A stretch of DNA of 64,000 nt, taken from the IMG/VR virus record IMGVR_UViG_3300014204_000113, positions 96,001 through 160,000 of that record. One strand, 5' to 3'. The translations under genes and the position numbers were made by a program. The notes below the pieces were generated by a model, which did no database searches, had not been told where the DNA came from, and saw nothing but the letters and a program-made list of their open reading frames with translations. Positions 1 through 64,000 of the stretch are shown piece by piece. The stretch's first letter is position 1, and every line of letters begins with the position of its first letter. Origin of the DNA: a virus (lineage: Duplodnaviria > Caudoviricetes).

Positions 1-198
1 ACTTCTTGCAGTGATGAGAAGATATATAATGGTTTTGGCGGGTGGAATGGAAAATACGATGCGGATACTGGCGCTAAAATAATCAAATATCCTAGATGCA
101 ATAGGTGCTATTTATTGGATAATCTTGGAATGGATACTGAAAACTTGGAATTTAAGATATATACTGAAACTACTCTTTCATATAAAATTAAGAATTAA
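1..198 (+). CDS. Partial hypothetical protein (5' end outside window)
   Basis: Frame 1 is open from base 1 to TAA at 196-198 and contains a CNRC motif. Confidence 0.5.
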   Translation, partial: TSCSDEKIYNGFGGWNGKYDADTGAKIIKYPRCNRCYLLDNLGMDTENLEFKIYTETTLSYKIKN

Positions 199-217
199 AT
201 AGATAGGATAGAAGGAG

Positions 218-1141
218 TTGAAAAATAGTATTATGTGGATTGATGATATTATAGAAAAACGTCCAGATTTAAGAATTGGAACAAATTATTTTAAAGATGC
301 TATTTTCTTTAAGCTACCTTCTGATATTATTACTGAAAAAGACATAAATAAAGTACATTTAGAATTAAAAGATTATTGTAAAAAGAATTCTAAAATAGAC
401 CAACCTTTAAATATTCCAACTGACAAAATAATATCTTATTATGATTTATCTATACCTCCATATAATAATACAATTTATTATTTTAATTTTGATAATAAAT
501 TAATGGTTTATTGGATAATTAAATTCGATTCCATATTTTATAATGATATAGATTATTATGGATATATTTTCTCTCCATTTATAGTAAAAAATAATAATGT
601 TTTACCTTGGGTTAATTATAATCCATTATCTAATATTGATGATATATACCCTAAGAAAACTGGTTATAGAATAGATTTTTTACAAAACAAAATGGATTTT
701 TCTGTAAATGTTGGTCATATTGAATTGAAATATTTTCAGACTGGTTCTCATGTTATATGTGATGAAGAAACCGATATAAATAAATATACTTTTGTTTCTA
801 ATTTATTAAAAATAAACTCTTTATTAAATTGTGTTAATGTAGTGAAAATAAAGAATAATCATTCAACAAAATTACAAAAAACTAGAATTAAAAAAGGAAA
901 ATTACCATTACAATCTTATTATACTTTACAACTTAAAGGAGTTTCTAAAAAATATGAAAATTTAATGACTGGTTTAGACCCTCAATGGACAAATCGAATT
1001 CATCTTTGTAGAGGGCATTTTAAAAGATATACTGAAGACAATCCACTATTTGGGAAATATACTGGATTGTGGTGGTGGCAACCTGCGGTTAGAGGGAAGA
1101 ATAAAAAGGGTATCATTTTCAAAGATTATGAACTAGTCTAA
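218..1141 (+). CDS. Phage hypothetical protein with C-terminal HxxRGHxR-like motif
   Basis: 307-aa ORF, GGAG RBS; C-terminal HLCRGHFKRY...WWWQPAVRG motif of a type common in phage proteins. Confidence 0.7.
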   Translation: MKNSIMWIDDIIEKRPDLRIGTNYFKDAIFFKLPSDIITEKDINKVHLELKDYCKKNSKIDQPLNIPTDKIISYYDLSIPPYNNTIYYFNFDNKLMVYWIIKFDSIFYNDIDYYGYIFSPFIVKNNNVLPWVNYNPLSNIDDIYPKKTGYRIDFLQNKMDFSVNVGHIELKYFQTGSHVICDEETDINKYTFVSNLLKINSLLNCVNVVKIKNNHSTKLQKTRIKKGKLPLQSYYTLQLKGVSKKYENLMTGLDPQWTNRIHLCRGHFKRYTEDNPLFGKYTGLWWWQPAVRGKNKKGIIFKDYELV

Positions 1142-1151
1142 GGAGACATTA

Positions 1152-3392
1152 ATGGAATTAAGTGAAAAATGGGATACAATCGAAAAATATTTAATCGAAA
1201 CTCGCTATGCTTTAAGAAATAAAGACGGAGAACCGTTAGAACACAATTATTATGATGTTCTAAATAGAATTTCTAGTCATTTAGATTATTTAGAAACAAC
1301 AGAAGATAAACCTTCAAAATTTTTTGATATTGAATCTATTAAAAAAGCATTATATAATAAATATATAATTCCAGCTTCCCCTTGTCTTATCTCTTTTGGA
1401 AATAATTCAACTAGAAGAAAAGGGTACTTTTCTTGCTTTCCATTAGGAAAAGTACCTGATGAAATGGAAGGAATAAACGAATGGTGTTATAAAATGGAAA
1501 GTATTTATAAATGTGGCGGCGGTGCAGGAATTGATATCTCTGGTTTAAGAAAAAAAGGCTCCCCTGTTGATGGAGGTCAAGGGGTTGCTTCTGGTCCTTG
1601 TGGTTTTTTACCCAGATTTGATGCGATAACAAGCACCACTAATCAAGGAGGGAGAAGAAGGGGCGCTCTGTTAGTTCAATTGGATTGGAACCATCCAGAT
1701 ATTATCGATTTTATTAATTCTAAATATGTTGCTTCTAAAGTAGCTTATTTTCTTTCTACATTACCACCTGAAATAAAACCACATCAAAATCCAATATTAA
1801 GTAATATGAATATTTCGGTAAATGTTGATGATGATTTTTTTAAAAATGAAAAATTATTGAATTTAATAATTAATAATATGTGGGAAACTGGAGACCCAGG
1901 ATTATTATTTATTAACAATATGATTAAAAATAGTCCATTTAAAGAGGAAGCCAGATTTTCGAACCCTTGCGGGGAGTATCTAAGTCCAGAAAATTTAGCT
2001 TGTAATTTAATTACAATAAATGTTGCTAAGTTAGCAAATGAATCTATTGTAAATCCAGATTTAGATAATTATGAATTTGATAATGATAAATTTTTATCTG
2101 AAATTCAAAAATATGCTGAATTAGCTTGTAGGTTTGGTAATTTTCTTATAACTTTAGATGAAGGTTATCCAGTTGAAGAAATAAGAATTCAAACTCAAAA
2201 ATTTAGACCAGTAGGAGTAGGCATGAGCGGTTTTCATACTGCTCTTATTTTATCTACTAAAGCAGAAGTCCCTTATGGAAGTGAAGAGGCTTGTAAGATT
2301 GCTAAAAATGTACAAGCTAACTTGACTTATGGAACTTTGATTGCTTCTGCTAATCTGTCATTTGAAAATGAAATAAGTTATCAAGGAGATATTGATTATT
2401 GGAAAACACATATAAATAATTTAGAAAAACATAATTTAGATGTTTCTCTTTTAAGAAAATGTATTAAAAAATATGGGGGTTTTTATAATTGTATTACGAC
2501 TAGTCAACCACCTACGGGAAGTGTTTCACAACTATTAAGAAATGTTGACACTGGAATAGAGCCATTTTCTCATTATGAAACGACAAGAAGAGTGAGAGAT
2601 TTTGAAGTTGGATGGAAAGAATTTACATTATATCCAGAAGCACTTTATCCTTTTTTATCTGAACCAACAATGAAAGAAAAATTAGAATCACAAACTTCAA
2701 TGAATATTTCATCAAAAGGGCAATTACAAATGCTTTCTGCCTTTCAAGAATATATCCATACAGGAGTAAGCAAGACGGTTAATGTTCCGTATGAAACTTC
2801 TAAGGAGCAAATAAAAGAAATTATTCTAGACGCTTCTAAATTAAAATTAAAAGGATTTACAATATTCAGAGATAAATGTAGAGAAGGAGTTATAAGCCAA
2901 ACTGTTCTTCAAAATAAATATGAAGAAAAAGATGAATTAGAACTTTCACCAATGAGGCAAGGAACGATTTTTGAAGTATCTGGCCCTGTTACAGCTTATG
3001 TAACAGTTAGTAGAGATAAACTATCTCGTCCTAGAGAAGTTTTTGTTCAAGTTGGGCCAGCAGGGACTATGTTAAATTCAATGCTTAGTGCTTTTGGTAG
3101 GGTTATTTCAGTAGCATTAAGAGAAAATCCAGAATTGATAGATAGGTTTATATATACTTTAAAATGTATAGAATCTAGCGAATTGTACAATTGTATTGAT
3201 GATTCTATGCAATTGCATTTAAGAAGTAATAGTTTGCCTGCTATTCTTTCTCAAATATTTGAATATATGAAAGGTGAAGGAATGAGCCAAGAAGTTTCAT
3301 TAGGAGATATATGTCCAAGTTGTGGAAAACTTTCTTTATTTCGTAAAGGTGGTTGTAAAAGTTGTGATTTTTGTGGTTTTACAAATTGTTAA
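1152..3392 (+). CDS. nrdJ: Class II (adenosylcobalamin-dependent) ribonucleotide reductase with C-terminal TSCPD-like domain and Zn ribbon
   Basis: Motifs SCF, GGGAG, QGGRRRGA, NPCGE (thiyl radical Cys), PTGS, GVSKTVN; C-terminal CPSCG...CDFCG; no R2 subunit nearby. Confidence 0.9.
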   Translation: MELSEKWDTIEKYLIETRYALRNKDGEPLEHNYYDVLNRISSHLDYLETTEDKPSKFFDIESIKKALYNKYIIPASPCLISFGNNSTRRKGYFSCFPLGKVPDEMEGINEWCYKMESIYKCGGGAGIDISGLRKKGSPVDGGQGVASGPCGFLPRFDAITSTTNQGGRRRGALLVQLDWNHPDIIDFINSKYVASKVAYFLSTLPPEIKPHQNPILSNMNISVNVDDDFFKNEKLLNLIINNMWETGDPGLLFINNMIKNSPFKEEARFSNPCGEYLSPENLACNLITINVAKLANESIVNPDLDNYEFDNDKFLSEIQKYAELACRFGNFLITLDEGYPVEEIRIQTQKFRPVGVGMSGFHTALILSTKAEVPYGSEEACKIAKNVQANLTYGTLIASANLSFENEISYQGDIDYWKTHINNLEKHNLDVSLLRKCIKKYGGFYNCITTSQPPTGSVSQLLRNVDTGIEPFSHYETTRRVRDFEVGWKEFTLYPEALYPFLSEPTMKEKLESQTSMNISSKGQLQMLSAFQEYIHTGVSKTVNVPYETSKEQIKEIILDASKLKLKGFTIFRDKCREGVISQTVLQNKYEEKDELELSPMRQGTIFEVSGPVTAYVTVSRDKLSRPREVFVQVGPAGTMLNSMLSAFGRVISVALRENPELIDRFIYTLKCIESSELYNCIDDSMQLHLRSNSLPAILSQIFEYMKGEGMSQEVSLGDICPSCGKLSLFRKGGCKSCDFCGFTNC

Positions 3393-3432
3393 ATAAGATG
3401 TAGATAGTTAAATCACATTAAGGAAATCAATT

Positions 3433-3837
3433 ATGCATCAAGAAGACTTTAAAACCATGGATGACAAAAATCGAAAATCAATCATCGGACAAGTCAAGAA
3501 ATACAAAAACACATTGGTCTTGTTTTCTTTCGAAGTTTGCGAACTGCTTGATTGGGTTGACGGAGAAGACGACTATTATTGGGTGGTAAACACCAACAGG
3601 GAAATAATCTGGAGTAGTTGTGTTGGCGGTTTCATTCCATTGATAGAATATCTTCCTAAAAATCTGTATGACGGCTTGAAGAAAACTTGGGATTACAATG
3701 ATTCTTTTAAGTGGGATGGTGGTGAAAGACTTAAACAAATAAAAGCCAATGGTTGGGTTGATGAAGAATACAGAAGCAGGATTAATGAAGAATATGAAAA
3801 TAGTGTTTTAAAAGAGATATTTAATAAGGAGGGATAG
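3433..3837 (+). CDS. Hypothetical protein
   Basis: 134-aa ORF with AAGGA RBS, packed in the operon. Confidence 0.65.
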   Translation: MHQEDFKTMDDKNRKSIIGQVKKYKNTLVLFSFEVCELLDWVDGEDDYYWVVNTNREIIWSSCVGGFIPLIEYLPKNLYDGLKKTWDYNDSFKWDGGERLKQIKANGWVDEEYRSRINEEYENSVLKEIFNKEG

Positions 3838-4296
3838 ATGAAAGGTTTGTGGAATAAAATAAAAAATTCAATTCCAATTAAGGTAATTAAAAAAGAAAAT
3901 CTGAAATCAATATGCGATGAAGTTGATAAACAAATTAAAAGAAATTATAATTTGCAATATGATAATGAACAATCAATAAAAAGAATCAAATTGCTTGAAG
4001 AAAAGATAATTCCAGCAATGCCTATGATTTATGGTTTAAAATCACAATTGGATTATAAAGACAGATTGCTTTATTTCACCGTCACATTAGATTCTGAAAT
4101 ATTTTATCGAATGCCACAAGTAAATGGAGGTATTGATTATATTGCAGATTACATTTGCCATTCAATCAGAAGAGAATTGTCCATGATAAATATTTCCAGA
4201 TTGCCTGATTATTGCAGAAAAATAAAAAGGGATAGATATGACCAGAAAGAAATCAAAGCAAACCTCTACACAAGCGGTAAAATTGAAGAAAGATGA
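3838..4296 (+). CDS. Hypothetical protein
   Basis: 152-aa ORF with GGAGG RBS, abutting the previous gene. Confidence 0.65.
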   Translation: MKGLWNKIKNSIPIKVIKKENLKSICDEVDKQIKRNYNLQYDNEQSIKRIKLLEEKIIPAMPMIYGLKSQLDYKDRLLYFTVTLDSEIFYRMPQVNGGIDYIADYICHSIRRELSMINISRLPDYCRKIKRDRYDQKEIKANLYTSGKIEER

Positions 4297-4783
4297 TTTG
4301 TTAGATGAATTATTAAATTCTTTGGATGACAAACATTGGGAAACTATATGCAAATTATTAGGAAGGGAAATATCTGAATCAAAGACGACTAGGAAGAACT
4401 TGCTTGGCAAACTATTTAAAAAGACCATAAAAGTTTCTTCTAGAAAGGGACGTGGACGCGATTTACAGAATTGGGTAGCAGAGCAGATAAGTATTTTGAC
4501 TGACACTCCTTGGGGAAAGGATGAAGAAATAACGAGTCGGGAGATGGGGCAGAGCGGCGACGATGTGAGAATTTCGCCTAGAATAAGACGATTATTTAAT
4601 TTTTGTGTGGAGTGTAAGAATTGCGAGACATGGAATCTTGGCGCATTTGTAGAACAAAGCAAGAGGAATTGTTTACAAGATTCTAATTGGATAGTATTTC
4701 TTAAAAAGAATGGTATGGAAGAATTAGCTGTCTTGGATGCTAGAGCCTTCTTTTCTATAATGAAAAAGGTCATTGCAAAATGA
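4238..4783 (+). CDS. PD-(D/E)XK nuclease, putative Holliday junction resolvase
   Basis: SSRKGRGRDLQ ... GQSGDDV ... VECKN pattern typical of phage Hjc-like resolvases. Confidence 0.7.
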   Translation: MTRKKSKQTSTQAVKLKKDDLLDELLNSLDDKHWETICKLLGREISESKTTRKNLLGKLFKKTIKVSSRKGRGRDLQNWVAEQISILTDTPWGKDEEITSREMGQSGDDVRISPRIRRLFNFCVECKNCETWNLGAFVEQSKRNCLQDSNWIVFLKKNGMEELAVLDARAFFSIMKKVIAK

Positions 4784-4983
4784 GCAAACTTCTTTTTCTT
4801 CATATTAAAAGTTGCGAAGAATGTCCTTATTTAGAAGATTATGATAGAAATTCTGTATATTGTGGTCATCCAGAATCGCCAAGATATTCTGAAGCAATCA
4901 TAAACAATGTTTATAAATTTCCAAATTGGTGTCCATTAACAAACAACGAACCGCATGATGTGGATGATATGTATAAGGACTAG
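4780..4983 (+). CDS. Small Cys-rich hypothetical protein
   Basis: CEECPY...CGH...PNWCPL; ATGA overlap with the upstream gene. Confidence 0.6.
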   Translation: MSKLLFLHIKSCEECPYLEDYDRNSVYCGHPESPRYSEAIINNVYKFPNWCPLTNNEPHDVDDMYKD

Positions 4984-5155
4984 AAATGACAAGAGAATAT
5001 GAATTAGAAATAGTTAAAGATGGAAAAGTGGTTCGTATAATAGAAGAATCCAACCATGATTCACAACGCATTAGAGAAATGGAATGGGATGGTCATAAAT
5101 TTGACATGACTGAATTATATAAAAAAGTAAAAAAGAAAAATGAATAGGTGTTAAA

Positions 5156-5539
5156 ATGTCTAGACAGTTTCTTTTTTCTGTAACTAAAGATGATTTGGAA
5201 GTTCAGACCTTTAGATGTGGTGGGCATGGTGGTCAAAAGGTCAACAAAACTTCCAGCGGAGTAAGGATAATCCACAAAGAATCTGGCGCGGTTGGTGAAT
5301 CAAGAGAGGAAAGAAGTCAGTGGCAAAACAAGAAAATAGCCTTGAGAAGATTAGCAGAACATCCCAAATTCAAAGTATGGCTTAACAAGAAATATTATGA
5401 ATTGAAAATAGGAAAAACTATTGATCAAATTGTGGATGAAATGATGGATTTGAGTAATATTAAAATGGAAGTTAGGGACGAAAAAGGAAGGTGGGTTATC
5501 TATGAGGAGAAAGAAGATGCCACGACTCTATTGTCTTAA
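5156..5539 (+). CDS. Stand-alone RF-1-family GGQ domain protein (ArfB/PrfH-like peptidyl-tRNA hydrolase)
   Basis: FRCGGHGGQKVNKTSSGVRIIH...SREERSQWQNKKIA matches the release-factor catalytic domain. Confidence 0.85.
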   Translation: MSRQFLFSVTKDDLEVQTFRCGGHGGQKVNKTSSGVRIIHKESGAVGESREERSQWQNKKIALRRLAEHPKFKVWLNKKYYELKIGKTIDQIVDEMMDLSNIKMEVRDEKGRWVIYEEKEDATTLLS

Positions 5540-5699
5540 ATGCAAATCGGAATGGAAGTCAACCAACCCATTGTCAACTTGTGAATTTTGTGGAACTAAA
5601 GGGCACCTCTTGGAAGAGAATGCCCCTTTTGAGAAATCATTTGGTGAAAACACAAAAGATGCCATTAAAATAACTAAGAATTATTTAAATCAAAGATAA
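5502..5699 (+). CDS. Small zinc-ribbon protein
   Basis: CLKC...CEFC motifs. Confidence 0.55.
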   Translation: MRRKKMPRLYCLKCKSEWKSTNPLSTCEFCGTKGHLLEENAPFEKSFGENTKDAIKITKNYLNQR

Positions 5700-5703
5700 A
5701 TAA

Positions 5704-6801
5704 ATGACCATCAATTCAGCAGAACTTTCATATTTTCAAAGTCATCAGAAGACAGTACTAGAATTGCATGAATCAGTTAATGCTATCATAGGCATTAGCG
5801 ATAGTGGAAAATCAGCAATAAAAAGAGCAATAAAATGGAATGTTGAGAATAGACCAAGTGGTGAAGAATTCAAATCTGATTTCGCCCCAGATGAAGAAAC
5901 TAGAGTTTCATTATTTGTAGAAACAGAAGTTAGAAGAGGTCGCTCTAAAGACTCCAATTATTATTGGATGGATGGAATAAGATATGAAGCATTTGGTCAA
6001 GATGTACCACAACCGATAAAAGATAAATTGAATCTAGGTAGTCTCAATATTCAAAATCAGTTTGACCCACCTTTCCTTCTTTCAGAATCCCCAGGCGCAG
6101 TTGCTAGATACCTTAATCAAGTAGTTGATTTAGATGACATAGATGAATCAATAAAAAATGTCAATACCCTTTTGAAAAAGACAGAAGGACAATTATCTAA
6201 CAATAAAGAAAGATTGGAGAAACTTGATTCTGAAATTTTAACTTATCCAGATTTCAATAAGTTAGATAAACTTATTATTGAAGCTGAAAAACTAAACAAG
6301 ACGCTGCAAGAAAATAAATATACTTCACAACTTCTTCTACAAACCATATCTGAAATAAAAGAATCTCAGAAAATACTTGATTCCATAATAATTCCAAAAA
6401 TTGACATTGGAGAAATTGAATTTCTTTTAAAATCATATGAAGAAAAATCTGATGTTGTAAATAAATTAGAATTTACTATAAACAAGGTTAATGAATCAGA
6501 AAAAATAATAAAATTAATTAACATACCAAATATAAATGTTTTAGAATTAGAAAAAATTATTGATGAATATGAATTCTTGAATCAAAAAATTAAAGGGCTT
6601 CAATCTTTAATCAGAACAATTGATGATATTGAAAAAACCATACTTGAGACTGGAAAGGAGATAATTGAATGGGGGAAGAAATTACAGGAACAGATGGGGG
6701 ATCGTTGCAAACTGTGCGGACAATCGGTGTCGCAGCACTCTCTATTATTGGAAAGTGCTCATGGTGTGGCAAGGAGAAAGAAGAAGGAGATAAATGGGTG
6801 A
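5704..6801 (+). CDS. SbcC/Rad50-like ATPase, N-terminal half (Walker A, coiled coil, Zn hook)
   Basis: Walker A GISDSGKS, Q-loop IQNQFD, long coiled coil, CKLC hook near the C-terminus; no Walker B. Confidence 0.85.
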   Translation: MTINSAELSYFQSHQKTVLELHESVNAIIGISDSGKSAIKRAIKWNVENRPSGEEFKSDFAPDEETRVSLFVETEVRRGRSKDSNYYWMDGIRYEAFGQDVPQPIKDKLNLGSLNIQNQFDPPFLLSESPGAVARYLNQVVDLDDIDESIKNVNTLLKKTEGQLSNNKERLEKLDSEILTYPDFNKLDKLIIEAEKLNKTLQENKYTSQLLLQTISEIKESQKILDSIIIPKIDIGEIEFLLKSYEEKSDVVNKLEFTINKVNESEKIIKLINIPNINVLELEKIIDEYEFLNQKIKGLQSLIRTIDDIEKTILETGKEIIEWGKKLQEQMGDRCKLCGQSVSQHSLLLESAHGVARRKKKEING

Positions 6802-7067
6802 CATGGTGTTGCAAAGGGCATTGCTATTTGGGGAATAGAGAACTTAAAAAACAGAAAGAAAAAGAAGAAGAAAGATTAAGACCTAAACCTAAACGTCATT
6901 GTCTTATGTGTGGTAAGAAAGATATTGAAGAATGGTTTTGTCCAATTTGCAAACCAATTAAGAACAATTTAAGTAGTATTTATGCAGATGAAGCATTGGG
7001 GATTGCAAGTTTTGGTTTTTCGATTGTCGAAATGAACCGGGAATGGGGAAGTGGGAATAAACTATAA
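6669..7067 (+). CDS. Cys-rich zinc-finger hypothetical protein (start uncertain)
   Basis: CSWC, CLMC and CPIC motifs; overlaps the end of the upstream gene. Confidence 0.5.
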   Translation: MGEEITGTDGGSLQTVRTIGVAALSIIGKCSWCGKEKEEGDKWVTWCCKGHCYLGNRELKKQKEKEEERLRPKPKRHCLMCGKKDIEEWFCPICKPIKNNLSSIYADEALGIASFGFSIVEMNREWGSGNKL

Positions 7068-7079
7068 AAAGGAATAAAT

Positions 7080-7316
7080 ATGAAATTTTATGTTAAAGAA
7101 CATGATGAAAAAGTAGATGCGATTACCATTCCCAATTCTCAAGAAGATGACCCATATTGGTTTGCACATGAAGCAGCTAAATATTTTTACCAAGAATGTG
7201 ATGGTTGGGAAGTTGAATGGCCATTAACCTTTATTGTTTTAAAAGATAGCAAAGAGTATGAATTTGAAATTGACTTAGATTTTGAACCTACTTTTTATGT
7301 TATGGAGAAAAATTAA
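7080..7316 (+). CDS. Acidic hypothetical protein
   Basis: ORF with AAGGA RBS. Confidence 0.6.
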   Translation: MKFYVKEHDEKVDAITIPNSQEDDPYWFAHEAAKYFYQECDGWEVEWPLTFIVLKDSKEYEFEIDLDFEPTFYVMEKN

Positions 7317-7574
7317 ATGGAAAATCTTGAAGAAATTTTGAAAGACGAAGATGACGAAATCCAAGAAGAACTTTCTGTAATTCTTACTAAAAAAGGGAAG
7401 GTCTATTTCATAACACCAGAGACCACCAAAGATGGCATTAACAACACAGCCAAACTCATAGCCCACTTGATTATAAATTGGGCGCATGGCATAGGGGAAA
7501 AATTAGGCTCCTTTGAAAATTCTTCTATTGTAGTCCCGACCTTGGAACTCGGGCTGCCAAAAAAATTCAAGTAG
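7317..7574 (+). CDS. Hypothetical protein
   Basis: ORF abutting the previous stop codon, GGAG RBS. Confidence 0.6.
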   Translation: MENLEEILKDEDDEIQEELSVILTKKGKVYFITPETTKDGINNTAKLIAHLIINWAHGIGEKLGSFENSSIVVPTLELGLPKKFK

Positions 7575-7587
7575 AGGTACTTTTCTA

Positions 7588-7616
7588 TTGCGCGACCAGC
7601 CTAAAAATTCTATAAT
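7588..7616 (+). promoter_or_regulatory. Sigma70-like promoter
   Basis: TTGCGC-17 nt-TATAAT in an intergenic gap. Confidence 0.6.
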
Positions 7617-7642
7617 AAAGGAAGAGTGGTTAGGAGTAAAAT

Positions 7643-8044
7643 ATGGACAAAAAGAAAATTGCAGAAATAATGTTTGAAGGGGAAAGAGCTAAAATAGCTT
7701 TAGAAGGTTCTCTTTTTGATACTGGAGTTCCATTTGAAGAACTTGGATTTGATGATTATGATTGTTCTTTAGAACTTTTTGATGTTGATGATGAATATTG
7801 TTTATCAGTAGAAGCACAAAAACTTATTTACGATGCAGGCTTTATAAAAGTCTATATGAACCATAAAAATAAGTGGGAAACACATTATACTTTTCTTTCT
7901 GCTCCATTTGAAGAAGTTGAAGGCTGGAGAGTAAGTTATCCATCTAAAAGAGGAAAAGAAGAGAAAGGTATTTGGGTAGAAAAGATAGTAGATGGTTGGC
8001 CAAAAGATTGGTTAGAAACAGGATATGTAATTGTAAAAAGTTAA
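7643..8044 (+). CDS. Hypothetical protein
   Basis: ORF with AGGAG RBS downstream of the promoter. Confidence 0.65.
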   Translation: MDKKKIAEIMFEGERAKIALEGSLFDTGVPFEELGFDDYDCSLELFDVDDEYCLSVEAQKLIYDAGFIKVYMNHKNKWETHYTFLSAPFEEVEGWRVSYPSKRGKEEKGIWVEKIVDGWPKDWLETGYVIVKS

Positions 8045-8204
8045 ATAAAATGATGGGTTGGCGTATAAAACTCAAGAATGGCTACGAATATGATGTCACT
8101 TCAAGAAAATGGCGTCATTGGCTTTGTTATATGGGTCGTGCTGGAGTTTCTTCTGCAATCAAAAGACAGATGAGAAAAAGGTTAAGAAGATTGAATAGGA
8201 AAAT

Positions 8205-9119
8205 TTGCAGGAAGGAAATATGATTTTTTGCGCGGATATTCACGCAAGGTATTCAAGGCCGAAAGCAAGAAAAGACAATTATCTTGAAACACAAGATAGG
8301 AAATTAAGATTTCTTTGCCAATTGGCTCAAGAATCTCCTCCTTGGTTAATTTCAGGAGACTTGCTTGACAAAGCCAATTCTAACCAATGGCTTGAACAAT
8401 ACTTGATAAGTCTTTTCAAAGAATATAAAATTAGACCAGTAATATGTTTAGGTCAACATGATTTGGTAAATCACAGTATGGAATTGTTTGATAACAGCAG
8501 TATTTCAGTTCTTCTCGCTGCCGAAGTGATTAGAATTGTCAAAGAAGGAAAAACGTTTTTTACCGATGATTATTGTATATACGGAGCATCTTATGGGGAA
8601 GAACCAAATTTAGGCGTTACAATAAATGGCAAAAAGAATATCCTCCTTTGGCATAAGATGGTAGTACAAGACGATCCATTATGGGTCAATCAATCTGCCG
8701 ATACTGGCGAAAAGATTCTAAGAAAATATAAACAATTTGATATTATTTGCACAGGAGACAATCACAACACCTTTGTTTGTCAAAGCAAGAATCGTTTTCT
8801 TGTGAACAGTGGAAGTATGATGCGTTTAAAAACCAATCAGAAAGATCATAAGCCTTGCGTTTTCAGATGGGATAAAGGTAATTTAGAACAAATCTTTTTA
8901 CCTATAGAAGAAGACGTTTTTGACGACAGCCATATACTTGAAAAAGAAGAAAAAGAAAATAGATTAGATGGATTTATAACTAAATTGAACGAAATACGCC
9001 CAGAACTTAATGAAAATTCATCTGTTTCATTTAAAGGGAATTTGAAGAATTTCTTTCAAGTAAATAAAGACATGAGAGATGTGGAAGAAATCACATGGAG
9101 ATGTGTACCAAAAGGATAG
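8205..9119 (+). CDS. SbcD/Mre11-like metallophosphoesterase (recombination nuclease); likely start at ATG 8220
   Basis: ADIH, GDLLD, GQHD, WH and GDNH motifs; lies between the SbcC halves. Confidence 0.85.
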   Translation: MQEGNMIFCADIHARYSRPKARKDNYLETQDRKLRFLCQLAQESPPWLISGDLLDKANSNQWLEQYLISLFKEYKIRPVICLGQHDLVNHSMELFDNSSISVLLAAEVIRIVKEGKTFFTDDYCIYGASYGEEPNLGVTINGKKNILLWHKMVVQDDPLWVNQSADTGEKILRKYKQFDIICTGDNHNTFVCQSKNRFLVNSGSMMRLKTNQKDHKPCVFRWDKGNLEQIFLPIEEDVFDDSHILEKEEKENRLDGFITKLNEIRPELNENSSVSFKGNLKNFFQVNKDMRDVEEITWRCVPKG

Positions 9120-9122
9120 GAA

Positions 9123-9311
9123 ATGAGAAATATAACAACTTTTTATGGAGAGCCTATTGATTTTTGGATTGAATTAAAAAGACAATCAGAAAAAATGAAT
9201 TTTTGCCATTTAATAAAGGAAATTGCAGAATTAAGGTCTAAAGTTAATTTCTATGAATCAAGGATAAAGGAATTGTCAAAATTTATGGAAATTAAAGGAA
9301 TAAACAAATGA
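9123..9311 (+). CDS. Hypothetical protein
   Basis: Short ORF in a tightly packed operon. Confidence 0.5.
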   Translation: MRNITTFYGEPIDFWIELKRQSEKMNFCHLIKEIAELRSKVNFYESRIKELSKFMEIKGINK

Positions 9312-9496
9312 TTGTAACTTCATTTAGGACTGAAAAAATTCATTATAGAAATATAGAAGAATTAAATAGAAAATTAGCAAAACTTGAAGCAAAACAAATA
9401 ATTAGAATTGAAAGTTGTCTTCCAGAAGAAACAAATACAAACGTCTATTGTGTTGAATTATTTCTTGAATATTATTATGGAGGAACTGCATTTTGA
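9308..9496 (+). CDS. Hypothetical protein
   Basis: Short ORF overlapping its neighbours by 4 nt. Confidence 0.5.
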   Translation: MIVTSFRTEKIHYRNIEELNRKLAKLEAKQIIRIESCLPEETNTNVYCVELFLEYYYGGTAF

Positions 9497-9735
9497 CCCA
9501 ACTATACGAACAAGATATCTTTAAAATTAAAGAAACCTATGATGAAAGAATAAACAAAAAAGCCAGGGCCGAAGGGGAACTTACGGCCCAAACAAAAAGA
9601 TTGAATGAGGAATTCAATTGCAAGGATTTAAAAGAAGCAAATGAATTTTTGGAAGAACTTCAAGAAGAAAGAGATGAAATTAAAGTTAAACTTGAACATA
9701 AAGTGAAAGAAGCTAAGGAATTGTTAGGAGAATAA
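9493..9735 (+). CDS. Small coiled-coil protein, possibly an SbcC-associated coil segment
   Basis: E/K/L-rich heptad pattern; GGAGG RBS. Confidence 0.6.
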   Translation: MTQLYEQDIFKIKETYDERINKKARAEGELTAQTKRLNEEFNCKDLKEANEFLEELQEERDEIKVKLEHKVKEAKELLGE

Positions 9736-9939
9736 ATGATAACTGTATCAATTTCTATAAATGGCCAGCCTATCTATACGAGGTCTGCGGTTAATGTTAC
9801 AGAAGAGGCTGGTGGTAAATATGGAAAAGGCAAACAAGTTTATCGAATGGACACTGGTGAAATTTTAATAAACCATAAAACAGAAGATGGTGCAATCAAA
9901 CTTGCTTGTCGGATGTTAGAAACAATTAAAGAAGTATGA
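9736..9939 (+). CDS. Hypothetical protein
   Basis: ORF with AGGAG RBS. Confidence 0.55.
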   Translation: MITVSISINGQPIYTRSAVNVTEEAGGKYGKGKQVYRMDTGEILINHKTEDGAIKLACRMLETIKEV

Positions 9940-10127
9940 AATTCACAATATCTAAAATAATTTGCGATTGCGGCAATGAAATTTTCTGGGAACCAATGGA
10001 ATTTGAAGATGGCGACTGGATTCTTATTTGTTGTGATAAATGCAATAAAGATGAAGGTTATTACATAGACTTAGTTTATGACTTTGGGAATAGAGATGGA
10101 CTTAGAAAACCTGAAAATCCAAATTGA
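9936..10127 (+). CDS. Small Cys-containing hypothetical protein
   Basis: CDCG...CDKC motifs. Confidence 0.5.
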   Translation: MKFTISKIICDCGNEIFWEPMEFEDGDWILICCDKCNKDEGYYIDLVYDFGNRDGLRKPENPN

Positions 10128-10713
10128 ACAGAAACGTGGACGTTTTCAACAATTACAATCTGATAAAAAAGAAACCGAATTGAATATTTTCACTCTAGAA
10201 GAAGAAAGAAACCGAATTGAAAAGTCAAGAAACATAATAAACATAGTCGCCAAACAGACTCAAGAACAGTTTTCTTTGAAAATATCAGACTTGGTAAGTT
10301 CTGCCTTAGAATCAGTTTTTGATAATCCATACACTTTCCACGCAGAATTTATAAATCGTCGCAACAGGACTGAATGTGATTTATATTTTATGAGAGACGG
10401 TTATAGAAGAAGTCCTATGGATGCTTCTGGTGGGGGTGTAGTAAACGTGGCTTCATCGGCATTAAGAATTGGATTATTGATGTTATCCAGATATAGGAAA
10501 GTTTTGATTTTAGACGAACCAACAAAAGATTTGCATAGCAAGAAGTTGAAAAAAAGAATGTCTAATTTTTTAAAAGAAGTAACAAAAAAGGCGGGGATTC
10601 AGCTTTTGGTATTTTCAGGCGATGAAGATGCAGAACTGATTTCTGGTGCAAATAAAGTATTTGTAGTTACACAAGAAGATGGCATATCCAATGTTGAGGA
10701 AATGGAAATATAA
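10078..10713 (+). CDS. SbcC/Rad50-like ATPase, C-terminal half (ABC signature, Walker B)
   Basis: N-terminal coiled coil, ASGGG signature, LILDEP Walker B. Confidence 0.85.
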   Translation: MTLGIEMDLENLKIQIEQKRGRFQQLQSDKKETELNIFTLEEERNRIEKSRNIINIVAKQTQEQFSLKISDLVSSALESVFDNPYTFHAEFINRRNRTECDLYFMRDGYRRSPMDASGGGVVNVASSALRIGLLMLSRYRKVLILDEPTKDLHSKKLKKRMSNFLKEVTKKAGIQLLVFSGDEDAELISGANKVFVVTQEDGISNVEEMEI

Positions 10714-11161
10714 AAAAGGAGGAACAATTATGAATCAAGTGGATTGGTCTGAGGAATGGGAAAAAGAAGTTCAATATCGACATTTCTACAATCGTAAGGC
10801 AGAAAGACCTAAAGGAGCAATAACATTTGCCTATCTTGTTGACAAAGAAAATAGGCAGATGCAGTTGGGTATTTCCTTTTGCAGCAAGAAGGATTATTTC
10901 AGCAAGAAGACTGGCAGAATTGGCTCTAAGACTTGTGAAGGCGCTTTGGCTCGTCTAAAAAGAGAACCGTTGATTATTGATATGGTTTATCTTGGTGACA
11001 AACCATTAATTAAAAGAACATTAAATGATTTGGTCGGATGGATTTTTAGTTCTTATAATCCTAGAATCAAATGGTTTCTTGTGAAATTAAACAATAATCC
11101 TTCTTGGTTTGCTTCTGTTCCAGAAGAAGATACCCCCTTTGATTGGTGGGATTGGAATTAA
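10679..11161 (+). CDS. Phage hypothetical protein (likely start at ATG 10730)
   Basis: AGGAGG RBS before MNQVDW; GISFCSKKDYFSKKTGR motif. Confidence 0.6.
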   Translation: MAYPMLRKWKYKKGGTIMNQVDWSEEWEKEVQYRHFYNRKAERPKGAITFAYLVDKENRQMQLGISFCSKKDYFSKKTGRIGSKTCEGALARLKREPLIIDMVYLGDKPLIKRTLNDLVGWIFSSYNPRIKWFLVKLNNNPSWFASVPEEDTPFDWWDWN

Positions 11162-12466
11162 ATGTCTAAGTTTAATATATACAATTATCTTTTAGAAGAT
11201 AGTAAAGGGCCTTATGGGATCACTTTGCGTCAAAAGAAAACCAGAAGTGGTCATCCAAGGAGGTTGATTTATCGCCCAGACAAGATAGAAAGAATGAATT
11301 GGAACGGAGGCGCTTTGTTTCATACCGTCCCGACCCGTTGGCATCCAAGAACATTTGAAGAAGAATTTTTGCGTTATATTAGAAGGACTAAACAAACAAG
11401 GGTTATGAAAAAGAGTGGGGATAGAAATTTATCTAAAGAACAACAAGATTATATTGGTAGAAATTTCAATGTGATGATCAAAAAATGTTTAGAGTATGCA
11501 GATATGGATTTCTTGCATACTGTTTACAGATTTCATTTTTCATTAAGAAAAGATTTGTATTATGCTATTTGTAAATATGGAATAAGAGCAAGACAATTAA
11601 TGGAATCGTTTCCATATCTTGCAATACGAATTTATACTGGTATTTATAAAGATGAAGCAAGAATTTGTGATGTTGAAAATGGGTTGAAATTAAAAAATAT
11701 TTCTGATGAGATGCAAATTCCATTGATATTAAAGAAATTAAAACCGCAATCTGCTTTTTTCTATCATTACAGAAATGGAAATTCAATGGATTTGATTTCT
11801 ATGTTATCAAATAAAACTTGGGAACAATTAAAACAAATTGTATCATTACAAGCGAGTGGCGGGGCTTCTATAGAATTCAAGAAGTGGTGCATCAAAAATG
11901 TAAATAATTTTACTGGTGTTGAAAATCTTAGAAATAGAATTCAAGATTTTGCTGATTGGTCAAGAACTATTGATTTTAATCAAAATATGTCGTTTAGGAG
12001 GGTTGAACAACTATCTAATGAATGGCATAGAGGTGGTGGAAGAGGGAGAAATTATACTTGGAATCCAGATGTGGAAGAAGATTTTTCCGTGAAATCTTGG
12101 TTTGATGAAACTATTATAGATGGATACAAATTCACTCCATTGGTTAGTAGGGAAGATTTAGTAAATGAAAGCGCAGAAATGGGACATTGCGTTGCAACCT
12201 ATTGTAAAAAAGTTAGAGATGGCAGGTCTGGTATTTTTTCTGTGAGTAATGGCAAAAAATTAGCAACTTTGGAATTAATTAAAGAAACAAAATGGTCTGA
12301 TGAGGGTTTTACTCCAGAATTAACTGGCAGTGTGAGATTAAATCAATTAAGAGGGCCAAAAAATATTGATGTAGAAAATGAAGTTAAAATGGCAACGTAT
12401 AAATTTATAGGAATAATAAATAGCCATAATGAATTTAACGATTACAAAAAAGAAGCATTTGGATAG
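11162..12466 (+). CDS. PcfJ-like domain protein
   Basis: C-terminal ESAEMGHCVATY...LATLEL...NQLRGPKN pattern of PcfJ-family proteins. Confidence 0.75.
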   Translation: MSKFNIYNYLLEDSKGPYGITLRQKKTRSGHPRRLIYRPDKIERMNWNGGALFHTVPTRWHPRTFEEEFLRYIRRTKQTRVMKKSGDRNLSKEQQDYIGRNFNVMIKKCLEYADMDFLHTVYRFHFSLRKDLYYAICKYGIRARQLMESFPYLAIRIYTGIYKDEARICDVENGLKLKNISDEMQIPLILKKLKPQSAFFYHYRNGNSMDLISMLSNKTWEQLKQIVSLQASGGASIEFKKWCIKNVNNFTGVENLRNRIQDFADWSRTIDFNQNMSFRRVEQLSNEWHRGGGRGRNYTWNPDVEEDFSVKSWFDETIIDGYKFTPLVSREDLVNESAEMGHCVATYCKKVRDGRSGIFSVSNGKKLATLELIKETKWSDEGFTPELTGSVRLNQLRGPKNIDVENEVKMATYKFIGIINSHNEFNDYKKEAFG

Positions 12467-12600
12467 GAGAAAAATATGATTAATAAAGAACCAAATTATA
12501 TCAAATGGTGTACTTTACCAAGAAATTACATTGTTGATGGTGATGTAGTTATAGGACAATGTGGCAGAAAATTAACTCAAAGTATGTTAAACAGAAATGA

Positions 12601-12843
12601 GTCAACCACCCTATAACTATTAAAAAGTTATGAACTTTAAGTTCGAGGTTGACCAGACTCAGCCAGAGTCGTAAGACTATCGGGCTACGTTAATTGAATC
12701 ATGACACCTTGGGATGCGCGCCAGTCCCATGCTCTGTCGGCCAACATTAAACAGACATACAGGGTTGAAGTCAGTGTGTTGGTTGTAAAAAGTTCAATTA
12801 ACTTTGTCGAGGCACACATCACCCTAGAAATAGGAGGCTCATT
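12601..12843 (+). ncRNA. omegaRNA (HEARO-like) scaffold associated with IscB
   Basis: GTCAACCACCC...GTTGACCAGACTCAG...CTACGTT...ACACCTTGGGATGC...CCAGTCCCA.GCTCTG...TTGTCGAGGC motifs directly upstream of iscB. Confidence 0.8.
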
Positions 12844-14121
12844 TTGAGCAAGGTATTTGTTTTAGATACTAATAAAAGACCGTTAAATATGGTTCATCCA
12901 GGAAGAGCAAGAAAATTGCTTTCTTCTAGTCAAGCTGCAATATTTAAAAGATATCCATTTACGATTATTTTGAAGAAAGAAGTTGGTGGTCCAATTAATC
13001 TGTTGAGGATTAAAATTGACCCAGGGAGTAGATTCACGGGGTTAGCATTGGTTGAAAATAAAGAAGTGGTCTTTGCTGCTGAAATTGAACATAGAGGACA
13101 TAGAGTTAAGAAGTTGTTAGACTCAAAGAGAGTGAATCGCAAAAACCGTAGAAGGAGAAAGACTAGATATCGCCAAGCAAGATTTTTAAATAGGAGGAAA
13201 CCAAAAGGTTGGATTCCACCGTCTTTAGAAAGCAGAGTTCAAAACATCAAAACTTGGGTAAGTCGTTTAAGCAGATTGGCACTAATAGATTCAATTTCTT
13301 TAGAATTAGTTAAATTTGATTTACAAAAACTACAAAATCCAGAAATTTCTGGCGTTGAATATCAACAAGGAGAATTATTTGGTTACGAAGTTAGAGAATA
13401 TTTGTTAGAAAAATGGGGAAGAAAATGTGTCTATTGTGGATGTATAGATAAACCGTTGCAAATAGAGCACATAATTCCAAAATCTCGTGGCGGTTCAAAT
13501 AGAATATCAAATTTAACCTTAGCTTGTGAAAAATGTAACCAAAAGAAGGGTAATCTTACCGCAGAAGAATTTGGTTTTCCTGATATTCAGAAACAAACGA
13601 AGAAATCACTAAGAGATGCGACAATAGTCAATGTGACAAGATGGAGATTATTTAACTTGTTGAAAAAATTTAATCTTCCATTAGAAATTGGAAGTGGAGG
13701 AAAAACCAAATTTAATAGGACTAATCAAAATTATCCTAAAACACATTGGATAGATGCTGCTTGTGTAGGAAAGTCTGGAGAGGAAATTAAAATGCCTTCT
13801 TGGATAAAACCTTTACATATCAAAGCGTTTGGTCACGGTTCTCGTCAAAAATGTAGGACGGATAAATATGGTTTTCCTAAATCTTATGTTTCTAAAGAGA
13901 AGTATTTTATGGGGTATCAAACTGGCGATATAGTAAAAGCAAATATTTTAAAAGGGAAATATAAAGGTTATTATATCGGAAGAATCGCTATTAGACACCA
14001 ACCTAAATTCAGTTTGAATGGATTTAATGTTCATCCAAAATATTTAAAAATTATACAACATAACGATGGATATGGATATGGAATATTTGCTTTTTTGTTG
14101 AAAAGAATGAACAATGATTAA
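12844..14121 (+). CDS. iscB: IscB RNA-guided endonuclease (IS200/IS605 family; RRXRR, split RuvC, HNH)
   Basis: VFVLD..RPLNM (PLMP domain), IDPGSRFTG (RuvC-I), Arg-rich bridge helix, LELVKFD (RuvC-II), CVYC..EHIIPKSRGGSNRISNL..ACEKCN (HNH), HWIDAAC (RuvC-III). Confidence 0.92.
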   Translation: MSKVFVLDTNKRPLNMVHPGRARKLLSSSQAAIFKRYPFTIILKKEVGGPINLLRIKIDPGSRFTGLALVENKEVVFAAEIEHRGHRVKKLLDSKRVNRKNRRRRKTRYRQARFLNRRKPKGWIPPSLESRVQNIKTWVSRLSRLALIDSISLELVKFDLQKLQNPEISGVEYQQGELFGYEVREYLLEKWGRKCVYCGCIDKPLQIEHIIPKSRGGSNRISNLTLACEKCNQKKGNLTAEEFGFPDIQKQTKKSLRDATIVNVTRWRLFNLLKKFNLPLEIGSGGKTKFNRTNQNYPKTHWIDAACVGKSGEEIKMPSWIKPLHIKAFGHGSRQKCRTDKYGFPKSYVSKEKYFMGYQTGDIVKANILKGKYKGYYIGRIAIRHQPKFSLNGFNVHPKYLKIIQHNDGYGYGIFAFLLKRMNND

Positions 14122-14677
14122 AATTGGTATGGATTTTGATGGGGTTGTCGCATCTACAAATGAACTTCTTTGTGATTTAATTTATGAAATTCTCGGAATG
14201 AAAGTAAAAACAGAGGATTTTACAGAATATGGGATTGATAAGTGTTTAAATCTGTCTCAAAAACAATGCCAAGAAATAATAAATGAATTAGGAACTGTTG
14301 AACAAACATGTAGATTAGAACCGATGTTTGGAGCAATAGAATTTCTTCAAGATTGGCATAAAATAGGACATGATATTCATATTATAACCACAAGAAAAAA
14401 TGAAGAGCCATTGCATCTATTCTTTGAAAAATATTTACCAAATATTTGCGTCAATATTCATTCTGCAAATCCAAAAACAGAATCGATAAAGAAATTAAAA
14501 ATTACACATTTCATCGATGACCATCCTGAAATTGTGCTGCAATTAGCAAACGAGGGAATTTGTCCCATAATCTATTCTCATCCATATAATTTAAATTTAG
14601 GAAGAAGATTGGAAAAACTTGTATTGAGAGTTTTTAGTTGGGACGATATGAGGAGAAATTTCATTGAAGGAAAATAA
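14114..14677 (+). CDS. HAD-superfamily 5'(3')-deoxyribonucleotidase-like protein
   Basis: IGMDFDGVV (motif I), ITTR, FIDDHP, PYN. Confidence 0.8.
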   Translation: MIKIGMDFDGVVASTNELLCDLIYEILGMKVKTEDFTEYGIDKCLNLSQKQCQEIINELGTVEQTCRLEPMFGAIEFLQDWHKIGHDIHIITTRKNEEPLHLFFEKYLPNICVNIHSANPKTESIKKLKITHFIDDHPEIVLQLANEGICPIIYSHPYNLNLGRRLEKLVLRVFSWDDMRRNFIEGK

Positions 14678-14979
14678 AAAAGAGATTAAATGTCCAATTT
14701 GCACTGGTCCAATGAAATATAAAGGAAAAATTGATGATGTTGGAAAAAGAAAATTGTGGCAATGCCCCTTTTGTAAAAATGTTGAGATAATTTATGAATG
14801 AATTAATCAAAGGGTAATTATGTTTAAAAAACAATACATAAAAGATGAAAATTGTAAACATACATTTCTTCGTTGTATGGATGGAAAATTTACTTGTGAA
14901 AAATGTGGTATTAGATGGTCTAATGAACAGTTAATTGAATGGGAAAGACAGGGTTGGCCCACTATTTTAAAGGAGAATC

Positions 14980-15426
14980 ATGCCTAAGAAAACCGATTTA
15001 GAGAATATCAATGAAGAAAATTTAGATAAACCTAAAAAAGAAAACTATACAACAGAAGAACAATTTAAATTGTTTAAAACAGAATGCAAAAAATGGATAA
15101 AAGAATTTGGTCTTATTGGGTGGGATATAGCTTTTAAACACGATGGAGAAGAAAATGACAGGGGTTGGCTAGGGTGGTGCAGCACAAATTGTGTAGGTAG
15201 AAGCACCACAATAGGTCTTTGTAAAGATTGGGGGAAAACAGAAACTAATGATTATGAAGTCAAAAGAACAGCATTTCACGAAGTGTGTGAGTTGTTGATG
15301 AGCAGATTTGATACAATAGCTAGAACTAGAATTATTGGACCAGATGAAATTGATGAAGAAAGACATTCCATTATTAGAACTATGGAAAATGTAATCTGGG
15401 TAAAAGAACAAGTTGATGAAAGATAA
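14980..15426 (+). CDS. Hypothetical protein with HExxE/H-like motif (possible zincin fold)
   Basis: TAFHEVCELL; AAGGAG RBS. Confidence 0.55.
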   Translation: MPKKTDLENINEENLDKPKKENYTTEEQFKLFKTECKKWIKEFGLIGWDIAFKHDGEENDRGWLGWCSTNCVGRSTTIGLCKDWGKTETNDYEVKRTAFHEVCELLMSRFDTIARTRIIGPDEIDEERHSIIRTMENVIWVKEQVDER

Positions 15427-15444
15427 ATTAAGGAAAAATTTAAA

Positions 15445-15651
15445 ATGATGCCTTGGAATACATCAATATTTGAAGAATGGTCAATTATCGGCATGAACCA
15501 TTATGGACAAGGGACTTTGCGCTATCTTTTTGTGGCTATGGGTCATCCAAGTGGTGTATTTATTAAAGCAGAAGGGCCGGATGAAGATCAAGTTTTTGAA
15601 GTCTTAGCCAAACAAGTAAGGCAATTAGCTTGTTTTACAAATAAGGGTTAA
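15445..15651 (+). CDS. Hypothetical protein
   Basis: Short ORF with AAGGA RBS. Confidence 0.55.
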   Translation: MMPWNTSIFEEWSIIGMNHYGQGTLRYLFVAMGHPSGVFIKAEGPDEDQVFEVLAKQVRQLACFTNKG

Positions 15652-15670
15652 TATAAATTCTTTGAGCAGA

Positions 15671-15700
15671 CTTACAATTAATTTAGTCTTATGTTATAAT
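15671..15700 (+). promoter_or_regulatory. Extended -10 sigma70-like promoter for the sugar cluster
   Basis: TGnTATAAT at 15692-15700 with CTTACA upstream, just before the epimerase RBS. Confidence 0.55.
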
Positions 15701-15721
15701 AAATAAAGAGGGAGAAAATTT

Positions 15722-16660
15722 ATGAATATATTGGTGACTGGCGGGGCCGGATTTTTAGGAAGTTTCCTTGTTGGGAAATTATTAGACAAAGGGTATGAAA
15801 TAACTGTTATTGACAACCTGATGTATAACCAATCATCGCTGTTACAATATTGTAATAACCCAAATTTTAAATTTGTTTGGGGCGATGTTAGAAACATAGA
15901 TTTGGTAAGCACATATATTGATAGATGTGATTTTTTTCTTCCTTTAGCCAGCATTGTTGGAGCGCCAAGTTGTTCAAGAGACCCATTATCCTCTTGTGTG
16001 GATACTGCAATAACCCAATATAATTTATACGGGAAAAGTACAATTTATCCAATGACCAACAGCGGTTATGGGTGTAAAAGTGGCGAGATTCATTGCACAG
16101 AAGAAACTCCTTTACAGCCTATATCAGAATATGGTTTACAAAAAGTTGAAGTGGAAAAATATTTATTTGATCACAATCTAAACACAATTTCTTTGCGTCT
16201 TGCTACTGTATTTGGAGTAAGTCCAAGAATGAGAACTGACCTTTTGGTTAATTACACTGTCAATGAATGCGTTACTAAAAAAGTAATCTTATTACCAGAA
16301 GATGTTATGAACAATAATCGAAACTTTGTTCATGTTTTGGATGTGGCAGATTGTTTTATTCATTGTATAAATAATTTTGATGATATGAAAGGACAACCAT
16401 ATAATTTAGGAAATGATAATTTGAATATGACACTAGGAGAAATGACATATCAAATTGCTGAAAATTTAGGAAGTGAAGTAGTTATTTCTCACCATTACAA
16501 AGACCAAGACAAAAGGAATTATGTAGTCAGTAATGAGAAATTAAGAAAGGCAGGATTTGAAGCTAAACGAACTATTTTAGAAGAATTGCCAAACTTAATT
16601 GAAGTGTGTTGTATGATCCAAATGATGAATTATGGGAGAAATCAATTTAAAAATGCTTAA
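15722..16660 (+). CDS. NAD-dependent epimerase/dehydratase (extended SDR)
   Basis: TGGAGFLGS Rossmann motif, YGLQK catalytic YxxxK, LRLATVFG. Confidence 0.9.
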   Translation: MNILVTGGAGFLGSFLVGKLLDKGYEITVIDNLMYNQSSLLQYCNNPNFKFVWGDVRNIDLVSTYIDRCDFFLPLASIVGAPSCSRDPLSSCVDTAITQYNLYGKSTIYPMTNSGYGCKSGEIHCTEETPLQPISEYGLQKVEVEKYLFDHNLNTISLRLATVFGVSPRMRTDLLVNYTVNECVTKKVILLPEDVMNNNRNFVHVLDVADCFIHCINNFDDMKGQPYNLGNDNLNMTLGEMTYQIAENLGSEVVISHHYKDQDKRNYVVSNEKLRKAGFEAKRTILEELPNLIEVCCMIQMMNYGRNQFKNA

Positions 16661-16765
16661 TGTGGTGTGGTAAGGTGCGGTTGGGTGAGGTATGGTATGG
16701 TCAGGTATGGTCTGGTAAGGTTAGGTGGGGTCGTGTAGGGTGAGGTTTGGTAAGGTATGGTAAGG
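16661..16765 (+). repeat. Array A1: 21 pentamer units of constant GGT plus variable NN (candidate guide RNA)
   Basis: TGTGG TGTGG TAAGG TGCGG TTGGG TGAGG TATGG TATGG TCAGG TATGG TCTGG TAAGG TTAGG TGGGG TCGTG TAGGG TGAGG TTTGG TAAGG TATGG TAAGG. Confidence 0.95.
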
Positions 16766-16770
16766 GTTTG

Positions 16771-16810
16771 GTTGTCATTTTCCAATTAAATCTTATTGGA
16801 AAATGACAAC
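16771..16810 (+). terminator. 16-bp hairpin closing array A1
   Basis: GTTGTCATTTTCCAAT / ATTGGAAAATGACAAC perfect inverted repeat, then AATTTT. Confidence 0.75.
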
Positions 16811-16839
16811 AATTTTGAATATAAAAACTGAATTTAGGA

Positions 16840-17544
16840 ATGCTTAATATGCAAATACCAAATACATTAATTCTTTGTGGTGGTCTTGGTGAAAGACTAA
16901 GACCTCTTACTGATAATCATCAGAAATGTATGTTGCCAGTACAAGGAAGACCATTTCTTGAATATACAGTAGATAAAATTAAACAGTTAGAATTAAACCC
17001 ACCAATTTTCTGTTGTGGACACAAGGTTGATGAAGTAATCAACCATTTTGGAAAAGATACAAATGGATATAAATTTTCATATCGTGCTGATATAAATACT
17101 GGTGCAAGGATTAAAGAAGCATTATCTTTAATTCATTCAGAACATTTCATTGTCTTTAATGGAGATTCATATTGCAATATAGATTATAATTACTTTTGGT
17201 ATATATATAAGGAATTTGTTAATCTTAATGATGATTGTTGTAAAATATTGGTACATAAAAAGAATTCATTATTAGCTTCATATATTCAAACTTCTATATA
17301 TGGTTCTTATGGTGCTGGTATTTATTTTTTTAAGAAATCTTATATAGAAAGTTTAGAATGGAATAATAACCTTTCTATAGAAGATGACATCATACCAAAT
17401 TGCAAGAAGATTTATACTTGTGATACTCCAGAAGAATTTTTTGTAATTGATATTGGGACTAAAGAAAATTATGAGATAGTGAATGATAAGGAGAATAAAT
17501 ATGGAAGGTTTCTTGCCGACGCAAATAAACGGATTGTTAAGTAA
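16840..17544 (+). CDS. Sugar-1-phosphate nucleotidyltransferase (HddC-like)
   Basis: LCGGLGERLRPLT...KCM, NGDS, DIGT motifs. Confidence 0.85.
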   Translation: MLNMQIPNTLILCGGLGERLRPLTDNHQKCMLPVQGRPFLEYTVDKIKQLELNPPIFCCGHKVDEVINHFGKDTNGYKFSYRADINTGARIKEALSLIHSEHFIVFNGDSYCNIDYNYFWYIYKEFVNLNDDCCKILVHKKNSLLASYIQTSIYGSYGAGIYFFKKSYIESLEWNNNLSIEDDIIPNCKKIYTCDTPEEFFVIDIGTKENYEIVNDKENKYGRFLADANKRIVK

Positions 17545-18004
17545 GCCACTAAAAGTGATTCCAGATTTTAGAGGAGAATTTCAAAAAATTAGTTTAAACA
17601 GTCCTTTTGTAGAACAAGATATTGCCACCTCAGTTAATGGAGTTTTGAGAGGATTGCATTATGTAACACAAGGCTATAGAATTTTCACCCCTGTCTTTGG
17701 AAAATTATACTGTGTATTCTTAGATGTTCGGGAGGAGTCCGAAACGCAATATGATTGGTTCCCAATAACAATAAACGATAGCAACAGACAAAGTTTTTTG
17801 ATTTCTCCTTATGTAGCTTGTGGCTATCTAGTACTTTCTAAGACTGCTGTTGTAAATTATGAACTCGAATTCAAATACGATGAATCTAAACAAAGAACGA
17901 TACGTTTTGATGATGAAAGATTTGATATATATTGGCCGGGGAATAAAAAGAATTACATACTTTCAGAGCGTGATTATTTTGTAGATGAAAAGAGGATAAG
18001 GTAA
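17483..18004 (+). CDS. NDP-4-keto-sugar 3,5-epimerase (RmlC-like cupin)
   Basis: DFRGEF, GVLRGLHY, LDVREES motifs. Confidence 0.85.
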   Translation: MIRRINMEGFLPTQINGLLSKPLKVIPDFRGEFQKISLNSPFVEQDIATSVNGVLRGLHYVTQGYRIFTPVFGKLYCVFLDVREESETQYDWFPITINDSNRQSFLISPYVACGYLVLSKTAVVNYELEFKYDESKQRTIRFDDERFDIYWPGNKKNYILSERDYFVDEKRIR

Positions 18005-18008
18005 AAAG

Positions 18009-18329
18009 ATGTCATGTTATGATTGTGGGTTGCCTTATGAAGAAATGCATGATTTTTTAATTCCAAGAGAAATCTGGATTAAAATATCTCCTACTGAGAA
18101 TGACGGAAGTATCTTATGTGCTAATTGTATTGTAAAAAGACTTGAAAAAGGAGGTTTTAAAGATATTCCTGGGGCTTATATGTCTGGCCCAATAAAATCT
18201 GTTTCAGAAGAAACAATGGATATGATTTTACAATTAGAAACAATAAAAAGACAATTTAAAAGATTGTATTCCATGAACAATTTGAAAGGGGCTTTAATGT
18301 ACAGTGTAGAAGAGGAAGCAGTCAAATGA
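18009..18329 (+). CDS. Hypothetical Cys-motif protein
   Basis: CYDC...LCANC motifs. Confidence 0.6.
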   Translation: MSCYDCGLPYEEMHDFLIPREIWIKISPTENDGSILCANCIVKRLEKGGFKDIPGAYMSGPIKSVSEETMDMILQLETIKRQFKRLYSMNNLKGALMYSVEEEAVK

Positions 18330-19306
18330 TAATTAGTAGAACTCCTTATCGCATCAGCTTTCTCGGGGGGGGGTCAGATCACGATGGATGGTTTTCTCTT
18401 CATGGTGGTTGCGTTCTATCTACTACAATAAATAAATATTGTTATATATTAACAAAACCCATAATTAACTTTTTTGGCTATAATTATAAAATAGTTTATA
18501 GAAAAATAGAAAATGTAAACACTATTGATGAAATTGAACATACCACAGCAAAAGCATGTCTTAAATTTTCTGGCATTAAGATTCCTCTAGAGGTGCATCA
18601 TAGTGGAGATGCGCCAGCCAGGTCTGGAATGGCCTCTTCAAGTGCTTATGCAGTCGGATTGTTAAATGCTCTATATGCAATGGAAGGAAGATATGTTTCA
18701 AAAGAGCAATTGGCAAAAGATGCTATCTATGTAGAAAGAATTATGTTAGAAGAGACAGGAGGGCTTCAAGACCAAATTGCAGTATCCATGGGGGGTTTTA
18801 ATAAAATAGAATTCCTAAGTAATGGTTTATATCATGTATCACCAATACCTATAAGCGACAAAAGGTTAGAAGAATTTCAAAATCATTTACTTTTGTTTTA
18901 TTTAAATACTCCTAGAACTGCATCTGACATAGCAAAAACTTTTGTTCCAGATATAGATAGTAAACGTAGACAACTTAGGATTTCTCATGCTTTAGTTGAT
19001 GAAGGTATAAATATTTTATGTTCTGAACAAGATATAAGGCTGTTTGGTGAACTATTACATGAATATTGGATGGAGAAAAGATCGCTTAGTTCAGTAGTAT
19101 CTAACAACACAATAGATGAAATTTATCAAAAAGCCTTGGATAATGGCTCTCTTGGTGGTAAACTTTTAGGAGCAGGAGGCGGAGGCTTTCTATTGTTGTT
19201 TGCGGAACCAGATAAACATAATAAAATTATAGAAGGTTTTAGCGACTTGCTTCATGTTCCGTTTAAGTTTGAAAAAACAGGCACAACAATTATCTTTAAA
19301 GGATAA
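18326..19306 (+). CDS. GHMP kinase, D-glycero-D-manno-heptose-7-phosphate kinase (HddA-like)
   Basis: SRTPYRISFLGGGSD, PARSGMASSS, GGLQDQ, GGKLLGAGGGG. Confidence 0.88.
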   Translation: MIISRTPYRISFLGGGSDHDGWFSLHGGCVLSTTINKYCYILTKPIINFFGYNYKIVYRKIENVNTIDEIEHTTAKACLKFSGIKIPLEVHHSGDAPARSGMASSSAYAVGLLNALYAMEGRYVSKEQLAKDAIYVERIMLEETGGLQDQIAVSMGGFNKIEFLSNGLYHVSPIPISDKRLEEFQNHLLLFYLNTPRTASDIAKTFVPDIDSKRRQLRISHALVDEGINILCSEQDIRLFGELLHEYWMEKRSLSSVVSNNTIDEIYQKALDNGSLGGKLLGAGGGGFLLLFAEPDKHNKIIEGFSDLLHVPFKFEKTGTTIIFKG

Positions 19307-19310
19307 TTAA

Positions 19311-20330
19311 ATGCTCCGAGACCTAGCAATAGTAATACCAACATACAACCGTTCCGCTTTGCTGAACAGAGCATTGTCATTTTATGAAAGAAGCAAATTT
19401 ACTGGATGTATTTATGTGATCGATGGTTCTGATAAAGAAAATGCAAAATTAAACAAAGAACATATAGATAATAAAAATCTAAGAATAAAGTATTTTTATA
19501 ACCAAGAAAGCACCAATGAAGTTATAAGAATGTCAAGAATCAATCATACCATAATAGAAAAATATGTCACTTTTGCTGGTGACGACGATTTTCAACTTCC
19601 TTTAGGTTTGGCACATTGTGTTCATTTTCTAAATAACAATAAAGATTATGATGTTTGTTTTGGGATTAAATTCAACTTTATAATGGAAAATGACAGACCT
19701 AAAATGAATGGATTAAATCTAGGTCATGATTGGGATTACAACAGTCCGTCACAAAGATTTCTTGAATACATGATGACAGGAAATTCAACTAATTATTCTG
19801 TCCATAGAAGATTTATATGGGATAGACTTTTTGACAATATAGATATACCAATTAGATATATAGGTACAGAATTAGTTATGTGTTCAACCACTGCCATCTT
19901 ATCCAGAATAAAAAGATTAAATAGAATAGTCACTTTATATGAAGATAGCGGCTTAAGTTGGCCTCATGAAAAATGCGATACTGGATGTGATTTGCCACCT
20001 ATGTTTCAATTGGTTCATTCTTATGAATGGATAGAATCAGTAGAAAAATTTAGAAATTATATAGTTGATTTATTGATGAAAACAGAAAATTTATCAAAAT
20101 ATGATGCAACGCATATATTTAATAAGGGGTTTGCATTTAGATTGTATTCAATGTTAGAAGGCCAATTTTGTTATAAATATGGGAAAGAATTTACAGAAGG
20201 ACATAAAGAATTTGTTAGGCAAGCAAATAAAGAAAGAGATACTGGAAGAGTTGTTCTATTTGAAGATGATTTAAAATTCATAGAAAAAAATGTTGGTATG
20301 GATGTTAGCTGTTTAAATTTAAAAAGTTGA
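19311..20330 (+). CDS. GT-A fold glycosyltransferase (TIGR00180-like), paralog 1
   Basis: IPTYNR, IDGS, FAGDDDF. Confidence 0.8.
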   Translation: MLRDLAIVIPTYNRSALLNRALSFYERSKFTGCIYVIDGSDKENAKLNKEHIDNKNLRIKYFYNQESTNEVIRMSRINHTIIEKYVTFAGDDDFQLPLGLAHCVHFLNNNKDYDVCFGIKFNFIMENDRPKMNGLNLGHDWDYNSPSQRFLEYMMTGNSTNYSVHRRFIWDRLFDNIDIPIRYIGTELVMCSTTAILSRIKRLNRIVTLYEDSGLSWPHEKCDTGCDLPPMFQLVHSYEWIESVEKFRNYIVDLLMKTENLSKYDATHIFNKGFAFRLYSMLEGQFCYKYGKEFTEGHKEFVRQANKERDTGRVVLFEDDLKFIEKNVGMDVSCLNLKS

Positions 20331-20340
20331 TTAAATGAAT

Positions 20341-20415
20341 TTTGGTCCGGTATGGTTTGGTGAGGTATGGTGAGGTGCGGTAAGGTGAGGTCAGGTTTGG
20401 TGGGGTAAGGTATGG
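20341..20415 (+). repeat. Array A2a: 15 pentamer units GGT+NN (candidate guide RNA)
   Basis: TTTGG TCCGG TATGG TTTGG TGAGG TATGG TGAGG TGCGG TAAGG TGAGG TCAGG TTTGG TGGGG TAAGG TATGG. Confidence 0.95.
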
Positions 20416-20442
20416 GTTTCAACTATCTTCAAAGTTTTGCTT

Positions 20443-20522
20443 TTTGGTATGGTCAGGTATGGTTAGGTAAGGTATGGTACGGTTCGGCGGGGTTTGGTTC
20501 GGTAAGGTAAGGTATGGTAAGG
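20443..20522 (+). repeat. Array A2b: 16 pentamer units GGY+NN (candidate guide RNA)
   Basis: TTTGG TATGG TCAGG TATGG TTAGG TAAGG TATGG TACGG TTCGG CGGGG TTTGG TTCGG TAAGG TAAGG TATGG TAAGG. Confidence 0.95.
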
Positions 20523-20549
20523 TAGATGGGAGAGTCTATCTCCCATCTA
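20523..20549 (+). terminator. 11-bp hairpin closing array A2b
   Basis: TAGATGGGAGA-gtcta-TCTCCCATCTA, then AATTTTAAAC. Confidence 0.75.
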
Positions 20550-20568
20550 AATTTTAAACGGAGGAATA

Positions 20569-22179
20569 ATGCGCGTTCTTTTTGTGAATGAAAAATGGGT
20601 CCGCAACGATCCGACTTTACGAGAGGCAAGAGGCACAGTAGAAAGCTACCTAGAAAGCGGTTTTGGCACGGCATCAGAATTTCATTGCGATGAATATTTT
20701 TATAACTACAAGAGGGATTGGAATTTTCCTCTGATAGAAAAGATAATTGAAGAAAGACCAGATGCGATTTTTTTTATGTGGATTAACAGCCAGTACAATC
20801 CTTCATTAGATGTATTTTCTATTATTCATAAAATGGGAATACCCATAGTTTGTTGGTGGGGAGATTTTTCGTTTGAAGGTTCTGTAAGAAACGCTCAAAA
20901 TTTATCTCCATTTATATCCACACATTTGATTGCAGACACTCCAATTGCTTTAACAAATGATGTCCATATAGAAAAATACAAACATATTTGGCCTACACCA
21001 ATTAACCAATTCTTTTTTAAAGGAGAAGAAAAAGACAGAATTATTCCAGTGTCTTTTCCAGGTGGAACTATTGAAGGTGGAAATAAAGGACCAAGAGAAA
21101 AGTACATAAAATATTTAATTGAAAATGGAGTAGGTGTTTTTGTGGGAGGAACAAGAAAAGAAGAAACAACTATGCAATATGCTGATACGCTTAGAAAATC
21201 TCAAATAGTCATAAACTTTTCACCTCTAGGTCAATATGGTTGCCCGTTGAAAGGAAGGTCTTTTGAAGCGATATGGTGTGGCTCTTTATTGATGGAGCCG
21301 TCTGGTTCCTTTCTTGAATACCATTTTACACCATATTCTGATTATATTCCTTATGATAATGAAAATGATTTATTAAATAAGATCAGATATTTTAGCGCAA
21401 ATAAGGAAGAAAGAGAATCAATCGCAAATCGTGGACATGAAAGAGCAATTCAAAAATACAACCCATTTTCTTTTTGGAATAAAATATTTAATGATTATTT
21501 AATTCCATATGATTTACATCTTGATATGCAGAATATACGCGGATTATTGGATTTCTTCATCTCTAAAAAGAAAGAAGTCTTTTGTAATGATTTTGTTTTC
21601 ATTAAAGAAATTTCATATTTAATTGAAAACTTGAATATCAAAGAATTTTGGGAAACTGGAAGTTATTTGGGTCATTCAACTGATTTCATCAAAAGTTTAT
21701 TCCCAAAATTGGACGTGTTCAGTTGCGACATTCACGAAGGCTATCTTGAAACAGCAAAAAATAATTGTCCTTTGGTAGATTACAAACTAATTGATTCTGT
21801 TAATTTTCTAAAAGAAAGAATTGACAATTATTCTGTCCCAACTTTTGTTTTTCTCGATGCACATGGTCATGGTGGTGGTTTGCCATTAGAAAAAGAATTG
21901 CAACTGATAGGGAATTCTGAAAAGAAATATGTACTATGTATTCATGATTGCAGACTTCCGAAAAGACCTATTTTTGGATGGGATAATTATAATGGAGTTG
22001 ATATTTCTGTTGAACTAATAGAAAAGGTTTTGAAGAAAACTGATTGTATTTTTGATATCTTTATACCATCAAATATTTATAATCATGACCCGCTAAGAGG
22101 AAGATGTTATGTTTTCGTAAATTGGTTTGAAAATTATACTATTGATTCTAAACTATTTACAAAATTGGAGGATATTTAA
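20569..22179 (+). CDS. Fusion of a CgeB-like GT-B glycosyltransferase and a SAM-dependent methyltransferase-like domain
   Basis: YADTLRKSQIVINF...KGRSFEAIWCG...IANRG (Glyco_trans_1_2-like); C-terminal WETGSYLGHST and FLDAHG. Confidence 0.75.
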   Translation: MRVLFVNEKWVRNDPTLREARGTVESYLESGFGTASEFHCDEYFYNYKRDWNFPLIEKIIEERPDAIFFMWINSQYNPSLDVFSIIHKMGIPIVCWWGDFSFEGSVRNAQNLSPFISTHLIADTPIALTNDVHIEKYKHIWPTPINQFFFKGEEKDRIIPVSFPGGTIEGGNKGPREKYIKYLIENGVGVFVGGTRKEETTMQYADTLRKSQIVINFSPLGQYGCPLKGRSFEAIWCGSLLMEPSGSFLEYHFTPYSDYIPYDNENDLLNKIRYFSANKEERESIANRGHERAIQKYNPFSFWNKIFNDYLIPYDLHLDMQNIRGLLDFFISKKKEVFCNDFVFIKEISYLIENLNIKEFWETGSYLGHSTDFIKSLFPKLDVFSCDIHEGYLETAKNNCPLVDYKLIDSVNFLKERIDNYSVPTFVFLDAHGHGGGLPLEKELQLIGNSEKKYVLCIHDCRLPKRPIFGWDNYNGVDISVELIEKVLKKTDCIFDIFIPSNIYNHDPLRGRCYVFVNWFENYTIDSKLFTKLEDI

Positions 22180-23156
22180 TGATTGGCGTTTTTATACCCA
22201 CTTGCAATAGGCCAGAGTTTTTGCAAAGAGCATTATTGTATTATAATAGCAAATCTGAATTCTTACAAAATGTAGTTTTTCATCTATATGATGGTTCTAG
22301 TAAAGAATCTTATAACTTAAATAAAAAAGAAGTTAGAAAATACAAAAATTTAAACATAAACCATGTATGGTATGAAAATCAGAAAAATGAATTTCACAGA
22401 CTTATAGAATCGACTAAAAACATTCAAGAAGAGTATATTTTACAAGTAGGTGATGATGATTTTATAATTGTTGAAAGTCTTAAACCAGCACAGATATTTT
22501 TAGACTCAAATAAAGATTATGTTGCTTGTAGTGGTTTAAGAATGTCTTTTGTATTGGAAAATCCTGATGAAAAACAAACCAAAGGAACTAACCTTCACAT
22601 AACAAGGTCTGTACCAGGACCATATTGGCCTGTTAATGACCCTATAGGATGTTTTAGGTCGTATATGAGAAGTGGAATTCCAATGCAACACTTTCTTGTC
22701 AGAAATGAAGTATATAAGAAAATGTATGCGCATTTGGAAAGAGAAGAATTTAAAACGCCATTACTATCCCAAGATTTGCTTCCTTGCGCGATTCTGTCTT
22801 TAAGCGGCAATATCAAAAGATTGGATTTTGTTTTTTCATTTGCGCGCCAAGAAAGCAACTTGTCTACATATAAATATTTAGACGAGATAATGACTGATGA
22901 TAGTTTTTCTAATAACTTTGTGTTGACTAAAGAATTATTAGTAGATAAGATTAAAGATTTTGTAGGATTGGATGAAGCAAAAAAGATAGTTGATGGCGAA
23001 TTTGTAATAAGATTTATTCAATTGCTAGAATGGACTAGAGATGTAAAATATAAACCGCAAGGAAGGTATCCATTAGAAGGGCATGATTTTATTCCTTCTA
23101 CCCAAGTTTATTATCACAATATAATTAAAGAATTATTTCAATTGTGTAAGAGGTAA
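22179..23156 (+). CDS. GT-A fold glycosyltransferase (TIGR00180-like), paralog 2
   Basis: IPTCNR, YDGS, VGDDDF. Confidence 0.8.
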   Translation: MIGVFIPTCNRPEFLQRALLYYNSKSEFLQNVVFHLYDGSSKESYNLNKKEVRKYKNLNINHVWYENQKNEFHRLIESTKNIQEEYILQVGDDDFIIVESLKPAQIFLDSNKDYVACSGLRMSFVLENPDEKQTKGTNLHITRSVPGPYWPVNDPIGCFRSYMRSGIPMQHFLVRNEVYKKMYAHLEREEFKTPLLSQDLLPCAILSLSGNIKRLDFVFSFARQESNLSTYKYLDEIMTDDSFSNNFVLTKELLVDKIKDFVGLDEAKKIVDGEFVIRFIQLLEWTRDVKYKPQGRYPLEGHDFIPSTQVYYHNIIKELFQLCKR

Positions 23157-23162
23157 TTTATT

Positions 23163-24518
23163 TTGTTAAATGTATTATTGATAAATCCACAAACACCCAA
23201 TTATATATCTAACAAAGAATACATAATGCCTCCTTCTTTGTTGCATTTGTCTCATCATTTGCAATCCACCATGACTGCGAATGTGGATATATTGGATTAC
23301 AATACTTGGAGAGCAGCGCCTTTACATTCCATAGATAATTTTGATGAATATGATTATGTTGGAATAACTAATCTATTTTCTGGACATTTCCAATCAACAA
23401 TGGAAATTGCCAAAACAATCAAAGAAAAAAGTCCCAAAACAAAGATTGTTGTTGGCGGAATACATCCAACTATTTTTCATAAAGACATTATAGATAATTG
23501 CGAATATATAGATTATGTTATTATAGGCGAAGGCGAATATTCATTCAGAAAATTATTGACTAACGAATCTACTGATGGTATTTGTTATAGAGTTGGCAAG
23601 AAAACTTTTGTAGAACCAAAAACTTGTTTCATAGAAGATATTAATACTGTAGCTCCTCCAATATTGGGTTATCAAAGTATTGATTTTAACGACTATGCTT
23701 ATAGTAGAAATTTTTGGTATAATCCAAAAGGCTTTGATTTAACACATTCTGTCGAAGTACCGATTTTAACTAGCAGAAGTTGTCCAAACAGGTGTAATTT
23801 TTGTTCTATGTTTTTGGTGATGGGACCAAAAATAAGATTGAGAAATCCATATATAGTAGTTAATGAAATAGAATGGCTGTATAGAGAACATGGTGTTGTG
23901 ATGTTCACCATGATGGATGACAATATCACTTTGGTTAAATCACATATTACGACTATCTGTAAAGAAATAATAAAGCGAAAATTAGATATATCTTGGCAAA
24001 CACCAAATGGGTTGATGATAAGAACATTAACACCAGATGTGATAGACCTTATGGTGAGTAGTGGATGGTATCGTTCAATGATTGCTATTGAGTCTGGTAA
24101 TAGTTATATCAGAAACGAAGTGATGGGCAAGAGGGTTTCTGATAAAGACATTTATAAAGTGGTGGAATATATAAAGAAAAAACATAATCATGTTTTTCTT
24201 CGTGGCCTTTATATCATGGGGATGGCTGAAGACGATGGGACAACACTGCAAGACTCATTGGACATGATAAAAAACTTACAAACTAATACTGATTCAGTTG
24301 CTAATATCATGCCATTTCCAAAAACGAAAGTATTTGAACAAGCGGTGAGAGACAATTTATTTTTTGAAGATGTAGATATTAAAAATTTGTGGCGAGAAGA
24401 AAGGCTTGATTACAATGACAATAAAAAGTTTATAATAAAACCCTATAAAATGACTTTAGAAGAATTAAAAGATTGGAGGGTTAAATTTGATACAGCAATT
24501 AAAAATAAAAGCAAATGA
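23163..24518 (+). CDS. B12-binding radical SAM protein (class B methylase-like)
   Basis: VVGGIHPT, GEGE, SRSCPNRCNFC (CxxxCxxC), DDN, IESG. Confidence 0.9.
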   Translation: MLNVLLINPQTPNYISNKEYIMPPSLLHLSHHLQSTMTANVDILDYNTWRAAPLHSIDNFDEYDYVGITNLFSGHFQSTMEIAKTIKEKSPKTKIVVGGIHPTIFHKDIIDNCEYIDYVIIGEGEYSFRKLLTNESTDGICYRVGKKTFVEPKTCFIEDINTVAPPILGYQSIDFNDYAYSRNFWYNPKGFDLTHSVEVPILTSRSCPNRCNFCSMFLVMGPKIRLRNPYIVVNEIEWLYREHGVVMFTMMDDNITLVKSHITTICKEIIKRKLDISWQTPNGLMIRTLTPDVIDLMVSSGWYRSMIAIESGNSYIRNEVMGKRVSDKDIYKVVEYIKKKHNHVFLRGLYIMGMAEDDGTTLQDSLDMIKNLQTNTDSVANIMPFPKTKVFEQAVRDNLFFEDVDIKNLWREERLDYNDNKKFIIKPYKMTLEELKDWRVKFDTAIKNKSK

Positions 24519-25215
24519 AGTTCGAAAACAAGTTCTTGAAAATTGCTATCTATACAAAAACAGCCATTTGTCATCCTGTCTCTCTGTGGTGGACATTATT
24601 TCAACATTATATTTTGGTGACTTTATTGGTGAAGGACTTGGGAAGTTAATTCTCTCTAAAGGCCATGCCAATGAAACTTTATCTACTGTTTTAGAAATGA
24701 TGGGGATGCAAGGAGTAAGACATAGCGATCATCCAGAATTTGGAAATATTGGGATCGAAACAACAACAGGCTCATTGGGTCAAGGACTTGGAATTGCTTG
24801 CGGGATAGCCTTAGCTAATAAAATTAATAATTCCAATGAAAGAGTTTATGTTCTTTGTGGAGACGGGGAAATGATGGAAGGTCTCAGCCAAGAAGCCATC
24901 CACTCTATTTATGATTTAGATTTACCTATTAAAGTATTGATAGACAAAAATTGGTATGCTTCTGAAAGACAACCAAGTTCTTTGTTATTTGGAACGGTAT
25001 TAAAAACAATGATAGATGGGCATGATATAGAAGAAATATATGATGCCTTACAAACAGATGAAAAAGTCATTATATGCGACACTACAAAAGCGTTTGGACT
25101 TCATCGGATACACGATATAAATATAATAAATTGGGATATGATCCACTATTTAACCCCTAGCGAGAAAAATATAAATGAATTTAGGAAACAATTAAATGAC
25201 TACTCAAAGAGATAG
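24487..25215 (+). CDS. Transketolase-like TPP enzyme, N-terminal subunit
   Basis: HLSSCLS, LSKGHA, TGSLGQG, GDGEMMEG TPP motif, DGHD. Confidence 0.88.
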   Translation: MIQQLKIKANEVRKQVLENCYLYKNSHLSSCLSVVDIISTLYFGDFIGEGLGKLILSKGHANETLSTVLEMMGMQGVRHSDHPEFGNIGIETTTGSLGQGLGIACGIALANKINNSNERVYVLCGDGEMMEGLSQEAIHSIYDLDLPIKVLIDKNWYASERQPSSLLFGTVLKTMIDGHDIEEIYDALQTDEKVIICDTTKAFGLHRIHDINIINWDMIHYLTPSEKNINEFRKQLNDYSKR

Positions 25216-26032
25216 ATTTTTCCAAACGATAGGTAACGCGTATAATTCCGGCAGGAATGATTTAGTAATTCTAACTGCTGATATGGGAGCAAAAGCCCTA
25301 AACAAATTTAAAAAAGACCCAAACTTTCTTATCAATACAGGGCCTTGTGAGCAGTTAGTAATCTCTATGGGGGCTGGATTAGCATTACAGAAAAAACATC
25401 CTTATTGTTATGGCATCACACCATTTATTTCTTTAAGAGCATTAGAACAAATAAGAATAATGTGTTCTATGAATTTACCTGTAACTATAGTAGGAGTAGG
25501 AGCAGGCTTATCATATGACACGGCAGGGTTGACTCATCATGCGACAGAAGATTTGAACATAATTCGTTGCATCCCAAATATAACTATTTGTAATGTTTCT
25601 TCTTTAGAGATGGCGGAATATTATGCAAAAGTTTCTTTGGATTTTGACAAACCTCTGTATATCAGGCTCGATAAATATTCCACACACCTTGATAATGTAA
25701 CTGATTATGGTTGGAAGATAATCAAATATCCTAAGAAGAATTATCCATTTGTTGTTGCCACAGGTACTATTGTTGATTATTTATGGAGAAACTTGTCATA
25801 TGATTATGGTTTCATGGAGATATTTCAATTTCCTATTGATGAAAGAGTGGTCTCTTGTATCTTAAAGAATTTTGATGTTATTTCCGTTGAAGAAGGGTAC
25901 AAAGTAGGAGGATTGGGTGATTCGTTATCTTTTCTTCCTGATGTAAAGAAAATTGGTTTCAATAACTTCTGTGAAGCTAAACCAAGAGAAGAGTATTGGA
26001 AAATTTTACTAAGAGAGGTATTAAATGCTTAA
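25196..26032 (+). CDS. Transketolase-like enzyme, C-terminal (pyrimidine-binding) subunit
   Basis: LTADMG, GPCEQ, RALEQIR, GLTHHATED, EEGYKVGGLG. Confidence 0.88.
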   Translation: MTTQRDRFFQTIGNAYNSGRNDLVILTADMGAKALNKFKKDPNFLINTGPCEQLVISMGAGLALQKKHPYCYGITPFISLRALEQIRIMCSMNLPVTIVGVGAGLSYDTAGLTHHATEDLNIIRCIPNITICNVSSLEMAEYYAKVSLDFDKPLYIRLDKYSTHLDNVTDYGWKIIKYPKKNYPFVVATGTIVDYLWRNLSYDYGFMEIFQFPIDERVVSCILKNFDVISVEEGYKVGGLGDSLSFLPDVKKIGFNNFCEAKPREEYWKILLREVLNA

Positions 26033-27674
26033 AGACTCATTGACTCTTTACATTCCTACAATGAATCGCTCACAATTTCTCAATCGTTCCTTAAAATATT
26101 ATAATAACGTGAAATTTGATGGTACGATTCTCATTGGTGACAGCAGCAACAAAGAAGAAAAAAAGTTAAACGAAGAAGTAATAAATAAATATCCAGATTT
26201 AGATATTAATTACCATCATTTAAAACTCCCATCTGACCATCACGACGCATTAAAGACAAACCGACTTTTGGATAAAATTAAAACGCCATATATAACTTTT
26301 GCTGGCGATGATGATTTTCAAATACCTAACGGTCTTAAAATGTGTACTGAATTTCTTAATTATTCACCAGATTATGTTGCAGCACATGGTCATAGATTAA
26401 ATTTTACGATAGATAATACAGTAAATGGAAATGTTATAGCCTTGGATTCACACCCAGGATATGATTGGACTAATGAAGATGACCCAATTAAAAGATGGCA
26501 AGAATATCTGAGATGTGGAGTAGCTACTACATATTATGTACATAGGACAGAAAATTGGAAAAAGTATTATTCCTATTCACATCTAGCTAAAAGCAATTAC
26601 ATTGGTAATGAATTGATTCCATGTTCTTTATGTGTCTTGTCTGGTAAAATTAAAAGAATTGAATGTTTATCCACGGCATTTCAAAGAGATAATCCTATTA
26701 GAGAATTTTCATTTGTTAAGACTACTTTATGGGATTTGATTAATGGCGAATATTGGAGAGATTCTGTAAGGTTTTTTGAAGAAGCAGTTACGTCTATATT
26801 GTCTGATAAATTTGAAGTTAAACAAATTAAAGAATTGTTTTATCAAGAATTTTGGTATCACTGTCTGTTGATTATGAATGGGCAATTCAATGGCAGATAT
26901 GGTGAAAAAAAAGATGAACCAACTACACGAATTTTAGACTTATCTACCATGAGTGAAGATGACGATTTCTATCCGATCCATCAAGTTTTGATAGAAAATT
27001 CTAATGCTGAAATTCTTAGTAATTATTTGAAGAAGATACAAAAATTGGATATAAGAGAAGGTTCAACAAATGACGATTTTATGACATTAATAAACTTAGC
27101 AAAATCTGTGGAAAAGAATGGGATACAAGCAGTGGAAATTGGTTCTTGGAAAGGTGGGACTGCTGGCGCAATAGGACAAGTGGTTAAGGAAAATAAAGGT
27201 AAGTTGTATTGTTGCGACCCTTGGGCGAACGAAACTTGCGATGCAGACCATTCAGATATATTGGAAATATTTAAAAAGAATATCTCTGAATTAGAGTTAG
27301 AAGACAATGTTGTTATTATAAGAGAGCCATCACGAGAAGCGTTTAAACATTTTGAAGATGAATCTCTTGATATTGTGTTTCTGGATGGGCTTCATATGTA
27401 TCCATATATTTATCCTGATGTTGAAAACTTCTATCCTAAAGTCAAGAAAGGCGGAATAATTGCTGGACATGATTTAAATGTACGATATGAAACTCTTAAT
27501 AGTGAACAATGGAAAGAAATAGATGAAAATATAAATGTTAATTGTGTCACTGTTAAATCATTAGGTAGACAAGTCCATTGCGGAGTAGCAAGGGCTGTTT
27601 ATGACTACTTTGGCAGTGATTATAATTCTTCTGACAACCCAATGAACGCGGTTTGGTGGGTGGTAAAAGAATAA
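26025..27674 (+). CDS. GT-A glycosyltransferase (paralog 3) fused to a class I SAM methyltransferase
   Basis: IPTMNR, GDSS, FAGDDDF; C-terminal VEIGSWKGGT, FLDGLH, GGIIAGHD. Confidence 0.85.
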   Translation: MLKDSLTLYIPTMNRSQFLNRSLKYYNNVKFDGTILIGDSSNKEEKKLNEEVINKYPDLDINYHHLKLPSDHHDALKTNRLLDKIKTPYITFAGDDDFQIPNGLKMCTEFLNYSPDYVAAHGHRLNFTIDNTVNGNVIALDSHPGYDWTNEDDPIKRWQEYLRCGVATTYYVHRTENWKKYYSYSHLAKSNYIGNELIPCSLCVLSGKIKRIECLSTAFQRDNPIREFSFVKTTLWDLINGEYWRDSVRFFEEAVTSILSDKFEVKQIKELFYQEFWYHCLLIMNGQFNGRYGEKKDEPTTRILDLSTMSEDDDFYPIHQVLIENSNAEILSNYLKKIQKLDIREGSTNDDFMTLINLAKSVEKNGIQAVEIGSWKGGTAGAIGQVVKENKGKLYCCDPWANETCDADHSDILEIFKKNISELELEDNVVIIREPSREAFKHFEDESLDIVFLDGLHMYPYIYPDVENFYPKVKKGGIIAGHDLNVRYETLNSEQWKEIDENINVNCVTVKSLGRQVHCGVARAVYDYFGSDYNSSDNPMNAVWWVVKE

Positions 27675-27886
27675 ATGAACACTTATATATTTTTTAGAGA
27701 ATTAAATAAATATATATTTAATGAAAAGTGCGATGAAAAAAGATCATGTAAAGATTGTGATTATCAACAATGTTGTTTCTATACTAAATGTTTGAGAAGA
27801 TATAGCAACAAACATATTTTAGAAACATTTAAAATTGTATATGATTTATAAAAAATTATTTCTAATCTACTAAGAAGGAATTATTA

Positions 27887-29272
27887 ATGATTGATTTTTT
27901 GTTTATCAAACCTGGAAATCAAAAAGTCTTATATGCAGAAACTTCTGCTTTTAATTTAACGGCAATTGAGCCTCCATTTTGGCCACTACTTCTTGCATCG
28001 TTTCTCACAAGACAAAACATTCCTTCTAGAATTATAGACTTGGAAGTCCAAAGCATTGATTCTTTGAATCACATGTTAATAGACAACAAACCAAAATTTA
28101 CAGTAATTTGTGTCAGCGGGCATAATCCAAACGCGAGTATCATGAGCATGGCTGGTTTAGATGATTTATGCAAAAATATAAAAGATGTTTGTGCAACTAC
28201 TAAAATCATTCTTCATGGTTTATATCCCTCTTCTTGTCCAACAAAAGTTTTAGAAAAACATAAATTGGTAGATGAAATTCTAATGAAGGAGGGTTTTTTA
28301 AGTCTAGGTCATTTGATGGGCTACAAAAGAACAGAACCTATATCAATAAATGATATAGGAAAAATTAATTGGTCTTTAATAGACATAGCTAAATACCGCG
28401 CTCATAATTGGCATCTGTTTGGAAACATTCACAATAGGTCTCCATATGGAATTGCTTTCACTTCTTTTGGTTGTCCTCACAATTGCGATTTTTGTTGTGT
28501 AAATTTAATGTATAGTAAAGTACAATTAAGAGATATAGATTTGGTATTCCAAGACATTAAAAATCTATATGATAGAGGCGTAAAAAATTTTAAATTTATG
28601 GACGAGTTGTTTTTAATGCACAAGGGTAGGGTACAACAATTATGCTCAATGTTAATTGCTAATAAAATGCAAGACATCAATGGTTGGGCTTACGCTAGAA
28701 CAGATTCTATAGATGAAGATATAATTACACTAATGAAAAATGCTGGAGTGAAATGGCTAGGGCTGGGTTATGAGAGTGGTTCGCAATTAATATTAGATTC
28801 TTCTGATAAAAAACAAAGTTTAAAAAAAGCATATCAAGCTACAGAAATATGCAAAAAGGTTGGGATGAATATTTGTGGTAATTTCGTATTTGGGTTGGCA
28901 GATGATAATTATGAAACCATGGAAGCCACTTCTAAATTAGCTATTGACTTACAACCAGAATGGGCTAATTATAATGTGGTTTTTGCTTTTCCTAGGACGA
29001 AGTTATATGATAAGGTGAAAAATGAGCCTTGGTTTAATGAACCAACTGAGTATGAGCAGTATTCTCAACATGGCTATTCCTGCACACCAATGGGAACAAA
29101 ATATCTTAGCCCAAAAGAAGTCTTGGAATTTAAGGATGAAGCATTCAGAGAATTTTACCAGAACGAGAATTATCTGAGGATGTTAGAGGTAAAATTTGGG
29201 GTTGAAACCAGAGAATATGTAGCAAATTCACTAATTTACTATCCAAAAAGAAAACTTTATGATTTGACCTAA
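27887..29272 (+). CDS. B12-binding radical SAM protein
   Basis: SFGCPHNCDFC, DELF, GYESG, with an N-terminal cobalamin-binding-like domain. Confidence 0.88.
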   Translation: MIDFLFIKPGNQKVLYAETSAFNLTAIEPPFWPLLLASFLTRQNIPSRIIDLEVQSIDSLNHMLIDNKPKFTVICVSGHNPNASIMSMAGLDDLCKNIKDVCATTKIILHGLYPSSCPTKVLEKHKLVDEILMKEGFLSLGHLMGYKRTEPISINDIGKINWSLIDIAKYRAHNWHLFGNIHNRSPYGIAFTSFGCPHNCDFCCVNLMYSKVQLRDIDLVFQDIKNLYDRGVKNFKFMDELFLMHKGRVQQLCSMLIANKMQDINGWAYARTDSIDEDIITLMKNAGVKWLGLGYESGSQLILDSSDKKQSLKKAYQATEICKKVGMNICGNFVFGLADDNYETMEATSKLAIDLQPEWANYNVVFAFPRTKLYDKVKNEPWFNEPTEYEQYSQHGYSCTPMGTKYLSPKEVLEFKDEAFREFYQNENYLRMLEVKFGVETREYVANSLIYYPKRKLYDLT

Positions 29273-29278
29273 AAGGAC

Positions 29279-29307
29279 TTGCTGGCCAAGAAATTTTGAA
29301 GTATAAT
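29279..29307 (+). promoter_or_regulatory. Sigma70-like promoter upstream of the segment containing array A3 and the RAMP-like gene
   Basis: TTGCTG-17 nt-TATAAT. Confidence 0.6.
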
Positions 29308-29326
29308 CTTAATAAGGAGAAGAAAT

Positions 29327-29533
29327 TTGACAGAAAAATTAATTTCAATGAAGGGTGGTAACAAACCTTCAATAACAAGAGAAACAATAAGATTAATGAA
29401 AGAGGAATTACCATACATCCTTGAATATTTTCCTATTTATGCTGAAATGACAAAAGCTAAATTTGAGGCTTTAAAAGAGAAAGGGTTTACTGAAATTCAG
29501 GCATTAGAATTGTGCAAGGGTTTTATGTTATAA
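29327..29533 (+). CDS. Hypothetical protein
   Basis: AAGGAG RBS; GFTEIQALEL motif. Confidence 0.6.
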   Translation: MTEKLISMKGGNKPSITRETIRLMKEELPYILEYFPIYAEMTKAKFEALKEKGFTEIQALELCKGFML

Positions 29534-29542
29534 GGAGAAATT

Positions 29543-29725
29543 ATGGGTGATTATGCTTTGCCTTCTATTTATGAAAGATGCGGCTGGAAAAAAGACGAGG
29601 TTTATCTTCATTCCTTGCTTGAAAGATGTGCAGAAGGACTTGCAGCAGCAACTCAATATGGCGCAGGTAATTGGTCTGAACTAATTAAAGAAATTTATAG
29701 GGTGATAAATGTCCAAGAAGACTAA
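29543..29725 (+). CDS. Hypothetical protein
   Basis: AAGGAG RBS, short ORF. Confidence 0.55.
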   Translation: MGDYALPSIYERCGWKKDEVYLHSLLERCAEGLAAATQYGAGNWSELIKEIYRVINVQED

Positions 29726-30410
29726 ATCCAAGAAACCTAAAGGTATCTCTCCAGAAGAATTCTTAAAAAACCTTAACACTCTAGATTTGTTGGATGGGAA
29801 TTTTTCTGATAATGATGCCTTAGCTCTTATGAAATTAGCTAAAGAATCAATCAAAGATAAAAGTGGACCTTTTAATTTTTTAGAAATTGGAACATGGAAG
29901 GGGAAATCACTTATTTGTCTCTCTGTTATAATAAGTAAATTCCCAGAAAGTAAAATTTTTGCTATAGACCATTTTAAAGGTACATTTGGAACAAACGAAG
30001 AACAACTTGCTAAAACTAATGACATATTGACAACTTGTAAAAATAATTTAAAAATAGTAAATGCTAGTGATATTGTTTGTCTATTAAATATGAATTACTT
30101 TGATGCAATCAAAATATTAAAGCAAAAATTTTTTGACTTTATATATATTGATATGGACAATAGTTATCAAGTAATGAAAAGTGTTTTGTGTGATTCTAGA
30201 AATTTAATTAAAAGTGGAGGAATGATATGTGGAAGAAATTTAATTGCAGATTATCTAGATGTAAAAGAAATTATAGACTCTAATCTTAATAAAGAATATT
30301 TAGAAGAATCAAAAATGCATCCTGGAATTATACGATCTGTCTATGATGTTTTTGCAAATAAATATCAAAAAATGGATAATAGTTCTTTTTGGTATTGGAT
30401 TAATAATTAA
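29709..30410 (+). CDS. Class I SAM-dependent methyltransferase (Methyltransf_24-like)
   Basis: LEIGTWKGKS, IDHF, FIYID, GGMICG; paralogous to the C-terminus of 26025-27674. Confidence 0.8.
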   Translation: MSKKTKSKKPKGISPEEFLKNLNTLDLLDGNFSDNDALALMKLAKESIKDKSGPFNFLEIGTWKGKSLICLSVIISKFPESKIFAIDHFKGTFGTNEEQLAKTNDILTTCKNNLKIVNASDIVCLLNMNYFDAIKILKQKFFDFIYIDMDNSYQVMKSVLCDSRNLIKSGGMICGRNLIADYLDVKEIIDSNLNKEYLEESKMHPGIIRSVYDVFANKYQKMDNSSFWYWINN

Positions 30411-30435
30411 TAATATTTGGTAATATCCAACTGGA

Positions 30436-30530
30436 TATTGTGTTGTAATGTTCTGTGTTGTGTGGCGCTGTAGTGTAATGTTAAGTCCTGTAGTGTGGCG
30501 TAGTGTGTTGTTATGTGTTCTATTCTAAGG
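30436..30530 (+). repeat. Array A3: 19 pentamer units with mainly TGT constant triplet plus variable NN, directly upstream of the RAMP-like gene
   Basis: TATTG TGTTG TAATG TTCTG TGTTG TGTGG CGCTG TAGTG TAATG TTAAG TCCTG TAGTG TGGCG TAGTG TGTTG TTATG TGTTC TATTC TAAGG, then hairpin GGATTC-tgtatt-GAATCC (30531-30548). Confidence 0.9.
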
Positions 30531-30574
30531 GGATTCTGTATTGAATCCAAAATAAATTTAAGGAGAATTAAATA

Positions 30575-31141
30575 ATGAAAATTAAAGTTACAATTCAAGG
30601 AACAGTTCCAATTTTATTTAATCGTTTTGCAGAAGAGAATGAAGTTAAAGTTGCTTCTGGAATTAATCCAGTTCAAGGAGGACAAAGAGGAACGCCTAGA
30701 GAACAAGCAGAAAAGAAACTATATCAAGACGTGGATGGGAATTTGTTTCTTCCAAGTCCTATGTTATTTTCTTGTTTAGTAGATGCTGGTAAATTCCATA
30801 AAGTGGGAAGAAATAAAGTTACGACTCAGAAGACTTCTTTAGTTCCTGCCGGTATATCTGTTGAAGAATTAATCATTCCGTTTAATACTAAAGATTGGGA
30901 AATTGATTCTAGAAGCGTTGTGATACCATCTACTGGTGGTAGAATCATGTGTCACAGACCCCGGCTTGATGAGTGGCAATTAACTTTCACTTTGGATGTT
31001 GATACAACAATGTTTGATCCTAAGTTTGTTAGGACTCTTATGGATGATGCAGGCAAGAAATGTGGCTTGGGTGATTATAGACCTAATCGTAAAGGGCCAT
31101 TTGGTAAATTTGTTGTGATTAATTGGGAAGAAGAAAAATAA
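30575..31141 (+). CDS. Stand-alone RAMP/Cas7-like RNA-binding protein (candidate effector of the pentamer arrays)
   Basis: N-terminal strand IKVTIQGTVPILF, LFLPSPMLFSCL (compare the IPGSSxKG helix of Cas7-group RAMPs), C-terminal Gly-rich loop GLGDYRPNRKGPFGKF; AAGGAG RBS; no other cas genes in the window. Confidence 0.7.
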   Translation: MKIKVTIQGTVPILFNRFAEENEVKVASGINPVQGGQRGTPREQAEKKLYQDVDGNLFLPSPMLFSCLVDAGKFHKVGRNKVTTQKTSLVPAGISVEELIIPFNTKDWEIDSRSVVIPSTGGRIMCHRPRLDEWQLTFTLDVDTTMFDPKFVRTLMDDAGKKCGLGDYRPNRKGPFGKFVVINWEEEK

Positions 31142-31169
31142 TAAAAAATAAGATCAAGGATGGAGAATT

Positions 31170-31475
31170 ATGAAATTTGAATTAATGAAAGAATTAAACG
31201 AATTAATTCTTTCTATTGACAACCCGGTTGAAACAGCAACAGATTGGCTTTTTGATTATCAAACCTATAGTTATAATTATATAAGCGCAGAAACAAAAAA
31301 TAGAGTTGATAAACAAGAAGAATGGTTAAATTTACATCAACAACCTATTCTTTTAGGCGAGGAAATACAAACTGAAGAAGAAACGCTTGAGGAAATACTT
31401 GATGAACTTGAATCTTGGCTTCCTGCTCTTCAATCTGCTATTTGGGCAGTAAAAGAACTAAAGAAGGAATATTGA
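31170..31475 (+). CDS. Acidic hypothetical protein
   Basis: GGAG RBS; 101-aa Glu-rich ORF. Confidence 0.6.
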   Translation: MKFELMKELNELILSIDNPVETATDWLFDYQTYSYNYISAETKNRVDKQEEWLNLHQQPILLGEEIQTEEETLEEILDELESWLPALQSAIWAVKELKKEY

Positions 31476-31485
31476 GGGTAAATAG

Positions 31486-32042
31486 ATGACAGTATGGTTC
31501 AGTGGAGACCAGCATCTTTCGCATGACTCTAAACATGGAGGAATAATCCAATATTGTAATCGTCCATTTGTAAGTTTGAAAGAAATGAATTCAGTAATTA
31601 TTGATAGAATGTTAGAAAAAGTTCATAAAGGAGATACATTATATTCTTTAGGCGATTTAACTTTCAAAAAAGATGTTGCTTTAAAGTTTGTTGAAATAAT
31701 TAAAAAAAATAACATCAATTTAATTTATATAAGAGGGAATCACGATAAAAATATCCTTCCTATTTTGAACACAGAAGGAATAAAAGTATATGATTTATTA
31801 ACAATAAATATTGCAAAACAACCTATAGTTTTGTGCCACTATGCGATGAGGACTTGGGACAATGGAGTTGCCATAACTCTTGGCAACTCCATTGTCACAG
31901 TCACCACACACTATCTCCGCAAGGTAAACAACTAGATTGTGGGGTGGATGGATTTGATTTTTATCCAGTTTCTTATGATACGGTAAGAAACATTATGAAG
32001 ACAAGACCTGATAATTTTAATTTAACGAAAGGTAGAATTTAA
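31486..32042 (+). pseudogene. Calcineurin-like metallophosphoesterase split by a frameshift near 31860
   Basis: GDQH, LGD, GNHD and LCHYAM lie in one frame; the continuation SWQLHCHSH...DCGVD lies in the -1 frame. Confidence 0.75.
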
Positions 32043-32186
32043 AATTCCTACTAGAAACTACCTCTCAGAAGGTTATTTTCACGCCTGAAAATGCGTAGAT
32101 ATCACCCAGAATGAACGATAATTTAAAAGAGGTAGTTTGATAGGTAATTTTAAAAAACGACCAGTTTTGAGGCTAATAATGATGAT

Positions 32187-32261
32187 TGTGGTCTGGTTAG
32201 GTTAGGTGAGGTGAGGTCAGGCTGGGTGGGGTGCGGTAAGGTGTGGTATGGTAGGGCGAGG
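32187..32261 (+). repeat. Array A4: 15 pentamer units GGY+NN (candidate guide RNA)
   Basis: TGTGG TCTGG TTAGG TTAGG TGAGG TGAGG TCAGG CTGGG TGGGG TGCGG TAAGG TGTGG TATGG TAGGG CGAGG. Confidence 0.95.
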
Positions 32262-32291
32262 GAACTGACTCATTTACAGATGAGTCAGTTC
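32262..32291 (+). terminator. 12-bp hairpin closing array A4
   Basis: GAACTGACTCAT-ttacag-ATGAGTCAGTTC, then ATTTTAAAC. Confidence 0.75.
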
Positions 32292-32330
32292 ATTTTAAAC
32301 TAAGAATCTTACGGATGTTAATAAGGAGGA

Positions 32331-32777
32331 TTGATGGACTTTCTTGTTCTCTCAAGGCAACAATCTGAATTGATTGACCCAACTAAAAGCCATATTATCA
32401 TATCAATTACAGACCCATTTGATGTTCCTGCCAATTTATTTCCGAATGATAATTGCAAAGGAATATTGCAATTATCATTCCATGACATTGATTCAGAAGT
32501 TATAGCAGACAAACATAAATTGGAATTGTTTACGAGAGAACAAGCAAGAAAAATTCTTGATTTTGTTGATGAAAATATAAACAATATCGAATTGATTATC
32601 GTAGCGTGTGAGGCTGGTATCAGTAGATCATCATCTGTTGCCGCTTTTTTAAGTGAGATATATAATGGACATGATTCTGGTTTCTTTAGAACTCATATTC
32701 CAAATAGGTTTGTTTTTAAACAATTGATGTATGAACATGAGAATATAAATATAGAGGACATGTTTTTAAACAATTGA
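32331..32777 (+). CDS. Dual-specificity/tyrosine phosphatase-like protein
   Basis: CEAGISRS (CX5R P-loop), LSFHD, PNRFV. Confidence 0.8.
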   Translation: MMDFLVLSRQQSELIDPTKSHIIISITDPFDVPANLFPNDNCKGILQLSFHDIDSEVIADKHKLELFTREQARKILDFVDENINNIELIIVACEAGISRSSSVAAFLSEIYNGHDSGFFRTHIPNRFVFKQLMYEHENINIEDMFLNN

Positions 32778-32810
32778 TGTATGAACATGAGAATATAAAT
32801 ATAGAGGACA
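32711..32810. repeat. Exact 50-bp tandem duplication
   Basis: TGTTTTTAAACAATTGATGTATGAACATGAGAATATAAATATAGAGGACA occurs twice, followed by TGTTT. Confidence 0.95.
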
Positions 32811-33011
32811 TGTTTGTATAAAATCAACTGAATAAAGGAGGAGATGATGATTAATTGTTTATGTGATAAGATTAATTCATTTATAAGATTTATTATATTT
32901 ATTCTAACCTTATTTCTACTTGCTTTTGGAGGATTATTTGTTTTAATTGGACAAGGAATCTTATTTGTCGCTGAAAAAACAATTGTTTGTTCATTAAAGG
33001 AGAAGTAGTTA

Positions 33012-33194
33012 ATGGCTTTGAAATTAACAATTTATAGAGAATTCATCTTAGACGATTTATGGGGAACCAAAGAAGAATTTGACGAACTAGGTGAAAATAC
33101 ATTTCTAGATATGATTGCTGATGCAGACCCATTAAGTATCATTGAAGAGGCGGGTGGCTTTAGAGAAATATTTAGAAAATTAGAATGGATTTGA
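33012..33194 (+). CDS. Hypothetical protein (last gene of the + strand block)
   Basis: AAGGAG RBS, 60 aa. Confidence 0.55.
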   Translation: MALKLTIYREFILDDLWGTKEEFDELGENTFLDMIADADPLSIIEEAGGFREIFRKLEWI

Positions 33195-33553
33195 AAATAA
33201 TAGTTATTGTATATCTTTCTACTATTGTTGTGGAGGCTGGAACTGCTGGAGTTAAGTTGTTTCCCCAAATACTACGGACATACCCGACTCTCAACGCCCC
33301 GGACACCCTCATCTTTTGTGACTGTCGTGGTCTTCCGTAACACCGTAGACGCTATGGCCTCTCCGGTTTGCTTCCAAGCGGTTGCGGCAGAGTTCACCTC
33401 ATAAGAAGCAGACGTGGCTACCGTCCAGGCCCGACAAAATGGATAACCCAGTCTGGCATATTGATTTCCCTCCCTTCACTGCGTGGCTGTTTGTTAACCC
33501 AAACTACTGAATCCACATATTAATCTGCGCATCATCAATCCAGGTTATCCTAT

Positions 33554-34000
33554 TCATGCCAATTCTACTCTCCCCAGGAGAACTTCAAGTTTTACCTTGG
33601 GATCGGACAAGTCATTGGGAGTGAAATCAATCACCGGAGTTTTCCCAGCTATGATCTCCGCTTTGAGGGTGTAATACTGTCCCAGGACGCTTTGTACCCA
33701 AACCCAAGCCGCTTCGATTGCCGCTTTGAGTTCCGGGGTTGCAGAAGGGCCAACATAGAGGGCCGTGAAGCTTTGCTGTGTGCTCTGGGCATAGTGCGAA
33801 TAGATATAGCTGTGCAGTGCTGTTTCCAACGCTGCCAGCCGAGAGTCAATCAATTCTTGTGCCAGCAACGCCGCCCTCTCAGGGAACGCCGCAAGCTTTT
33901 CATCTTCGGTAAGTTCACGGTCAAACACAACCTCCCAGGGTTGTTCCATGCCGAGGTCGATTGATCGCACACTATTGCCATTGTCTGAATACGCAAACAT
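33554..34000 (-). CDS. Putative tail fibre assembly/chaperone protein
   Basis: Directly downstream of the tail fibre genes; AGGAG RBS. Confidence 0.55.
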   Translation of the reverse strand: MFAYSDNGNSVRSIDLGMEQPWEVVFDRELTEDEKLAAFPERAALLAQELIDSRLAALETALHSYIYSHYAQSTQQSFTALYVGPSATPELKAAIEAAWVWVQSVLGQYYTLKAEIIAGKTPVIDFTPNDLSDPKVKLEVLLGRVELA

Positions 34001-34010
34001 TGTTGATCTC

Positions 34011-35747
34011 CTAAAGGTTATCTATCCAGCCATAACAAAACAAGTGAGCGTTAGCATTGTTGGATGCATAATAGATGTTAGTACTTTCAAGCATCAAAGC
34101 AGCCACGCCACCCAAAGCTACGGAAATTGAATATAATAATGGACTATTGGTGTAATTGCCCCAACCTCCATAGGAATTATTAGGAGCCACTATAATTTGC
34201 ACATCTGACAGTGCATAGTTTATGATAATTTGGGCGGCAGTCGGAGGTACAAAGTTACCAACTGCAACAGCTACCCAAGTTGGTGTACTAATATTTCCTT
34301 GTACCCCACTTGCCATCGTGGGCAATCCAGTGCCGGTATTGATATACTGGACCGACTTATCTTTTTGAATAGTTCGCAGCAAATTGGCGCTTGCATCTGC
34401 CCGCACCCACCCTAACCGGGCAGCATAAGTATAGCCATCTGGCAACGTCGGGGCCGTGGCAGAGAGGGAAAGCAGCCCAGCCAGATCATCCGTGGTGGGG
34501 TTATAGGCCGCATGGACGGCATACCAAGTGCTAACTGCAACCGTCCCCGTATCAAGACCACCCGCCCCGGAAACTGCGGTATCTATGTCAATATCAACTG
34601 TCCGCACCGTCTTGTATTTGTTGTCAGGGTCCTCAAGTACCACTTCGTCGGCAGTGACAGTAATCTCCGTGTTAGATGTAACCTGTATTTGGAGGTTGCT
34701 TGCCTGGCCCTTAATGCCGACTTTGCTGGGCTCAAGTGATTCAATACTTACCCCACTATCACCTTTCCATTCACCATATTTAATATAGACCAAAGACCCA
34801 TAGACAATAGTTCCTGCCCCATCAAATATCTGATATGGACCAGCGTCCAGGGTCCCATTAATTGTCAGGGTTTTTCCGACAGCTATCGTCAGGACATTAC
34901 CGGGCGGGATGACCAAATTAGTGGCGACATTGATGGCCATGTCATCAGAGATCGTTGCTGTTTCGGTTATTTCCAGCCGGGTATCTACCGACCCAATACA
35001 GGCTATGGCCGTCGCCAGGTCCGCAAACCAACCGGAATACACAGTAGACCCGGCGGCAAAAACTACCTTCCCCGTGCCGGTGCAGGAGAAGATTTGATAG
35101 AGGCCGGCGTCGAGGGAGCCGTTGATAGTAAGAGTTTTGGTAGTAGCTACGGCAAACGGTACCCCCGGCTGAACCGTAACCATCGGGGCTGCCAGGGTCA
35201 CATCGTCGTCAATCGTGTAGGCGTAGGTGATGCGCAGTTCTTTGTCCGCCGCAGCCGCCACCGCATCCGCAGTTTCCAGGGCGGCTCGGTCGGTGCCGTA
35301 ATCCCGGGCCACCACGTAGCCCGGGCCATTGGGCCACAGGCCGTCTCGGGTGGCAACTACATAGACTCGGGTGATTGGATCCGTAAGAACAGTGTCCGAC
35401 AAATTAACTGTGGTGGTAGGCGCAGCGTAAGAAGATGAGGCCACAGTGGAATAGGCCATCCCAGCGGCCACCTGGACCTGCACCACAGCACCAGCGGCGA
35501 ATCTGGAAGTGTAGTCGCCGGGCAAGGTAAAAGTGTCAGCGTCAGAATAGGTGCAGGTGACTGGGATCATGGTCACGATCTGATCTTCAATAGCCCAATT
35601 GTTAATTAAATCTGGTAAAGGAACAAGAGTCTGTAAAAAAGCATCTGTGGCATCCAGGGCAGCATTATATGCATTATAAGCAGTAGGACCACTTTCTCGA
35701 TAAGGAGGCTTTGGAAAAAAATTATTGGGAGTATATTCCATAGTCAT
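34011..35747 (-). CDS. Tail fibre / receptor-binding protein
   Basis: A/T/G-rich beta-type sequence; internal repeat KTLTINGxLDAGxYQIF twice; GAGGLDTG...WYAV...PTLPDGY module typical of fibres. Confidence 0.7.
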   Translation of the reverse strand: MTMEYTPNNFFPKPPYRESGPTAYNAYNAALDATDAFLQTLVPLPDLINNWAIEDQIVTMIPVTCTYSDADTFTLPGDYTSRFAAGAVVQVQVAAGMAYSTVASSSYAAPTTTVNLSDTVLTDPITRVYVVATRDGLWPNGPGYVVARDYGTDRAALETADAVAAAADKELRITYAYTIDDDVTLAAPMVTVQPGVPFAVATTKTLTINGSLDAGLYQIFSCTGTGKVVFAAGSTVYSGWFADLATAIACIGSVDTRLEITETATISDDMAINVATNLVIPPGNVLTIAVGKTLTINGTLDAGPYQIFDGAGTIVYGSLVYIKYGEWKGDSGVSIESLEPSKVGIKGQASNLQIQVTSNTEITVTADEVVLEDPDNKYKTVRTVDIDIDTAVSGAGGLDTGTVAVSTWYAVHAAYNPTTDDLAGLLSLSATAPTLPDGYTYAARLGWVRADASANLLRTIQKDKSVQYINTGTGLPTMASGVQGNISTPTWVAVAVGNFVPPTAAQIIINYALSDVQIIVAPNNSYGGWGNYTNSPLLYSISVALGGVAALMLESTNIYYASNNANAHLFCYGWIDNL

Positions 35748-35761
35748 TTATTTATCCACCC

Positions 35762-36997
35762 TTAACTTGGAAGTCGATATGCAACCCGATAGCAATTGTT
35801 TGCATAAATATAATATTTACAGTTCAATATGCCTATATCAACTGTGCCCCAAGCTGAATCCCCAGTTACTGAAGTGCCAGAGTCTACGGTTTTGTTGGTA
35901 AGTAATGGATGGCCCGCTACGGCCCGTTCACCACTAAGCCACATTGTAAGTCTGGCTTCAGTCGCCATTGGGCAGGCAATACGAATATCTTCCACAACGA
36001 CAGAGCCAACAGAAATTTCATGGTTTCCGGTGCCCAAATTCCATTGGATTAAATCTCCGCACTGAATAAACCCGTCTATATTACTTGATGCATTGTTCAA
36101 TATATTGCCGATCCATCTGAAATTCGTGGCTGGCAAAACGATAAACCAGTCCCCTTGGGTCATGGTCAAAGCAGTACCGGAATATTCAATGGTGCCTCCA
36201 GTGGCATCATTATTGTTATTGTGAATGATGGGGCGCATTAGCCCCTTACTGGCACCAGATAAGACATAGATCATGGCCCCAATAAGCTCATCTGTGGTAA
36301 ACCCATAACCGATGTTTGCGGCGTTCAAATTATTACGAAGCGTGATAACCTGGGAAGCCTGGGAACTGAACCGCATGAAAGGCATGGCCTTAAGTTCAAA
36401 ATCGGTGTCGGTGTCTCCGGCCAGTGCAAAAATGGCATACCATTGCGAGGCCTTCTCCGTTTGGGTGGTCCCGTACAGCCCGCCAGCCCCAAAAATGCAG
36501 GAGACATTAGCCGTAATCGTTCTGACTTTTCCGTCGCTAAGTCCGCCGTCCGCCTGGCACACGGGGTTCATAATATTCGGCATCCCGGTCAAAGCTGTTT
36601 CGGCAGGGCAATCGGCGGTGGCTTCAACCCGTATCGTCCCGGCGTCTACCCACACCAGGGGCGGCTTCAGACGTACTGAGGGCTGGCTTTGGATTTGATT
36701 TTCCAGTGCCAGAAAATCAGCTTTGGTTATTGGTTGCCGCCCGAAATCCACCGTCTCGGTGCCTGCAAAAGTCTCAGCAACGTAGGTGGCCGTGATAACA
36801 ATTTCGTTAGTGGTTTTTGAGTTAATTGCATAAGCACCATCGTAATTGGTAGTCCCCGCAATGACCACCACTTGCTCTGCCAAAAACGCATGGCCAGTAA
36901 TAGGTAGTCCGACTTCTCCGCCACCCTTGTCTACGGCTGCGGCATTATCTATAGTATCAGATACCGCAGGTTGCCACTTTGGATTAGGAAAGGTCAT
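35762..36997 (-). CDS. Tail fibre / minor tail protein
   Basis: Position after the tail-tip gene; GAGGLYG...WYAIFA module similar to the neighbouring fibre. Confidence 0.6.
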   Translation of the reverse strand: MTFPNPKWQPAVSDTIDNAAAVDKGGGEVGLPITGHAFLAEQVVVIAGTTNYDGAYAINSKTTNEIVITATYVAETFAGTETVDFGRQPITKADFLALENQIQSQPSVRLKPPLVWVDAGTIRVEATADCPAETALTGMPNIMNPVCQADGGLSDGKVRTITANVSCIFGAGGLYGTTQTEKASQWYAIFALAGDTDTDFELKAMPFMRFSSQASQVITLRNNLNAANIGYGFTTDELIGAMIYVLSGASKGLMRPIIHNNNNDATGGTIEYSGTALTMTQGDWFIVLPATNFRWIGNILNNASSNIDGFIQCGDLIQWNLGTGNHEISVGSVVVEDIRIACPMATEARLTMWLSGERAVAGHPLLTNKTVDSGTSVTGDSAWGTVDIGILNCKYYIYANNCYRVAYRLPS

Positions 36998-39729
36998 TAT
37001 GTTTCTCCCAAAAATCTTACGAGCGTTAAGGCAGTGTCCCGGCTACCCTGGTCAAGATTTACTTCTTTAGTTCGGACCTGATAGTTTTGCGCCTCATCAT
37101 TCAGCAACTCATCCCGGAGACTTACTGTATCGGTCATTAATTCCAACCTAGCGCCAGCAAGTGACATACTTACTGGTTCAATAATGTCTTTGGCTGAAAG
37201 GAACTTGAGCAACAGTTCAGCCTTGGCAGACATAACGTCCCGAATTTCGCAACATACCATGTCATCCCAGGTACAAGAAAGAGATGTCCCTTGTCCCCCA
37301 GCCTCCTGGATTCCGGCCAGGTAAAACAAGGAGGGGTTTCGGGCATACCAACCATAAACCACAGAGACAAAGGCATTAACCTCAGTCAAATCTATGGTCT
37401 GACTATTTTCCCATTTATTCGAAGCCGTGAGTGCCAGTACCGGGCCAACCGGCGGGGTTCCAGCGTAAGGAATTATCTTGATTTTCCCGGAGTCCATGAA
37501 AAACCAGTACATCATTCTAGAACAGATTTCTTTTATTGCATCAGAGGCAGATATTCCCAGATTAGCAATGTCTTTGAGCCCCCGTTTTTCCAGACTCCCA
37601 CCTTCAAATCTCGAATGGATAATGTCATCAGGTGCGGCTATATATGCATCAGATAGGACATCAGCATCGATATAATCTGTCAGGCCATAGGTTGCTAAAA
37701 ATGCTTGGATTCCCGCTAAACTTTTAGTACAAGTCAGCCACTCGTCTACCATGTCATCAAAGACGGAAAAGGAAGCTAACTCTGATAATCCGTTTAAAAT
37801 AATTACCCCTAGATGGTCTAGGGCATGGCGCCCTCCGGCATGTTCAACCACCCGGATAAGCACATCCCCATCTGGATCAAAATCAGGGTCGGTAGATTCA
37901 AACTGGACCATGCCATATTCAGGATATCGAGTAAGCGTCTGAGTGTAGGCCCCCCCCTCAACTGTCTTGCTTGCGGGTTGCGCCAGATTATCAATGTATA
38001 TCGGGCCAATGGATTCAAACGGACCACCATATACTTGATAGGCGTTATGGTAATACTTCGACCTGATTTCAAGATCATCAAAGTCAACAGTCCATGATTC
38101 AGACACTGCACTAGTAACAGCACCTATTCTGAATTTCATAGGAGAAGCTGCGGAAAAATCAGCACTGTAATTCATCACCACGTCGCCGTTAATCCACAAT
38201 ACTGCGCGCCCTGTTGTAACTGGTGAATACCACATAGCAAATGTTAATGGCACATCAAGGTAAGCCAAGATGTTGAAATCACATTGACCACCTGCGTTAG
38301 TATAAATCGCTCCGGTTTCGTCTACATACACATAAAAATAAGCTGAAACTCCAGTAGCATCGACAATACTTAGGATAGTAGTGTTAGCAGAAGTTGGTGT
38401 AGTCGGAGCCACTACAACTCTAAAAGTTCCGGTAACAAATATCTCCCCCGCCGACCCTAATGATAATTCTCCGTATGCTGACTGACTAGCCCCTGTGACT
38501 TCACATCTGACTGCTCTGTTTCCGGTAAGTCCTGGGGTTATCAGTGAAATAACCCCCCCACCAGCAGCAACTATATGATCCAGTTCGTTAAAATTGTTTT
38601 CCTCAAAATAGGCAGACCGGGCAATGGGGGCAGGGGACCAACCGGACACCGCCTGGCCTTCACAGAGAAATTCCCCGAGAATGAGAGGGTTTGGGGTTCC
38701 ATCCGCAGCAGGTAAGGCAATCCGTTTTTTAAGGCAATCGCTGATAAAATCCTCTGCGTACACTTCAACATTATTTGGCGACCCTACAGCCCTAGTCACT
38801 GGTCCCCATTGCTTCACCAAACCATGAAACAGAGTGATGAACTCAGTGAAATTATCTGCCATCCATTCGTCTTCACCCCACTCAGAGGTAAACCAACCAC
38901 CTTTTGACCAGCCGAGTTGAATTTTCAGTTGGAGATTATACCAATCCTGTCCTGCCAAAAAGAAACTGCTTTTGTCTGGGGAAAACAAAGGGGTCGGGGT
39001 TTTGACATATTGAATTTCTTCACCAGGGACTATTACTGTAACCTCATCAGAAAATTGGCGGTTATTTAACAACAACCCTGAATGTGATCCAGCCACCAGG
39101 TCATCAAATGCCGTGGGCGCTTCCATGGAAACGCTGCCAACTTGCTCAATATCCCGGACAATGGCAAATTCTCCCAGGGGTTCGATATCTTTCACATAGG
39201 TAAGCAAGTCCCCGGACACGTTCTGGTCTTCAGCATATCCTTGGTAGACACTTGCAAATATCGTATCCTCTGCCCAAGTGCTAAAATCATTGGTGGTGGC
39301 TAAACTTTCTTCAACCCAGGCCCGGACACCTTCTATAGTTATCTTAAATTGGTAGTAAGGATAAATAATAATCGTGTCACCAGATTCGATAGCAGTCCAG
39401 GCAGCGGCGGCAAAGGCCGTTATATCGTTGGCACTACGATAAAAAACAGCCAGGTCATATCCTGGTGAGTTCCAATCCCAAGTTATGACCGCCGGTGACG
39501 TAGGCTCCTGTAAATTAGAAATCAGCGCCTCTGATATCCAATATCCACCAGTAAAGCCATGAAAGTCAGCTTGGATTCGATCCGTGGATATAAAAGAACA
39601 CTCCACAAAATTACCATCGGCATTGACCCCGTTCGGCCAGATATAGGGCAAGAAAACAGCACGAACCGCTGGTTGTGCCCCAATGGTCAGAGCCTCATAT
39701 GCTATGAAATCTGCGCTAGCCAGGAGCAT
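36997..39729 (-). CDS. Large tail tip / baseplate hub protein
   Basis: 910 aa, acidic, second gene after the tape measure. Confidence 0.6.
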   Translation of the reverse strand: MLLASADFIAYEALTIGAQPAVRAVFLPYIWPNGVNADGNFVECSFISTDRIQADFHGFTGGYWISEALISNLQEPTSPAVITWDWNSPGYDLAVFYRSANDITAFAAAAWTAIESGDTIIIYPYYQFKITIEGVRAWVEESLATTNDFSTWAEDTIFASVYQGYAEDQNVSGDLLTYVKDIEPLGEFAIVRDIEQVGSVSMEAPTAFDDLVAGSHSGLLLNNRQFSDEVTVIVPGEEIQYVKTPTPLFSPDKSSFFLAGQDWYNLQLKIQLGWSKGGWFTSEWGEDEWMADNFTEFITLFHGLVKQWGPVTRAVGSPNNVEVYAEDFISDCLKKRIALPAADGTPNPLILGEFLCEGQAVSGWSPAPIARSAYFEENNFNELDHIVAAGGGVISLITPGLTGNRAVRCEVTGASQSAYGELSLGSAGEIFVTGTFRVVVAPTTPTSANTTILSIVDATGVSAYFYVYVDETGAIYTNAGGQCDFNILAYLDVPLTFAMWYSPVTTGRAVLWINGDVVMNYSADFSAASPMKFRIGAVTSAVSESWTVDFDDLEIRSKYYHNAYQVYGGPFESIGPIYIDNLAQPASKTVEGGAYTQTLTRYPEYGMVQFESTDPDFDPDGDVLIRVVEHAGGRHALDHLGVIILNGLSELASFSVFDDMVDEWLTCTKSLAGIQAFLATYGLTDYIDADVLSDAYIAAPDDIIHSRFEGGSLEKRGLKDIANLGISASDAIKEICSRMMYWFFMDSGKIKIIPYAGTPPVGPVLALTASNKWENSQTIDLTEVNAFVSVVYGWYARNPSLFYLAGIQEAGGQGTSLSCTWDDMVCCEIRDVMSAKAELLLKFLSAKDIIEPVSMSLAGARLELMTDTVSLRDELLNDEAQNYQVRTKEVNLDQGSRDTALTLVRFLGET

Positions 39730-40106
39730 TAGATTTCCTCAAAACTTACATCAAATGAATACAATTCTTCCCCATTGTAAAAAGCTTCTTCTGATGTTGG
39801 GGCTGGGCAATCCACCATCAATACTGTAGCATCAAGATTGGTTCCATCTAAATACAAATCTATAGGACATTGAAAATCCCAAAGTGTTAAAAAATAATCC
39901 TTTTGAGATTTTTCAACTAGAGTAAAAGATAAATCATATTTCTTTTTTGTTGGCCCTGAATATCTAAGACTAGTTCCATCAAAAGTTCTGACATCATCAT
40001 TAAGATTTATTCTTGTTCCTGGACTATGGCCGAAATCAAAGTTTTGTGGGAAAATATATGTAACTTGATCTGGATCGCCAGATGGGTAAATGAGTTTTCC
40101 ATTCAT
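39729..40106 (-). CDS. Distal tail protein-like
   Basis: 125 aa immediately after the tape measure; RTFDG...YDLSF...FEEI pattern. Confidence 0.55.
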   Translation of the reverse strand: MNGKLIYPSGDPDQVTYIFPQNFDFGHSPGTRINLNDDVRTFDGTSLRYSGPTKKKYDLSFTLVEKSQKDYFLTLWDFQCPIDLYLDGTNLDATVLMVDCPAPTSEEAFYNGEELYSFDVSFEEI

Positions 40107-40113
40107 GTTTTAT

Positions 40114-43100
40114 TTATCTCCCACTACCAATACTTTGACCACGATTACCAATTTCTTTATTAATCGCTTTAACGATATGTTTTGCATCCCGTTGATAATC
40201 AGCTTCAGTTGCTTTGTATCTATAAGTTGGAGAATGAGTTACATTAATATTATAAGCATTAGAAGTACCACTACCATTTCCACCTACTTGACCATTATTA
40301 AGCATATCAAAAGTGATACCCTTTCTTGAATACAAGTCCATTGTTGACCGTTTAATGATACCTTCACCTACTTGAGCCTTTATCATTCTCTCGTCTACCA
40401 TCAAACCAGCATGAGCAACGCCATAACCTACAACACCACCAGTGTGATAACCTTCAGTATATCCACCACCAGTAGATTGCATACCAGGACTAGCACCTAA
40501 ACCCGAGCTTCCTCCACCGCCCCCCATATTACCAAACATCATAGTGGCAACAAATGCGGCGGCCGCGGCTATGGGAGCAGCAACAACATTAAATGGAAAA
40601 GGTACTGCTTCCCAGACTGACCTAAATGCAGCAGCAGCAGCCCTACCAGCATCCATCAAAATTGCTGCTTTAGCTAACGCAGAAAAGATTTGAATTGCCT
40701 TAAGAGCGAAACCAATTATACCAACTATTCTTGAAGTATTACCTTCAACGCCAGCAGCAGTCATAAGACCTTGTGCTACACCCCAAATACTAGTCATATT
40801 CTCTGTCATATCAGTAAATGAATCTTGGTAATCATTTATATAATCAGAAGTAAAAGCATCTTGGTTATTTTGTATCCAATCGCCTTGTATATCACTATAA
40901 GTATCTCCTTCTTTAATCCACCCTTTAAAAGAAGAATCTACTAATCTATCAGTCTTCCTCCAATCTTTTTGTAATCTATTGTTGTCTCTAATCAATTCAT
41001 CAAACGGACTCTTAGTTCTGAATTGTTTAGATAATTTAGTAAGTCCGCCAAGTTCACTACTAATATCATCATCCTTATGTCTCCCGCCAATTGAATAAGC
41101 TGTCTTTTTAGCTTTCTTCATTGTTCTATCAAACTTAGAATCAGGTAATATGGATTTATCCAATCCTGGCATATTAGCTACTTCTACATACATCGGATTA
41201 GTTTTAGTCCCTAGAACACCTTTACCAAATAATGAACTTAAAAAACTTCCTTCTTCTTTACCACTAGATTTAACAGGATTTAATAACCCTCCAATTAAAT
41301 CAAAACCTCTAGAAACTCCCATCTTCATTATTTGTTTAACAAAAGTTTCGCCTAAATCCCAAAACATATCTTCAAGTATTATTTTCTTTCCTCTAATACT
41401 ATCAATAAAAGCTGTGCCAGCCATATCTCCTATTCCAGATTCAAGATTGTCCATTAATGCTTTGAAATCAGCAGCACCACGTTTACTTGCTTCGTTAGCT
41501 CTTTCTACTCCATAAATTTTTGCACCGCCAGCAAATCCTTGAGTTTCCCATTTTTTCATTTCAAGTTGTAATTTTTCTGCTTCTTGACTTTGTTTATGAA
41601 GACTGCGTAAACGATCTTCATCAAAGCCAGCAGATTTCAAAGCGTATTCATTTTTCTTAATCCATATCTCCAATTCATTCAAACTGACTTTTTGTTGGAT
41701 ATTTAAACTTTCTTCCTGATATCTCAATTGGTCTGTGTATAACAAAGAATTGGAAGCAAGATTAGATATATGTTTATTTATTTCATTTAACCATGTATTT
41801 TGCTGTTCCAAAGGTCTGTTTTGTTGATTAATATTTTCTGCACGTTCTTTTTCTATTGCTAACAAATTATTGTTTTGTCTAAGTAAATTAGCAGTTCCTT
41901 CGTCTAATCCATTCAATCTAATCAATTGTTCTACTTTTGCTTGGTCAATCATAAGTTCAAAATTAAGTGCTTTTTTGCTATATTCATTTTGCTTTTCTGC
42001 TGGAATATTCATCGCAACTAATGTGCTATAAGAACTTTTCATAATTTCGTTTATTTTTAGAAAATTATCCATGGAAGCCTTATCTATTGCAAATGCTTGT
42101 TTTTTAGCTTCCATCTGTTCTTGAGGCATTCCAAGTTGTGTTGTCAATTTATTTTGTGCAGTACCTCTCATTCCCTGAAATTCACCAACAACTTTGGTTT
42201 GTGATTCATGGAAAGCAAGTGCTTTAGCAAGTTCTGTAGAAGGAAGGCCAGCAATATTTGTTTCTCGTCCAGCGCCCAATCTATTCATTAAAAACGTTAG
42301 ATATTCTTCGGTATTATTTTCATTGGGAGGAGCATATTGATAAATAAATTTTTCAAGGGAAAGTTGTTCTGATTGTCTTCTCTCCACTTGTTTTACGAGA
42401 GCACTAAAGCCAGCTTCAGCACTTGGGAAAGCGGTGAATTTGTTGCTTATAGGAGATACAAAACCTCCTTGTTCAGCTTGATATTGATATGGTTGGCCAG
42501 TTCCTTGGTTATAAGTTAATAAACCTGGATTGTTTAACGGTAAAGCTTTTCCTGATTTACTTCTATCTTCTGGAATGATAACTTGAAATTTATCAAGTCC
42601 AGTAGGTGTAGAAATAGAACTACCAATAAGTCCTCTCATCTCAGCAGCAAATTTATCTGTATTAAAACCACCTGCTCCTATCCCTAAAGATTTTTTTAAT
42701 TGATCTTCTCCAGTTGGAGGAACTTTTCCCAAATCAGTAACTTTTCCTATCAATCTGTCCAAACTATCAATAACGCTATCTATTTGTGTCATCCATGTTT
42801 GACCAAATTTTTTTCCAGCAGCGTCCATCACTTCGGAAGCAGTCTTGGCGTTTTCAATCAATTTTAAAAGTGGATCACCATTCAATTCATCCATAGCTCC
42901 AGCAGAAGGGGCAGTTTGATATTTCCTGACAAATTCTTCATGTTGTAATAAAATTTTCTTATATTGATTATCTAATGTTTCTGGCACACCTTCCAATGAA
43001 TAAGCATAAATTTCCCTGTTTCTTTTTTCAAATTCTTGAGCGATAATTTGATCGCGTATATCTTTTAATTTTTGTTCATATGATGAGGCAAGTTTAGTGG

Positions 43101-45084
43101 TTTCATTTTGTTCTTTCATTTTGAATATGGTTTTATCAATTTGACTGTTCATTTTAACAAAGTCTGAAATTATTCTATCCATGCTGTTGCCAGAAATATT
43201 GCTCAATTGGCTGTTAAAACTCACCATTAAAGAACTAGCTGTTTGGAGAGCCTTAATATTTTTATCGTCCCAAATATTCAAAGTATCTTTTGGCTGGGCT
43301 TGAAGAGCATTGTTTGCTCCTTCAAGCGATTTTTTATAAAGGTCTGCGTTCTCTTTCAAACCGTAAAAAAACTTTTCACTTTCCGAAAGATTTTTGTTGA
43401 TGTTAGACGTATTTTTATCAATGTCAGACGTATAAATTTCTGCCATCGCAAACGGGTCTCCCATCGCGGCGGCAGCAATCATCATAGAATCTCGATCTCC
43501 AGACATTAAACGCGAGACAGCAAAAGCACCAGCGCCTATTCCTCCACCTATGGCACCAACGGTTCCGCCGATCATACCTCCCATAGCAAAACCCAATATC
43601 GCCATTGCCGCAGGGTCTTTGCTAAAATCATCAACAAGGTTTTTCATTTTGCTTTTTACATTTTCTATATGATTGGAAACTGTATTCCCTAATAATTCAA
43701 AACCGCCAATGGCCTCTATGATGGGTTCTGTTAAACCTGGCGCTATATTAGCCGCCAAAGCGATTATTCCAGCAGAAAGAAGGGCGACAACAAGGGCCGG
43801 ACCAAGCCCTAAAGAAGTCATCGCCGTAATAGCAGTAGTGATAGCAGCACCTAGAGAAGCCATAACAACAACTATTGCCTTTCCTATAGTTGCGAAAGCA
43901 CCAACAGCGACTCCTCCCAATAATCCAAATACCCACATTAATGCTCTAACTGATAAAATAAAAGCAGTTATTTTTAATAAAATAATACTAATATCAACAA
44001 CAAGTTGAACAAAAACCGGATGTGCTTCATTGAATTCAGAAACCAACTTTGCAAATTCAGTAACATTATTCACAATGGCAATAATCCCAGAATCAATTCT
44101 TTGTAAAGAAGAAATTATTTCTGGGTTTAAGGTTATTTTTTTAGTTTGTTCATCAAATTTTATTGCCCAATTAAAAATATCCATCATCACTTGTTTCAAT
44201 TTCTCAAATGAACCAAGCGTTCCAGTCCCCATTAAATTCTGAAAAGCATCTTTCAAGTTTGAAAGAACTACTGTCCAATTGCTAAACGCTTGTTCTGCCA
44301 TCACAGCAAGAGAAGCAGTTCTGGTCATAAATTCGGTATAAAACTTTCCAGATGCTTGCATTTGTTTGATAGTGGTATTATCGAGTCCAAGACCTTCCAT
44401 TAAAGGTTTAACACGAGTCATCCTTGCTTGCATGACACCGGTTGTAAATGAACGAATTTCTTCATTCAACTGGTCCATAGGCACTTGAGCAATCTGGGCC
44501 AATTGAACGAAACGTTGGACAAAATCAACCATGTTTTCAAGAGGTACGCCAGCAGCCGAGGCGGGAGCCATCGCTTGCGTCATCGCTCTTAATAATTGAT
44601 CATAAGTCGCGGCGGTAGTAAGACCAGCATAACGCAACTTTTCTTGTATTATAGTTGCGTCTTTCATCGCCATATTGAAAGAATCTTGAGTTGAAACTAA
44701 ATTACCAGTTGCATCTCTATAACTATATAAAGAAGTAAGAAGAGCGGCAAGGGATAGTTTAGTATCTTCCAACATGGCATTAAATTCATAGCCAGCTTGA
44801 AATGCAGCCATAGCATTTTTTACTGTATAGAAAACAGCAGCAATAGATGCTAAGGTTCTACCAAATTTCAATAAATCATTTTGGAAACTATTGGTAGCTT
44901 CTTGCGCTTTTTTCTGGTTGTTAGAGAAGACAGTAGCACTATTACCAGCTTTCTTATGACCATCAGAAAGAATATTAGTGCTTTTAGCTGCCTTTTCAGA
45001 ACTGGCGCTAAGATTATTTAATTGGGTAGATGCTTGTTCCGCGCCGGTTGTTTTTATAGCTATGAGGAGGGATGCAATGTCGAT
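40114..45084 (-). CDS. Tape measure protein with an embedded NNPG-type lysozyme-like domain; probable ATC start at 45084 (ORF track gives TTG at 44871)
   Basis: Very long Ala/Gly-rich helical protein with hydrophobic segments, downstream of the tail chaperones; frame stays open 71 codons upstream to IDIASLLIAIKTTG with an AGGTGA RBS. Confidence 0.85.
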   Translation of the reverse strand: MDIASLLIAIKTTGAEQASTQLNNLSASSEKAAKSTNILSDGHKKAGNSATVFSNNQKKAQEATNSFQNDLLKFGRTLASIAAVFYTVKNAMAAFQAGYEFNAMLEDTKLSLAALLTSLYSYRDATGNLVSTQDSFNMAMKDATIIQEKLRYAGLTTAATYDQLLRAMTQAMAPASAAGVPLENMVDFVQRFVQLAQIAQVPMDQLNEEIRSFTTGVMQARMTRVKPLMEGLGLDNTTIKQMQASGKFYTEFMTRTASLAVMAEQAFSNWTVVLSNLKDAFQNLMGTGTLGSFEKLKQVMMDIFNWAIKFDEQTKKITLNPEIISSLQRIDSGIIAIVNNVTEFAKLVSEFNEAHPVFVQLVVDISIILLKITAFILSVRALMWVFGLLGGVAVGAFATIGKAIVVVMASLGAAITTAITAMTSLGLGPALVVALLSAGIIALAANIAPGLTEPIIEAIGGFELLGNTVSNHIENVKSKMKNLVDDFSKDPAAMAILGFAMGGMIGGTVGAIGGGIGAGAFAVSRLMSGDRDSMMIAAAAMGDPFAMAEIYTSDIDKNTSNINKNLSESEKFFYGLKENADLYKKSLEGANNALQAQPKDTLNIWDDKNIKALQTASSLMVSFNSQLSNISGNSMDRIISDFVKMNSQIDKTIFKMKEQNETTKLASSYEQKLKDIRDQIIAQEFEKRNREIYAYSLEGVPETLDNQYKKILLQHEEFVRKYQTAPSAGAMDELNGDPLLKLIENAKTASEVMDAAGKKFGQTWMTQIDSVIDSLDRLIGKVTDLGKVPPTGEDQLKKSLGIGAGGFNTDKFAAEMRGLIGSSISTPTGLDKFQVIIPEDRSKSGKALPLNNPGLLTYNQGTGQPYQYQAEQGGFVSPISNKFTAFPSAEAGFSALVKQVERRQSEQLSLEKFIYQYAPPNENNTEEYLTFLMNRLGAGRETNIAGLPSTELAKALAFHESQTKVVGEFQGMRGTAQNKLTTQLGMPQEQMEAKKQAFAIDKASMDNFLKINEIMKSSYSTLVAMNIPAEKQNEYSKKALNFELMIDQAKVEQLIRLNGLDEGTANLLRQNNNLLAIEKERAENINQQNRPLEQQNTWLNEINKHISNLASNSLLYTDQLRYQEESLNIQQKVSLNELEIWIKKNEYALKSAGFDEDRLRSLHKQSQEAEKLQLEMKKWETQGFAGGAKIYGVERANEASKRGAADFKALMDNLESGIGDMAGTAFIDSIRGKKIILEDMFWDLGETFVKQIMKMGVSRGFDLIGGLLNPVKSSGKEEGSFLSSLFGKGVLGTKTNPMYVEVANMPGLDKSILPDSKFDRTMKKAKKTAYSIGGRHKDDDISSELGGLTKLSKQFRTKSPFDELIRDNNRLQKDWRKTDRLVDSSFKGWIKEGDTYSDIQGDWIQNNQDAFTSDYINDYQDSFTDMTENMTSIWGVAQGLMTAAGVEGNTSRIVGIIGFALKAIQIFSALAKAAILMDAGRAAAAAFRSVWEAVPFPFNVVAAPIAAAAAFVATMMFGNMGGGGGSSGLGASPGMQSTGGGYTEGYHTGGVVGYGVAHAGLMVDERMIKAQVGEGIIKRSTMDLYSRKGITFDMLNNGQVGGNGSGTSNAYNINVTHSPTYRYKATEADYQRDAKHIVKAINKEIGNRGQSIGSGR

Positions 45085-45092
45085 GGCGTCAC

Positions 45093-45545
45093 CTATTTCT
45101 TCTTCTTAGTCTTCTTCTTTTCAAAATCAGAAATAATTCTGAGATACTTTGCGTCCATTATACGAAGAAGTTGTATTTCCCAATTAGACAATTTTATGCC
45201 AGTCAACCTAGACCAAGCATCTATTTCACGATAATAAATTGGATTTTGACCCATGCCCACTTCGCGGCTAGAACCAAGTTCCAGAAAAAGTTGCCATAAA
45301 TAAGCGATGTCTATCGGCAAATCAAATTCAGGTCTTTGTGGAGCACCACTAATTGGAATGAGCAAATTAGGATTCATTTCCAATCTCTTTTCATGTTGCT
45401 CCACTAAGTCATGTTGGGAAATGCCATCTTCATTTGGATAATTAAATTTTACCCAAACTTCAACGGCATCTTCCAACATCAAAGTCAGTCCTGTAGGAAG
45501 TTCGCCCTGTCTTCGACAAACAGTTGCACTTGTTCTAAGAACCAA
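45093..45545 (-). CDS. Tail assembly chaperone, downstream (T-like) part; true start uncertain
   Basis: YLWQLFLEL.SSR..GMG.NPI.YREIDAW..LTG motif; overlaps the upstream chaperone in the -1 frame. Confidence 0.7.
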   Translation of the reverse strand: MVLRTSATVCRRQGELPTGLTLMLEDAVEVWVKFNYPNEDGISQHDLVEQHEKRLEMNPNLLIPISGAPQRPEFDLPIDIAYLWQLFLELGSSREVGMGQNPIYYREIDAWSRLTGIKLSNWEIQLLRIMDAKYLRIISDFEKKKTKKKK

Positions 45546-45889
45546 GGAAGTTTAGTCATCACCATTTTTACATTCTCAAAAGAACATGGTAAAGTAACAC
45601 CTTCCCATTCCACATTTTCCCATTTGAGAACCATCTTGGAAATCAGTTCAATGTTGTTAGCTCGATTTTCTTCCGCACTTAAATTCATGCGTACTTGATT
45701 TCTACGAACCATCTTTTTCATAGCTTTATTCTGCATAGATAGAGAAGTCTTTTGATACAAGTCTGAATCAATTCCAGCAACCCAGACCTTAGTAGGTGGC
45801 TCAAAAGATTGCTCAGTAATAGGATGGACAATTTCCATCTCAACACCTTCATCAGACGCAGAAGCTACACTTAATTTTGTGAAATCCAT
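45485..45889 (-). CDS. Tail assembly chaperone (G-like)
   Basis: Lies between tail tube and tape measure; HPIT...GIDS...WENV...ANF pattern. Confidence 0.75.
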   Translation of the reverse strand: MDFTKLSVASASDEGVEMEIVHPITEQSFEPPTKVWVAGIDSDLYQKTSLSMQNKAMKKMVRRNQVRMNLSAEENRANNIELISKMVLKWENVEWEGVTLPCSFENVKMVMTKLPWFLEQVQLFVEDRANFLQD

Positions 45890-45939
45890 AAAAATACATT
45901 CTCCATTTTTTTTGGTTTTTTAGATATTAGTTATCTTAT

Positions 45940-47097
45940 TTAAACATCGACCCTGGTAATCTGAGCAGTAAATCCATAAGTAGGTGAATAAATAGCTTGG
46001 AATGGCATCTTCAAAGTTATGGGTTTTTCATCACTTACAGCGTGGTCAGAACCACTAAATTTAACATTAGGAATGAAGAATTTGTAATATTCATCAGTTC
46101 CACCAACATCAAATTCAAGCAAAGAAGCAGTTTCATTCACGAACTTATTAATCATAGTAGAATCTTGAAAATATACTTCCACCGTACCAGTTATATTGCA
46201 TCTTCCAAGAACGATCTTTTGCGTGTATTGACTGCCAATAACAAAAGTGTCTTGTCCAGCATTATCTAAAGAGAAATCAATGCTAGTTATCAACGCTATT
46301 GCAGTCCCAGCCTCTTTAACAGTTCCAGTAAAGGTATCAAATGGTGAATCAGTCTGAGAAGCAATAGGTGTAGCATCTATAGAAACTGTAGCAATCGTAA
46401 CACTACGACCCATTATACTGAAGGTTCCAGTAACAATGTTGTTTGGTTTCAAACTGAGTGCAATTTTATTTACAACACCACCAGCATATCTTTCATAAAC
46501 ATCAATATCAGTGTATCCACGTTCAAAAGTGAAAGACCTATCAAGCACACCATTGGATAGAGAAGAAAGTCTTTTTACATTAACAGCAACGGTATTAGTT
46601 GCAGCTTTTGTACCCAATGTGGAATATCCCAAAGTCAAGGTATGAGTACCAGTAATGGCAGTGACAAGATGGACGCCATTTGTGGTTAAACCAGTGCCAG
46701 TAAAACCACTGACATAAATACAGTCGCCAGTTCCAAGATAACCAAAGGTGAGTGCGGAACTGTAAAGAGTTTTTAATGTGGTTGCACAACCCACAGTTGC
46801 CGCAGATTTTGAAGCCACAGTTTGCCAAGTGCCACAAAAACCTGCTTCAAAAAGTGGATCGTGCTCTGCCCAACTCAGTTCGATCCCCACGTCCCCCGCA
46901 ATCTTTTGAGTTCCTAATCTGTGGTCAACTATTTGGCGATCTGAACGCAATTCTTTGGATTGAAAAGCATCCCTTGTTAATTGTAATGAACAAGATGTGT
47001 GTCTTAGCTCAGTGTAAGTAGCTGGACTTGTTCCAAATGTCGTCTCAGCCACAGAATATAAAAGTTGATGGAAACTTCCGGCCCCTAGCTCCGTCAT
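45940..47097 (-). CDS. Major tail tube protein (siphovirus type)
   Basis: ETTFG...SKELRSDRQ...SFTFERGYTDI...ITGTVEVYF. Confidence 0.8.
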   Translation of the reverse strand: MTELGAGSFHQLLYSVAETTFGTSPATYTELRHTSCSLQLTRDAFQSKELRSDRQIVDHRLGTQKIAGDVGIELSWAEHDPLFEAGFCGTWQTVASKSAATVGCATTLKTLYSSALTFGYLGTGDCIYVSGFTGTGLTTNGVHLVTAITGTHTLTLGYSTLGTKAATNTVAVNVKRLSSLSNGVLDRSFTFERGYTDIDVYERYAGGVVNKIALSLKPNNIVTGTFSIMGRSVTIATVSIDATPIASQTDSPFDTFTGTVKEAGTAIALITSIDFSLDNAGQDTFVIGSQYTQKIVLGRCNITGTVEVYFQDSTMINKFVNETASLLEFDVGGTDEYYKFFIPNVKFSGSDHAVSDEKPITLKMPFQAIYSPTYGFTAQITRVDV

Positions 47098-47155
47098 TTT
47101 ATTAATCCTCCAAATAGTTTCTTAACTATTAAAATGTTGTTTATCATTTTGATAA

Positions 47156-48472
47156 TCAAATATCCAACATATTTGCTATCTTATTTTTGTTATAATATCT
47201 TTTGTTTACCATTTCTGAATAAAAAGATTGATGCCATTCTCTATCAAAATTGGCCTTGGTGTTACAAGAGGTGCATAATGTAATTAAATTCTTGGGATGG
47301 CAATTTAATTTATTATAATCAAGATGGTGAATTGTTAATTTATTATCATATTTTTTATTACATAGTGGATTAAGACACATATAATTATCACGCTCTTTAA
47401 TACTTTCTTTGTATTCTTTATCTTTCCACACACAACAATATGGTTCATAAGATTTACCACCTTGCCAATTATAATTGTTTGAACCACTTTGTGAAATAGA
47501 TGATTTTATACTGCCACATTTTCTACATCTATGACCTTGAGAAAAACTATTATAAGAAATAAAAGATATATTTCCACATTCACATTTATATTTTAATTTT
47601 TGATGACATCCTTTATATTCATTAAATAATGGAACACAACCACCTTCTATAAATTTTTCTTTAACAAATTCTAAACTATGTCTTATTTTATCTGAAAATT
47701 TTATAATCCCACATTCTTTACATCTATGGCCTCGCATAAGATTATCAAATGATGTATAAGAAATATTTCCACAACTGCATTGATATTTTAATTTTGTTCT
47801 AGCATCAATATATTCATTAAAGAGAGGGATGCAACCACCTTCTACAAATTTATTTTTTACATATTCAAGACTGTGTTTGCTATTGATATTGCTTCTTTCA
47901 ATTCCACATTTTCTACATCTATGACCATTACAGAAACCATTGAATGTGATTTGTGATTCATTCCCACAACTACATATATATTTTAATTTTTGTTGTGCAT
48001 TTATATATTCATTAAATAATGGGATACATCCTTCTTCTATAAACTTATCTCTTACATATTCTATATCCAATCTTTTCTTTTCTGAAATTCTTTTACCAAC
48101 ACAATTTGAACATCTTGATCCAGATTTAAAACTCGAAAAAGTTATAAAAGATATATTTCCACAATTACATCTATATCTCATTTTAGTGTGGTTATTTTTA
48201 TAATTATCTTCTAAACATTCACACCCATTATCAATAAAAACTTTTTTGACATAGTTAAAATCTAATTTATAAAGTTCTTTATTTTTATCAATATTACAAA
48301 ATTTACATCCACTACCATTTTTTAAACCATTAAGACTAATTTTTGTTATATGACCATTATTACATTTACATTCAAGTGGAATTCTAGCATACTTATATTC
48401 ATTTTCTAATAAAACAAATCCTCTATTCTTAAATTCCCCCCTTGCTATATCTATAGTTATAATTTTAGACAT
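47156..48472 (-). CDS. Free-standing HNH homing endonuclease with tandem Cys-rich repeats
   Basis: Several repeats of EYVK.KFIEGGC.PLFNEY....KLKY.C.CGN.S.I.F..F..GHRC.KCG; NYNWQGG; ERDNYMC...TIHHLDYNKLNCHPKNLITLCTSCN. Confidence 0.8.
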   Translation of the reverse strand: MSKIITIDIARGEFKNRGFVLLENEYKYARIPLECKCNNGHITKISLNGLKNGSGCKFCNIDKNKELYKLDFNYVKKVFIDNGCECLEDNYKNNHTKMRYRCNCGNISFITFSSFKSGSRCSNCVGKRISEKKRLDIEYVRDKFIEEGCIPLFNEYINAQQKLKYICSCGNESQITFNGFCNGHRCRKCGIERSNINSKHSLEYVKNKFVEGGCIPLFNEYIDARTKLKYQCSCGNISYTSFDNLMRGHRCKECGIIKFSDKIRHSLEFVKEKFIEGGCVPLFNEYKGCHQKLKYKCECGNISFISYNSFSQGHRCRKCGSIKSSISQSGSNNYNWQGGKSYEPYCCVWKDKEYKESIKERDNYMCLNPLCNKKYDNKLTIHHLDYNKLNCHPKNLITLCTSCNTKANFDREWHQSFYSEMVNKRYYNKNKIANMLDI

Positions 48473-48475
48473 AAT

Positions 48476-48889
48476 TTAACTCTGACTATAAGCAACATAG
48501 TATATTGACACGCTTTTTTTATAAAAAATTCCATCAACATCCCCTGGTTCGACGGAAGATTCCTTTATTCTAACTTGAACATCGTTGTACGTTGCTAGCG
48601 TTCCCCTTTTAAAGTGGTTATAAATTGCGTCAGCTTTAACAGTAGCAGAATTCCATCCTTCATTTGCTGGATATAAACAATCAATTTGAAACACCCCCGG
48701 AAATTCAGCCCAAGATTGATTCCCAAGAGTTAAAGTTGTAGTCCTCCCTGGCATTAACCAAGCCCTCAAATAGGGCGTTGAAATTGATGGGTCTATCTCA
48801 ATATTTTCCCACGCTATCATCATTGTTGTTGGAGTTAATAAAGAAAGATGTTTATTTAAAGCTGATGCAATATTTGTATTAATCCCCAT
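48476..48889 (-). CDS. Tail terminator / tail completion protein
   Basis: IAWENI...GVFQID..YP..G...ADAI..HFKRG; upstream of the tail tube. Confidence 0.7.
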   Translation of the reverse strand: MGINTNIASALNKHLSLLTPTTMMIAWENIEIDPSISTPYLRAWLMPGRTTTLTLGNQSWAEFPGVFQIDCLYPANEGWNSATVKADAIYNHFKRGTLATYNDVQVRIKESSVEPGDVDGIFYKKSVSIYYVAYSQS

Positions 48890-48893
48890 CCAC

Positions 48894-49544
48894 TTATGCT
48901 CCTAAATTTTCTTTTAACCCACCACTCTGCACAGATGTCACCGCCTCAGAACTTATACTTCCAAATTCTGCCAATGTTATTCTCACCATTCCTCTTGGCG
49001 CTTGCGGCGAACCATAAGGCGGACTTGGATATACTCTACCGCCTTCAAGATAAATTGCATATCTAACATTATTAAATATATATGCGATTAACCCATCATG
49101 AATATCCATGCCACTTTGAATGAATTGCCTGCCTCTATTTATTGTGCCACTAGCTGATTCAAAGATTCCAGATGTCTTTACGGTTTCTGTCGTCTTACCT
49201 TCCCAATAACCAGTAGTTGTTCTTTTTCCTTTAGGTGTTGCTCTACTTACTTTCTTCCAAGTGGTTTTTGACTCAACAGATGATTGAATAGGAGAAGAAT
49301 TAGAAGGAGTCAAACCCACGGCCCAGGCGGATGATAGACGACCTGTGTCCCGCGGTGTCCTCATAACAATCCTTTTAAATACTTCAAACACCATCTTGCG
49401 AATTGCTTTATCAACATTATTTAATGCTTTAGCATTGAACAAATTGACCTGCGCTACGAAATCACCTAGTCCTAAGTTAGAAACTTGGCTTTGACTTCCT
49501 CGAATATACGTACTTGTATGGGTTATTCCCATTTTACGACCCAC
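48894..49544 (-). CDS. HK97 gp10-like neck/tail-completion protein
   Basis: RTPRDTGRL...W, NNVRYAIYLEGG, SPQAPRGMVRIT. Confidence 0.75.
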   Translation of the reverse strand: MGRKMGITHTSTYIRGSQSQVSNLGLGDFVAQVNLFNAKALNNVDKAIRKMVFEVFKRIVMRTPRDTGRLSSAWAVGLTPSNSSPIQSSVESKTTWKKVSRATPKGKRTTTGYWEGKTTETVKTSGIFESASGTINRGRQFIQSGMDIHDGLIAYIFNNVRYAIYLEGGRVYPSPPYGSPQAPRGMVRITLAEFGSISSEAVTSVQSGGLKENLGA

Positions 49545-49764
49545 TCTTGTTAAACAAAGATACTATCATTCCACCAAATCCTTGACTTATAAATATATAA
49601 GTCAGTGCTTGTATCCCACCAGTCATATCTTTTTGAATCCAATAACCGTAATAAACGTACATAAAAATCGCAGTCAAGAAACCGAAGAAGCAGCAAAAAC
49701 ACGCTATGGCAAATATCACATTTGTTCTAATTTCTGATCCATTAACTAAATCTGAAAGTGCCAT
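49534..49764 (-). CDS. Small two-TM membrane protein (holin-like)
   Basis: Two hydrophobic segments. Confidence 0.5.
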   Translation of the reverse strand: MALSDLVNGSEIRTNVIFAIACFCCFFGFLTAIFMYVYYGYWIQKDMTGGIQALTYIFISQGFGGMIVSLFNKSGS

Positions 49765-49766
49765 TT

Positions 49767-50072
49767 TTAATCTCTCTCTGGTTCTGGTTTTGGCCTAGCT
49801 TTTCCGCCCATTCTAGAAGAAATAGAATCAGAAGCACTTCTAGTAAGATATGCTCCCAAACCTCCTGTTCCACCACCACCAACTATCAAACCTAATATTA
49901 ATTTAACAGTCTCACTATCTATTCCTTTACCATGATAAAAACAATGATAACAAACAAGAATTATAGCTAATAAGAATAATATTCCAGTAAGAACCATCAT
50001 AGCGGTAGCTACAATAGTAGGACTATTAACTGTATTATTTGAAGAACTAATATATTCTTGCCACCAAGCCAT
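49767..50072 (-). CDS. Small two-TM membrane protein (holin-like)
   Basis: Two hydrophobic segments and a charged C-terminal tail. Confidence 0.5.
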   Translation of the reverse strand: MAWWQEYISSSNNTVNSPTIVATAMMVLTGILFLLAIILVCYHCFYHGKGIDSETVKLILGLIVGGGGTGGLGAYLTRSASDSISSRMGGKARPKPEPERD

Positions 50073-50074
50073 GA

Positions 50075-50455
50075 TTATTCTCGAAGCAAACCCCTATAGA
50101 AAAGCACTGTCGAAGACGGCTCTAATACAGATATTCCAACAATTCCATATACTTTGCTATTCAAAGTAAGTCTATCACCCAATTCCGGGTCTGAAGTAGC
50201 ATTTGTGGTGAATAAAACGATGCGGTCGTTCTGAAGTATAAGTGTTCCCCCAATGTATGTTTCACCATAACCTTTCAAATAAGTTTTAGTAGGCGTCACA
50301 TCAACTAAATTAATATTGTAAACAGCAGATGAAGAAGAAGCATAAATTCCCTGGGACGCTAAAAATGTCCCCATAGTGAAGTGCTTCAAAACACCAACTG
50401 TCCCAAATTTGGTGATAAGTTTATTGGTTCTATTTGCTAATGCAGTATAATTCAC
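50075..50455 (-). CDS. Head closure / head-tail joining protein
   Basis: LITKFG...GTLILQNDR...PELGDRL; position in the morphogenesis module. Confidence 0.65.
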   Translation of the reverse strand: MNYTALANRTNKLITKFGTVGVLKHFTMGTFLASQGIYASSSSAVYNINLVDVTPTKTYLKGYGETYIGGTLILQNDRIVLFTTNATSDPELGDRLTLNSKVYGIVGISVLEPSSTVLFYRGLLRE

Positions 50456-50458
50456 TTA

Positions 50459-50968
50459 TTATGCTCTCTGGATGATAATTGCATTTTTTGAGCGGACCCA
50501 TTCTCTGAGTAATGTATCTATATATGGTTGTGAAGGAACTTGCTGCGCGCCACCAGAATCATATTGTATTTCTACTACATCAACTTTTTCTCTAATGACA
50601 TTACCAGTAGTATCATTATCTGGTAATGGATCATCACCATTAAGAAATCTATAAGCAAGTTCTGCTTGCACCCACTTGATTTGAAGGGGGATCGCTGTAC
50701 TACTGATATAGAATAAATTTTTATCAGTTACATTTCTTCTAGGCCATTCAAGAGGTTGGGTTGATAGTGCTTTAGTACCGATCCAATTTTGCAATTCCAT
50801 AAAGTAGCAAGAACGGATCAATGCGGCACTTTGTGTAGTTGTGGTTCCAGAAGCCCAATTAGTTAGCTTTCCAATGTTTGTAAAATATGAAGTTGCAGAA
50901 GCAATACTTAGATATGAATTCGCGGATGCTAAGGTGCCCACGCCAGTTTCCACAACAATTTCAGGCAT
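50459..50968 (-). CDS. Head-tail adaptor (DnaT_2-like family)
   Basis: IVVETG...ANSY.S...QPLEWPR...IPLQIK..QAELA...REKVDVVEIQY. Confidence 0.75.
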   Translation of the reverse strand: MPEIVVETGVGTLASANSYLSIASATSYFTNIGKLTNWASGTTTTQSAALIRSCYFMELQNWIGTKALSTQPLEWPRRNVTDKNLFYISSTAIPLQIKWVQAELAYRFLNGDDPLPDNDTTGNVIREKVDVVEIQYDSGGAQQVPSQPYIDTLLREWVRSKNAIIIQRA

Positions 50969-51158
50969 TTACATTACTCCTATTCCCAAAACTTCCACCA
51001 AGATTTCTTTTCTGGTAAATCATAAATCACTTTAACAATATCACTAATCGACATCTTTCTTTGTTCTAATAATTTTATCTCTCTACGCATTTCTAGTATA
51101 TTTTTGACAATGAATTTCTTTTGTTTTAATGAAAAATTCATTATTGGAATCCAACCTT

Positions 51159-51368
51159 TTAAAAACCTCTTAGCCTTGAACTTCTTGAACGGGGGTCAGA
51201 TGCCGTTCCTTTCAGCTTTGACAATCTCATCGACTTGGGAATTTTTGTTTTAATCGCCTTCTTCTTTTTCTTTTTATCTTTTGGGTTTTTCTTACCTTTT
51301 TGTGACTTGTTAGCCATATCCTCACCAACTTCCCTCTTGGTTAAACCTATTAAAGTTGTCGATGACAT
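51159..51368 (-). CDS. Small Lys-rich basic protein
   Basis: KKNPKDKKKKKK-rich. Confidence 0.5.
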   Translation of the reverse strand: MSSTTLIGLTKREVGEDMANKSQKGKKNPKDKKKKKKAIKTKIPKSMRLSKLKGTASDPRSRSSRLRGF

Positions 51369-51595
51369 TACTTTTTCTTTTTCTTAGCCCCAACCTTTTT
51401 CATATTACGCGCAAAGTTAGCGCGCTTTACTGTAGTGAGACTAAATTGGTCTGTATTATTCATAACCTTATCAGCAAATTCTTGAACGCCCATACCTGCC
51501 TTTTTTGCTTGGGCCGTAAAAGTTCCTTCTTTCAAATCCTTTGGAATCCATTTTTTCTTAGCGGGTTTAATTTTTTTTGTTTTAGTAGTACCCAA
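51368..51595 (-). CDS. Small basic protein
   Basis: KKWI...KEGTFTAQAKKAGM...KRANFARN; AGGAG RBS. Confidence 0.6.
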   Translation of the reverse strand: MGTTKTKKIKPAKKKWIPKDLKEGTFTAQAKKAGMGVQEFADKVMNNTDQFSLTTVKRANFARNMKKVGAKKKKK

Positions 51596-51606
51596 GGTGT
51601 ATTCTC

Positions 51607-51789
51607 CTAATCTATCATCTCAACCTTACAACCAACAATCTTAATGCCCAATTTCATTATCTTTTTACCTAACCACATTCTAAATCTGAACATAGGATTG
51701 ATGTTAAATCTAATCTGAATGCATACTTCTCTGAATAAATCAGAAGCGTTAATGTTTACTGTTTCAAGAGGTTGTTGATTATTCATCAT
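51607..51789 (-). CDS. Hypothetical protein
   Basis: Short ORF with a purine-rich RBS. Confidence 0.5.
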   Translation of the reverse strand: MMNNQQPLETVNINASDLFREVCIQIRFNINPMFRFRMWLGKKIMKLGIKIVGCKVEMID

Positions 51790-51825
51790 TTCCCCTTTCC
51801 CTTTTTCTTTCCACCTTTACATTTG

Positions 51826-52335
51826 TTATTCATTAGGGGTGTCCTTTTCTCTGTCTTTGGCATACCATCTTATGTCTTGTCTACGCGCAGGTGCTCCCCA
51901 CCATAATTCATTAGCAGGTACGTCACGAGTCACAACACTTCCGGCTCCAATTGTTGCTCCCTCACCTATGGTCACTGGGCAAACTAATGTGCTATTCGCA
52001 CCCACGGTAGCCCCTTTTTTAATGATTATTTTTTCATATTTTCCGCGGCGGCCAGCCTTTGGTTTTTTGACATTTGTAAGTACACAAGATGGTCCTAAAA
52101 AAACTTCATCTTCAATAATGCACCCATCAAAAATTGAAACATTATTTTGTATGCGAACACCATCACCAATGCGGGCTGTTGCCGCTACAAAACACCCTTG
52201 CGAAATTACACAATTTTTGCCGATGACCGCACCGGCCATGATATGGGAAAAACGCCATACTTTCGTCCCTTCCCCTATTTGGCAGCCAGCTTCCGCGTCT
52301 GCAAGCGGGTGGATATAGATGGGAGGTTTATACAT
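51826..52335 (-). CDS. Hexapeptide-repeat N-acetyltransferase (WbpD/WlbB-like); start at ATG 52335
   Basis: IGEGTKVWRFSHI...IQNNVSIFDG...FLGPSCVLTN...IGAGSVVTRDVP; AAGGAG RBS. Confidence 0.85.
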   Translation of the reverse strand: MYKPPIYIHPLADAEAGCQIGEGTKVWRFSHIMAGAVIGKNCVISQGCFVAATARIGDGVRIQNNVSIFDGCIIEDEVFLGPSCVLTNVKKPKAGRRGKYEKIIIKKGATVGANSTLVCPVTIGEGATIGAGSVVTRDVPANELWWGAPARRQDIRWYAKDREKDTPNE

Positions 52336-53335
52336 AAATTGCTTCTCCTTTTGGAGTTGAGTTATATTTATATTCTTTACATTTCCTAAAATCATAATAT
52401 GTACAACCATCTTGTTGATGAACAAGTTTATGACAATCTACACATAAAGTAATACACATATCTAGGTCAGCACTTTCAATTGGATTTATCCAAATTCCTT
52501 CATAATGATGACAATGAATTTCACCGCCTCTTATTTCACACCGCTGGCATGTATAGTCGTCTAATTCAAATCTCATCTGTCTCAGTTCTGGTTGAACTTC
52601 TCTGTTAAGAGGAATTGTTCCATTCATATAATTTAAATAAGATTTTTCAGTTTTATGAAACAAAGGACATGATTTTTGACATCCCGTAGAACAGTATAGA
52701 TTATTCTCTCTTATAGAAGTTCCTTCAATAAAACGACACCTCTCCATTGCTTCTTTTGGCTTAGGAGAAAATTTCTTTCCACAATATTTACACTTCACTT
52801 GTAATACTTCTGGTTCATTTGGATGCCTATTTACTTCTTCCCCTCCAGCAATTAATCTATCTGCATAGGTATCATAATCTGCATAACCAAGTTGGTTTGC
52901 TTTTTTTATAAAATTTTTTCTTTGCGTTTCTCTTGCTGTTCTACTAATTAAACATCCACAAGCCTTAGTTGTTCCTTTAACAAGATGGTCATCTCTAACA
53001 ATAGTTTCGTTACCACAATCACATTTACATAACCAATATGTTACATTTCTATTTCTTTCTATCTTAATAACTTTTTCTAAAACTATTAACTTGTTATATT
53101 TTTCACCAATTCTATTAACCATATGTTTTTTCATTCTTTTTTCTAGGGTATAAGCAAATGCGCATTTTCTACTGCAAAATATTCCTATATTGGAAGTATC
53201 ACTAAAACTATCTTCTCCACAGTGTAAACATTTTATAATTTTAAAATATCTAACACATCTACCTGGATTATTATACCTAAACAATTCCTCACTTATCCAC
53301 ACTCCATTCTTTAAGACTTCTTCAGTTATTTTCAA
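52328..53335 (-). CDS. Free-standing HNH endonuclease
   Basis: WLCKCDCGN...CGC module; C-terminal DDYTCQRC...HCHH...CITLCVDCH. Confidence 0.75.
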   Translation of the reverse strand: MKITEEVLKNGVWISEELFRYNNPGRCVRYFKIIKCLHCGEDSFSDTSNIGIFCSRKCAFAYTLEKRMKKHMVNRIGEKYNKLIVLEKVIKIERNRNVTYWLCKCDCGNETIVRDDHLVKGTTKACGCLISRTARETQRKNFIKKANQLGYADYDTYADRLIAGGEEVNRHPNEPEVLQVKCKYCGKKFSPKPKEAMERCRFIEGTSIRENNLYCSTGCQKSCPLFHKTEKSYLNYMNGTIPLNREVQPELRQMRFELDDYTCQRCEIRGGEIHCHHYEGIWINPIESADLDMCITLCVDCHKLVHQQDGCTYYDFRKCKEYKYNSTPKGEAIYV

Positions 53336-53336
53336 A

Positions 53337-54224
53337 CTATTTCTCCATTTTTGAAGTTTTATATGATTCTTTCATATTATGTATTAATTCAATGGCTGAT
53401 CTTGCGTCTTCAATTCCGTATCCAATTCCTTGCAAAATATTTGAGTAAACGCTTACGTGTAAATCTGTGAACCCTTGGTCCAAATTCAACACATATTCAT
53501 CTATTTCAAAACATCTTTTTGGAAGCCCTTCAATCACATCATCCTTATCACATGATAAAAACCATTCTACATTTCCTTTTTCAAGATGTAATTTTCCATG
53601 TGCTTTATTATGAGATAAAGAAAATAATTCTGCTTTGTTGCAATTTCCCATCAAAAAACAGCAAGCATCAAAAAGATGAATTCCTAAATTGTATAAAATA
53701 GAACCAGACTTTTCTTCTATTCCTTTCCAACATCCTGAAAAATACCACGGTCCACGCGGGGTTACATAGCGTAAATTTCCATTATATTCATTGTAATCAC
53801 TTGCTTCTAGAACTTCTTTCAATCTAACTAAATCTTTATGAAGTCTAAGTTGTAATATAGACCAAACTTTCTTTCCAGTAGTTTGTTCAAGGGTAGATAA
53901 TTCATGTAAATGTTCTGGTTTAATCACAAGAGGTTTTTCACATATCACATCACAGCCACTTTCAAGTCCGAACTTTATTTGTTCAAAATGGTTGTAATTG
54001 GGAGTTGTCACACATAAATAATCCGGTTTGTTTTCCTTGCAATAGTTTCTAAATTTATTTTCATCTCTAAAAAAAAGACAATCATTGAAGTACGCATCTA
54101 TCGAACCGACCACATCATGAGTAGTATCACAAATAGCAAGAAGTTCACCGCCATTCTCTTTAATGGCACGGAAGTGTTTGGGGGAAACGTATCCAACCCC
54201 AACTAACGCGAATTTTGGTTTCAT
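53337..54224 (-). CDS. Gfo/Idh/MocA oxidoreductase (WbpB/WlbA-like UDP-GlcNAcA 3-dehydrogenase)
   Basis: FALVGVGYVSPKH, TPNYNH, ICEKPLV, ILQLRLH, RGPWY..WKG..KSG, NLGIHLFD, GFTDLH. Confidence 0.85.
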   Translation of the reverse strand: MKPKFALVGVGYVSPKHFRAIKENGGELLAICDTTHDVVGSIDAYFNDCLFFRDENKFRNYCKENKPDYLCVTTPNYNHFEQIKFGLESGCDVICEKPLVIKPEHLHELSTLEQTTGKKVWSILQLRLHKDLVRLKEVLEASDYNEYNGNLRYVTPRGPWYFSGCWKGIEEKSGSILYNLGIHLFDACCFLMGNCNKAELFSLSHNKAHGKLHLEKGNVEWFLSCDKDDVIEGLPKRCFEIDEYVLNLDQGFTDLHVSVYSNILQGIGYGIEDARSAIELIHNMKESYKTSKMEK

Positions 54225-54405
54225 TCATTCACCCTTTATTTTTTCTTCTTAGTTTTAGTTTTCTTAACTATCTTAACTATTTTTACAGTTTTATTGTGAA
54301 GTTCGCTTTTTAATTTATTCTTTTGAGTTTCGCTCATTGTTGATCCCTTACTTAACAAAAATCTGACCTGCTTAAGTGTTTTAGTTTTAGCCATATTTAA
54401 TTACC

Positions 54406-55632
54406 TCACTGATTCACTACTACTTTAAACACATCCAAATTATAATTTTTATCTTTTTCTACTTCATTTTTAAATTCAATATCACTTATTAAATTACTTA
54501 GACCCATACCATTCAAGTTTGTTTTTAATTCTTGGATTATATCAGGGGGAGCGGTTGATAATTGTGGTTTAATGGAATTTAATGCATTCACTCCCTCGTG
54601 AAGACTAGCGACCGATAAGCGATAAACTTGGAGGAGTAGGGAGTCTTCGCGAAGTGTGAAGTAGAACTGGCCGCCGCGATTTTCTGGCGACTGTGACATT
54701 TCCCTATAGCCCCTAATAAATCGCCGTGCTCCATCTGCCATCACTGCCAAGTTATTATTTGCTGCACCCCAATCACTTAACGCATATGCCAAATCAGGAT
54801 CATAAGGATTTTCTTTTAACGCCTCAATATTCAATTTATATGCTTCTTCCATCTTTCCGGTTTCAAAATACGACTTTATGATGGTATAGAATATTGTTTT
54901 ATTAAATTTGCTGGGATCAATTTTATCTTTCAAACTAATATACCACTTTCCATACTTTATTGATTCTTCTGTATATCCATGATGTCCCAAAAGCTGACTT
55001 AGGTAAAAAAGCGTGTCGAGACGCCTTGGATTACCATCTTCATCCAAGTCTTCCATTTCTTTCATCAATAAACTATGCGTTCTTTCAAACTTCAATTGCA
55101 TTTTTTCTTCAGACAAATCGTATCCATAATGTTCTATTTCCAGCATGTCACAAAGAACTGCCGCGCCTTCGAATATAGGTGAATTATGAATCCTATGTTT
55201 ATATTCTACTTTGCCTTTCTTGAACAACCTGGCACTATTGCAAGACATTACTGTTTGGCCTTGTTGCATATCTCTGATTGGAATAGCAACAACATTGTAT
55301 TTGTCTTGTACCATTTCTAACCATTTCTTTAATTTGTTCTTATTAAAATCTGGTGAAGTAATTAACTTCTCATCTGCATCTATTATCAAAATCCAACTTG
55401 CGCCATTTTCTTCCGCATATTTAATAGATTGATTCCTATGTAGACTGAAATTGTTCTGCCAAGGTGAATGGTATATTTTAACATTATTAAATGATTCTAA
55501 AATAGAAACTGTCCGATCTTTGCTACCTGTATCTACCACGCAAATATTATCAACAGTTCCTTTCAAGGAGTTTAAACATTGTTTGATGAATTTTTCTTCA
55601 TCCTTAACCATAAGACACGCAGTAAGTTTCAT
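54406..55632 (-). CDS. Family 2 glycosyltransferase with C-terminal TPR-like region
   Basis: CLMVKDEE, VDTGSKD, FSLHRN, IDADE, HYGY followed by helical repeats. Confidence 0.85.
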   Translation of the reverse strand: MKLTACLMVKDEEKFIKQCLNSLKGTVDNICVVDTGSKDRTVSILESFNNVKIYHSPWQNNFSLHRNQSIKYAEENGASWILIIDADEKLITSPDFNKNKLKKWLEMVQDKYNVVAIPIRDMQQGQTVMSCNSARLFKKGKVEYKHRIHNSPIFEGAAVLCDMLEIEHYGYDLSEEKMQLKFERTHSLLMKEMEDLDEDGNPRRLDTLFYLSQLLGHHGYTEESIKYGKWYISLKDKIDPSKFNKTIFYTIIKSYFETGKMEEAYKLNIEALKENPYDPDLAYALSDWGAANNNLAVMADGARRFIRGYREMSQSPENRGGQFYFTLREDSLLLQVYRLSVASLHEGVNALNSIKPQLSTAPPDIIQELKTNLNGMGLSNLISDIEFKNEVEKDKNYNLDVFKVVVNQ

Positions 55633-55667
55633 TTATTTTCCCTTTTGTTTTTATTCCAAGGCTTTAA

Positions 55668-56054
55668 TTAAGGTCTACCACCAGTTTTAATAAAATAGTT
55701 CATAGTTCCAGAAGTATAATTATCAGTTTTAATTCCAACTCTAATACTACAAGCCACGCCATAATCCAATGCTACAACTTGATTGCCAGTATATGAAGAC
55801 AGATCATACCAAGTAGCAGGAGTCGCAGCCGTACTCAAAGATAGTTGTGAAAATACGGTTGCGGTCCATGTGCCAGAAAAAACAACTAAGGCTTTTCCTA
55901 ATCCGTAAATTGGAAGTGATGTTCCAAATGAGTTGGATGTGGCTATGGAACCTGATTTTTGATTGACGCTTGTAATGCCATAATCAGTAATTTGTAAAAG
56001 TTGGTCAGAATGCTTGTCTCTTAAGTTAGTATAGTTCGAGGTCGGTATCGCCAT
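55668..56054 (-). CDS. Putative virion structural protein
   Basis: S/T-rich beta-type sequence (SGTWTATV) within the head module. Confidence 0.5.
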   Translation of the reverse strand: MAIPTSNYTNLRDKHSDQLLQITDYGITSVNQKSGSIATSNSFGTSLPIYGLGKALVVFSGTWTATVFSQLSLSTAATPATWYDLSSYTGNQVVALDYGVACSIRVGIKTDNYTSGTMNYFIKTGGRP

Positions 56055-56073
56055 AAGTTTACTCCGTTAAAAT

Positions 56074-56616
56074 TTACTTATTCGTACTTATATATAATTC
56101 TAAATAACGATCTAATTTATTGTCTATAGATTTCAAACGGTCTTTAAGGTCTATCAAATCACTTTTCGAAACATAATCTGATGGTAATCTTTCTCTTAAG
56201 GATATTTGACGCTTGTTGACTTCTTTAATTTCCAACCAAATAGACCTGCATTCTTCAACAAGAGAAGTGATAGTTGTCGTGAACCCACTATGTTCTTGAC
56301 AAGTTTGAAGTTCAAGTGCTTCTGGATTACACCCAACATTAACTTTGTCTTTAGTAAAGGTAACTATGTTGTATTTGATCATGAAGAAGCCTACTAAAAG
56401 AAAAACTCCAGCCACAACAACTAACGCTATAATAGCTCCAACAAGCGTGTCTAAGACACTAAAATCGATTTGGCCACTACCAGAAATCCCAGTTACATTA
56501 GTAGGAACGCCAGAATTTCCCATCGCAACAGTTATAGAAATAGTTCCTATAAATAAAACAAATAAAAATAGGAACAAGAAATATTTTAATTTTTTGTTTT
56601 TAAATTTAATAGTCAA
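56074..56616 (-). CDS. Membrane protein with C-terminal coiled coil
   Basis: Two hydrophobic segments; YVSKSDL..LKDRL..IDNKLD tail. Confidence 0.55.
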   Translation of the reverse strand: MTIKFKNKKLKYFLFLFLFVLFIGTISITVAMGNSGVPTNVTGISGSGQIDFSVLDTLVGAIIALVVVAGVFLLVGFFMIKYNIVTFTKDKVNVGCNPEALELQTCQEHSGFTTTITSLVEECRSIWLEIKEVNKRQISLRERLPSDYVSKSDLIDLKDRLKSIDNKLDRYLELYISTNK

Positions 56617-56747
56617 CGCATAACTCCCCCAAAAAGAAAAAGGACAATTTCAACACTTTAAATTAAGGCAAAATTGTCCCGTAGTTTTATCCAATGTAAT
56701 GCTCCACTTATGCTTCTCCGCTAGCAATTAATATCAAAGACATAAAT

Positions 56748-57029
56748 TTAAAGTTTTTCAAAATGGGAAGGAATGAATTCACCTTCCTGAAATAGTTCGG
56801 TTTCGCCTTGGAGATAAAGTTTCTTCTTGGTAGAAACCCAACATTTGTTGCGACAAATATATTTCTTGGGCCAAGTTTCTTCCACAACTTCTGGTTCAAC
56901 AACCACTTCTTCTTTGACTTCCACAACTGGTTCTAGAATCATTTCTTCAACAGATTCCACAATAGGTTCAATAACTTCTTCAACTTTATCTTCATATACA
57001 TCGTTAAAGGCTGACTTCATTTTAGCCAT
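56748..57029 (-). CDS. Acidic (E/V-rich) hypothetical protein
   Basis: GGAG RBS; follows the cement protein gene. Confidence 0.55.
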   Translation of the reverse strand: MAKMKSAFNDVYEDKVEEVIEPIVESVEEMILEPVVEVKEEVVVEPEVVEETWPKKYICRNKCWVSTKKKLYLQGETELFQEGEFIPSHFEKL

Positions 57030-57054
57030 AAATTAATCTCCAATCAAAAAGGTT

Positions 57055-57086
57055 CTGAAAAGGGAGACGCCAATCTCCCTTTTCAG
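57055..57086 (-). terminator. Hairpin after the cement gene
   Basis: CTGAAAAGGGAGA-cgccaa-TCTCCCTTTTCAG inverted repeat. Confidence 0.55.
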
Positions 57087-57094
57087 GTTAATGG

Positions 57095-57559
57095 TTATTC
57101 ATAGGTTTGGGGCAGCGAAGCAGAATCCAACCAAACATCAACAGTACCAGCACTACAAGTAGCAGCACCAACAGTACCTTTGACACGTAGATAACGTTTA
57201 CAAACAGGAGGCAGGGCGGCGCTATAGACCAACTTACCAGCAGTAAGCAAATTCTGAGTCATGCTGGAAGCGCCAGCCAAATTCATATTCACTAAATTGG
57301 AAAAAGAAGCTGCGGAATTGGCAGTGGCATTCTGTAGAAACAGAGCAATAGTGCCAGTAGCAGCATTACCAGCAACGGCAGTGCCAATGCGAGCATGAAT
57401 GTAAATCGGCTCGCCGCGGCCTACGTTTGGATTGACAGCAGTGCCATTCCAATCTACCGCGGGTCCAAGATCGATGACATTACCAGTGACAGTGGCATCG
57501 GCAGAACCAGCAAGAGATTGTGCATCCATAAAACTAAGTTTTGCATCTAAAATTGCCAT
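57095..57559 (-). CDS. Capsid cement/decoration protein (Bbp16-like)
   Basis: MAILDAKLSF.DAQ...NVIDLG...KRYLRV...AGTVDVWL resembles Bordetella phage BPP-1 Bbp16. Confidence 0.75.
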   Translation of the reverse strand: MAILDAKLSFMDAQSLAGSADATVTGNVIDLGPAVDWNGTAVNPNVGRGEPIYIHARIGTAVAGNAATGTIALFLQNATANSAASFSNLVNMNLAGASSMTQNLLTAGKLVYSAALPPVCKRYLRVKGTVGAATCSAGTVDVWLDSASLPQTYE

Positions 57560-57690
57560 GATGAATACTCCTATTAGAACTGATAAGTTCTATGTATCAA
57601 AAGGTGTTTCTGCTTTGTTCTTGTTGCAATTTTATGGATGAACTTTTTGTTCAGTGCTTAAAGAACATCAGAAAATTAATTTATTGGATG

Positions 57691-58452
57691 TTATTTAACA
57701 CCCACAACTTTTAAATGTTTGCGTTTTTGTAATTTTAATTCTTTTTCGAGCCAAGAAGTCAGCATTTGTAGTTCTTCAAGGTTGTATTTATTCTTCATAA
57801 AGTTCGCTCGATTTGAAATTACCACAACATTTCCTTTAATATAACCATCCTCTGGAATTAAACGGTCTAAGGTTGGACTGTTTTGACCTATAACTTTTTT
57901 ATTACTTTCTAGTTTAATATCGGGAAATACAGGACAATATTCTGGAATTACAATATCAGATAACTCTAAGTTGAATGGCAAATTTTTCTGTTTAGCTCTC
58001 CTTTTTGCAGCCACAAAAATATTATATTCAACAGATTTCTTACCTCTTATACATTGTCCATGTTTGATCCTATTTTTTCTTTCATATCTCTTATAACAAC
58101 CACAACTTTTAGTGTGGTCACTATTTAATGAACCAGTAGTAACAATAACTTCATTACCACAGTCACATTTACATAACCAGAGTTGATTTTTACCTCTCAT
58201 TCCATGAAAACTTAAAACAAGAAGTTTCTGAAATCTTTCACCAACCAAATCCATTTTCTTTCGTTGATTAATAGGACAGTCAAGTTCTTTAAGAATCCTT
58301 CCGACTCGGACTCCTCCTATTCCAAATTGCTTACCAACTTCATTCATGTTTAAACCAGTTTTATAAAGATTCACAATCTTTTGATTGCGTTCTAGCATTT
58401 TTGCATCTGCTTTTGCTGGCATAATTTTCCTTTTACATAGTAGGGGGTACAA
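57691..58452 (-). CDS. Free-standing homing endonuclease-like protein (HTH plus His-Me finger-like domain)
   Basis: N-terminal HTH; WLCKCDCGN..KSCGC; CPVF...SPTLDRLIP..GY.KGNVVVIS.RAN.MK. Confidence 0.75.
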   Translation of the reverse strand: MYPLLCKRKIMPAKADAKMLERNQKIVNLYKTGLNMNEVGKQFGIGGVRVGRILKELDCPINQRKKMDLVGERFQKLLVLSFHGMRGKNQLWLCKCDCGNEVIVTTGSLNSDHTKSCGCYKRYERKNRIKHGQCIRGKKSVEYNIFVAAKRRAKQKNLPFNLELSDIVIPEYCPVFPDIKLESNKKVIGQNSPTLDRLIPEDGYIKGNVVVISNRANFMKNKYNLEELQMLTSWLEKELKLQKRKHLKVVGVK

Positions 58453-58501
58453 GGAAGATAAGCGACATTCTATTTATCTTCCTTGTAAGTTGTTGAAATA
58501 A

Positions 58502-59476
58502 CTACGTAAGTGCAGACTCAGTGCTTAGCAAAACGTCAGCTTTTTTCACCGGGACACCTCGGAAATGGAGAGTTGGAATCCCGAATGGACCTGATGGTAA
58601 ATACTGAACATTAGTCTTATCTTTAGCTTCTTTATCAAGACAAGAAAGTACAGTAGAATTTGCATACATAACAGAACCAGCACCATCCATATCCATCTGG
58701 CGAAGGGCATCAATCAGTTTGTCAGAAAGATTAGAAGCAGTTGCAGGGATATTGCATACGCGTTGCACACACTTGTCATTTATAATGGCAAGTCCACACC
58801 ACACTTTGAAGTGGCTTTGATAAACCTTATATGGCAATCCGTTTGCATCTGTGACAACCAATTCGTCATCATTAGTCATAGTAATACCAGCATTAGGTTG
58901 AGCATTACGAGGATAAACCAAATGGGCTTTGGTTGGACCCCATTGTACAATCCAAATGCTATTCAAAGTTGATCCAGTTCCGCCATAGTTATGGACATTA
59001 TGTACAGCACTTACACCAGCAGTAGTCAGAGTTGCATAACGGGTAGCAAGACCATCAAATTTCTCAGGAGAACCAACAGTGGTCCCATAAAAAATCTGAT
59101 TAGCTAAAGTCTGGGACATACCCTCAACAAAGGCTAAATCTTCAGACATCCGAAAAGCAGCAGGATCGGGGTTAAGTTCAATGAGAGCAGAATCAATACG
59201 GCTATAAGATTCTAATAGAGCGATACTCTCAATGACTTGAGTGGTGGTGGATTTTTCCAGAGCCACACCAGAATTAATCTTACGAAAACTACCTGCGGGC
59301 AAAGACAAACGCTTGGCAGAGATGTGTTGGGTGTCTCCATTTCCTCTCAACCACGGAGCATCGTCCAATACAGTATTTACTTTATTTAGAACTTCTGCTA
59401 TAGCCATAACGACATTATCTTTAGTACGTTTGGCAGCATCAATCAAAGTCATTTGAGTTGCAGTTAATAGAGCCAT
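58502..59476 (-). CDS. Major capsid protein (BPP-1 Bbp17-like)
   Basis: TLIDAAKR...EVLNKVN..LDD...LPAGSFRKIN.GV...FRMSEDLAFVEGMSQ...FYG...KFDGLATRY...FRGVPVKKAD. Confidence 0.88.
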   Translation of the reverse strand: MALLTATQMTLIDAAKRTKDNVVMAIAEVLNKVNTVLDDAPWLRGNGDTQHISAKRLSLPAGSFRKINSGVALEKSTTTQVIESIALLESYSRIDSALIELNPDPAAFRMSEDLAFVEGMSQTLANQIFYGTTVGSPEKFDGLATRYATLTTAGVSAVHNVHNYGGTGSTLNSIWIVQWGPTKAHLVYPRNAQPNAGITMTNDDELVVTDANGLPYKVYQSHFKVWCGLAIINDKCVQRVCNIPATASNLSDKLIDALRQMDMDGAGSVMYANSTVLSCLDKEAKDKTNVQYLPSGPFGIPTLHFRGVPVKKADVLLSTESALT

Positions 59477-59497
59477 CTATTTGTTACTCCTGTTTAT

Positions 59498-60328
59498 TTA
59501 CCTTTCTTTATTAAACATAGTAGGGTATAGGGTTTCGGCAAGGGATTTTTCCTTATCATTAGTACGAGCACCAGGATTAGACATCCCTCCACCAGCACCA
59601 TCAGTTCTTAAAATTCTATCTCGTTGTGGATCGCGATTAACTAAAATTTCAATAGCCTCTTCTGGAGAAGCTATTTCGCCAGGGTTAGCTTTAGAAATGA
59701 TAGGTTTGTCATCTATCTTTCCAACAGCGGTAAGTTTTCCGTTTTTTTCTTCGATGGTAAAGTAGTCTCCAAAATAACTAAAAGCAGCACTTGGAAAAAG
59801 ATAAGTTTTGTCTCTAAGGAAATCAGAACGATCAAAAGCACCTCTTACTAATTGGTCACGTATCTGACTCTCTTTTAATTTAATTGCCTTCTCTTTTTCC
59901 ATTAAGGCGTTTTCATAACTATCTTTCGCCTCTTTAAGTAAAGCCTCATAACCTTCTTTCGCGCTTGATTTAATTCTCTCTACCTCGCCTGCATCAACCA
60001 TTTGTTTGTCAGTATAATTTTTAACCGTTTCGATTGCTTTCTTAGCTTTCTCTGGGTCTAAACCGTCAAACTTTCTGGTGAGTTCATTAAAAGAGTTAGT
60101 CGTTTCTGTAAGAGAATTTTCTAATTCTTGAATTTTCAAGCGACGTTCTTTGCTTTCACTATTGGCCATTTTGAGATCACCCCAAAGTTCAGCCGCATCT
60201 AATGCTACCTCTTGTTTATTTTGGTCAATATAAAGTGGTTTACCTTCTTCATTTAAAACTACATAACCATCTTCATTTTTCTTCAATTCTAACGGAAACT
60301 TAATATCTGGTTTATTATCAGCACTCAT
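59498..60328 (-). CDS. Capsid scaffolding protein
   Basis: Coiled-coil protein directly upstream of the capsid gene; ends SLAETLYPTM. Confidence 0.7.
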   Translation of the reverse strand: MSADNKPDIKFPLELKKNEDGYVVLNEEGKPLYIDQNKQEVALDAAELWGDLKMANSESKERRLKIQELENSLTETTNSFNELTRKFDGLDPEKAKKAIETVKNYTDKQMVDAGEVERIKSSAKEGYEALLKEAKDSYENALMEKEKAIKLKESQIRDQLVRGAFDRSDFLRDKTYLFPSAAFSYFGDYFTIEEKNGKLTAVGKIDDKPIISKANPGEIASPEEAIEILVNRDPQRDRILRTDGAGGGMSNPGARTNDKEKSLAETLYPTMFNKER

Positions 60329-60396
60329 TTGGAATCTCTCCTCTTTCCAGTTGGTATCACACCATGATAACCAATTAAAAATTTATATTATTAATA

Positions 60397-60441
60397 AAAA
60401 AAAAGAACTGGACAGGGCATCACGCCCTTGTTTGCCAGTTC
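60397..60441 (-). terminator. Intrinsic terminator-like hairpin upstream of the scaffold gene
   Basis: Minus strand GAACTGG...GGGC GTGAT GCCC...CCAGTTC followed by a T-run. Confidence 0.55.
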
Positions 60442-60732
60442 CTTCAATTGCCCTCTTAATGAGGATTGGTGGATAATCTGAATTATTTAATTATATGTTT
60501 AATTATCAGTAGGGTCTCTAGGCATATAACCTCTCTATTTTATAGGTTCACGATAATCAACAAATGCGCTCATCAACTTACCAGACATGAAATTAAATTC
60601 AAAATTGAACTTGCCAGTCTTATTGGAAGACTGCCATTTGTCCAATTCAAGTCTTAATCTCTGTATGACTTTTTCTGGTGATGGTGATGTTTGCATAAGT
60701 ATAGGTAAATAATTGTTATCCTTTCTATATTA

Positions 60733-60761
60733 AGTTTAACATAATTTGATAGTCATTACAA
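60733..60761 (-). promoter_or_regulatory. Sigma70-like promoter pointing toward the head genes
   Basis: Minus strand TTGTAA-17 nt-TAAACT with an extended TG. Confidence 0.5.
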
Positions 60762-60845
60762 GGAAAGAATGACATTTTCGTATAATAAAATGCATTTTAT
60801 TTGCATTTTTGTTTATTTTTACAATAAACGATCCAATTGGGCCAT

Positions 60846-61076
60846 TTATGAGCCAATTCTACTTTCAAATTTTTCACAAACACAACATGGAACACATATC
60901 CAATCTTCAATCGCTGTTTGCATTAGGCAATCTTCATAATGCAAACAATTTCTTCTTTCTGTATCCCTATGTTTCTTTATACCTATTGGTGTAACATTCC
61001 TCATATCCTTATGGATAGTCTTTCTTCCGCATATTACACATCTACCATTTTGTATGATTGGTGAAATAGTGGACAT
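60846..61076 (-). CDS. Cys-rich hypothetical protein
   Basis: CVIC and CVPCCVC motifs. Confidence 0.5.
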   Translation of the reverse strand: MSTISPIIQNGRCVICGRKTIHKDMRNVTPIGIKKHRDTERRNCLHYEDCLMQTAIEDWICVPCCVCEKFESRIGS

Positions 61077-61079
61077 ATA

Positions 61080-62096
61080 CTATGTTCTTACTGGGTAGAA
61101 AGTTGTAGTTAAACTCACGACTCTATTGGGTGCAATTGATATTTCAAAAATCCAAAAACCCATAGCAGCACTTAATTTTCTCCCTCTCATAAATGGAGTT
61201 TGCATTTGTGTAGTCCCACCTTGAATAACACAAACTCCTCGATAAAATAAAACTTCAGCTTTATGATAGTGGCCCAAACACATCACGTCCGGCTTTGTTC
61301 CGCTAGGAAGGGCTTCAATATATTTTTGAGCATTGTAACTTATTGCGTAGGCTGTGCCTCCGTCCGGGTGGCACAATCTTATCGTAGCAGTACAATCGTC
61401 ATCGCCAATAGTGATATCAGCTTCTTGATGACCCAAACAAACTAAATCTGAACGCTTATCAGATATTTTTACACCAATATCATTTCCACCATCTTTCCAA
61501 AAACTTCTATCATGATTACCTACAATAAAATATGTAGTTATCCCATTTCTTTTAGGATAAACTTCAGTAATTAAATTTACTTGAGCATCACTTCCAATCG
61601 CCTCAATTTCATATTCCTGACCCTTGAACATCTTCTGGCCTTCTGCAATATCTCCAGAATGAAACACCGTTTTGATATTCTCTAATTCAAAAACATCATA
61701 GGCATAATTAAGCAACGCTTTGTCCGAATACAAACTTCCCAAATGGGTGTCTGACACATAACCAAATTTATGATGAGTTCCATCCAAACACAGCTTAGGA
61801 CTTTGTATATGCCTAGTCAACTCCTGCACTTGTCTTTGTAATTTCTTCACTTGTTCTTCTGCATCAGAAGTTTTTGGACCAGTTTCTTCTTTTTCCACAA
61901 CAGGAATTTCATCACCCATTTCAGCAAGATACTTCTTGGCTTCTTCCAAAGCATCTCCCCATTTGCCAAAAAGTCTATAGAGAACACGCCTTGATGGTTT
62001 CTCTGTTTTCAGAGTGTCATAGACAACAGCAGATATGGTCCCTTGTTCTTTGATAATTGAAGCGAACTTTTCAAGTGCTTGATTTTTATCAATCAT
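61080..62096 (-). CDS. Calcineurin-like metallophosphoesterase with N-terminal helical domain
   Basis: SDTHLGS, GDIAEG, GNHD, HP and GHYH motifs. Confidence 0.85.
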   Translation of the reverse strand: MIDKNQALEKFASIIKEQGTISAVVYDTLKTEKPSRRVLYRLFGKWGDALEEAKKYLAEMGDEIPVVEKEETGPKTSDAEEQVKKLQRQVQELTRHIQSPKLCLDGTHHKFGYVSDTHLGSLYSDKALLNYAYDVFELENIKTVFHSGDIAEGQKMFKGQEYEIEAIGSDAQVNLITEVYPKRNGITTYFIVGNHDRSFWKDGGNDIGVKISDKRSDLVCLGHQEADITIGDDDCTATIRLCHPDGGTAYAISYNAQKYIEALPSGTKPDVMCLGHYHKAEVLFYRGVCVIQGGTTQMQTPFMRGRKLSAAMGFWIFEISIAPNRVVSLTTTFYPVRT

Positions 62097-62128
62097 TTAT
62101 TTTTCCTTTTTAAATAGGTTTTTAAATA

Positions 62129-62536
62129 TTATCTTATTCCTCTTCTCTTCATTTCTCTGTTCATAGCATTAGAAATAGTTTTATCAAGAACGCCACTCTT
62201 GATAACTTTTTTAATTTCATCTTCATTAACATTTATATTAACTGAGCGACCATTATTCATAATCTTACGAATATCATCTTCATTAGGAGGAAAGTTATTG
62301 ACAATTATTCCGCCACTATGCCAAATTTTTTCTCTTTCCAATTCCTTATCCATTCTTCTGACAGTGAGCAAGGCGTTCCACGCCAACTCTATTGTCTGCC
62401 ATCTTTCTGCCTCAGTCATTATTCTGAGAAGTTCTTCTTGAATTAAGATTTTGTTAGGCATTTGATATTTCCTCTTATTTCCAAAATTGATACCAAGATT
62501 TCTTTTCTTCTTTCTTAGGTTCAACAGGCACCACAT
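62129..62536 (-). CDS. Hypothetical protein (likely start ~62461)
   Basis: ORF between the spanins and the phosphoesterase. Confidence 0.5.
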   Translation of the reverse strand: MWCLLNLRKKKRNLGINFGNKRKYQMPNKILIQEELLRIMTEAERWQTIELAWNALLTVRRMDKELEREKIWHSGGIIVNNFPPNEDDIRKIMNNGRSVNINVNEDEIKKVIKSGVLDKTISNAMNREMKRRGIR

Positions 62537-62813
62537 TAGTAAGTTGTTCTACCAATGCTTCAATAGCCATATCTCTTTCATCAAAACCACCTTCAACACC
62601 AATCATATATTCTTCAAGTTCACCAATAAAACCAAGAGGCATCTTGTCGAAATCTTGTCTATTCGGTGGTTTTAGCTTTGGCCTTGGCGTTAGGTCTTTT
62701 AATGTTACTGCTGGTGTTCTTGGTTGAGGTGGGAGGTACTTTATTGTTGTACACCCTAAGCCAATTGTCATAAAGATAATCACGGTTATTATCGCTAACT
62801 GCTTTCTTAACAT
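62475..62813 (-). CDS. Putative o-spanin (Rz1-like lipoprotein)
   Basis: Signal peptide with lipobox LGC, Pro-rich; overlaps the 3' end of the upstream TM gene in another frame. Confidence 0.65.
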   Translation of the reverse strand: MLRKQLAIITVIIFMTIGLGCTTIKYLPPQPRTPAVTLKDLTPRPKLKPPNRQDFDKMPLGFIGELEEYMIGVEGGFDERDMAIEALVEQLTNVVPVEPKKEEKKSWYQFWK

Positions 62814-63078
62814 CAGAAGTCTCCTTCTGTACCTTCTGTCTTAAAGATAGTTGGTTTCTTTGAAATTTTATAGTAGCTTCCAAATCAGCCACTTTCTGTC
62901 TTTCTTGATATAAATCAAGCAATGCTTTGTCTCTTTCTTTTTCTATTTTTGTTATTTTGCTTTCATAGTTCCAAGCAGACAGTTTGTTATATATCCCAAA
63001 AGCGCCTACAGCAAGACAAGCGATTACTATGATGCCTATCTTGCTGCTTATGAATGTCCATATTAAACTTATGCCCAT
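62659..63078 (-). CDS. Putative i-spanin (Rz-like)
   Basis: N-terminal TM segment and coiled coil; follows the endolysin. Confidence 0.65.
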   Translation of the reverse strand: MGISLIWTFISSKIGIIVIACLAVGAFGIYNKLSAWNYESKITKIEKERDKALLDLYQERQKVADLEATIKFQRNQLSLRQKVQKETSDVKKAVSDNNRDYLYDNWLRVYNNKVPPTSTKNTSSNIKRPNAKAKAKTTE

Positions 63079-63084
63079 GATTAT

Positions 63085-63573
63085 TTATCCCTGGAATATT
63101 TCTTTGAATTGTTCTGCTCTATCCAAGACATCAGAAGAGTAATTTTTATTCGCAGTTCTATTGTCAATGTTTTCACCATTGCGAACAACTCTCATCATAT
63201 TTCCTTCACCACAATTATATGCTGCGATTGCTGCTTGTTCTGCTTCTTCTTGATTCATATTGTCAAAGCCACCATGCTCGTTCAAATAATTATATTTATC
63301 TGTAAGTATCTTAACGCCCATTTCTATATTAATAAATGGGTCTTGCCAATCATGGTTAGCTAACCAACTGCCAAAACTACGGTCATCTATTTGAACTAGA
63401 CCGTGCCCATGACCATTATCTCCTGTCATGTCTGGGTCAAGAATTAATCCGAATCTTGATTCTCTAGAAATAATCGCTGAAATAACTTCTGGTCTCCAAT
63501 CATATTTCTCAGCAAGAGGTTTGATGATTGGTGCTAATTCTTTGCATAATTCAAATTCTTCTTTTTTAATCAT
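63085..63573 (-). CDS. Lytic transglycosylase / goose-lysozyme-like endolysin
   Basis: AIISRESRFG (catalytic Glu), GHGLVQID, AAYNCG. Confidence 0.85.
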   Translation of the reverse strand: MIKKEEFELCKELAPIIKPLAEKYDWRPEVISAIISRESRFGLILDPDMTGDNGHGHGLVQIDDRSFGSWLANHDWQDPFINIEMGVKILTDKYNYLNEHGGFDNMNQEEAEQAAIAAYNCGEGNMMRVVRNGENIDNRTANKNYSSDVLDRAEQFKEIFQG

Positions 63574-63582
63574 AAAGGCTCC

Positions 63583-64000
63583 TTAAAAATCAACGACTTC
63601 GTGCCAAGGGAACAAATCTCCAGGGTCAACTTTGCCCGCAGTTCGATCTGGAATATCTACATGACCAAAAATATCTTCAATTTTATAAACTTCTCCCAAA
63701 GCGGTAATTAATTTCTTATTGGCTTCTATTTGTTCTTTTGGCCAATCACTACCATTTCCAACATTTTCAATCCCAACAGAATGAGAATTAACTGTAAGTC
63801 CCTGATAATGTCCTTTGGCGTGCCATCCTTTAATATTAAATGGGAGTAACTGATAAATAGTCCCATCTTTAGCAATTACAACATGAGCAGATACTTGAGA
63901 GCGAGATGCACAAAGCCAAGATAAAGCACCTTCAAGTGAATTGTCACCAGTATAATGAATTACAATAAATTTTATTTCTATCTCACCACCATGATTAGGT
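63583..64000 (-). CDS. N-acetylmuramoyl-L-alanine amidase (Amidase_2/AmpD-like), 5' end outside window
   Basis: Manual translation gives IVIHYT...VSAH...GWHA...NSHSVGIEN...GHVDI...KVDPGDLFPW, with stop at 63583-63585. Confidence 0.88.
   Translation of the reverse strand, partial: PNHGGEIEIKFIVIHYTGDNSLEGALSWLCASRSQVSAHVVIAKDGTIYQLLPFNIKGWHAKGHYQGLTVNSHSVGIENVGNGSDWPKEQIEANKKLITALGEVYKIEDIFGHVDIPDRTAGKVDPGDLFPWHEVVDF

What the first reader, a model, noticed from the sequence alone, without database searches (positions are those of the whole stretch)
16661..32291. Candidate phage RNA-guided system: five (GGY/TGT + NN)n arrays plus a lone RAMP/Cas7-like gene
Seen in sequence: five intergenic arrays on the transcribed strand (A1 16661-16765, A2a 20341-20415, A2b 20443-20522, A3 30436-30530, A4 32187-32261; 15-21 units each, 86 in total). 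They keep a perfect 5-nt register without indels. A triplet is fixed (GGT/GGC; mostly TGT in A3) while the intervening dinucleotide varies freely and differs between arrays. Four end in a hairpin, and after A1, A2b and A4 it is followed by ATTTT. Slippage microsatellites homogenise their units, so this looks like a scaffold carrying information in the NN positions. A3 directly precedes a 188-aa protein with RAMP hallmarks. Established: Cas7-family RAMPs polymerise along guide RNA with a fixed nucleotide step. Inference: each array is a small RNA coated by one protomer per pentamer, with the triplet bound and the NN pairs read as a non-contiguous guide against DNA or RNA, for example of competing phages or host genes. 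No cas1/2/3/6 or CRISPR array is present. From memory, and unverified here, this matches recently reported viral 'VIPR'-type systems. The dispersed multi-guide layout inside a glycosylation operon is notable in any case.
Basis: partly seen in the sequence, partly recalled or inferred. Interest (0 to 1): 0.97.

Follow-up and report, generated by a model that had tools for sequence, protein, structure and literature searches.

The report
VIPR guide arrays in a phage
This stretch of a 188-kb uncultured phage holds a member of the VIPR family of RNA-guided DNA-silencing systems, first published in 2026: one small Cas7-like protein and five 5-base-repeat guide RNAs, at least two of which sit beside the phage's own copy of the gene whose rival versions they spell.

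Summary
Five strictly 5-nt-periodic arrays (four GGY-NN, one TGT-NN) lie on the + strand, and nothing comparable occurs elsewhere in the window.

The 188-aa ORF at 30575-31141 is a Vipr protein. It matches the solved SUSP1 Vipr chain (profile E 2e-10), has a Cas7/Csm3 fold, and keeps the GGY-contact residues.

The system was published in 2026 in bioRxiv preprints from the Doudna lab, so the kind is known.

New here:
- The guides are scattered over 16 kb of a sugar-pathway cluster.
- Under the published 1-nt-skip code, A1 and A2b spell variant alleles of the neighbouring gene, with the skipped base on the codon wobble position.
- The phage's own copies match worse (11/20 decoded residues; 19/22 nt) than relatives' copies (15/20; 21/22 nt in an array-less relative).
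- A sister phage carries arrays at the same sites with partly different NN content. It also shows a 94-100% identity island around A1.

Limits:
- Targets of A2a, A3 and A4 were not found.
- The genome has two more Vipr paralogs, so which protein loads which array is open.
- Other agents of this scan reported the same logic for other arrays of this genome.

The parts
15722..16660 (+). NAD-dependent sugar epimerase/dehydratase gene. Its last 20 codons (16598-16657) are the resident, mismatched counterpart of guide A1.
   Evidence: Pfam PF01370. A1 under the 1-nt skip has its single best hit in the 188-kb genome here, 28/40, with the skipped base on the wobble position. This is a divergence hotspot against the five closest homologs.
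16664..16763 (+). vrRNA array A1: 20 GGT-NN units. Units 1-18 are guide and the last two (AT, AA) are constant.
   Evidence: 100% identical in sister phage L066
16771..16810 (+). 16-bp hairpin followed by AATTTT: 3' tail or terminator of A1
   Evidence: z -5.7
20344..20413 (+). vrRNA array A2a: 14 GGT-NN units, target not found. A 17-nt leader just upstream is shared with the array next to paralog V1.
   Evidence: The array at the same site in sister L066 has wholly different NN.
20446..20525 (+). vrRNA array A2b: 16 GGY-NN units. Units 1-11 are guide, antisense to the downstream gene.
20524..20548 (+). 10-bp hairpin followed by AAATTTT: tail or terminator of the A2a-A2b pair
   Evidence: z -5.6
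20569..22179 (+). Glycosyltransferase-like gene. Codons 62-72 (20752-20784) are the resident counterpart of guide A2b.
   Evidence: Pfam PF13524. Own allele 19/22, relative L068 21/22, wobble-aligned.
30439..30528 (+). Variant array A3: 16 mostly TGT-NN units plus TCT-AT and TCT-AA, then GGG. Target not found.
   Evidence: TGT arrays flank Vipr homologs in 13 of 62 viral loci.
30575..31141 (+). vipr gene (paralog V3): 188-aa minimal RAMP
   Evidence: PDB 36pp_D 'SUSP1 Vipr protein', E 1.2e-6 and profile 2.2e-10. AF2 pLDDT 85.5. Foldseek top hits are Cas7 of types VII/III and Cas7-11. D167/Y168/R169 and R128 align with SUSP1 D177/W178/R179 and R138.
31170..31475 (+). 101-aa acidic ORF in the position of an accessory (vap) gene; no evidence that it is one
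   Evidence: No Pfam, PHROG or PADLOC hit. No homolog beside other vipr genes.
32190..32259 (+). vrRNA array A4: 14 GGY-NN units, target not found
32262..32291 (+). 13-bp hairpin followed by ATTTT: tail or terminator of A4
   Evidence: z -7.2

Best explanation
The locus is a VIPR system of a 188-kb phage with direct terminal repeats. The 188-aa protein is a Vipr. By analogy with the solved SUSP1 complex, protomers polymerise one per pentamer on the array transcripts, hold each constant triplet, and present the NN dinucleotides. The NN pairs bind double-stranded DNA while skipping every third base (inferred from homology, not shown here). The arrays are vrRNAs: 11-18 variable guide units, then 2-4 constant units, then in three cases a strong hairpin plus a T-run. 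The guides are scattered, unlike the clustered arrays of the published type II loci. At least A1 and A2b lie directly beside the phage's own copy of the gene they address, and they spell a different allele of it, with the skipped base on the codon wobble. The likely function is interference with related phages that carry the matching alleles during co-infection, while the resident allele is protected by changes at first and second codon positions. Tight linkage keeps guide and resistant allele together. Whether the outcome is silencing or cutting, and which of the three Vipr paralogs loads which array, is not established.
For: Vipr identity: searches (solved SUSP1 Vipr; Cas7 fold), 82 with 80 (contact residues conserved), 88 (distant homologs in Felixounavirus-type, Mycobacterium and Pseudomonas phages). 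Family size: over 1000 near relatives and 2536 50%-identity clusters at E<=1e-3. Co-occurrence: about 50 of 62 viral loci with a homolog have period-5 arrays within 2.5 kb on the same strand. Code: only the 1-nt skip puts A1's unique genome-wide best hit on the last 20 codons of the adjacent gene, and A2b's on the adjacent downstream gene; both are wobble-aligned. Foreign allele: A1 decodes to 15/20 residues of relatives' C-termini against 11/20 for the own gene, and the own C-terminus is a divergence hotspot. A2b units 1-11 match 21/22 in L068, the only hit of a degenerate pattern in all of IMG/VR. L068 is a syntenic relative without arrays, against 19/22 in the own gene. Two protein alleles, P0241 and P0242, imply 21/22. 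Sister phage L066 has arrays at the same sites with replaced or extended NN content, and one of its guides fits this phage's GT2 gene better (19/22) than its own (17/22). A 94-100% identity island surrounds A1 in a 62-90% background.
Against: No target was found for A2a, A3 or A4 in the own genome, in 68 fetched loci, or in exact-pattern scans of viral and prokaryote collections. No perfect DNA target was found for A1, and its evidence is at protein level. The gap between own and rival match for A2b is small (19 vs 21 of 22), and 19/22 exceeds the 80% threshold the published work used for targets. The L068 hit was found with a pattern built from protein alleles, so its 21/22 is partly by construction. 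Transcription, RNP formation and silencing are untested. The tails are not conserved and are not the pseudoknot of the studied clade. No accessory gene is recognisable beside this vipr.
Confidence: 0.8

Rival explanations
1. The window is not one system. The GGT arrays (A1, A2a, A2b, A4) are solo guides loaded by the distant paralogs V1 or V2 (genome 83150-83647 and 87191-87646), and the local Vipr V3 uses only the adjacent TGT array A3.
For: A2a shares a 17-nt leader, and A1/A2a share the terminal units, with the array directly upstream of V1. V1 is closer to SUSP1 Vipr (E 1.9e-14, same 4-residue G-loop deletion). TGT arrays track a distinct Vipr clade (SH-aLRT 100), and V3 shares residue F103 only with that clade.
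Against: V3 lies outside the TGT clade, and most of its relatives flank GGY arrays. At the other discriminating positions V3 resembles the GGY group or neither group. A4 (GGY) lies 1 kb from V3. A3 ends with the same NN (AT, AA) and GGG as the GGT arrays.
Confidence: 0.3
2. RNA-guided homing: the guide plus the adjacent resistant allele is a selfish cassette. Vipr with a nuclease partner (the DUF559/Vsr-like protein beside V1) cuts the rival allele in a co-infected cell, and repair from the attacker's genome copies the guide and resistant allele into the rival.
For: The guide is 4 nt (A1) and 44 nt (A2b) from the gene it addresses. An identity island of about 500 bp around A1 between two phages that are otherwise about 83% identical. 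Arrays are present or absent at gene boundaries among relatives. A DUF559 nuclease is encoded beside V1. The published types III-V have nuclease partners.
Against: No nuclease lies next to V3 or the solo arrays. The studied VIPR silences rather than cuts. The identity island could reflect ordinary recombination or selection. Only one array-less relative was examined at one site.
Confidence: 0.2
3. Autoregulation: the arrays tune the phage's own neighbouring genes through imperfect pairing.
For: A2b fits its own downstream gene 19/22, above the 80% cut-off used in the literature. The arrays are on the sense strand inside the operon.
Against: Relatives' alleles fit better than the resident ones for both decoded guides. 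A2a, A3 and A4 have no resident match above shuffled background. The resident site of A1 is unusually diverged.
Confidence: 0.1
4. Non-functional slippage microsatellites or G-quadruplex-forming DNA.
For: The spacing of GG runs could allow two-tetrad quadruplexes (inference only).
Against: NN is highly varied while the register is perfect. A1 is conserved base for base in a sister phage. The same kind of array flanks Vipr homologs in dozens of unrelated viral contigs. The decoded content matches coding sequence in frame.
Confidence: 0.02

Closest known systems
VIPR systems, type II exemplar Escherichia phage SUSP1 (bioRxiv 10.64898/2026.04.26.720920; structures in 10.64898/2026.04.26.720927, PDB 36pp)
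   Same: Minimal RAMP protein homologous to the solved Vipr. GGY-NN vrRNAs of similar length. 1-nt-skip, wobble-aligned matches to coding DNA on either strand. Phage-encoded, aimed at competing mobile elements. No cas genes or CRISPR array.
   Different: Alignment to SUSP1 Vipr is weak and covers only residues 50-180 (phmmer E 1.2e-6). No recognisable vap neighbour. Tails are different hairpins plus T-runs, not a conserved pseudoknot. Arrays are scattered over 16 kb and sit beside the resident homolog of their target rather than clustered at the vipr gene. There are three paralogs and 13 arrays in one genome. Which of the seven published types this is could not be determined, because the supplements are not held.
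Non-canonical VIPR repeat patterns (WGT/NN, TGH/NN and others) in bioRxiv 10.64898/2026.10.21.760802
   Same: A3 is a TGT-NN array beside a Vipr-like gene. I find the same type beside 13 of 62 homologs.
   Different: Here TGT and GGY arrays coexist within 2 kb of one vipr gene, and A3 keeps the terminal NN and GGG of the GGT arrays.
Solo or orphan vrRNAs of satellites and VIPR-null phages (bioRxiv 10.64898/2026.10.15.759431)
   Same: Guides stand apart from any vipr gene. Self-match is lower than match to competitors.
   Different: Those lie at the site of a deleted vipr-vap1 or in satellites, and they target vipr, vrRNAs, satellites or host REP elements. These lie inside a metabolic operon of a VIPR-positive phage and address alleles of the flanking gene.
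Class 1 CRISPR backbone subunits (Cas7/Csm3, Cas7-11)
   Same: Fold (Foldseek prob 1.0, TM about 0.5-0.6). Polymerisation on guide RNA with periodic base flipping (published).
   Different: No CRISPR repeats, no Cas5/6/10/11, no adaptation genes. 5-nt period with 2 read bases instead of 6-nt period with 5 read bases.
Homing endonuclease genes and TnpB-type homing cassettes
   Same: The aggressor element is tightly linked to a resistant version of its own target site. Identity island at the insertion.
   Different: Resemblance of layout only. No cutting is shown, and recognition is by Vipr-vrRNA.

Membership tests
VIPR | Vipr protein: minimal single-RRM RAMP with G-loop and thumb, homologous to described Viprs | tested here: met
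   PDB SUSP1 Vipr hit, E 1.2e-6 and profile 2.2e-10. AF2 model pLDDT 85.5, Cas7 top hits. The G-loop motif with D167/Y168/R169 and thumb R128 aligns with the published GGY contacts.
VIPR | vrRNA: tandem YNNGG (GGY-NN) pentamers, at least 4 units, NN hypervariable | tested here: met
   Four GGY arrays of 14-20 units and one TGT variant. NN content is replaced between sister phages while the scaffold is kept.
VIPR | Arrays co-occur with vipr homologs | tested here: met
   About 50 of 62 IMG/VR loci with a homolog have period-5 arrays within 2.5 kb on the same strand.
VIPR | Conserved structured 3' tail after the repeat tract | tested here: inconclusive
   Constant terminal units and GGG are shared. 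Strong hairpins follow A1, A2b and A4 only, with unrelated sequences and no pseudoknot evidence. No Rfam family matches.
VIPR | Targets follow the 1-nt-skip rule, mostly wobble-aligned in coding DNA | tested here: met
   Met for A1 and A2b only: skip 1, not 0, 2 or 3, gives the adjacent-gene hits, both wobble-aligned; 21/22 in L068. A2a, A3 and A4 have no target found.
VIPR | No self-target at 80% NN match or above | tested here: inconclusive
   Full arrays: best self matches are 70% (A1) and 69% (A2b). If only guide units 1-11 of A2b count, the self match is 86%.
VIPR | Accessory vap gene next to vipr | tested here: not met
   The 101-aa neighbour has no family hit and no homolog at other vipr loci, and no conserved neighbour exists across the family. 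A DUF559 nuclease lies beside paralog V1 elsewhere in the genome. The papers say 'typically', and some systems lack it.
VIPR | vrRNAs are expressed and co-purify with Vipr; binding represses the target | not testable with these tools
   Needs RNA sequencing, pull-down and reporter assays.
CRISPR-Cas class 1 | CRISPR repeat-spacer array and further cas genes (Cas5/6/10/11, Cas1-2) | tested here: not met
   No repeat-spacer array in the TRF output of the window. The neighbours are sugar-pathway, methyltransferase and phosphatase genes. No PADLOC hit.

The most novel reading that the evidence does not exclude
Each scattered vrRNA together with the adjacent resistant allele is an RNA-guided homing (gene-drive-like) cassette. 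In mixed infections Vipr, possibly with the DUF559 nuclease encoded beside paralog V1, disables or cuts the rival phage's allele. Recombinational repair then copies the guide and resistant allele into the rival, so guides spread gene by gene through a phage population.
Probability: 0.2. Interest if true: 0.85.

Novelty: new variant of a known kind. Interest (0 to 1): 0.55.

Why it matters
VIPR itself is already described, so the main claim of the finding is not a discovery. The value here is the deployment. A large uncultured phage with three Vipr paralogs spreads its guides through the genome and places them next to the resident, mismatched copy of the gene they address. Related phages show turnover of guide content at the same sites.

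The three VIPR preprints I read do not use the words allele or homing, and they do not describe guides beside the resident copy of their target. If it holds, VIPR is used for allele-level warfare between close relatives at ordinary metabolic genes, not only against satellites and prophage regulators. Linkage of guide and resistant allele would then be a selectable unit. It also offers a natural test set for mismatch tolerance: 19/22 tolerated in self against 21/22 in a presumed target.

Tried and rejected
- **Exact full-length 1-nt-skip patterns.** A1, A2b and A4 gave nothing in IMG/VR. I later saw that the last 2-4 units are constant, so these three scans could not have succeeded.
- **Guide-only patterns.** A4 (units 1-11) and A2a (units 1-12) gave nothing in IMG/VR. 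A3 (units 1-12) and A4 gave nothing in 185,579 prokaryote species genomes. This is some evidence against host-gene targets, but only exact matches were tested.
- **Close relatives of the epimerase.** None in IMG/VR. No relatives of the epimerase or the glycosyltransferase in cultured phages.
The best local match was 17/32, rank about 145 genome-wide, so it is not above background.
- **Guides against 62 unrelated Vipr loci, to see whether they target rival vipr genes.** Nothing above shuffles.
- **Assigning V3 to GGY or TGT specificity by phylogeny or contact residues.** Unresolved. The tree is the quick one, because the careful search did not finish.
- **Other dead ends.** No Rfam family in the region. 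The sigma-70 promoter scan was uninformative.
- **Tool limits.** The sister phage's record is not held for whole-record search, so its V3/A3/A4 region was not seen.
Full report
**1. The observation**

Reading the four regions and scanning every 5-nt register on both strands confirms five arrays on the + strand.

| Array | Coordinates | Units |
|---|---|---|
| A1 | 16664-16763 | 20 (one TGT among GGT) |
| A2a | 20344-20413 | 14 |
| A2b | 20446-20525 | 16 |
| A3 | 30439-30518 | 16, mostly TGT, continuing with two TCT units to 30528 |
| A4 | 32190-32259 | 14 |

- There are no indels.
- The NN positions are varied.
- No comparable run exists elsewhere in the 64-kb window.
- At 35% G+C, chance is excluded.
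- RNA folding gives strong hairpins after A1, A2b and A4 (z -5.6 to -7.2), each followed by A/AA and TTTT. A3 has only a weak hairpin and A2a has none.
- A2a and A2b therefore look like one tandem unit closed by one hairpin.

**2. The protein**

- ORF 30575-31141 (188 aa) has no Pfam or PADLOC family.
- It hits PHROG 4652, of unknown function.
- It directly hits the solved chain annotated 'SUSP1 Vipr protein' (PDB 36pp_D): phmmer E 1.2e-6, and 2.2e-10 with a 31-sequence profile.
- An AlphaFold model (pLDDT 85.5) finds Cas7 subunits of type VII and III complexes and Cas7-11 as best structural matches.
- The structural preprint names the SUSP1 residues that hold GGY. In the HMMER alignment they correspond to V3 D167, Y168, R169 and R128, which are invariant or nearly so in the family.
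- The family is large: over 1000 relatives at 60-80% identity and 2536 50%-identity clusters at E<=1e-3.
- Relatives below 30% identity occur in 148 cultured phages, including the Felixounavirus group to which the published exemplar belongs.

**3. What is known**

A literature search found three 2026 preprints from one laboratory and a fourth that recovers VIPR arrays. Between them they report:
- Vipr protein plus vrRNAs of 9-16 YNNGG repeats with a 3' tail.
- Recognition of double-stranded DNA by the NN pairs with one skipped base.
- Wobble-aligned natural targets in competing mobile elements.
- Seven types with different accessory genes.
- Solo vrRNAs.
- Non-canonical triplets such as WGT or TGH.

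**4. Do homologous loci carry arrays?**

- I fetched 62 IMG/VR loci that encode relatives of this Vipr.
- A strict detector finds arrays beside the gene in 24 of them. A more sensitive one finds them in about 50, always within 2.5 kb on the gene's strand.
- By triplet type: 32 GGY, 13 TGT and 2 TGC.
- Twelve TGT loci form one well-supported Vipr clade in a quick tree. This protein lies outside that clade, unresolved.
- No conserved accessory gene accompanies the family, and the 101-aa ORF downstream has no counterpart elsewhere.

**5. The genome**

- The window lies in a 187,988-bp virus record with direct terminal repeats.
- The record holds 12 GGY arrays plus A3.
- It holds three Vipr paralogs. 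V1 is 37% and V2 27% identical to this one, and V1 is closer to the SUSP1 protein.
- A DUF559 (Vsr-like) nuclease lies beside V1.
- So the RAMP gene is not alone, and which protein loads which array is open.
- A2a shares a 17-nt leader with the array upstream of V1.
- Most arrays, A3 included, end with the same NN (AT, AA) followed by GGG. These terminal units are therefore constant and are not guide.

**6. Targets**

*A1*
- I applied skips of 0-3 bases to the whole genome.
- Only the 1-nt skip puts A1's single best hit on the last 20 codons of the epimerase gene, which ends 4 nt upstream: 28/40, with the skipped base on the wobble position.
- Decoded, A1 fits relatives' C-termini at up to 15/20 residues, against 11/20 for the resident gene.
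- The resident C-terminus is among the most diverged 20-residue windows of the protein against its five closest homologs: rank 5 of 293.

*A2b*
- Units 1-11, read antisense, fit codons 62-72 of the downstream glycosyltransferase-like gene at 19/22, again wobble-aligned.
- Two protein alleles from the big database each imply 21/22.
- A degenerate pattern built from them hit one place in all of IMG/VR. It is the homologous site of a syntenic, 68%-identical relative (L068) that has no arrays in 13 kb: 21/22, local score 19 against a shuffle maximum of 14.

*A2a, A3 and A4*
- These have no match above shuffled background in the genome, in the fetched loci, or in exact scans.

**7. A sister phage**

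- One metagenome scan found a 189.6-kb contig (L066), syntenic at about 83-88% identity.
- It carries arrays at the same intergenic sites and has extra ones.
- A1 and its hairpin are identical base for base apart from one missing unit. They sit in a 94-100% identity island (16408-16907) within a 62-90% background.
- The A2a-site array has entirely different NN content.
- The A2b-site array shares nine units and then has five inserted units.
- The sister-only guide upstream of the GT2 gene fits this phage's allele at 19/22 and its own at 17/22.
- Guide content therefore turns over on a fixed scaffold, and guides again address the flanking gene.

**8. Reading**

The best-supported explanation is a VIPR system whose guides are linked to resistant alleles of their own targets and are aimed at allelic variants in related phages.
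- Shown: protein identity, array anatomy, co-occurrence, and the in-frame gapped matches.
- Inferred: transcription, filament formation, silencing, and the competitive function.

A homing-type spread of guide plus resistant allele fits the layout, the identity island and the nuclease elsewhere in the genome. It remains a minority reading.

Other agents of this scan reported the same logic for other arrays of this genome. I used that as a lead and tested it only on my arrays.

**9. Limits**

- The papers' supplements are not held, so the published type could not be assigned.
- The collection scans are exhausted.

Noticed in passing
window 31486-32042: A metallophosphoesterase gene (PHROG 547) is split between two frames, 31486-31935 and 31833-32042, with the shift near 31860-31875. 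It could be a frameshifted pseudogene, a sequencing error or programmed frameshifting.
   Followed up: partly
L067:2509-2975: In a 3.3-kb metagenome contig of a related phage, the space between the GT2 gene and the start of the glycosyltransferase-like gene holds no arrays. It holds a 467-bp copy of that gene's 3' part (window 21652-22115, 71% identity), which looks like a recombination scar.
   Followed up: no
L066:11124-11228: The sister phage's longer A2b-type array looks composite. Units 1-9 address codons 64-72 of the downstream gene, and units 8-15 fit this phage's codons 22-29 (window 20632-20655) at 15/16.
   Followed up: partly
window 15722-30410: The arrays lie in a phage-borne sugar-nucleotide pathway: epimerase/dehydratase, nucleotidyltransferase, dTDP-sugar 3,5-epimerase-like, GHMP kinase, GT2 and GT1-like transferases, two radical SAM enzymes (one of them B12-binding), split transketolase, and methyltransferases.
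   Followed up: partly
window 47503-48061: A 195-bp tandem repeat of 2-3 copies at 72-75% identity was seen in the TRF output and not examined.
   Followed up: no
L037, L039, L042, L043, L047, L048: In the TGT-array Vipr clade a protein of about 500-725 aa lies directly downstream of vipr in six loci. It is a candidate accessory gene of that clade.
   Followed up: no

What the first reader, a model, noticed from the sequence alone, without database searches (positions are those of the whole stretch)
16661..16820. Array A1: longest guide-like unit, starting at the base after a stop codon
Seen: 21 units begin immediately after the epimerase TAA. NN string: GT GT AA GC TG GA AT AT CA AT CT AA TA GG CG AG GA TT AA AT AA. 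It is followed by GTTTG and a perfect 16-bp hairpin. No promoter fits between gene and array. Inference: the RNA is cut out of the operon mRNA, for example by nuclease trimming to the protein footprint with the hairpin protecting the 3' end.
Basis: partly seen in the sequence, partly recalled or inferred. Interest (0 to 1): 0.7.

Follow-up and report, generated by a model that had tools for sequence, protein, structure and literature searches.

The report
Phage VIPR guide RNA beside its target gene
The five-base repeat after the epimerase gene is a guide RNA of the VIPR system, a phage RNA-guided DNA silencer first described in 2026, and it most likely reads the last codons of the same epimerase gene in rival phages while the phage's own copy escapes.

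Summary
There are 21 TNNGG units at 16661-16765, starting at the base after the epimerase TAA. GTTTG and a perfect 16-bp hairpin (16771-16810) follow.

The kind is already published. GGY/NN pentamer arrays are vrRNAs of VIPR systems (bioRxiv 10.64898/2026.04.26.720920.720927, 2026.10.15.759431). This scan has noted such arrays in at least 425 other genomes.

The 188-kb phage encodes three Vipr paralogues, and all three match the solved SUSP1 Vipr chain by sequence. It carries at least 13 arrays spread over about 100 kb.

New here:
- Under the published 1-nt-skip rule, A1's unique best match in the genome is the last 21 codons of the adjacent epimerase. It scores 29/42, or 26/36 without three handle-like end units, which is below the 80% targeting level.
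- Codon positions 1-2, inferred from protein sequence, give 81-92% for the closest foreign epimerase alleles.
- A sister phage carries the identical A1. Its other arrays match this phage's neighbouring genes at 83-96%.

A1 is therefore most likely a guide against rival alleles of its neighbour gene. Processing out of the operon mRNA is plausible but untested. Verdict: a new member of a known kind.

The parts
16595..16657 (+). Last 21 codons of the phage's own epimerase gene. This is the target-like but mismatched ('immune') site for A1, with NN on codon positions 1-2 and the skipped base on the wobble position.
   Evidence: It scores 29/42 (26/36 for units 1-18) and is the single best of about 375,860 positions on both strands of the genome (z about 6). 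It is in frame 0 and ends exactly at the stop codon.
16658..16660 (+). Epimerase stop codon TAA, directly abutting the array.
16661..16750 (+). A1 guide part: units 1-18 (T-NN-GG). Their NN dinucleotides decode to V V K/N A C/W D/E I/M I/M H/Q I/M L K/N Y G R R/S D/E F/L.
   Evidence: The sister phage has the same units minus one TGTGG.
16751..16765 (+). Units 19-21 (TAAGG TATGG TAAGG). They are a semi-conserved 3' 'handle' shared by many arrays and probably not part of the guide.
   Evidence: the last 2-3 units are alike in most GGT-type arrays of both phages; these units are the ones that mismatch in otherwise near-perfect cross-phage hits.
16766..16770 (+). Linker GTTTG between the last GG and the stem.
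   Evidence: Several other arrays end GG-GTTT or GG-ATTT.
16771..16810 (+). Tail hairpin: 16 Watson-Crick pairs and an 8-nt loop.
   Evidence: It is 100% identical in the sister phage. Equivalent stems with different sequences follow 10 other arrays.
16811..16820 (+). AATTTTGAAT. It is the A[AG]TTT[TC] run that follows the tail hairpins and looks like a terminator U-tract.
   Evidence: terminator-like call.
16839..16848 (+). Second copy of the 10-nt direct repeat AATGCTTAAT. The first copy is at 16652-16661. The two copies bracket the array-plus-tail cassette, and the downstream gene's ATG follows.
   Evidence: A 10-mer repeat occurs in 2.5% of random controls, and it is not a general feature of the other arrays.
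30575..31141 (+). vipr paralogue 1 (188 aa), the only one inside the window. It is a candidate protein partner, 14 kb downstream of A1.
   Evidence: PDB 36pp_D 'SUSP1 Vipr protein', E=1.2e-6, G-loop GLGDYRP against GVGDWRP. Two more paralogues lie outside the window, at genome 83123-83653 and 87107-87661.
20344..20525 (+). Sister arrays A2a and A2b, a tandem pair in the same operon.
30439..30518 (+). Array A3 (TGT-NN units), just upstream of vipr paralogue 1.
32190..32259 (+). Array A4, with the same GG + hairpin + ATTTTAAAC tail.

Best explanation
A1 is a gene for a VIPR guide RNA (vrRNA).

Shown:
- It has the published GGY/NN pentamer grammar.
- It lies in a complete 188-kb phage genome that encodes three Vipr (ancestral RAMP) paralogues.
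- It ends in a tail hairpin of a type shared by the phage's other arrays.
- Read by the published one-base-skip rule, it aligns in frame with the last 21 codons of the epimerase gene directly upstream. The phage's own copy matches at only 69-72%.

Inferred:
- The array is transcribed on the operon strand.
- One Vipr protomer binds per unit, holding the GGY bases and exposing the NN pairs (mechanism taken from the SUSP1 cryo-EM paper).
- The roughly 18 guide units then pair with the template strand of the epimerase 3' end in rival phages of the same group, whose alleles fit at 81-92%. This would form the gapped R-loop/triplex that blocks transcription of the rival's sugar-pathway operon.
- The 3' end is set at the hairpin and U-run, by termination or by protection from exonucleases. 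How the 5' end is made is unknown.
For: 1. Grammar and non-randomness.
2. Published definition of vrRNAs, the 1-nt skip rule, wobble alignment and the >=80% criterion.
3. Vipr homologues: (E = 1.2e-6, 1.9e-14 and 6.1e-6 to PDB 36pp 'SUSP1 Vipr protein', with the G-loop D-[YF]-R conserved).
4. Skip-1 forward pattern: the unique best hit of the whole genome is 16595-16656, in frame and ending at the stop codon. Skips 0, 2 and 3 give nothing there.
5. Mismatched codons are conservative or synonymous-family changes (for example AGA in the gene against CG in the guide, both Arg), which shows homology to a diverged allele.
6. The closest foreign alleles P0004-P0008 and P0016 give 81-92% NN match on units 1-18 whatever the codon choice. 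The fit is always at the exact C-terminus, against 72% for the phage's own allele.
7. In the sister phage G001, arrays in the same operon match this phage's neighbouring genes at 25/26, 28/32, 22/26 and 20/24. They match their own genome at or below shuffled-guide (null) levels (<=73%). The B1 locus shows reciprocal targeting at 18/20 and 22/26.
8. The 1-nt skip gives 8 guides at >=80%, against 2 (skip 0) and 1 (skip 2).
9. A1 plus its tail is 100% identical between the two phages, while the flanks fall to 60-78%.
Against: - No DNA sequence matching A1 at >=80% was found. The best DNA-level matches are the phage's own and the sister phage's epimerase (69-74%).
- The 81-92% figures are inferred from protein sequences.
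- The own-site score exceeds the maxima of shuffled guides only modestly (26 against a maximum of 25). Its weight comes from its position and frame.
- A1 lies 14 kb from the nearest vipr gene in its own window, unlike published loci.
- The sister phage keeps an identical A1 but has none of the three vipr paralogues, only a distant RAMP-like ORF with no PDB sequence hit.
- There is no expression data of any kind.
Confidence: 0.75

Rival explanations
1. A1 is a real vrRNA, but it has no live target or is not aimed at epimerase alleles. It could be a relic guide whose target lineage is gone. It could also be a decoy or 'solo' vrRNA that soaks up or redirects a co-infecting phage's Vipr, as published for satellites.
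For: No target at >=80% was found at the DNA level in IMG/VR, in one JGI metagenome scan, in GTDB genomes or in INPHARED. The sister phage keeps A1 without the three vipr paralogues. Solo and decoy vrRNAs are documented.
Against: A1 and its tail are perfectly conserved in a locus whose flanks diverge. The in-frame fit to the epimerase C-terminus is unique in the genome, and foreign alleles fit better than the phage's own. Sister arrays have clear live targets in the other phage.
Confidence: 0.12
2. A1 regulates its own operon in cis. The Vipr-A1 complex would bind the imperfect site at the end of the phage's own epimerase gene and tune read-through into the downstream sugar genes.
For: The best match in the phage's own genome is the adjacent gene end. 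Array and site are 3 nt apart.
Against: The match is 69-72%, below the published 80% level. Published assays lost silencing when NN pairing was perturbed. Published systems show no self-targets, and self-scores are lower than rival scores. The sister phage's arrays fit this phage's alleles far better than their own, which points outward rather than inward.
Confidence: 0.06
3. The tract is not a guide at all. It would be a G-rich periodic 3'-UTR element, such as a TRAP-like multimer binding site or a two-tetrad G-quadruplex former, working with the hairpin as a terminator or attenuator.
For: This was my reading before the literature check. The 5-nt periodic G-rich triplets resemble TRAP sites, and the hairpin with T-run is called terminator-like.
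Against: It does not explain hypervariable NN with fixed GGY, the in-frame codon matches of NN strings to neighbouring genes of the sister phage (25/26 and 28/32), or the three Vipr homologues. No Rfam family matches the tract.
Confidence: 0.03

Closest known systems
VIPR systems (Vipr + vrRNA); reference type II of Escherichia phage SUSP1 and the Pseudomonas fulva prophage (bioRxiv 10.64898/2026.04.26.720920; structures in 10.64898/2026.04.26.720927)
   Same: Both have YNNGG/GGY-NN pentamer units with hypervariable NN and a structured 3' tail. Both have a stand-alone RAMP protein with a G-loop D-aromatic-R. The one-base-skip reading puts the skipped base on the wobble position. Both are phage-borne, have targets in competing phages, and show no self-match at >=80%.
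   Different: A1 has 21 units, against 9-16 reported for those clades. It lies 14 kb from the nearest vipr gene in its own window (the other two paralogues lie about 25-30 kb away), inside a sugar-biosynthesis operon and abutting a stop codon. The tail is a simple hairpin whose sequence varies between arrays, followed by A[AG]UUUU, rather than an invariant pseudoknotted tail. The last ~3 units look like a conserved handle. The genome holds three divergent vipr paralogues with GGT-, GGC- and TGT-type arrays. The type (I-VII) was not assigned.
Solo/orphan vrRNAs of satellites and VIPR-null phages (bioRxiv 10.64898/2026.10.15.759431)
   Same: Both are arrays that stand away from any vipr gene. 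Guides aim at relatives, with self-match scores lower than rival-match scores. The sister phage carries A1 without this phage's vipr genes.
   Different: The published solos sit in the former vipr locus or in satellites, and they target vipr, other vrRNAs, satellites or host REP decoys. A1 and its sisters sit beside ordinary metabolic genes and read those same genes in relatives.
Class 1 CRISPR crRNA bound by a Cas7 backbone (types I and III)
   Same: A RAMP filament binds along a guide with periodic flipped bases. A variable guide is capped by a conserved handle.
   Different: The period is 5 nt with three bases sequestered, against 6 nt with one flipped base. There are no repeat-spacer array, no Cas6, and no adaptation genes. 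Target pairing is gapped.
Free-standing homing endonucleases of T4-like phages (Seg/Mob 'marker exclusion'), as an analogy for the genomic logic only
   Same: The weapon is encoded next to the gene it attacks in a co-infecting relative, and the carrier's own allele is resistant through sequence differences at the site. There is a peak of identity around the element between relatives.
   Different: The weapon here is an RNA guide plus a trans-acting binding protein, not a nuclease. No cleavage or gene conversion is shown here. The resemblance rests on my own knowledge and on two genomes.
TRAP (trp RNA-binding attenuation protein) sites: 11 (G/U)AG triplets with 2-3-nt spacers
   Same: A periodic G-containing triplet about every 5 nt lies ahead of a terminator-like hairpin.
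   Different: No TRAP-type protein logic is needed here. The NN positions carry codon-matching information, which TRAP spacers do not.

Membership tests
VIPR vrRNA | Tandem 5-nt units GGY-NN (YNNGG), at least 4 units, in one register without indels | tested here: met
   There are 21 units at 16661-16765, and 20 of 21 keep GG. The periodic pattern gives 54 matches against 0.09 expected.
VIPR vrRNA | GGY conserved while NN is hypervariable among arrays and relatives | tested here: met
   22 arrays in two sister phages keep GGY. NN strings differ even at homologous positions such as A2a and B1.
VIPR vrRNA | Structured 3' tail after the repeat tract | tested here: met
   A 16-bp hairpin follows A1. 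11 of 22 arrays have stems of at least 10 bp directly after the last GG, against 1% of random 80-mers. One compensatory change separates the homologous B1 tails. The form differs from the published SUSP1 pseudoknot.
VIPR vrRNA | A Vipr (stand-alone RAMP) gene in the same element | tested here: met
   Three paralogues hit PDB 36pp 'SUSP1 Vipr protein' at E=1.2e-6, 1.9e-14 and 6.1e-6. No fold prediction was run.
VIPR vrRNA | Array lies in the intergenic DNA flanking vipr (typical published locus) | tested here: not met
   A1 is 14 kb from the vipr gene in its own window and about 25-30 kb from the other two paralogues (83123-83653 and 87107-87661), and it lies inside a sugar operon. Published solo vrRNAs show that adjacency is not obligatory.
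VIPR vrRNA | One-base-skip match (>=80% of NN positions) to a natural target | tested here: inconclusive
   For A1 the DNA-level best is 69-74%, in its own and the sister phage's epimerase. Values inferred from protein sequence are 81-92% for P0004-P0008 and P0016. Sister arrays meet the criterion: 96%, 88%, 85%, 83% and 90%.
VIPR vrRNA | Skipped base falls on the codon wobble position | tested here: met
   The A1 alignment starts at codon position 1 of the epimerase. The same holds for the two cross-phage hits checked (frame 0).
VIPR vrRNA | No self-target at >=80% | tested here: met
   The best match in the phage's own genome is 29/42 (69%), or 26/36 (72%).
VIPR vrRNA | Expressed as a discrete RNA of about 100 nt that co-purifies with Vipr and silences a matching DNA target | not testable with these tools
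   No transcriptome or biochemical data are available for this uncultured phage.
CRISPR array / crRNA | Direct repeats of about 24-40 nt alternating with spacers, with cas genes nearby | tested here: not met
   The period is 5 nt. No cas operon appeared among the annotated neighbours. The only other RNA-guided element is IscB with its HEARO RNA at 12601-14121.

The most novel reading that the evidence does not exclude
In this phage group, vrRNA genes are not kept in a VIPR locus. They are scattered as small cassettes (array + handle + hairpin), each placed directly beside the gene whose rival alleles it silences. The guide and the mismatched 'immune' allele would then be inherited as one linked unit and could spread through relatives by recombination. 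That would be an RNA-guided counterpart of homing-endonuclease marker exclusion, with sibling phages aiming reciprocal guides at each other's alleles.
Probability: 0.35. Interest if true: 0.7.

Novelty: new member of a known kind. Interest (0 to 1): 0.4.

Why it matters
As a vrRNA, A1 adds little, because the class, its code and its role in conflict between phages were published in 2026. The arrangement is the part worth following up. In two sibling 188-190-kb phages, the above-null guide matches lie within about 350 nt of the place where the guide itself is encoded. For the guides that reach 80% or more, the match is to the other phage's allele. Foreign alleles fit better than the phage's own. 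If this linkage of guide and resistant allele is general, VIPR guides behave as allele-level selfish elements. They would then drive mosaic evolution of phage metabolic operons, not only defend against satellites and prophages. The locus also offers a natural test bed with three Vipr paralogues and three repeat flavours (GGT, GGC, TGT) in one genome, which could show how Vipr proteins choose their RNAs.

Tried and rejected
- My first reading was a TRAP-like site or G-quadruplex, with a guide at only 10%. I dropped it after reading the VIPR papers and finding the Vipr hits in the PDB.
- Reversed and unit-reversed readings of the NN string, and skips of 0, 2 or 3 bases, gave no signal. Skip 3 only finds the arrays themselves.
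- The exact gapped pattern for units 7-18 found nothing in IMG/VR or in GTDB genomes.
- The epimerase as a single query found nothing in IMG/VR. As an alignment it found one close relative (L009/G001, 82% identity) and otherwise homologues of at most 58% identity, whose best A1 score was 27/42.
- INPHARED has no DNA relative and no close epimerase or Vipr.
- A second protein search restricted to the C-terminus found no alleles beyond those already seen.
The DNA around P0004-P0008 and P0016 could therefore not be read, and I inferred codon positions 1-2 from the proteins instead.
- Flanking direct repeats as a general mark of insertion are rejected. Only A1 has a 10-mer, and the other arrays are at background.
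- No shared sigma-70-like promoter lies upstream of the arrays. There is only an enriched TT[TA]AA[ATG] word 8-20 nt upstream, in 10 of 22 arrays against 9% background, and its meaning is unknown.
- No structure prediction of the Vipr proteins was run, because the sequence match to the solved chain seemed sufficient.

Full report
**What is in the sequence.** Immediately after the TAA of a 312-aa NAD-dependent epimerase/dehydratase gene (15722-16660; Pfam PF01370 E=1.7e-27), the + strand carries 21 head-to-tail units of T-NN-GG at 16661-16765.
- Only unit 15 (TCGTG) departs from GG.
- GTTTG follows, then a 16-bp perfect stem with an 8-nt loop (16771-16810), then AATTTTGAAT.
- The periodic pattern occurs 54 times in the window against 0.09 expected, always on the + strand. 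It forms four GGY tracts; a fifth tract with TGT units lies at 30439-30518.
- No ORF of 60 aa or more covers the tract, and no Rfam family matches it.

**Context.** The window is bases 96001-160000 of a complete 187,988-bp IMG/VR phage record with terminal repeats. Phage hallmarks are present: ribonucleotide reductase, tape measure, minor tail protein and HNH endonucleases. A1 lies inside a roughly 15-kb + strand operon of sugar-nucleotide and radical-SAM/methyltransferase genes.

**How the identification was reached.** My own first reading was a TRAP-like protein-binding site or a G-quadruplex element, with a guide RNA at only 10%. Earlier notes of this scan then pointed to the VIPR papers, which I read myself.
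- VIPR systems consist of a stand-alone ancestral RAMP protein (Vipr) and vrRNAs made of alternating GGY/NN motifs followed by a structured tail.
- One Vipr protomer binds per unit and sequesters GGY.
- The NN pairs read double-stranded DNA while skipping every third base.
- Targets are mostly coding, with the skipped base on the wobble position. At least 80% NN match is used as the criterion, and self-targets are absent.
- This scan has noted such arrays in at least 425 other genomes. The kind is known.

**Protein partner.**
- The 188-aa ORF at 30575-31141 matches the solved 'SUSP1 Vipr protein' (PDB 36pp) at E=1.2e-6. Its G-loop GLGDYRP aligns to GVGDWRP, which holds the published GGY-contacting D177/W178/R179.
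- The genome holds two more paralogues, at 83123-83653 (E=1.9e-14 to 36pp) and 87107-87661 (E=6.1e-6).
- The paralogue in the window has the TGT-type array A3 upstream and the GGT-type array A4 downstream. The paralogues at 83123 and 87107 are flanked by GGT-type and GGC-type arrays respectively.
- Which paralogue loads A1 is not known.

**What A1 reads.**
- I wrote the NN string with one skipped base and scanned both strands. The single best hit, first in the window and then in the whole genome, is 16595-16656 in forward sense: 29/42, the only position of 375,854 to reach that score, z=6.
- This hit is exactly the last 21 codons of the adjacent epimerase, with NN on codon positions 1-2.
- Skips of 0, 2 or 3 bases give nothing there.
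- The mismatched codons are mostly conservative, or belong to the other codon family of the same residue (AGA against CG, both Arg). The guide therefore spells a diverged allele of the same peptide: V V K/N A C/W D/E I/M I/M H/Q I/M L K/N Y G R R/S D/E F/L ....

**Handle units.** Right-aligning all arrays shows that the last two or three units are semi-conserved (for example GT-AA-GA or AA-AT-AA) and are followed by GG plus the tail. In otherwise near-perfect cross-phage hits, these are the units that mismatch. I therefore treat units 19-21 of A1 as a handle.
- With units 1-18, the phage's own allele scores 26/36 (72%), below the published 80% level.
- Codon positions 1-2 follow from the amino acid except for Leu, Arg and Ser. 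I could therefore bound the match for foreign alleles from protein sequences alone.
- The five closest homologues (P0004-P0008, 77-89% identical overall) and P0016 give 81-92% whatever their codon choice, always at the exact C-terminus. The background maximum elsewhere in these proteins is 21/36.
- The phage's own allele differs from that consensus at the positions the guide reads (I for V, E for K, N for S/T, Q for E).

**The sister phage.** IMG/VR holds one close relative, G001 (189,632 bp; epimerase 82% identical).
- It has A1 and its tail 100% identical, apart from lacking one TGTGG unit. Identity falls to 60-78% a few hundred bases to either side. It has the same mismatched epimerase end.
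- G001 carries extra arrays at other gene junctions of the same operon, and these match this phage's genes:

| Guide (genome position) | Where the array sits | Best match in the other phage | Best match in its own genome |
|---|---|---|---|
| G001:1116 | After the glycosyltransferase gene | 25/26 in this phage's glycosyltransferase gene (window 21934) | 17/26 |
| G001:186370 | After the RmlC-like gene | 28/32 in this phage's RmlC-like gene (window 17666) | 22/32 |
| G001:187584 | Between the kinase and GT2 genes | 20/24, antisense, in the gene just downstream | 17/24 |
| G000:68927 (B1) | Homologous position to G001:136845 | 18/20 in the C-terminal codons of the upstream gene in G001 | 16/20 |
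| G001:136845 | Homologous position to B1 | 22/26 in the C-terminal codons of the upstream gene in G000 | 19/26 |

- At the B1 locus, the two phages thus carry different guides at the same position, and each reads the other's allele.
- The six above-null targets whose position I mapped lie within about 350 nt of the position homologous to the array. I mapped the seventh, D1, only through its own-genome site, 26 nt below the array.
- Across the 22 guides, the one-base skip gives eight matches at >=80%, against two for skip 0 and one for skip 2.
- This supports by analogy the reading that A1 is aimed at epimerase alleles of a third lineage, and that both sister phages carry the resistant allele linked to the guide.

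**Tail and biogenesis.**
- Eleven of 22 arrays in the two phages have a stem of at least 10 bp starting right after the final GG, against 1% of random 80-mers.
- The stems differ in sequence and mostly begin GT and end AC. They are followed by A[AG]TTT[TC]. The homologous B1 tails differ by a compensatory pair.
- The A1 hairpin is thus one instance of this system's tail, and the scan tool also calls it terminator-like.
- Upstream there is no room for a promoter between the stop codon and the array. No sigma-70-like site lies within 250 nt, and site counts equal shuffles.
- Co-transcription with the operon is therefore the simplest assumption. How the 5' end is formed, and whether the 3' end arises by termination or by protection from exonucleases, cannot be decided from sequence.
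- The papers I read are silent on biogenesis, apart from ribozyme-interspersed arrays in other types.

**Limits.**
- No DNA target at >=80% was found for A1.
I could not check whether those phages also carry A1.
- The sister phage has none of the three vipr paralogues, only a distant RAMP-like ORF with a GLGEGRP loop and no PDB sequence hit. A1 may therefore act there as a solo guide, or with a different protein.
- The cis-linkage idea rests on two genomes.

**Verdict.** A1 is a bona fide member of a published class, a VIPR vrRNA. It has an unusual placement and a well-supported but not proven target: rival alleles of the last codons of its neighbour gene.

Noticed in passing
window 12601-14121: IscB (425-aa ORF 12844-14121) with its HEARO/omega RNA (Rfam RF02033, 136 bits). 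The whole ~1.5-kb element is absent from the sister phage G001, where the flanks are contiguous, so it is a polymorphic insertion.
   Followed up: partly
genome G000 83123-83653 and 87107-87661 (outside the window); window 30575-31141: One phage carries three divergent vipr paralogues (27-42% identity to each other by tblastn or HMMER). The paralogues at 83123 and 87107 are flanked by GGT-NN and GGC-NN arrays. The one in the window has the TGT-NN array A3 upstream and the GGT-type array A4 downstream. The sister phage lacks all three and has a distant RAMP-like ORF at G001 154992-155651 instead. vipr genes thus behave as swappable cassettes.
   Followed up: partly
window 16652-16661 and 16839-16848: A 10-nt direct repeat AATGCTTAAT brackets the A1 array-plus-hairpin cassette. 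Each copy holds a stop/start junction, as if the cassette had been inserted into an ancestral ...GCT TAA T ATG... junction. A repeat this long occurs in 2.5% of random controls, and it is not seen at the other arrays.
   Followed up: yes
window 16661-16670 vs L009 6939-6943: A whole-unit indel: this phage has TGTGG TGTGG where the sister phage has one TGTGG. Arrays therefore change by single 5-nt units.
   Followed up: yes
8-20 nt upstream of array starts (e.g. window 16646-16651, 20332-20337): The word TT[TA]AA[ATG] lies within 22 nt upstream of 10 of 22 arrays, against 9% of random 22-mers. It may be a processing or promoter signal. At A1 it coincides with the Phe-Lys codons.
   Followed up: partly
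genome G000 82587-82706: A 24-unit tract, longer than A1, contains an internal GGTAA GGTAT GGTAA handle-like motif. It may be two fused vrRNAs.
   Followed up: no
window 33500-40000: GC content rises to 44-50% against about 32% elsewhere. The stretch covers large minus-strand ORFs (578, 411 and 910 aa) next to the tape-measure gene. It may be a horizontally acquired tail-fibre or receptor-binding module.
   Followed up: no
window 47503-48061 and 32711-32815: A 195-bp tandem repeat (2-3 copies, 72-75% identical) lies inside the HNH-endonuclease ORF 47156-48472. A perfect 50-bp tandem duplication lies at 32711-32815, at the end of the phosphatase-like ORF.
   Followed up: no
window 31170-31475 (G001 9729-10043): The acidic 101-aa ORF just after vipr paralogue 1 is kept at 91% DNA identity in the sister phage, although vipr itself and array A3 are replaced there by a 68-aa ORF. 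If it is a vap-like accessory gene, it persists without its vipr.
   Followed up: partly

What the first reader, a model, noticed from the sequence alone, without database searches (positions are those of the whole stretch)
30422..30574. Variant TGT-type array (A3) in the 5' leader of the RAMP-like gene
Seen: 19 pentamers. Of the constant triplets 13 are TGT; the others are GGC, AGT, CGT, TCT, TCT and GGG. NN string: AT GT AA TC GT GT GC AG AA TA CC AG GG AG GT TA GT AT AA. It is bracketed by a 5' hairpin (AATATCC-aact-GGATATT) and a short 3' hairpin (GGATTC/GAATCC) that ends ~11 nt before the RBS. It ends in AT,AA like A1 and A2b, and A1 contains one TGT unit, which suggests common ancestry. 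Inference: either a lower-affinity site that lets the protein autoregulate its own mRNA once the GGT guides are saturated, or a guide with a relaxed NGY scaffold.
Basis: partly seen in the sequence, partly recalled or inferred. Interest (0 to 1): 0.8.

Follow-up and report, generated by a model that had tools for sequence, protein, structure and literature searches.

The report
Phage VIPR guide RNA with UGU scaffold
The TGT-type five-base repeat in front of the small Cas7-like gene is a guide RNA of the recently described phage VIPR system. It uses a U-G-U spacer triplet instead of G-G-Y, and it spells, by the known two-read-one-skipped code, the version of the neighbouring methyltransferase gene carried by rival phages.

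Summary
From 30439 to 30528 there are 18 pentamers in strict register, 13 of them TGT-NN, far beyond chance, and this is the only such array in the 188-kb phage genome. It is most likely not an autoregulatory decoy.

It is a VIPR guide RNA (vrRNA), probably serving the adjacent Vipr paralogue (30575-31141). Read by the published 1-nt-skip rule, units 5-18 match 28 of 28 bases, in frame, in a diverged allele of the neighbouring Methyltransf_24 gene on two short metagenome contigs. One of them clearly lacks the cassette. The phage's own copy scores 22/38 and the sister phage's 21/38.

Among 97 relatives of this Vipr, 93 carry xGY arrays whose first triplet position is relaxed (G 62%, T 19%, A 12%, C 8%). 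The residue that reads G1 in SUSP1 Vipr (H17) is Asn in 100 of the 107 loci aligned.

The class is already published: "YNNNG" repeats in the VIPR paper and "WGT/NN" motifs in a later preprint. This scan had already called the GGT arrays of the same genome VIPR guides aimed at rival alleles.

What is new is modest: a natural target for a non-GGY guide, and three Vipr paralogues with three scaffold types in one phage. Binding and expression are untested.

The parts
30422..30439 (+). 5' hairpin AATATCC-AACT-GGATATT. Its 3' arm overlaps the first, non-canonical unit GATAT (30434-30438).
   Evidence: Sequence. It is present in the MFE and centroid folds. Its function is unknown. No sigma-70 promoter or terminator stands out.
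30439..30528 (+). vrRNA repeat tract A3: 18 pentamers, 13 of them TGT-NN, plus GGC, AGT, CGT, TCT and TCT.
   Evidence: Register and counts. Shuffle test. The tract is not notably structured (z = -0.97 for 30411-30580).
30454..30523 (+). Guide core, units 5-18. Its NN dinucleotides match the rival methyltransferase allele at 28/28 (L185) and 27/28 (L186).
   Evidence: Gapped NNx alignment, in frame, with the skipped base at the codon's third position. Only the 1-nt skip works.
30529..30548 (+). 3' tail: GGGG, then hairpin GGATTC-TGTATT-GAATCC (30531-30548).
   Evidence: Sequence and fold. GGATTC also occurs in the tails of close relatives' arrays (CCAAGGATTC..., L078).
30560..30565 (+). Shine-Dalgarno AAGGAG of vipr3.
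   Evidence: Sequence. In relatives the array tail (A/G)CCAAGGAG itself supplies this motif.
30575..31141 (+). vipr3: a 188-aa Vipr (minimal RAMP/Cas7-like) protein, the likely partner of A3.
   Evidence: PDB 36pp 'SUSP1 Vipr protein', E 1.2e-6 alone and 5.6e-13 with a clade profile. phrog_4652. G-loop CGLGDYR; R138, D177 and R179 equivalents kept; H17 -> N16.
29709..30410 (+). Resident Methyltransf_24 gene. Its site 29913-29968 is the homologue of the guide's target, but it matches only 22/38.
   Evidence: Pfam. Score at the site. The gene is 71% identical in DNA to the sister phage's copy, against 83-91% for the flanks.

Best explanation
A3 is a guide RNA gene (vrRNA) of a VIPR system, and the adjacent 188-aa gene encodes its Vipr protein.

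Inferred from the SUSP1 structures: Vipr protomers coat the transcript one per pentamer. They hold the constant triplet (here U-G-U) and present the two variable bases of each unit.

Shown here: the variable bases, read as NN-skip-NN-skip, spell a 14-codon stretch (VVASKYPSGRVYVI) of a diverged allele of the Methyltransf_24 gene that lies next to the cassette. That allele is found in related phages, at least one of which has no cassette at this site. The resident copy and the sister phage's copy mismatch too much to count as targets.

Inferred: the Vipr3-A3 complex binds and silences that gene in competing relatives during co-infection.

The U at triplet position 1 reflects a Vipr clade in which this position is not read strictly. 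That is shown comparatively, and it corresponds to the published 'YNNNG' or 'WGT/NN' variants. The array sits in the vipr leader because that is a usual place for it in this clade.
For: Vipr membership:
- vipr3 matches PDB 36pp (SUSP1 Vipr) at E 5.6e-13 with a clade profile.
- The contact residues R138, D177 and R179 and the aromatic at 178 are conserved.

Array:
- Strict 5-nt register, 13/18 units TGT, p far below the shuffles.

Code and target:
- A protein search with the neighbouring methyltransferase, made without reference to the guide, returned alleles P0003 and P0004 carrying ...ASKYPSGRVYVID.
- Their DNA (L185, L186) matches the guide at 31/38 overall, and at 28/28 and 27/28 over units 5-18, in frame.
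- Only the 1-nt skip works; skips of 0, 2 and 3 give 20-21. Permuting the unit order gives at most 24.
- There is no self-target. The best own-genome score is 24/38, the resident site scores 22/38 and the sister's site 21/38.

Cassette:
- The sister phage L011 lacks A3 + vipr3 between the same flanking genes.
- In L185 the methyltransferase is followed directly by the phosphoesterase gene.

Clade:
- 93 of 97 distinct relatives have xGY arrays; 58 have one directly upstream of vipr.
- Position 1 is G 62%, T 19%, A 12%, C 8%, and the T share rises as GC falls (rho -0.62).
- In the same AT-rich genome the other arrays keep G in 165/171 units.
- H17, which reads G1 in SUSP1 (paper), is N in 100 of 107 clade loci, duplicates included, but H in Vipr1, Vipr2, the SUSP1-like phage and LESphi2.
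- Position 3 is U in A3 (15/16) but C in 85% of clade units. Vipr3 alone has M72/C173 in the pocket that holds this base. The only other non-N72 locus, L183, also has U (13/14).

Second example:
- An AGC-type guide of a Mesorhizobium prophage (L159) hits a tape-measure-like gene at 28/32 and 26/32, again only with skip 1.
Against: - No RNA data: no listed sequencing run is RNA, so transcription, processing and the RNA ends are unknown.
- Binding of Vipr3 to a UGU scaffold is not shown. In SUSP1, GGY>AGY abolished silencing (paper), so the tolerance is inferred from comparison only.
- The H17->N link is essentially one clade-level event. It has a counter-example: L083 has H yet 12/15 T.
- The first four units (AT, GT, AA, TC) do not match L185, and only TC matches L186. 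No fully matching allele was found.
- The target contigs are short (807 and 955 bp), so it is unknown whether those phages carry a Vipr3 cassette elsewhere.
- No vap accessory gene accompanies this cassette.
- The AT/AA-GGG-hairpin ending resembles the GGT arrays of the same genome, so use by Vipr1 cannot be excluded.
Confidence: 0.8

Rival explanations
1. A3 is mainly a cis-regulatory operator. Vipr protein binds the UGU tract in the leader of its own mRNA with low affinity and shuts off its own translation once the GGU guides are saturated.
For: The tract lies in the 5' leader and its tail ends 11 nt before the SD. In relatives the array tail CCAAGGAG overlaps the SD, so a filament could reach the ribosome-binding site.
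Against: - A decoy has no need to encode a 28/28 in-frame match to a rival gene under the guide code.
- Many relatives have the same kind of array downstream of vipr, or several arrays separated by hammerhead ribozymes. That fits released guides rather than operators.
- The GGU guides most likely belong to other paralogues (Vipr1, Vipr2).
Confidence: 0.08
2. A3 is a real guide, but it is loaded in trans by one of the GGY-reading paralogues (Vipr1 or Vipr2). The position next to vipr3 is incidental.
For: The last units and the tail (xxxAT xxxAA GGG + hairpin) look like those of the GGT arrays. Solo vrRNAs that use a distant Vipr are known (paper 10.64898/2026.10.15.759431).
Against: - Vipr1 and Vipr2 keep H17, and their arrays keep G1 in 165/171 units in the same genome.
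- GGY>AGY abolishes function in SUSP1.
- A3 and vipr3 are present or absent together relative to the sister phage.
- Vipr3-clade genes carry non-G arrays as a rule.
- Vipr3's base-3 pocket differs from its clade in step with the U at position 3.
Confidence: 0.1
3. A3 is a decayed, non-functional remnant of a GGT array.
For: Five of the 18 units depart from TGT. The two last units have C at the otherwise invariant second position. The first units have no match in the target.
Against: - Thirteen independent G-to-T changes at the same position, with the register and a 28/28 target match preserved, are not decay.
- The stretch is letter-identical in landfill and groundwater assemblies from different studies.
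- vipr3 is intact and keeps the clade's invariant residues.
Confidence: 0.02

Closest known systems
VIPR type II systems (Escherichia phage SUSP1, Pseudomonas fulva prophage): Vipr + GGY/NN vrRNA; bioRxiv 10.64898/2026.04.26.720920, structures 10.64898/2026.04.26.720927
   Same: A homologous Vipr protein (PDB 36pp hit). A 5-nt repeat with a constant triplet and variable NN. The 1-nt-skip code, with skipped bases falling on codon third positions. A phage-borne system that targets competing phage genes. A vrRNA upstream of vipr, and a structured 3' tail.
   Different: The triplet is UGU, not GGY. The G1-reading His17 is Asn. There is a single array and no vap gene in the cassette. The tail is a simple hairpin, not the SUSP1 pseudoknot. 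The target is the rival allele of the gene next door rather than a satellite.
Non-canonical VIPR repeats: 'YNNNG' (Methods of 10.64898/2026.04.26.720920) and 'WGT/NN, TGH/NN' clusters (10.64898/2026.10.21.760802)
   Same: The repeat class is the same: the first triplet base is not G, while G2 and Y3 are kept, next to a Vipr-like fold. A3 fits both YNNNG and WGT/NN.
   Different: Those reports describe motifs and neighbouring folds only. I found no decoded natural target for such arrays in their text, and no mention of several scaffold types with several Vipr paralogues in one genome.
GGT/GGC vrRNAs of the same phage
   Same: The logic is the same: the guide sits beside the phage's own diverged copy of the gene it targets, and it matches the allele of relatives that lack the cassette.
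   Different: Those arrays have G at position 1 and lie near, or are assigned to, Vipr1 and Vipr2. A3 is the only U-type array and has its own paralogue.
Class 1 CRISPR Cas7 backbone filaments
   Same: A RAMP fold with a G-loop and thumb. One protomer binds per fixed RNA period, and bases flipped by the thumb interrupt pairing.
   Different: The period is 5 nt with 3 bases sequestered (against 6 nt with 1). There are no repeat-spacer array, no adaptation genes and no Cas5/6/8/11 partners.

Membership tests
VIPR system | A Vipr protein: a minimal RAMP with RRM core, thumb and C-terminal G-loop, homologous to SUSP1 Vipr. | tested here: met
   PDB 36pp_D at E 1.2e-6 and 5.6e-13 with a profile. 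G-loop GLGDYR and the R138, D177 and R179 equivalents are present.
VIPR system | A vrRNA: a tandem 5-nt repeat, roughly 9-16 or more units, with a constant trinucleotide alternating with hypervariable NN. | tested here: met
   18 units in strict register, with varied NN.
VIPR system (canonical, types with GGY) | The constant trinucleotide is GGY. | tested here: not met
   Position 1 is T in 13 and G in 1 of the 16 xGY units. The array fits the published alternative YNNNG and WGT/NN.
VIPR system | NN dinucleotides specify a target by the 1-nt-skip rule (at least 80% NN match to a natural sequence). | tested here: met
   L185 and L186 score 31/38 (82%), with the core at 28/28 and 27/28. Other skips give 20-21.
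VIPR system | No self-targeting at or above 80% NN on the guide's own contig. | tested here: met
   The best own-genome score is 24/38. The resident homologous site scores 22/38.
VIPR system | A conserved structured 3' tail after the repeat tract. | tested here: inconclusive
   A 6-bp hairpin follows GGGG. The GGATTC motif is shared with tails of close relatives, but no covariation test was done.
VIPR system | An accessory vap gene next to vipr (typical, not universal). | tested here: not met
   Relative to the sister phage, the inserted cassette holds only A3 + vipr3. The 101-aa ORF and the phosphoesterase downstream are also present without the cassette.
VIPR system | The vrRNA is expressed and co-purifies with Vipr, and the complex silences DNA targets. 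| not testable with these tools
   No RNA run holds the stretch. Binding assays are needed.

The most novel reading that the evidence does not exclude
The identity of the scaffold triplet works as an address label. This one phage runs three mutually orthogonal Vipr/vrRNA pairs: GGU with Vipr1, GGC with Vipr2 and UGU with Vipr3. A few pocket residues set the specificity: His17 versus Asn for base 1, and residues 72/173 for base 3. If so, guides are sorted among paralogues and rivals cannot hijack them with decoy vrRNAs of another type.
Probability: 0.3. Interest if true: 0.6.

Novelty: new member of a known kind. Interest (0 to 1): 0.4.

Why it matters
VIPR was described only in 2026, and its code was established on GGY guides. 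This case gives a natural, decoded target for a guide whose first scaffold base is U. A second case from a Mesorhizobium prophage has A at that position. Together they suggest that the two-read-one-skipped code does not depend on that base.

The work also points to candidate specificity residues: position 17 for base 1, and positions 72 and 173 for base 3. These could be tested directly, and they would be useful for building orthogonal programmable Vipr/guide pairs.

Biologically, it adds a further instance of a phage that aims a guide at the rival allele of the gene beside the guide. This scan had already seen that pattern for the GGT arrays of the same genome.

Tried and rejected
- Self-target search: the best match in the phage's own genome is 24/38 under any skip, so there is no self-target.
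- Exact NNx pattern scans found no target. The 16-unit pattern gave 0 hits in IMG/VR. The 14-unit and 10-unit patterns gave 0 hits in the JGI metagenome contigs.
- Two 8-unit half patterns in IMG/VR gave 12 and 44 hits. About 38 of the 44 fall in one conserved gene start (MKHFELVKEYxYPSGSVYV...). None extends beyond the searched half (at most 26/38), so I treated them as chance half-matches.
- Methyltransferase relatives in IMG/VR (L012-L021) score at most 22/38.
- I tested whether triplet position 1 copies or pairs with the skipped target base. It agrees at 8/14 in L185, 6/14 in L186 (A3 is mostly T) and 3/13 for the L159 guide. That is chance level, so I rejected the idea.
- H17/N as the sole determinant of G1 is inconclusive. 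Of the five H-bearing clade members, L176 has G in 40/41 units, but L083 has T in 12/15.
- There is no Rfam family over A3; the only hit in the window is a HEARO RNA elsewhere. No sigma-70-like promoter stands out and there is no intrinsic terminator at A3. No tRNA was found.
- No RNA holder is listed among public runs, so expression could not be examined.
- Supplementary tables of the VIPR paper are not held, so the clade could not be assigned to one of types I-VII. Hammerhead type II ribozymes between arrays in L164 suggest a type with ribozyme-interspersed arrays.
- I made no structure prediction or complex prediction.

Full report
**What is there**

The intergenic stretch between a Methyltransf_24 gene (29709-30410) and a 188-aa ORF (30575-31141) holds the following elements:
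- a small hairpin at 30422-30439;
- 18 pentamers in perfect register at 30439-30528;
- GGGG plus a 6-bp hairpin at 30529-30548;
- an AAGGAG at 30560-30565.

Thirteen units are TGT-NN. The others are GGC, AGT, CGT, TCT and TCT. The only slip is that the sixth odd triplet of the 19 listed units is GAT (unit 1, inside the 5' hairpin) rather than GGG.

Thirteen in-register TGT per 18 units compares with a mean of 2.4 and a maximum of 6 in 2000 shuffles, and with a maximum of 5 elsewhere in the genome.

The whole 188-kb genome has 13 such period-5 arrays. In the other 12, position 1 is G in 165 of 171 units. In A3 it is G in 1 of 16.

**What system it is**

Earlier notes of this scan pointed to the VIPR papers, which I read. 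VIPR consists of a minimal RAMP protein (Vipr) plus vrRNAs made of GGY/NN repeats. The NN bases pair with DNA while every third target base is skipped.

The ORF behind A3 is a Vipr:
- It matches the solved SUSP1 Vipr (PDB 36pp) at E 1.2e-6 alone and 5.6e-13 as a clade profile.
- It carries the G-loop CGLGDYR.
- It is one of three paralogues in this genome. It is 37% identical to Vipr1 and 27% to Vipr2.

**Is A3 a guide?**

Read as NN-x, A3 has no good match in its own genome; the best score is 24/38. Exact pattern scans of IMG/VR and the JGI metagenomes also found nothing usable.

An earlier first-reader note had seen a weak likeness to the neighbouring methyltransferase. I therefore searched for that protein's relatives, without using the guide. 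Two of the five relatives found (P0003 and P0004) read ...ASKYPSGRVYVID at the homologous place. Their DNA gives the following:
- L185 is an 807-bp ENA contig and L186 is a 955-bp Logan contig.
- Both match the guide at 31/38.
- Units 5-18 match at 28/28 in L185 and 27/28 in L186.
- The match is in frame, with skipped bases on codon third positions.

Only the 1-nt skip works; skips of 0, 2 and 3 give 20-21. Permuting the unit order never exceeds 24. The four GGT arrays of the window do not match these contigs.

The phage's own site (29913-29968) scores 22/38. It is one of only 12 positions in the genome that reach 22. The sister phage's site scores 21/38. Both are below the 80% criterion of the paper.

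**Context**

A sister phage (IMGVR_UViG_3300029288_001872, locus L011) is 83-91% identical in the flanks, but it differs at this spot:
- It has no A3 + vipr3. A 243-bp stretch with a small zinc-ribbon ORF takes its place.
- Its methyltransferase is only 71% identical in DNA.

In L185 the methyltransferase is followed directly by the phosphoesterase gene, so there is no cassette there either.

A3 + vipr3 are letter-identical in landfill and groundwater assemblies. One groundwater run also holds the cassette-less junction at low depth.

The guide therefore sits beside the resident, mismatching copy of its target and matches the allele of relatives. Earlier follow-ups reported the same logic for the GGT arrays of this genome.

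**Why TGT?**

I collected 97 distinct relatives of Vipr3. The array survey gave the following:
- 93 have xGY arrays nearby.
- 58 have one directly upstream of vipr, usually ending 14-21 nt before the start codon.
- Position 1 is G 62%, T 19%, A 12%, C 8%.
- The T share rises as GC content falls (rho -0.62).

Base composition alone is not the cause, because the H17-type arrays in this same 32%-GC genome keep G.

In SUSP1, G1 is read by H17 and D177. The equivalent of H17 is Asn in Vipr3 and in 100 of the 107 clade loci aligned (duplicates included). It is His in Vipr1, Vipr2, a SUSP1-like Felixounavirus and LESphi2. D177, R138 and R179 are kept. The link is not clean, since L083 has His and still has 12/15 T.

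Position 3 is U in A3 (15/16) but C in 85% of clade units, even in the 35%-GC marine members. Vipr3 alone has M72/C173 in the pocket that holds this base. The only other locus without N72 (L183) also uses U, in 13/14 units. This fits co-adaptation of A3 and Vipr3.

The relaxed class is already in the literature. The Methods of the VIPR paper list 'YNNNG' repeats, and a later preprint lists 'WGT/NN' and 'TGH/NN' clusters.

**A second check of the code on a non-G guide**

An AGC-rich array of a Mesorhizobium prophage of the same clade (L159) matches the start of a tape-measure-like ORF in two genomes of that family. The scores are 28/32 and 26/32, again only with skip 1, and the reversed-pattern control found nothing. 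Position 1 does not copy the skipped base (3/13), so it is not a third reading base.

**What remains inferred**

- Transcription, processing and loading on Vipr3 are not shown. No RNA run holds the stretch.
- Use by Vipr1 or Vipr2, or a side effect on vipr3 translation, cannot be excluded.
- The first four units have no matching allele yet.
- The clade could not be placed in types I-VII. Hammerhead type II ribozymes between arrays in L164 point to a type with ribozyme-interspersed arrays.

**Verdict**

A3 is a real feature and a bona fide-looking VIPR guide of the published non-GGY class. It is aimed at a rival allele of the neighbouring gene. It is a new member of a known kind, with modest added value for the code and for specificity determinants.

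Noticed in passing
window 12601-12822 (+): A full-length HEARO (IscB-type omega) RNA, 136 bits against Rfam RF02033. The phage therefore also carries an OMEGA-type RNA-guided element.
   Followed up: no
L011:9493-9700 (sister phage, the site where the cassette is absent): Where this phage has A3 + vipr3, the sister phage has a small ORF of about 68 aa with CxxC-type cysteines (zinc-ribbon-like). Which of the two states is ancestral is unknown.
   Followed up: partly
L164:1230-1294 and 1362-1426: Two type II hammerhead ribozymes (Rfam RF02276) lie between successive vrRNA arrays upstream of a Vipr3-clade gene in a Desulfovibrionaceae MAG.
   Followed up: partly
L159:2106-2185; targets L188 and L187: An AGC-rich vrRNA of a Mesorhizobium sp. 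Root552 prophage decodes to the N-terminus of a tape-measure-like ORF in two genomes of the same family (28/32 and 26/32, skip 1 only).
   Followed up: yes
L078, L085, L164, L180 and other clade loci (array ends): Arrays of the Vipr3 clade end with a unit whose NN is AA, followed by (A/G)CCAAGGA. Upstream of vipr this handle doubles as the Shine-Dalgarno sequence.
   Followed up: partly
L034-L077 (IMG/VR contigs, mostly 100-215 kb): A widespread phage gene starts with MKHFELVKEYxYPSGSVYVLYNK. It matches the 3' half of the A3 code exactly, but not the 5' half. I judged this a chance half-match.
   Followed up: partly
window 32711-32815: A perfect 50-nt tandem repeat (2.1 copies, 100% match) lies downstream of array A4.
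   Followed up: no
window 47503-48061: A tandem repeat of about 195 nt (2-3 copies, 72-75% match). It appears to be coding and lies on the minus strand.
   Followed up: no
window 26025-30410: The methyltransferase next to A3 is the most diverged gene of the neighbourhood against the sister phage: 71% DNA identity, compared with 83-91% for the flanks. It lies at the end of a sugar-modification gene cluster that includes radical SAM and glycosyltransferase genes.
   Followed up: partly
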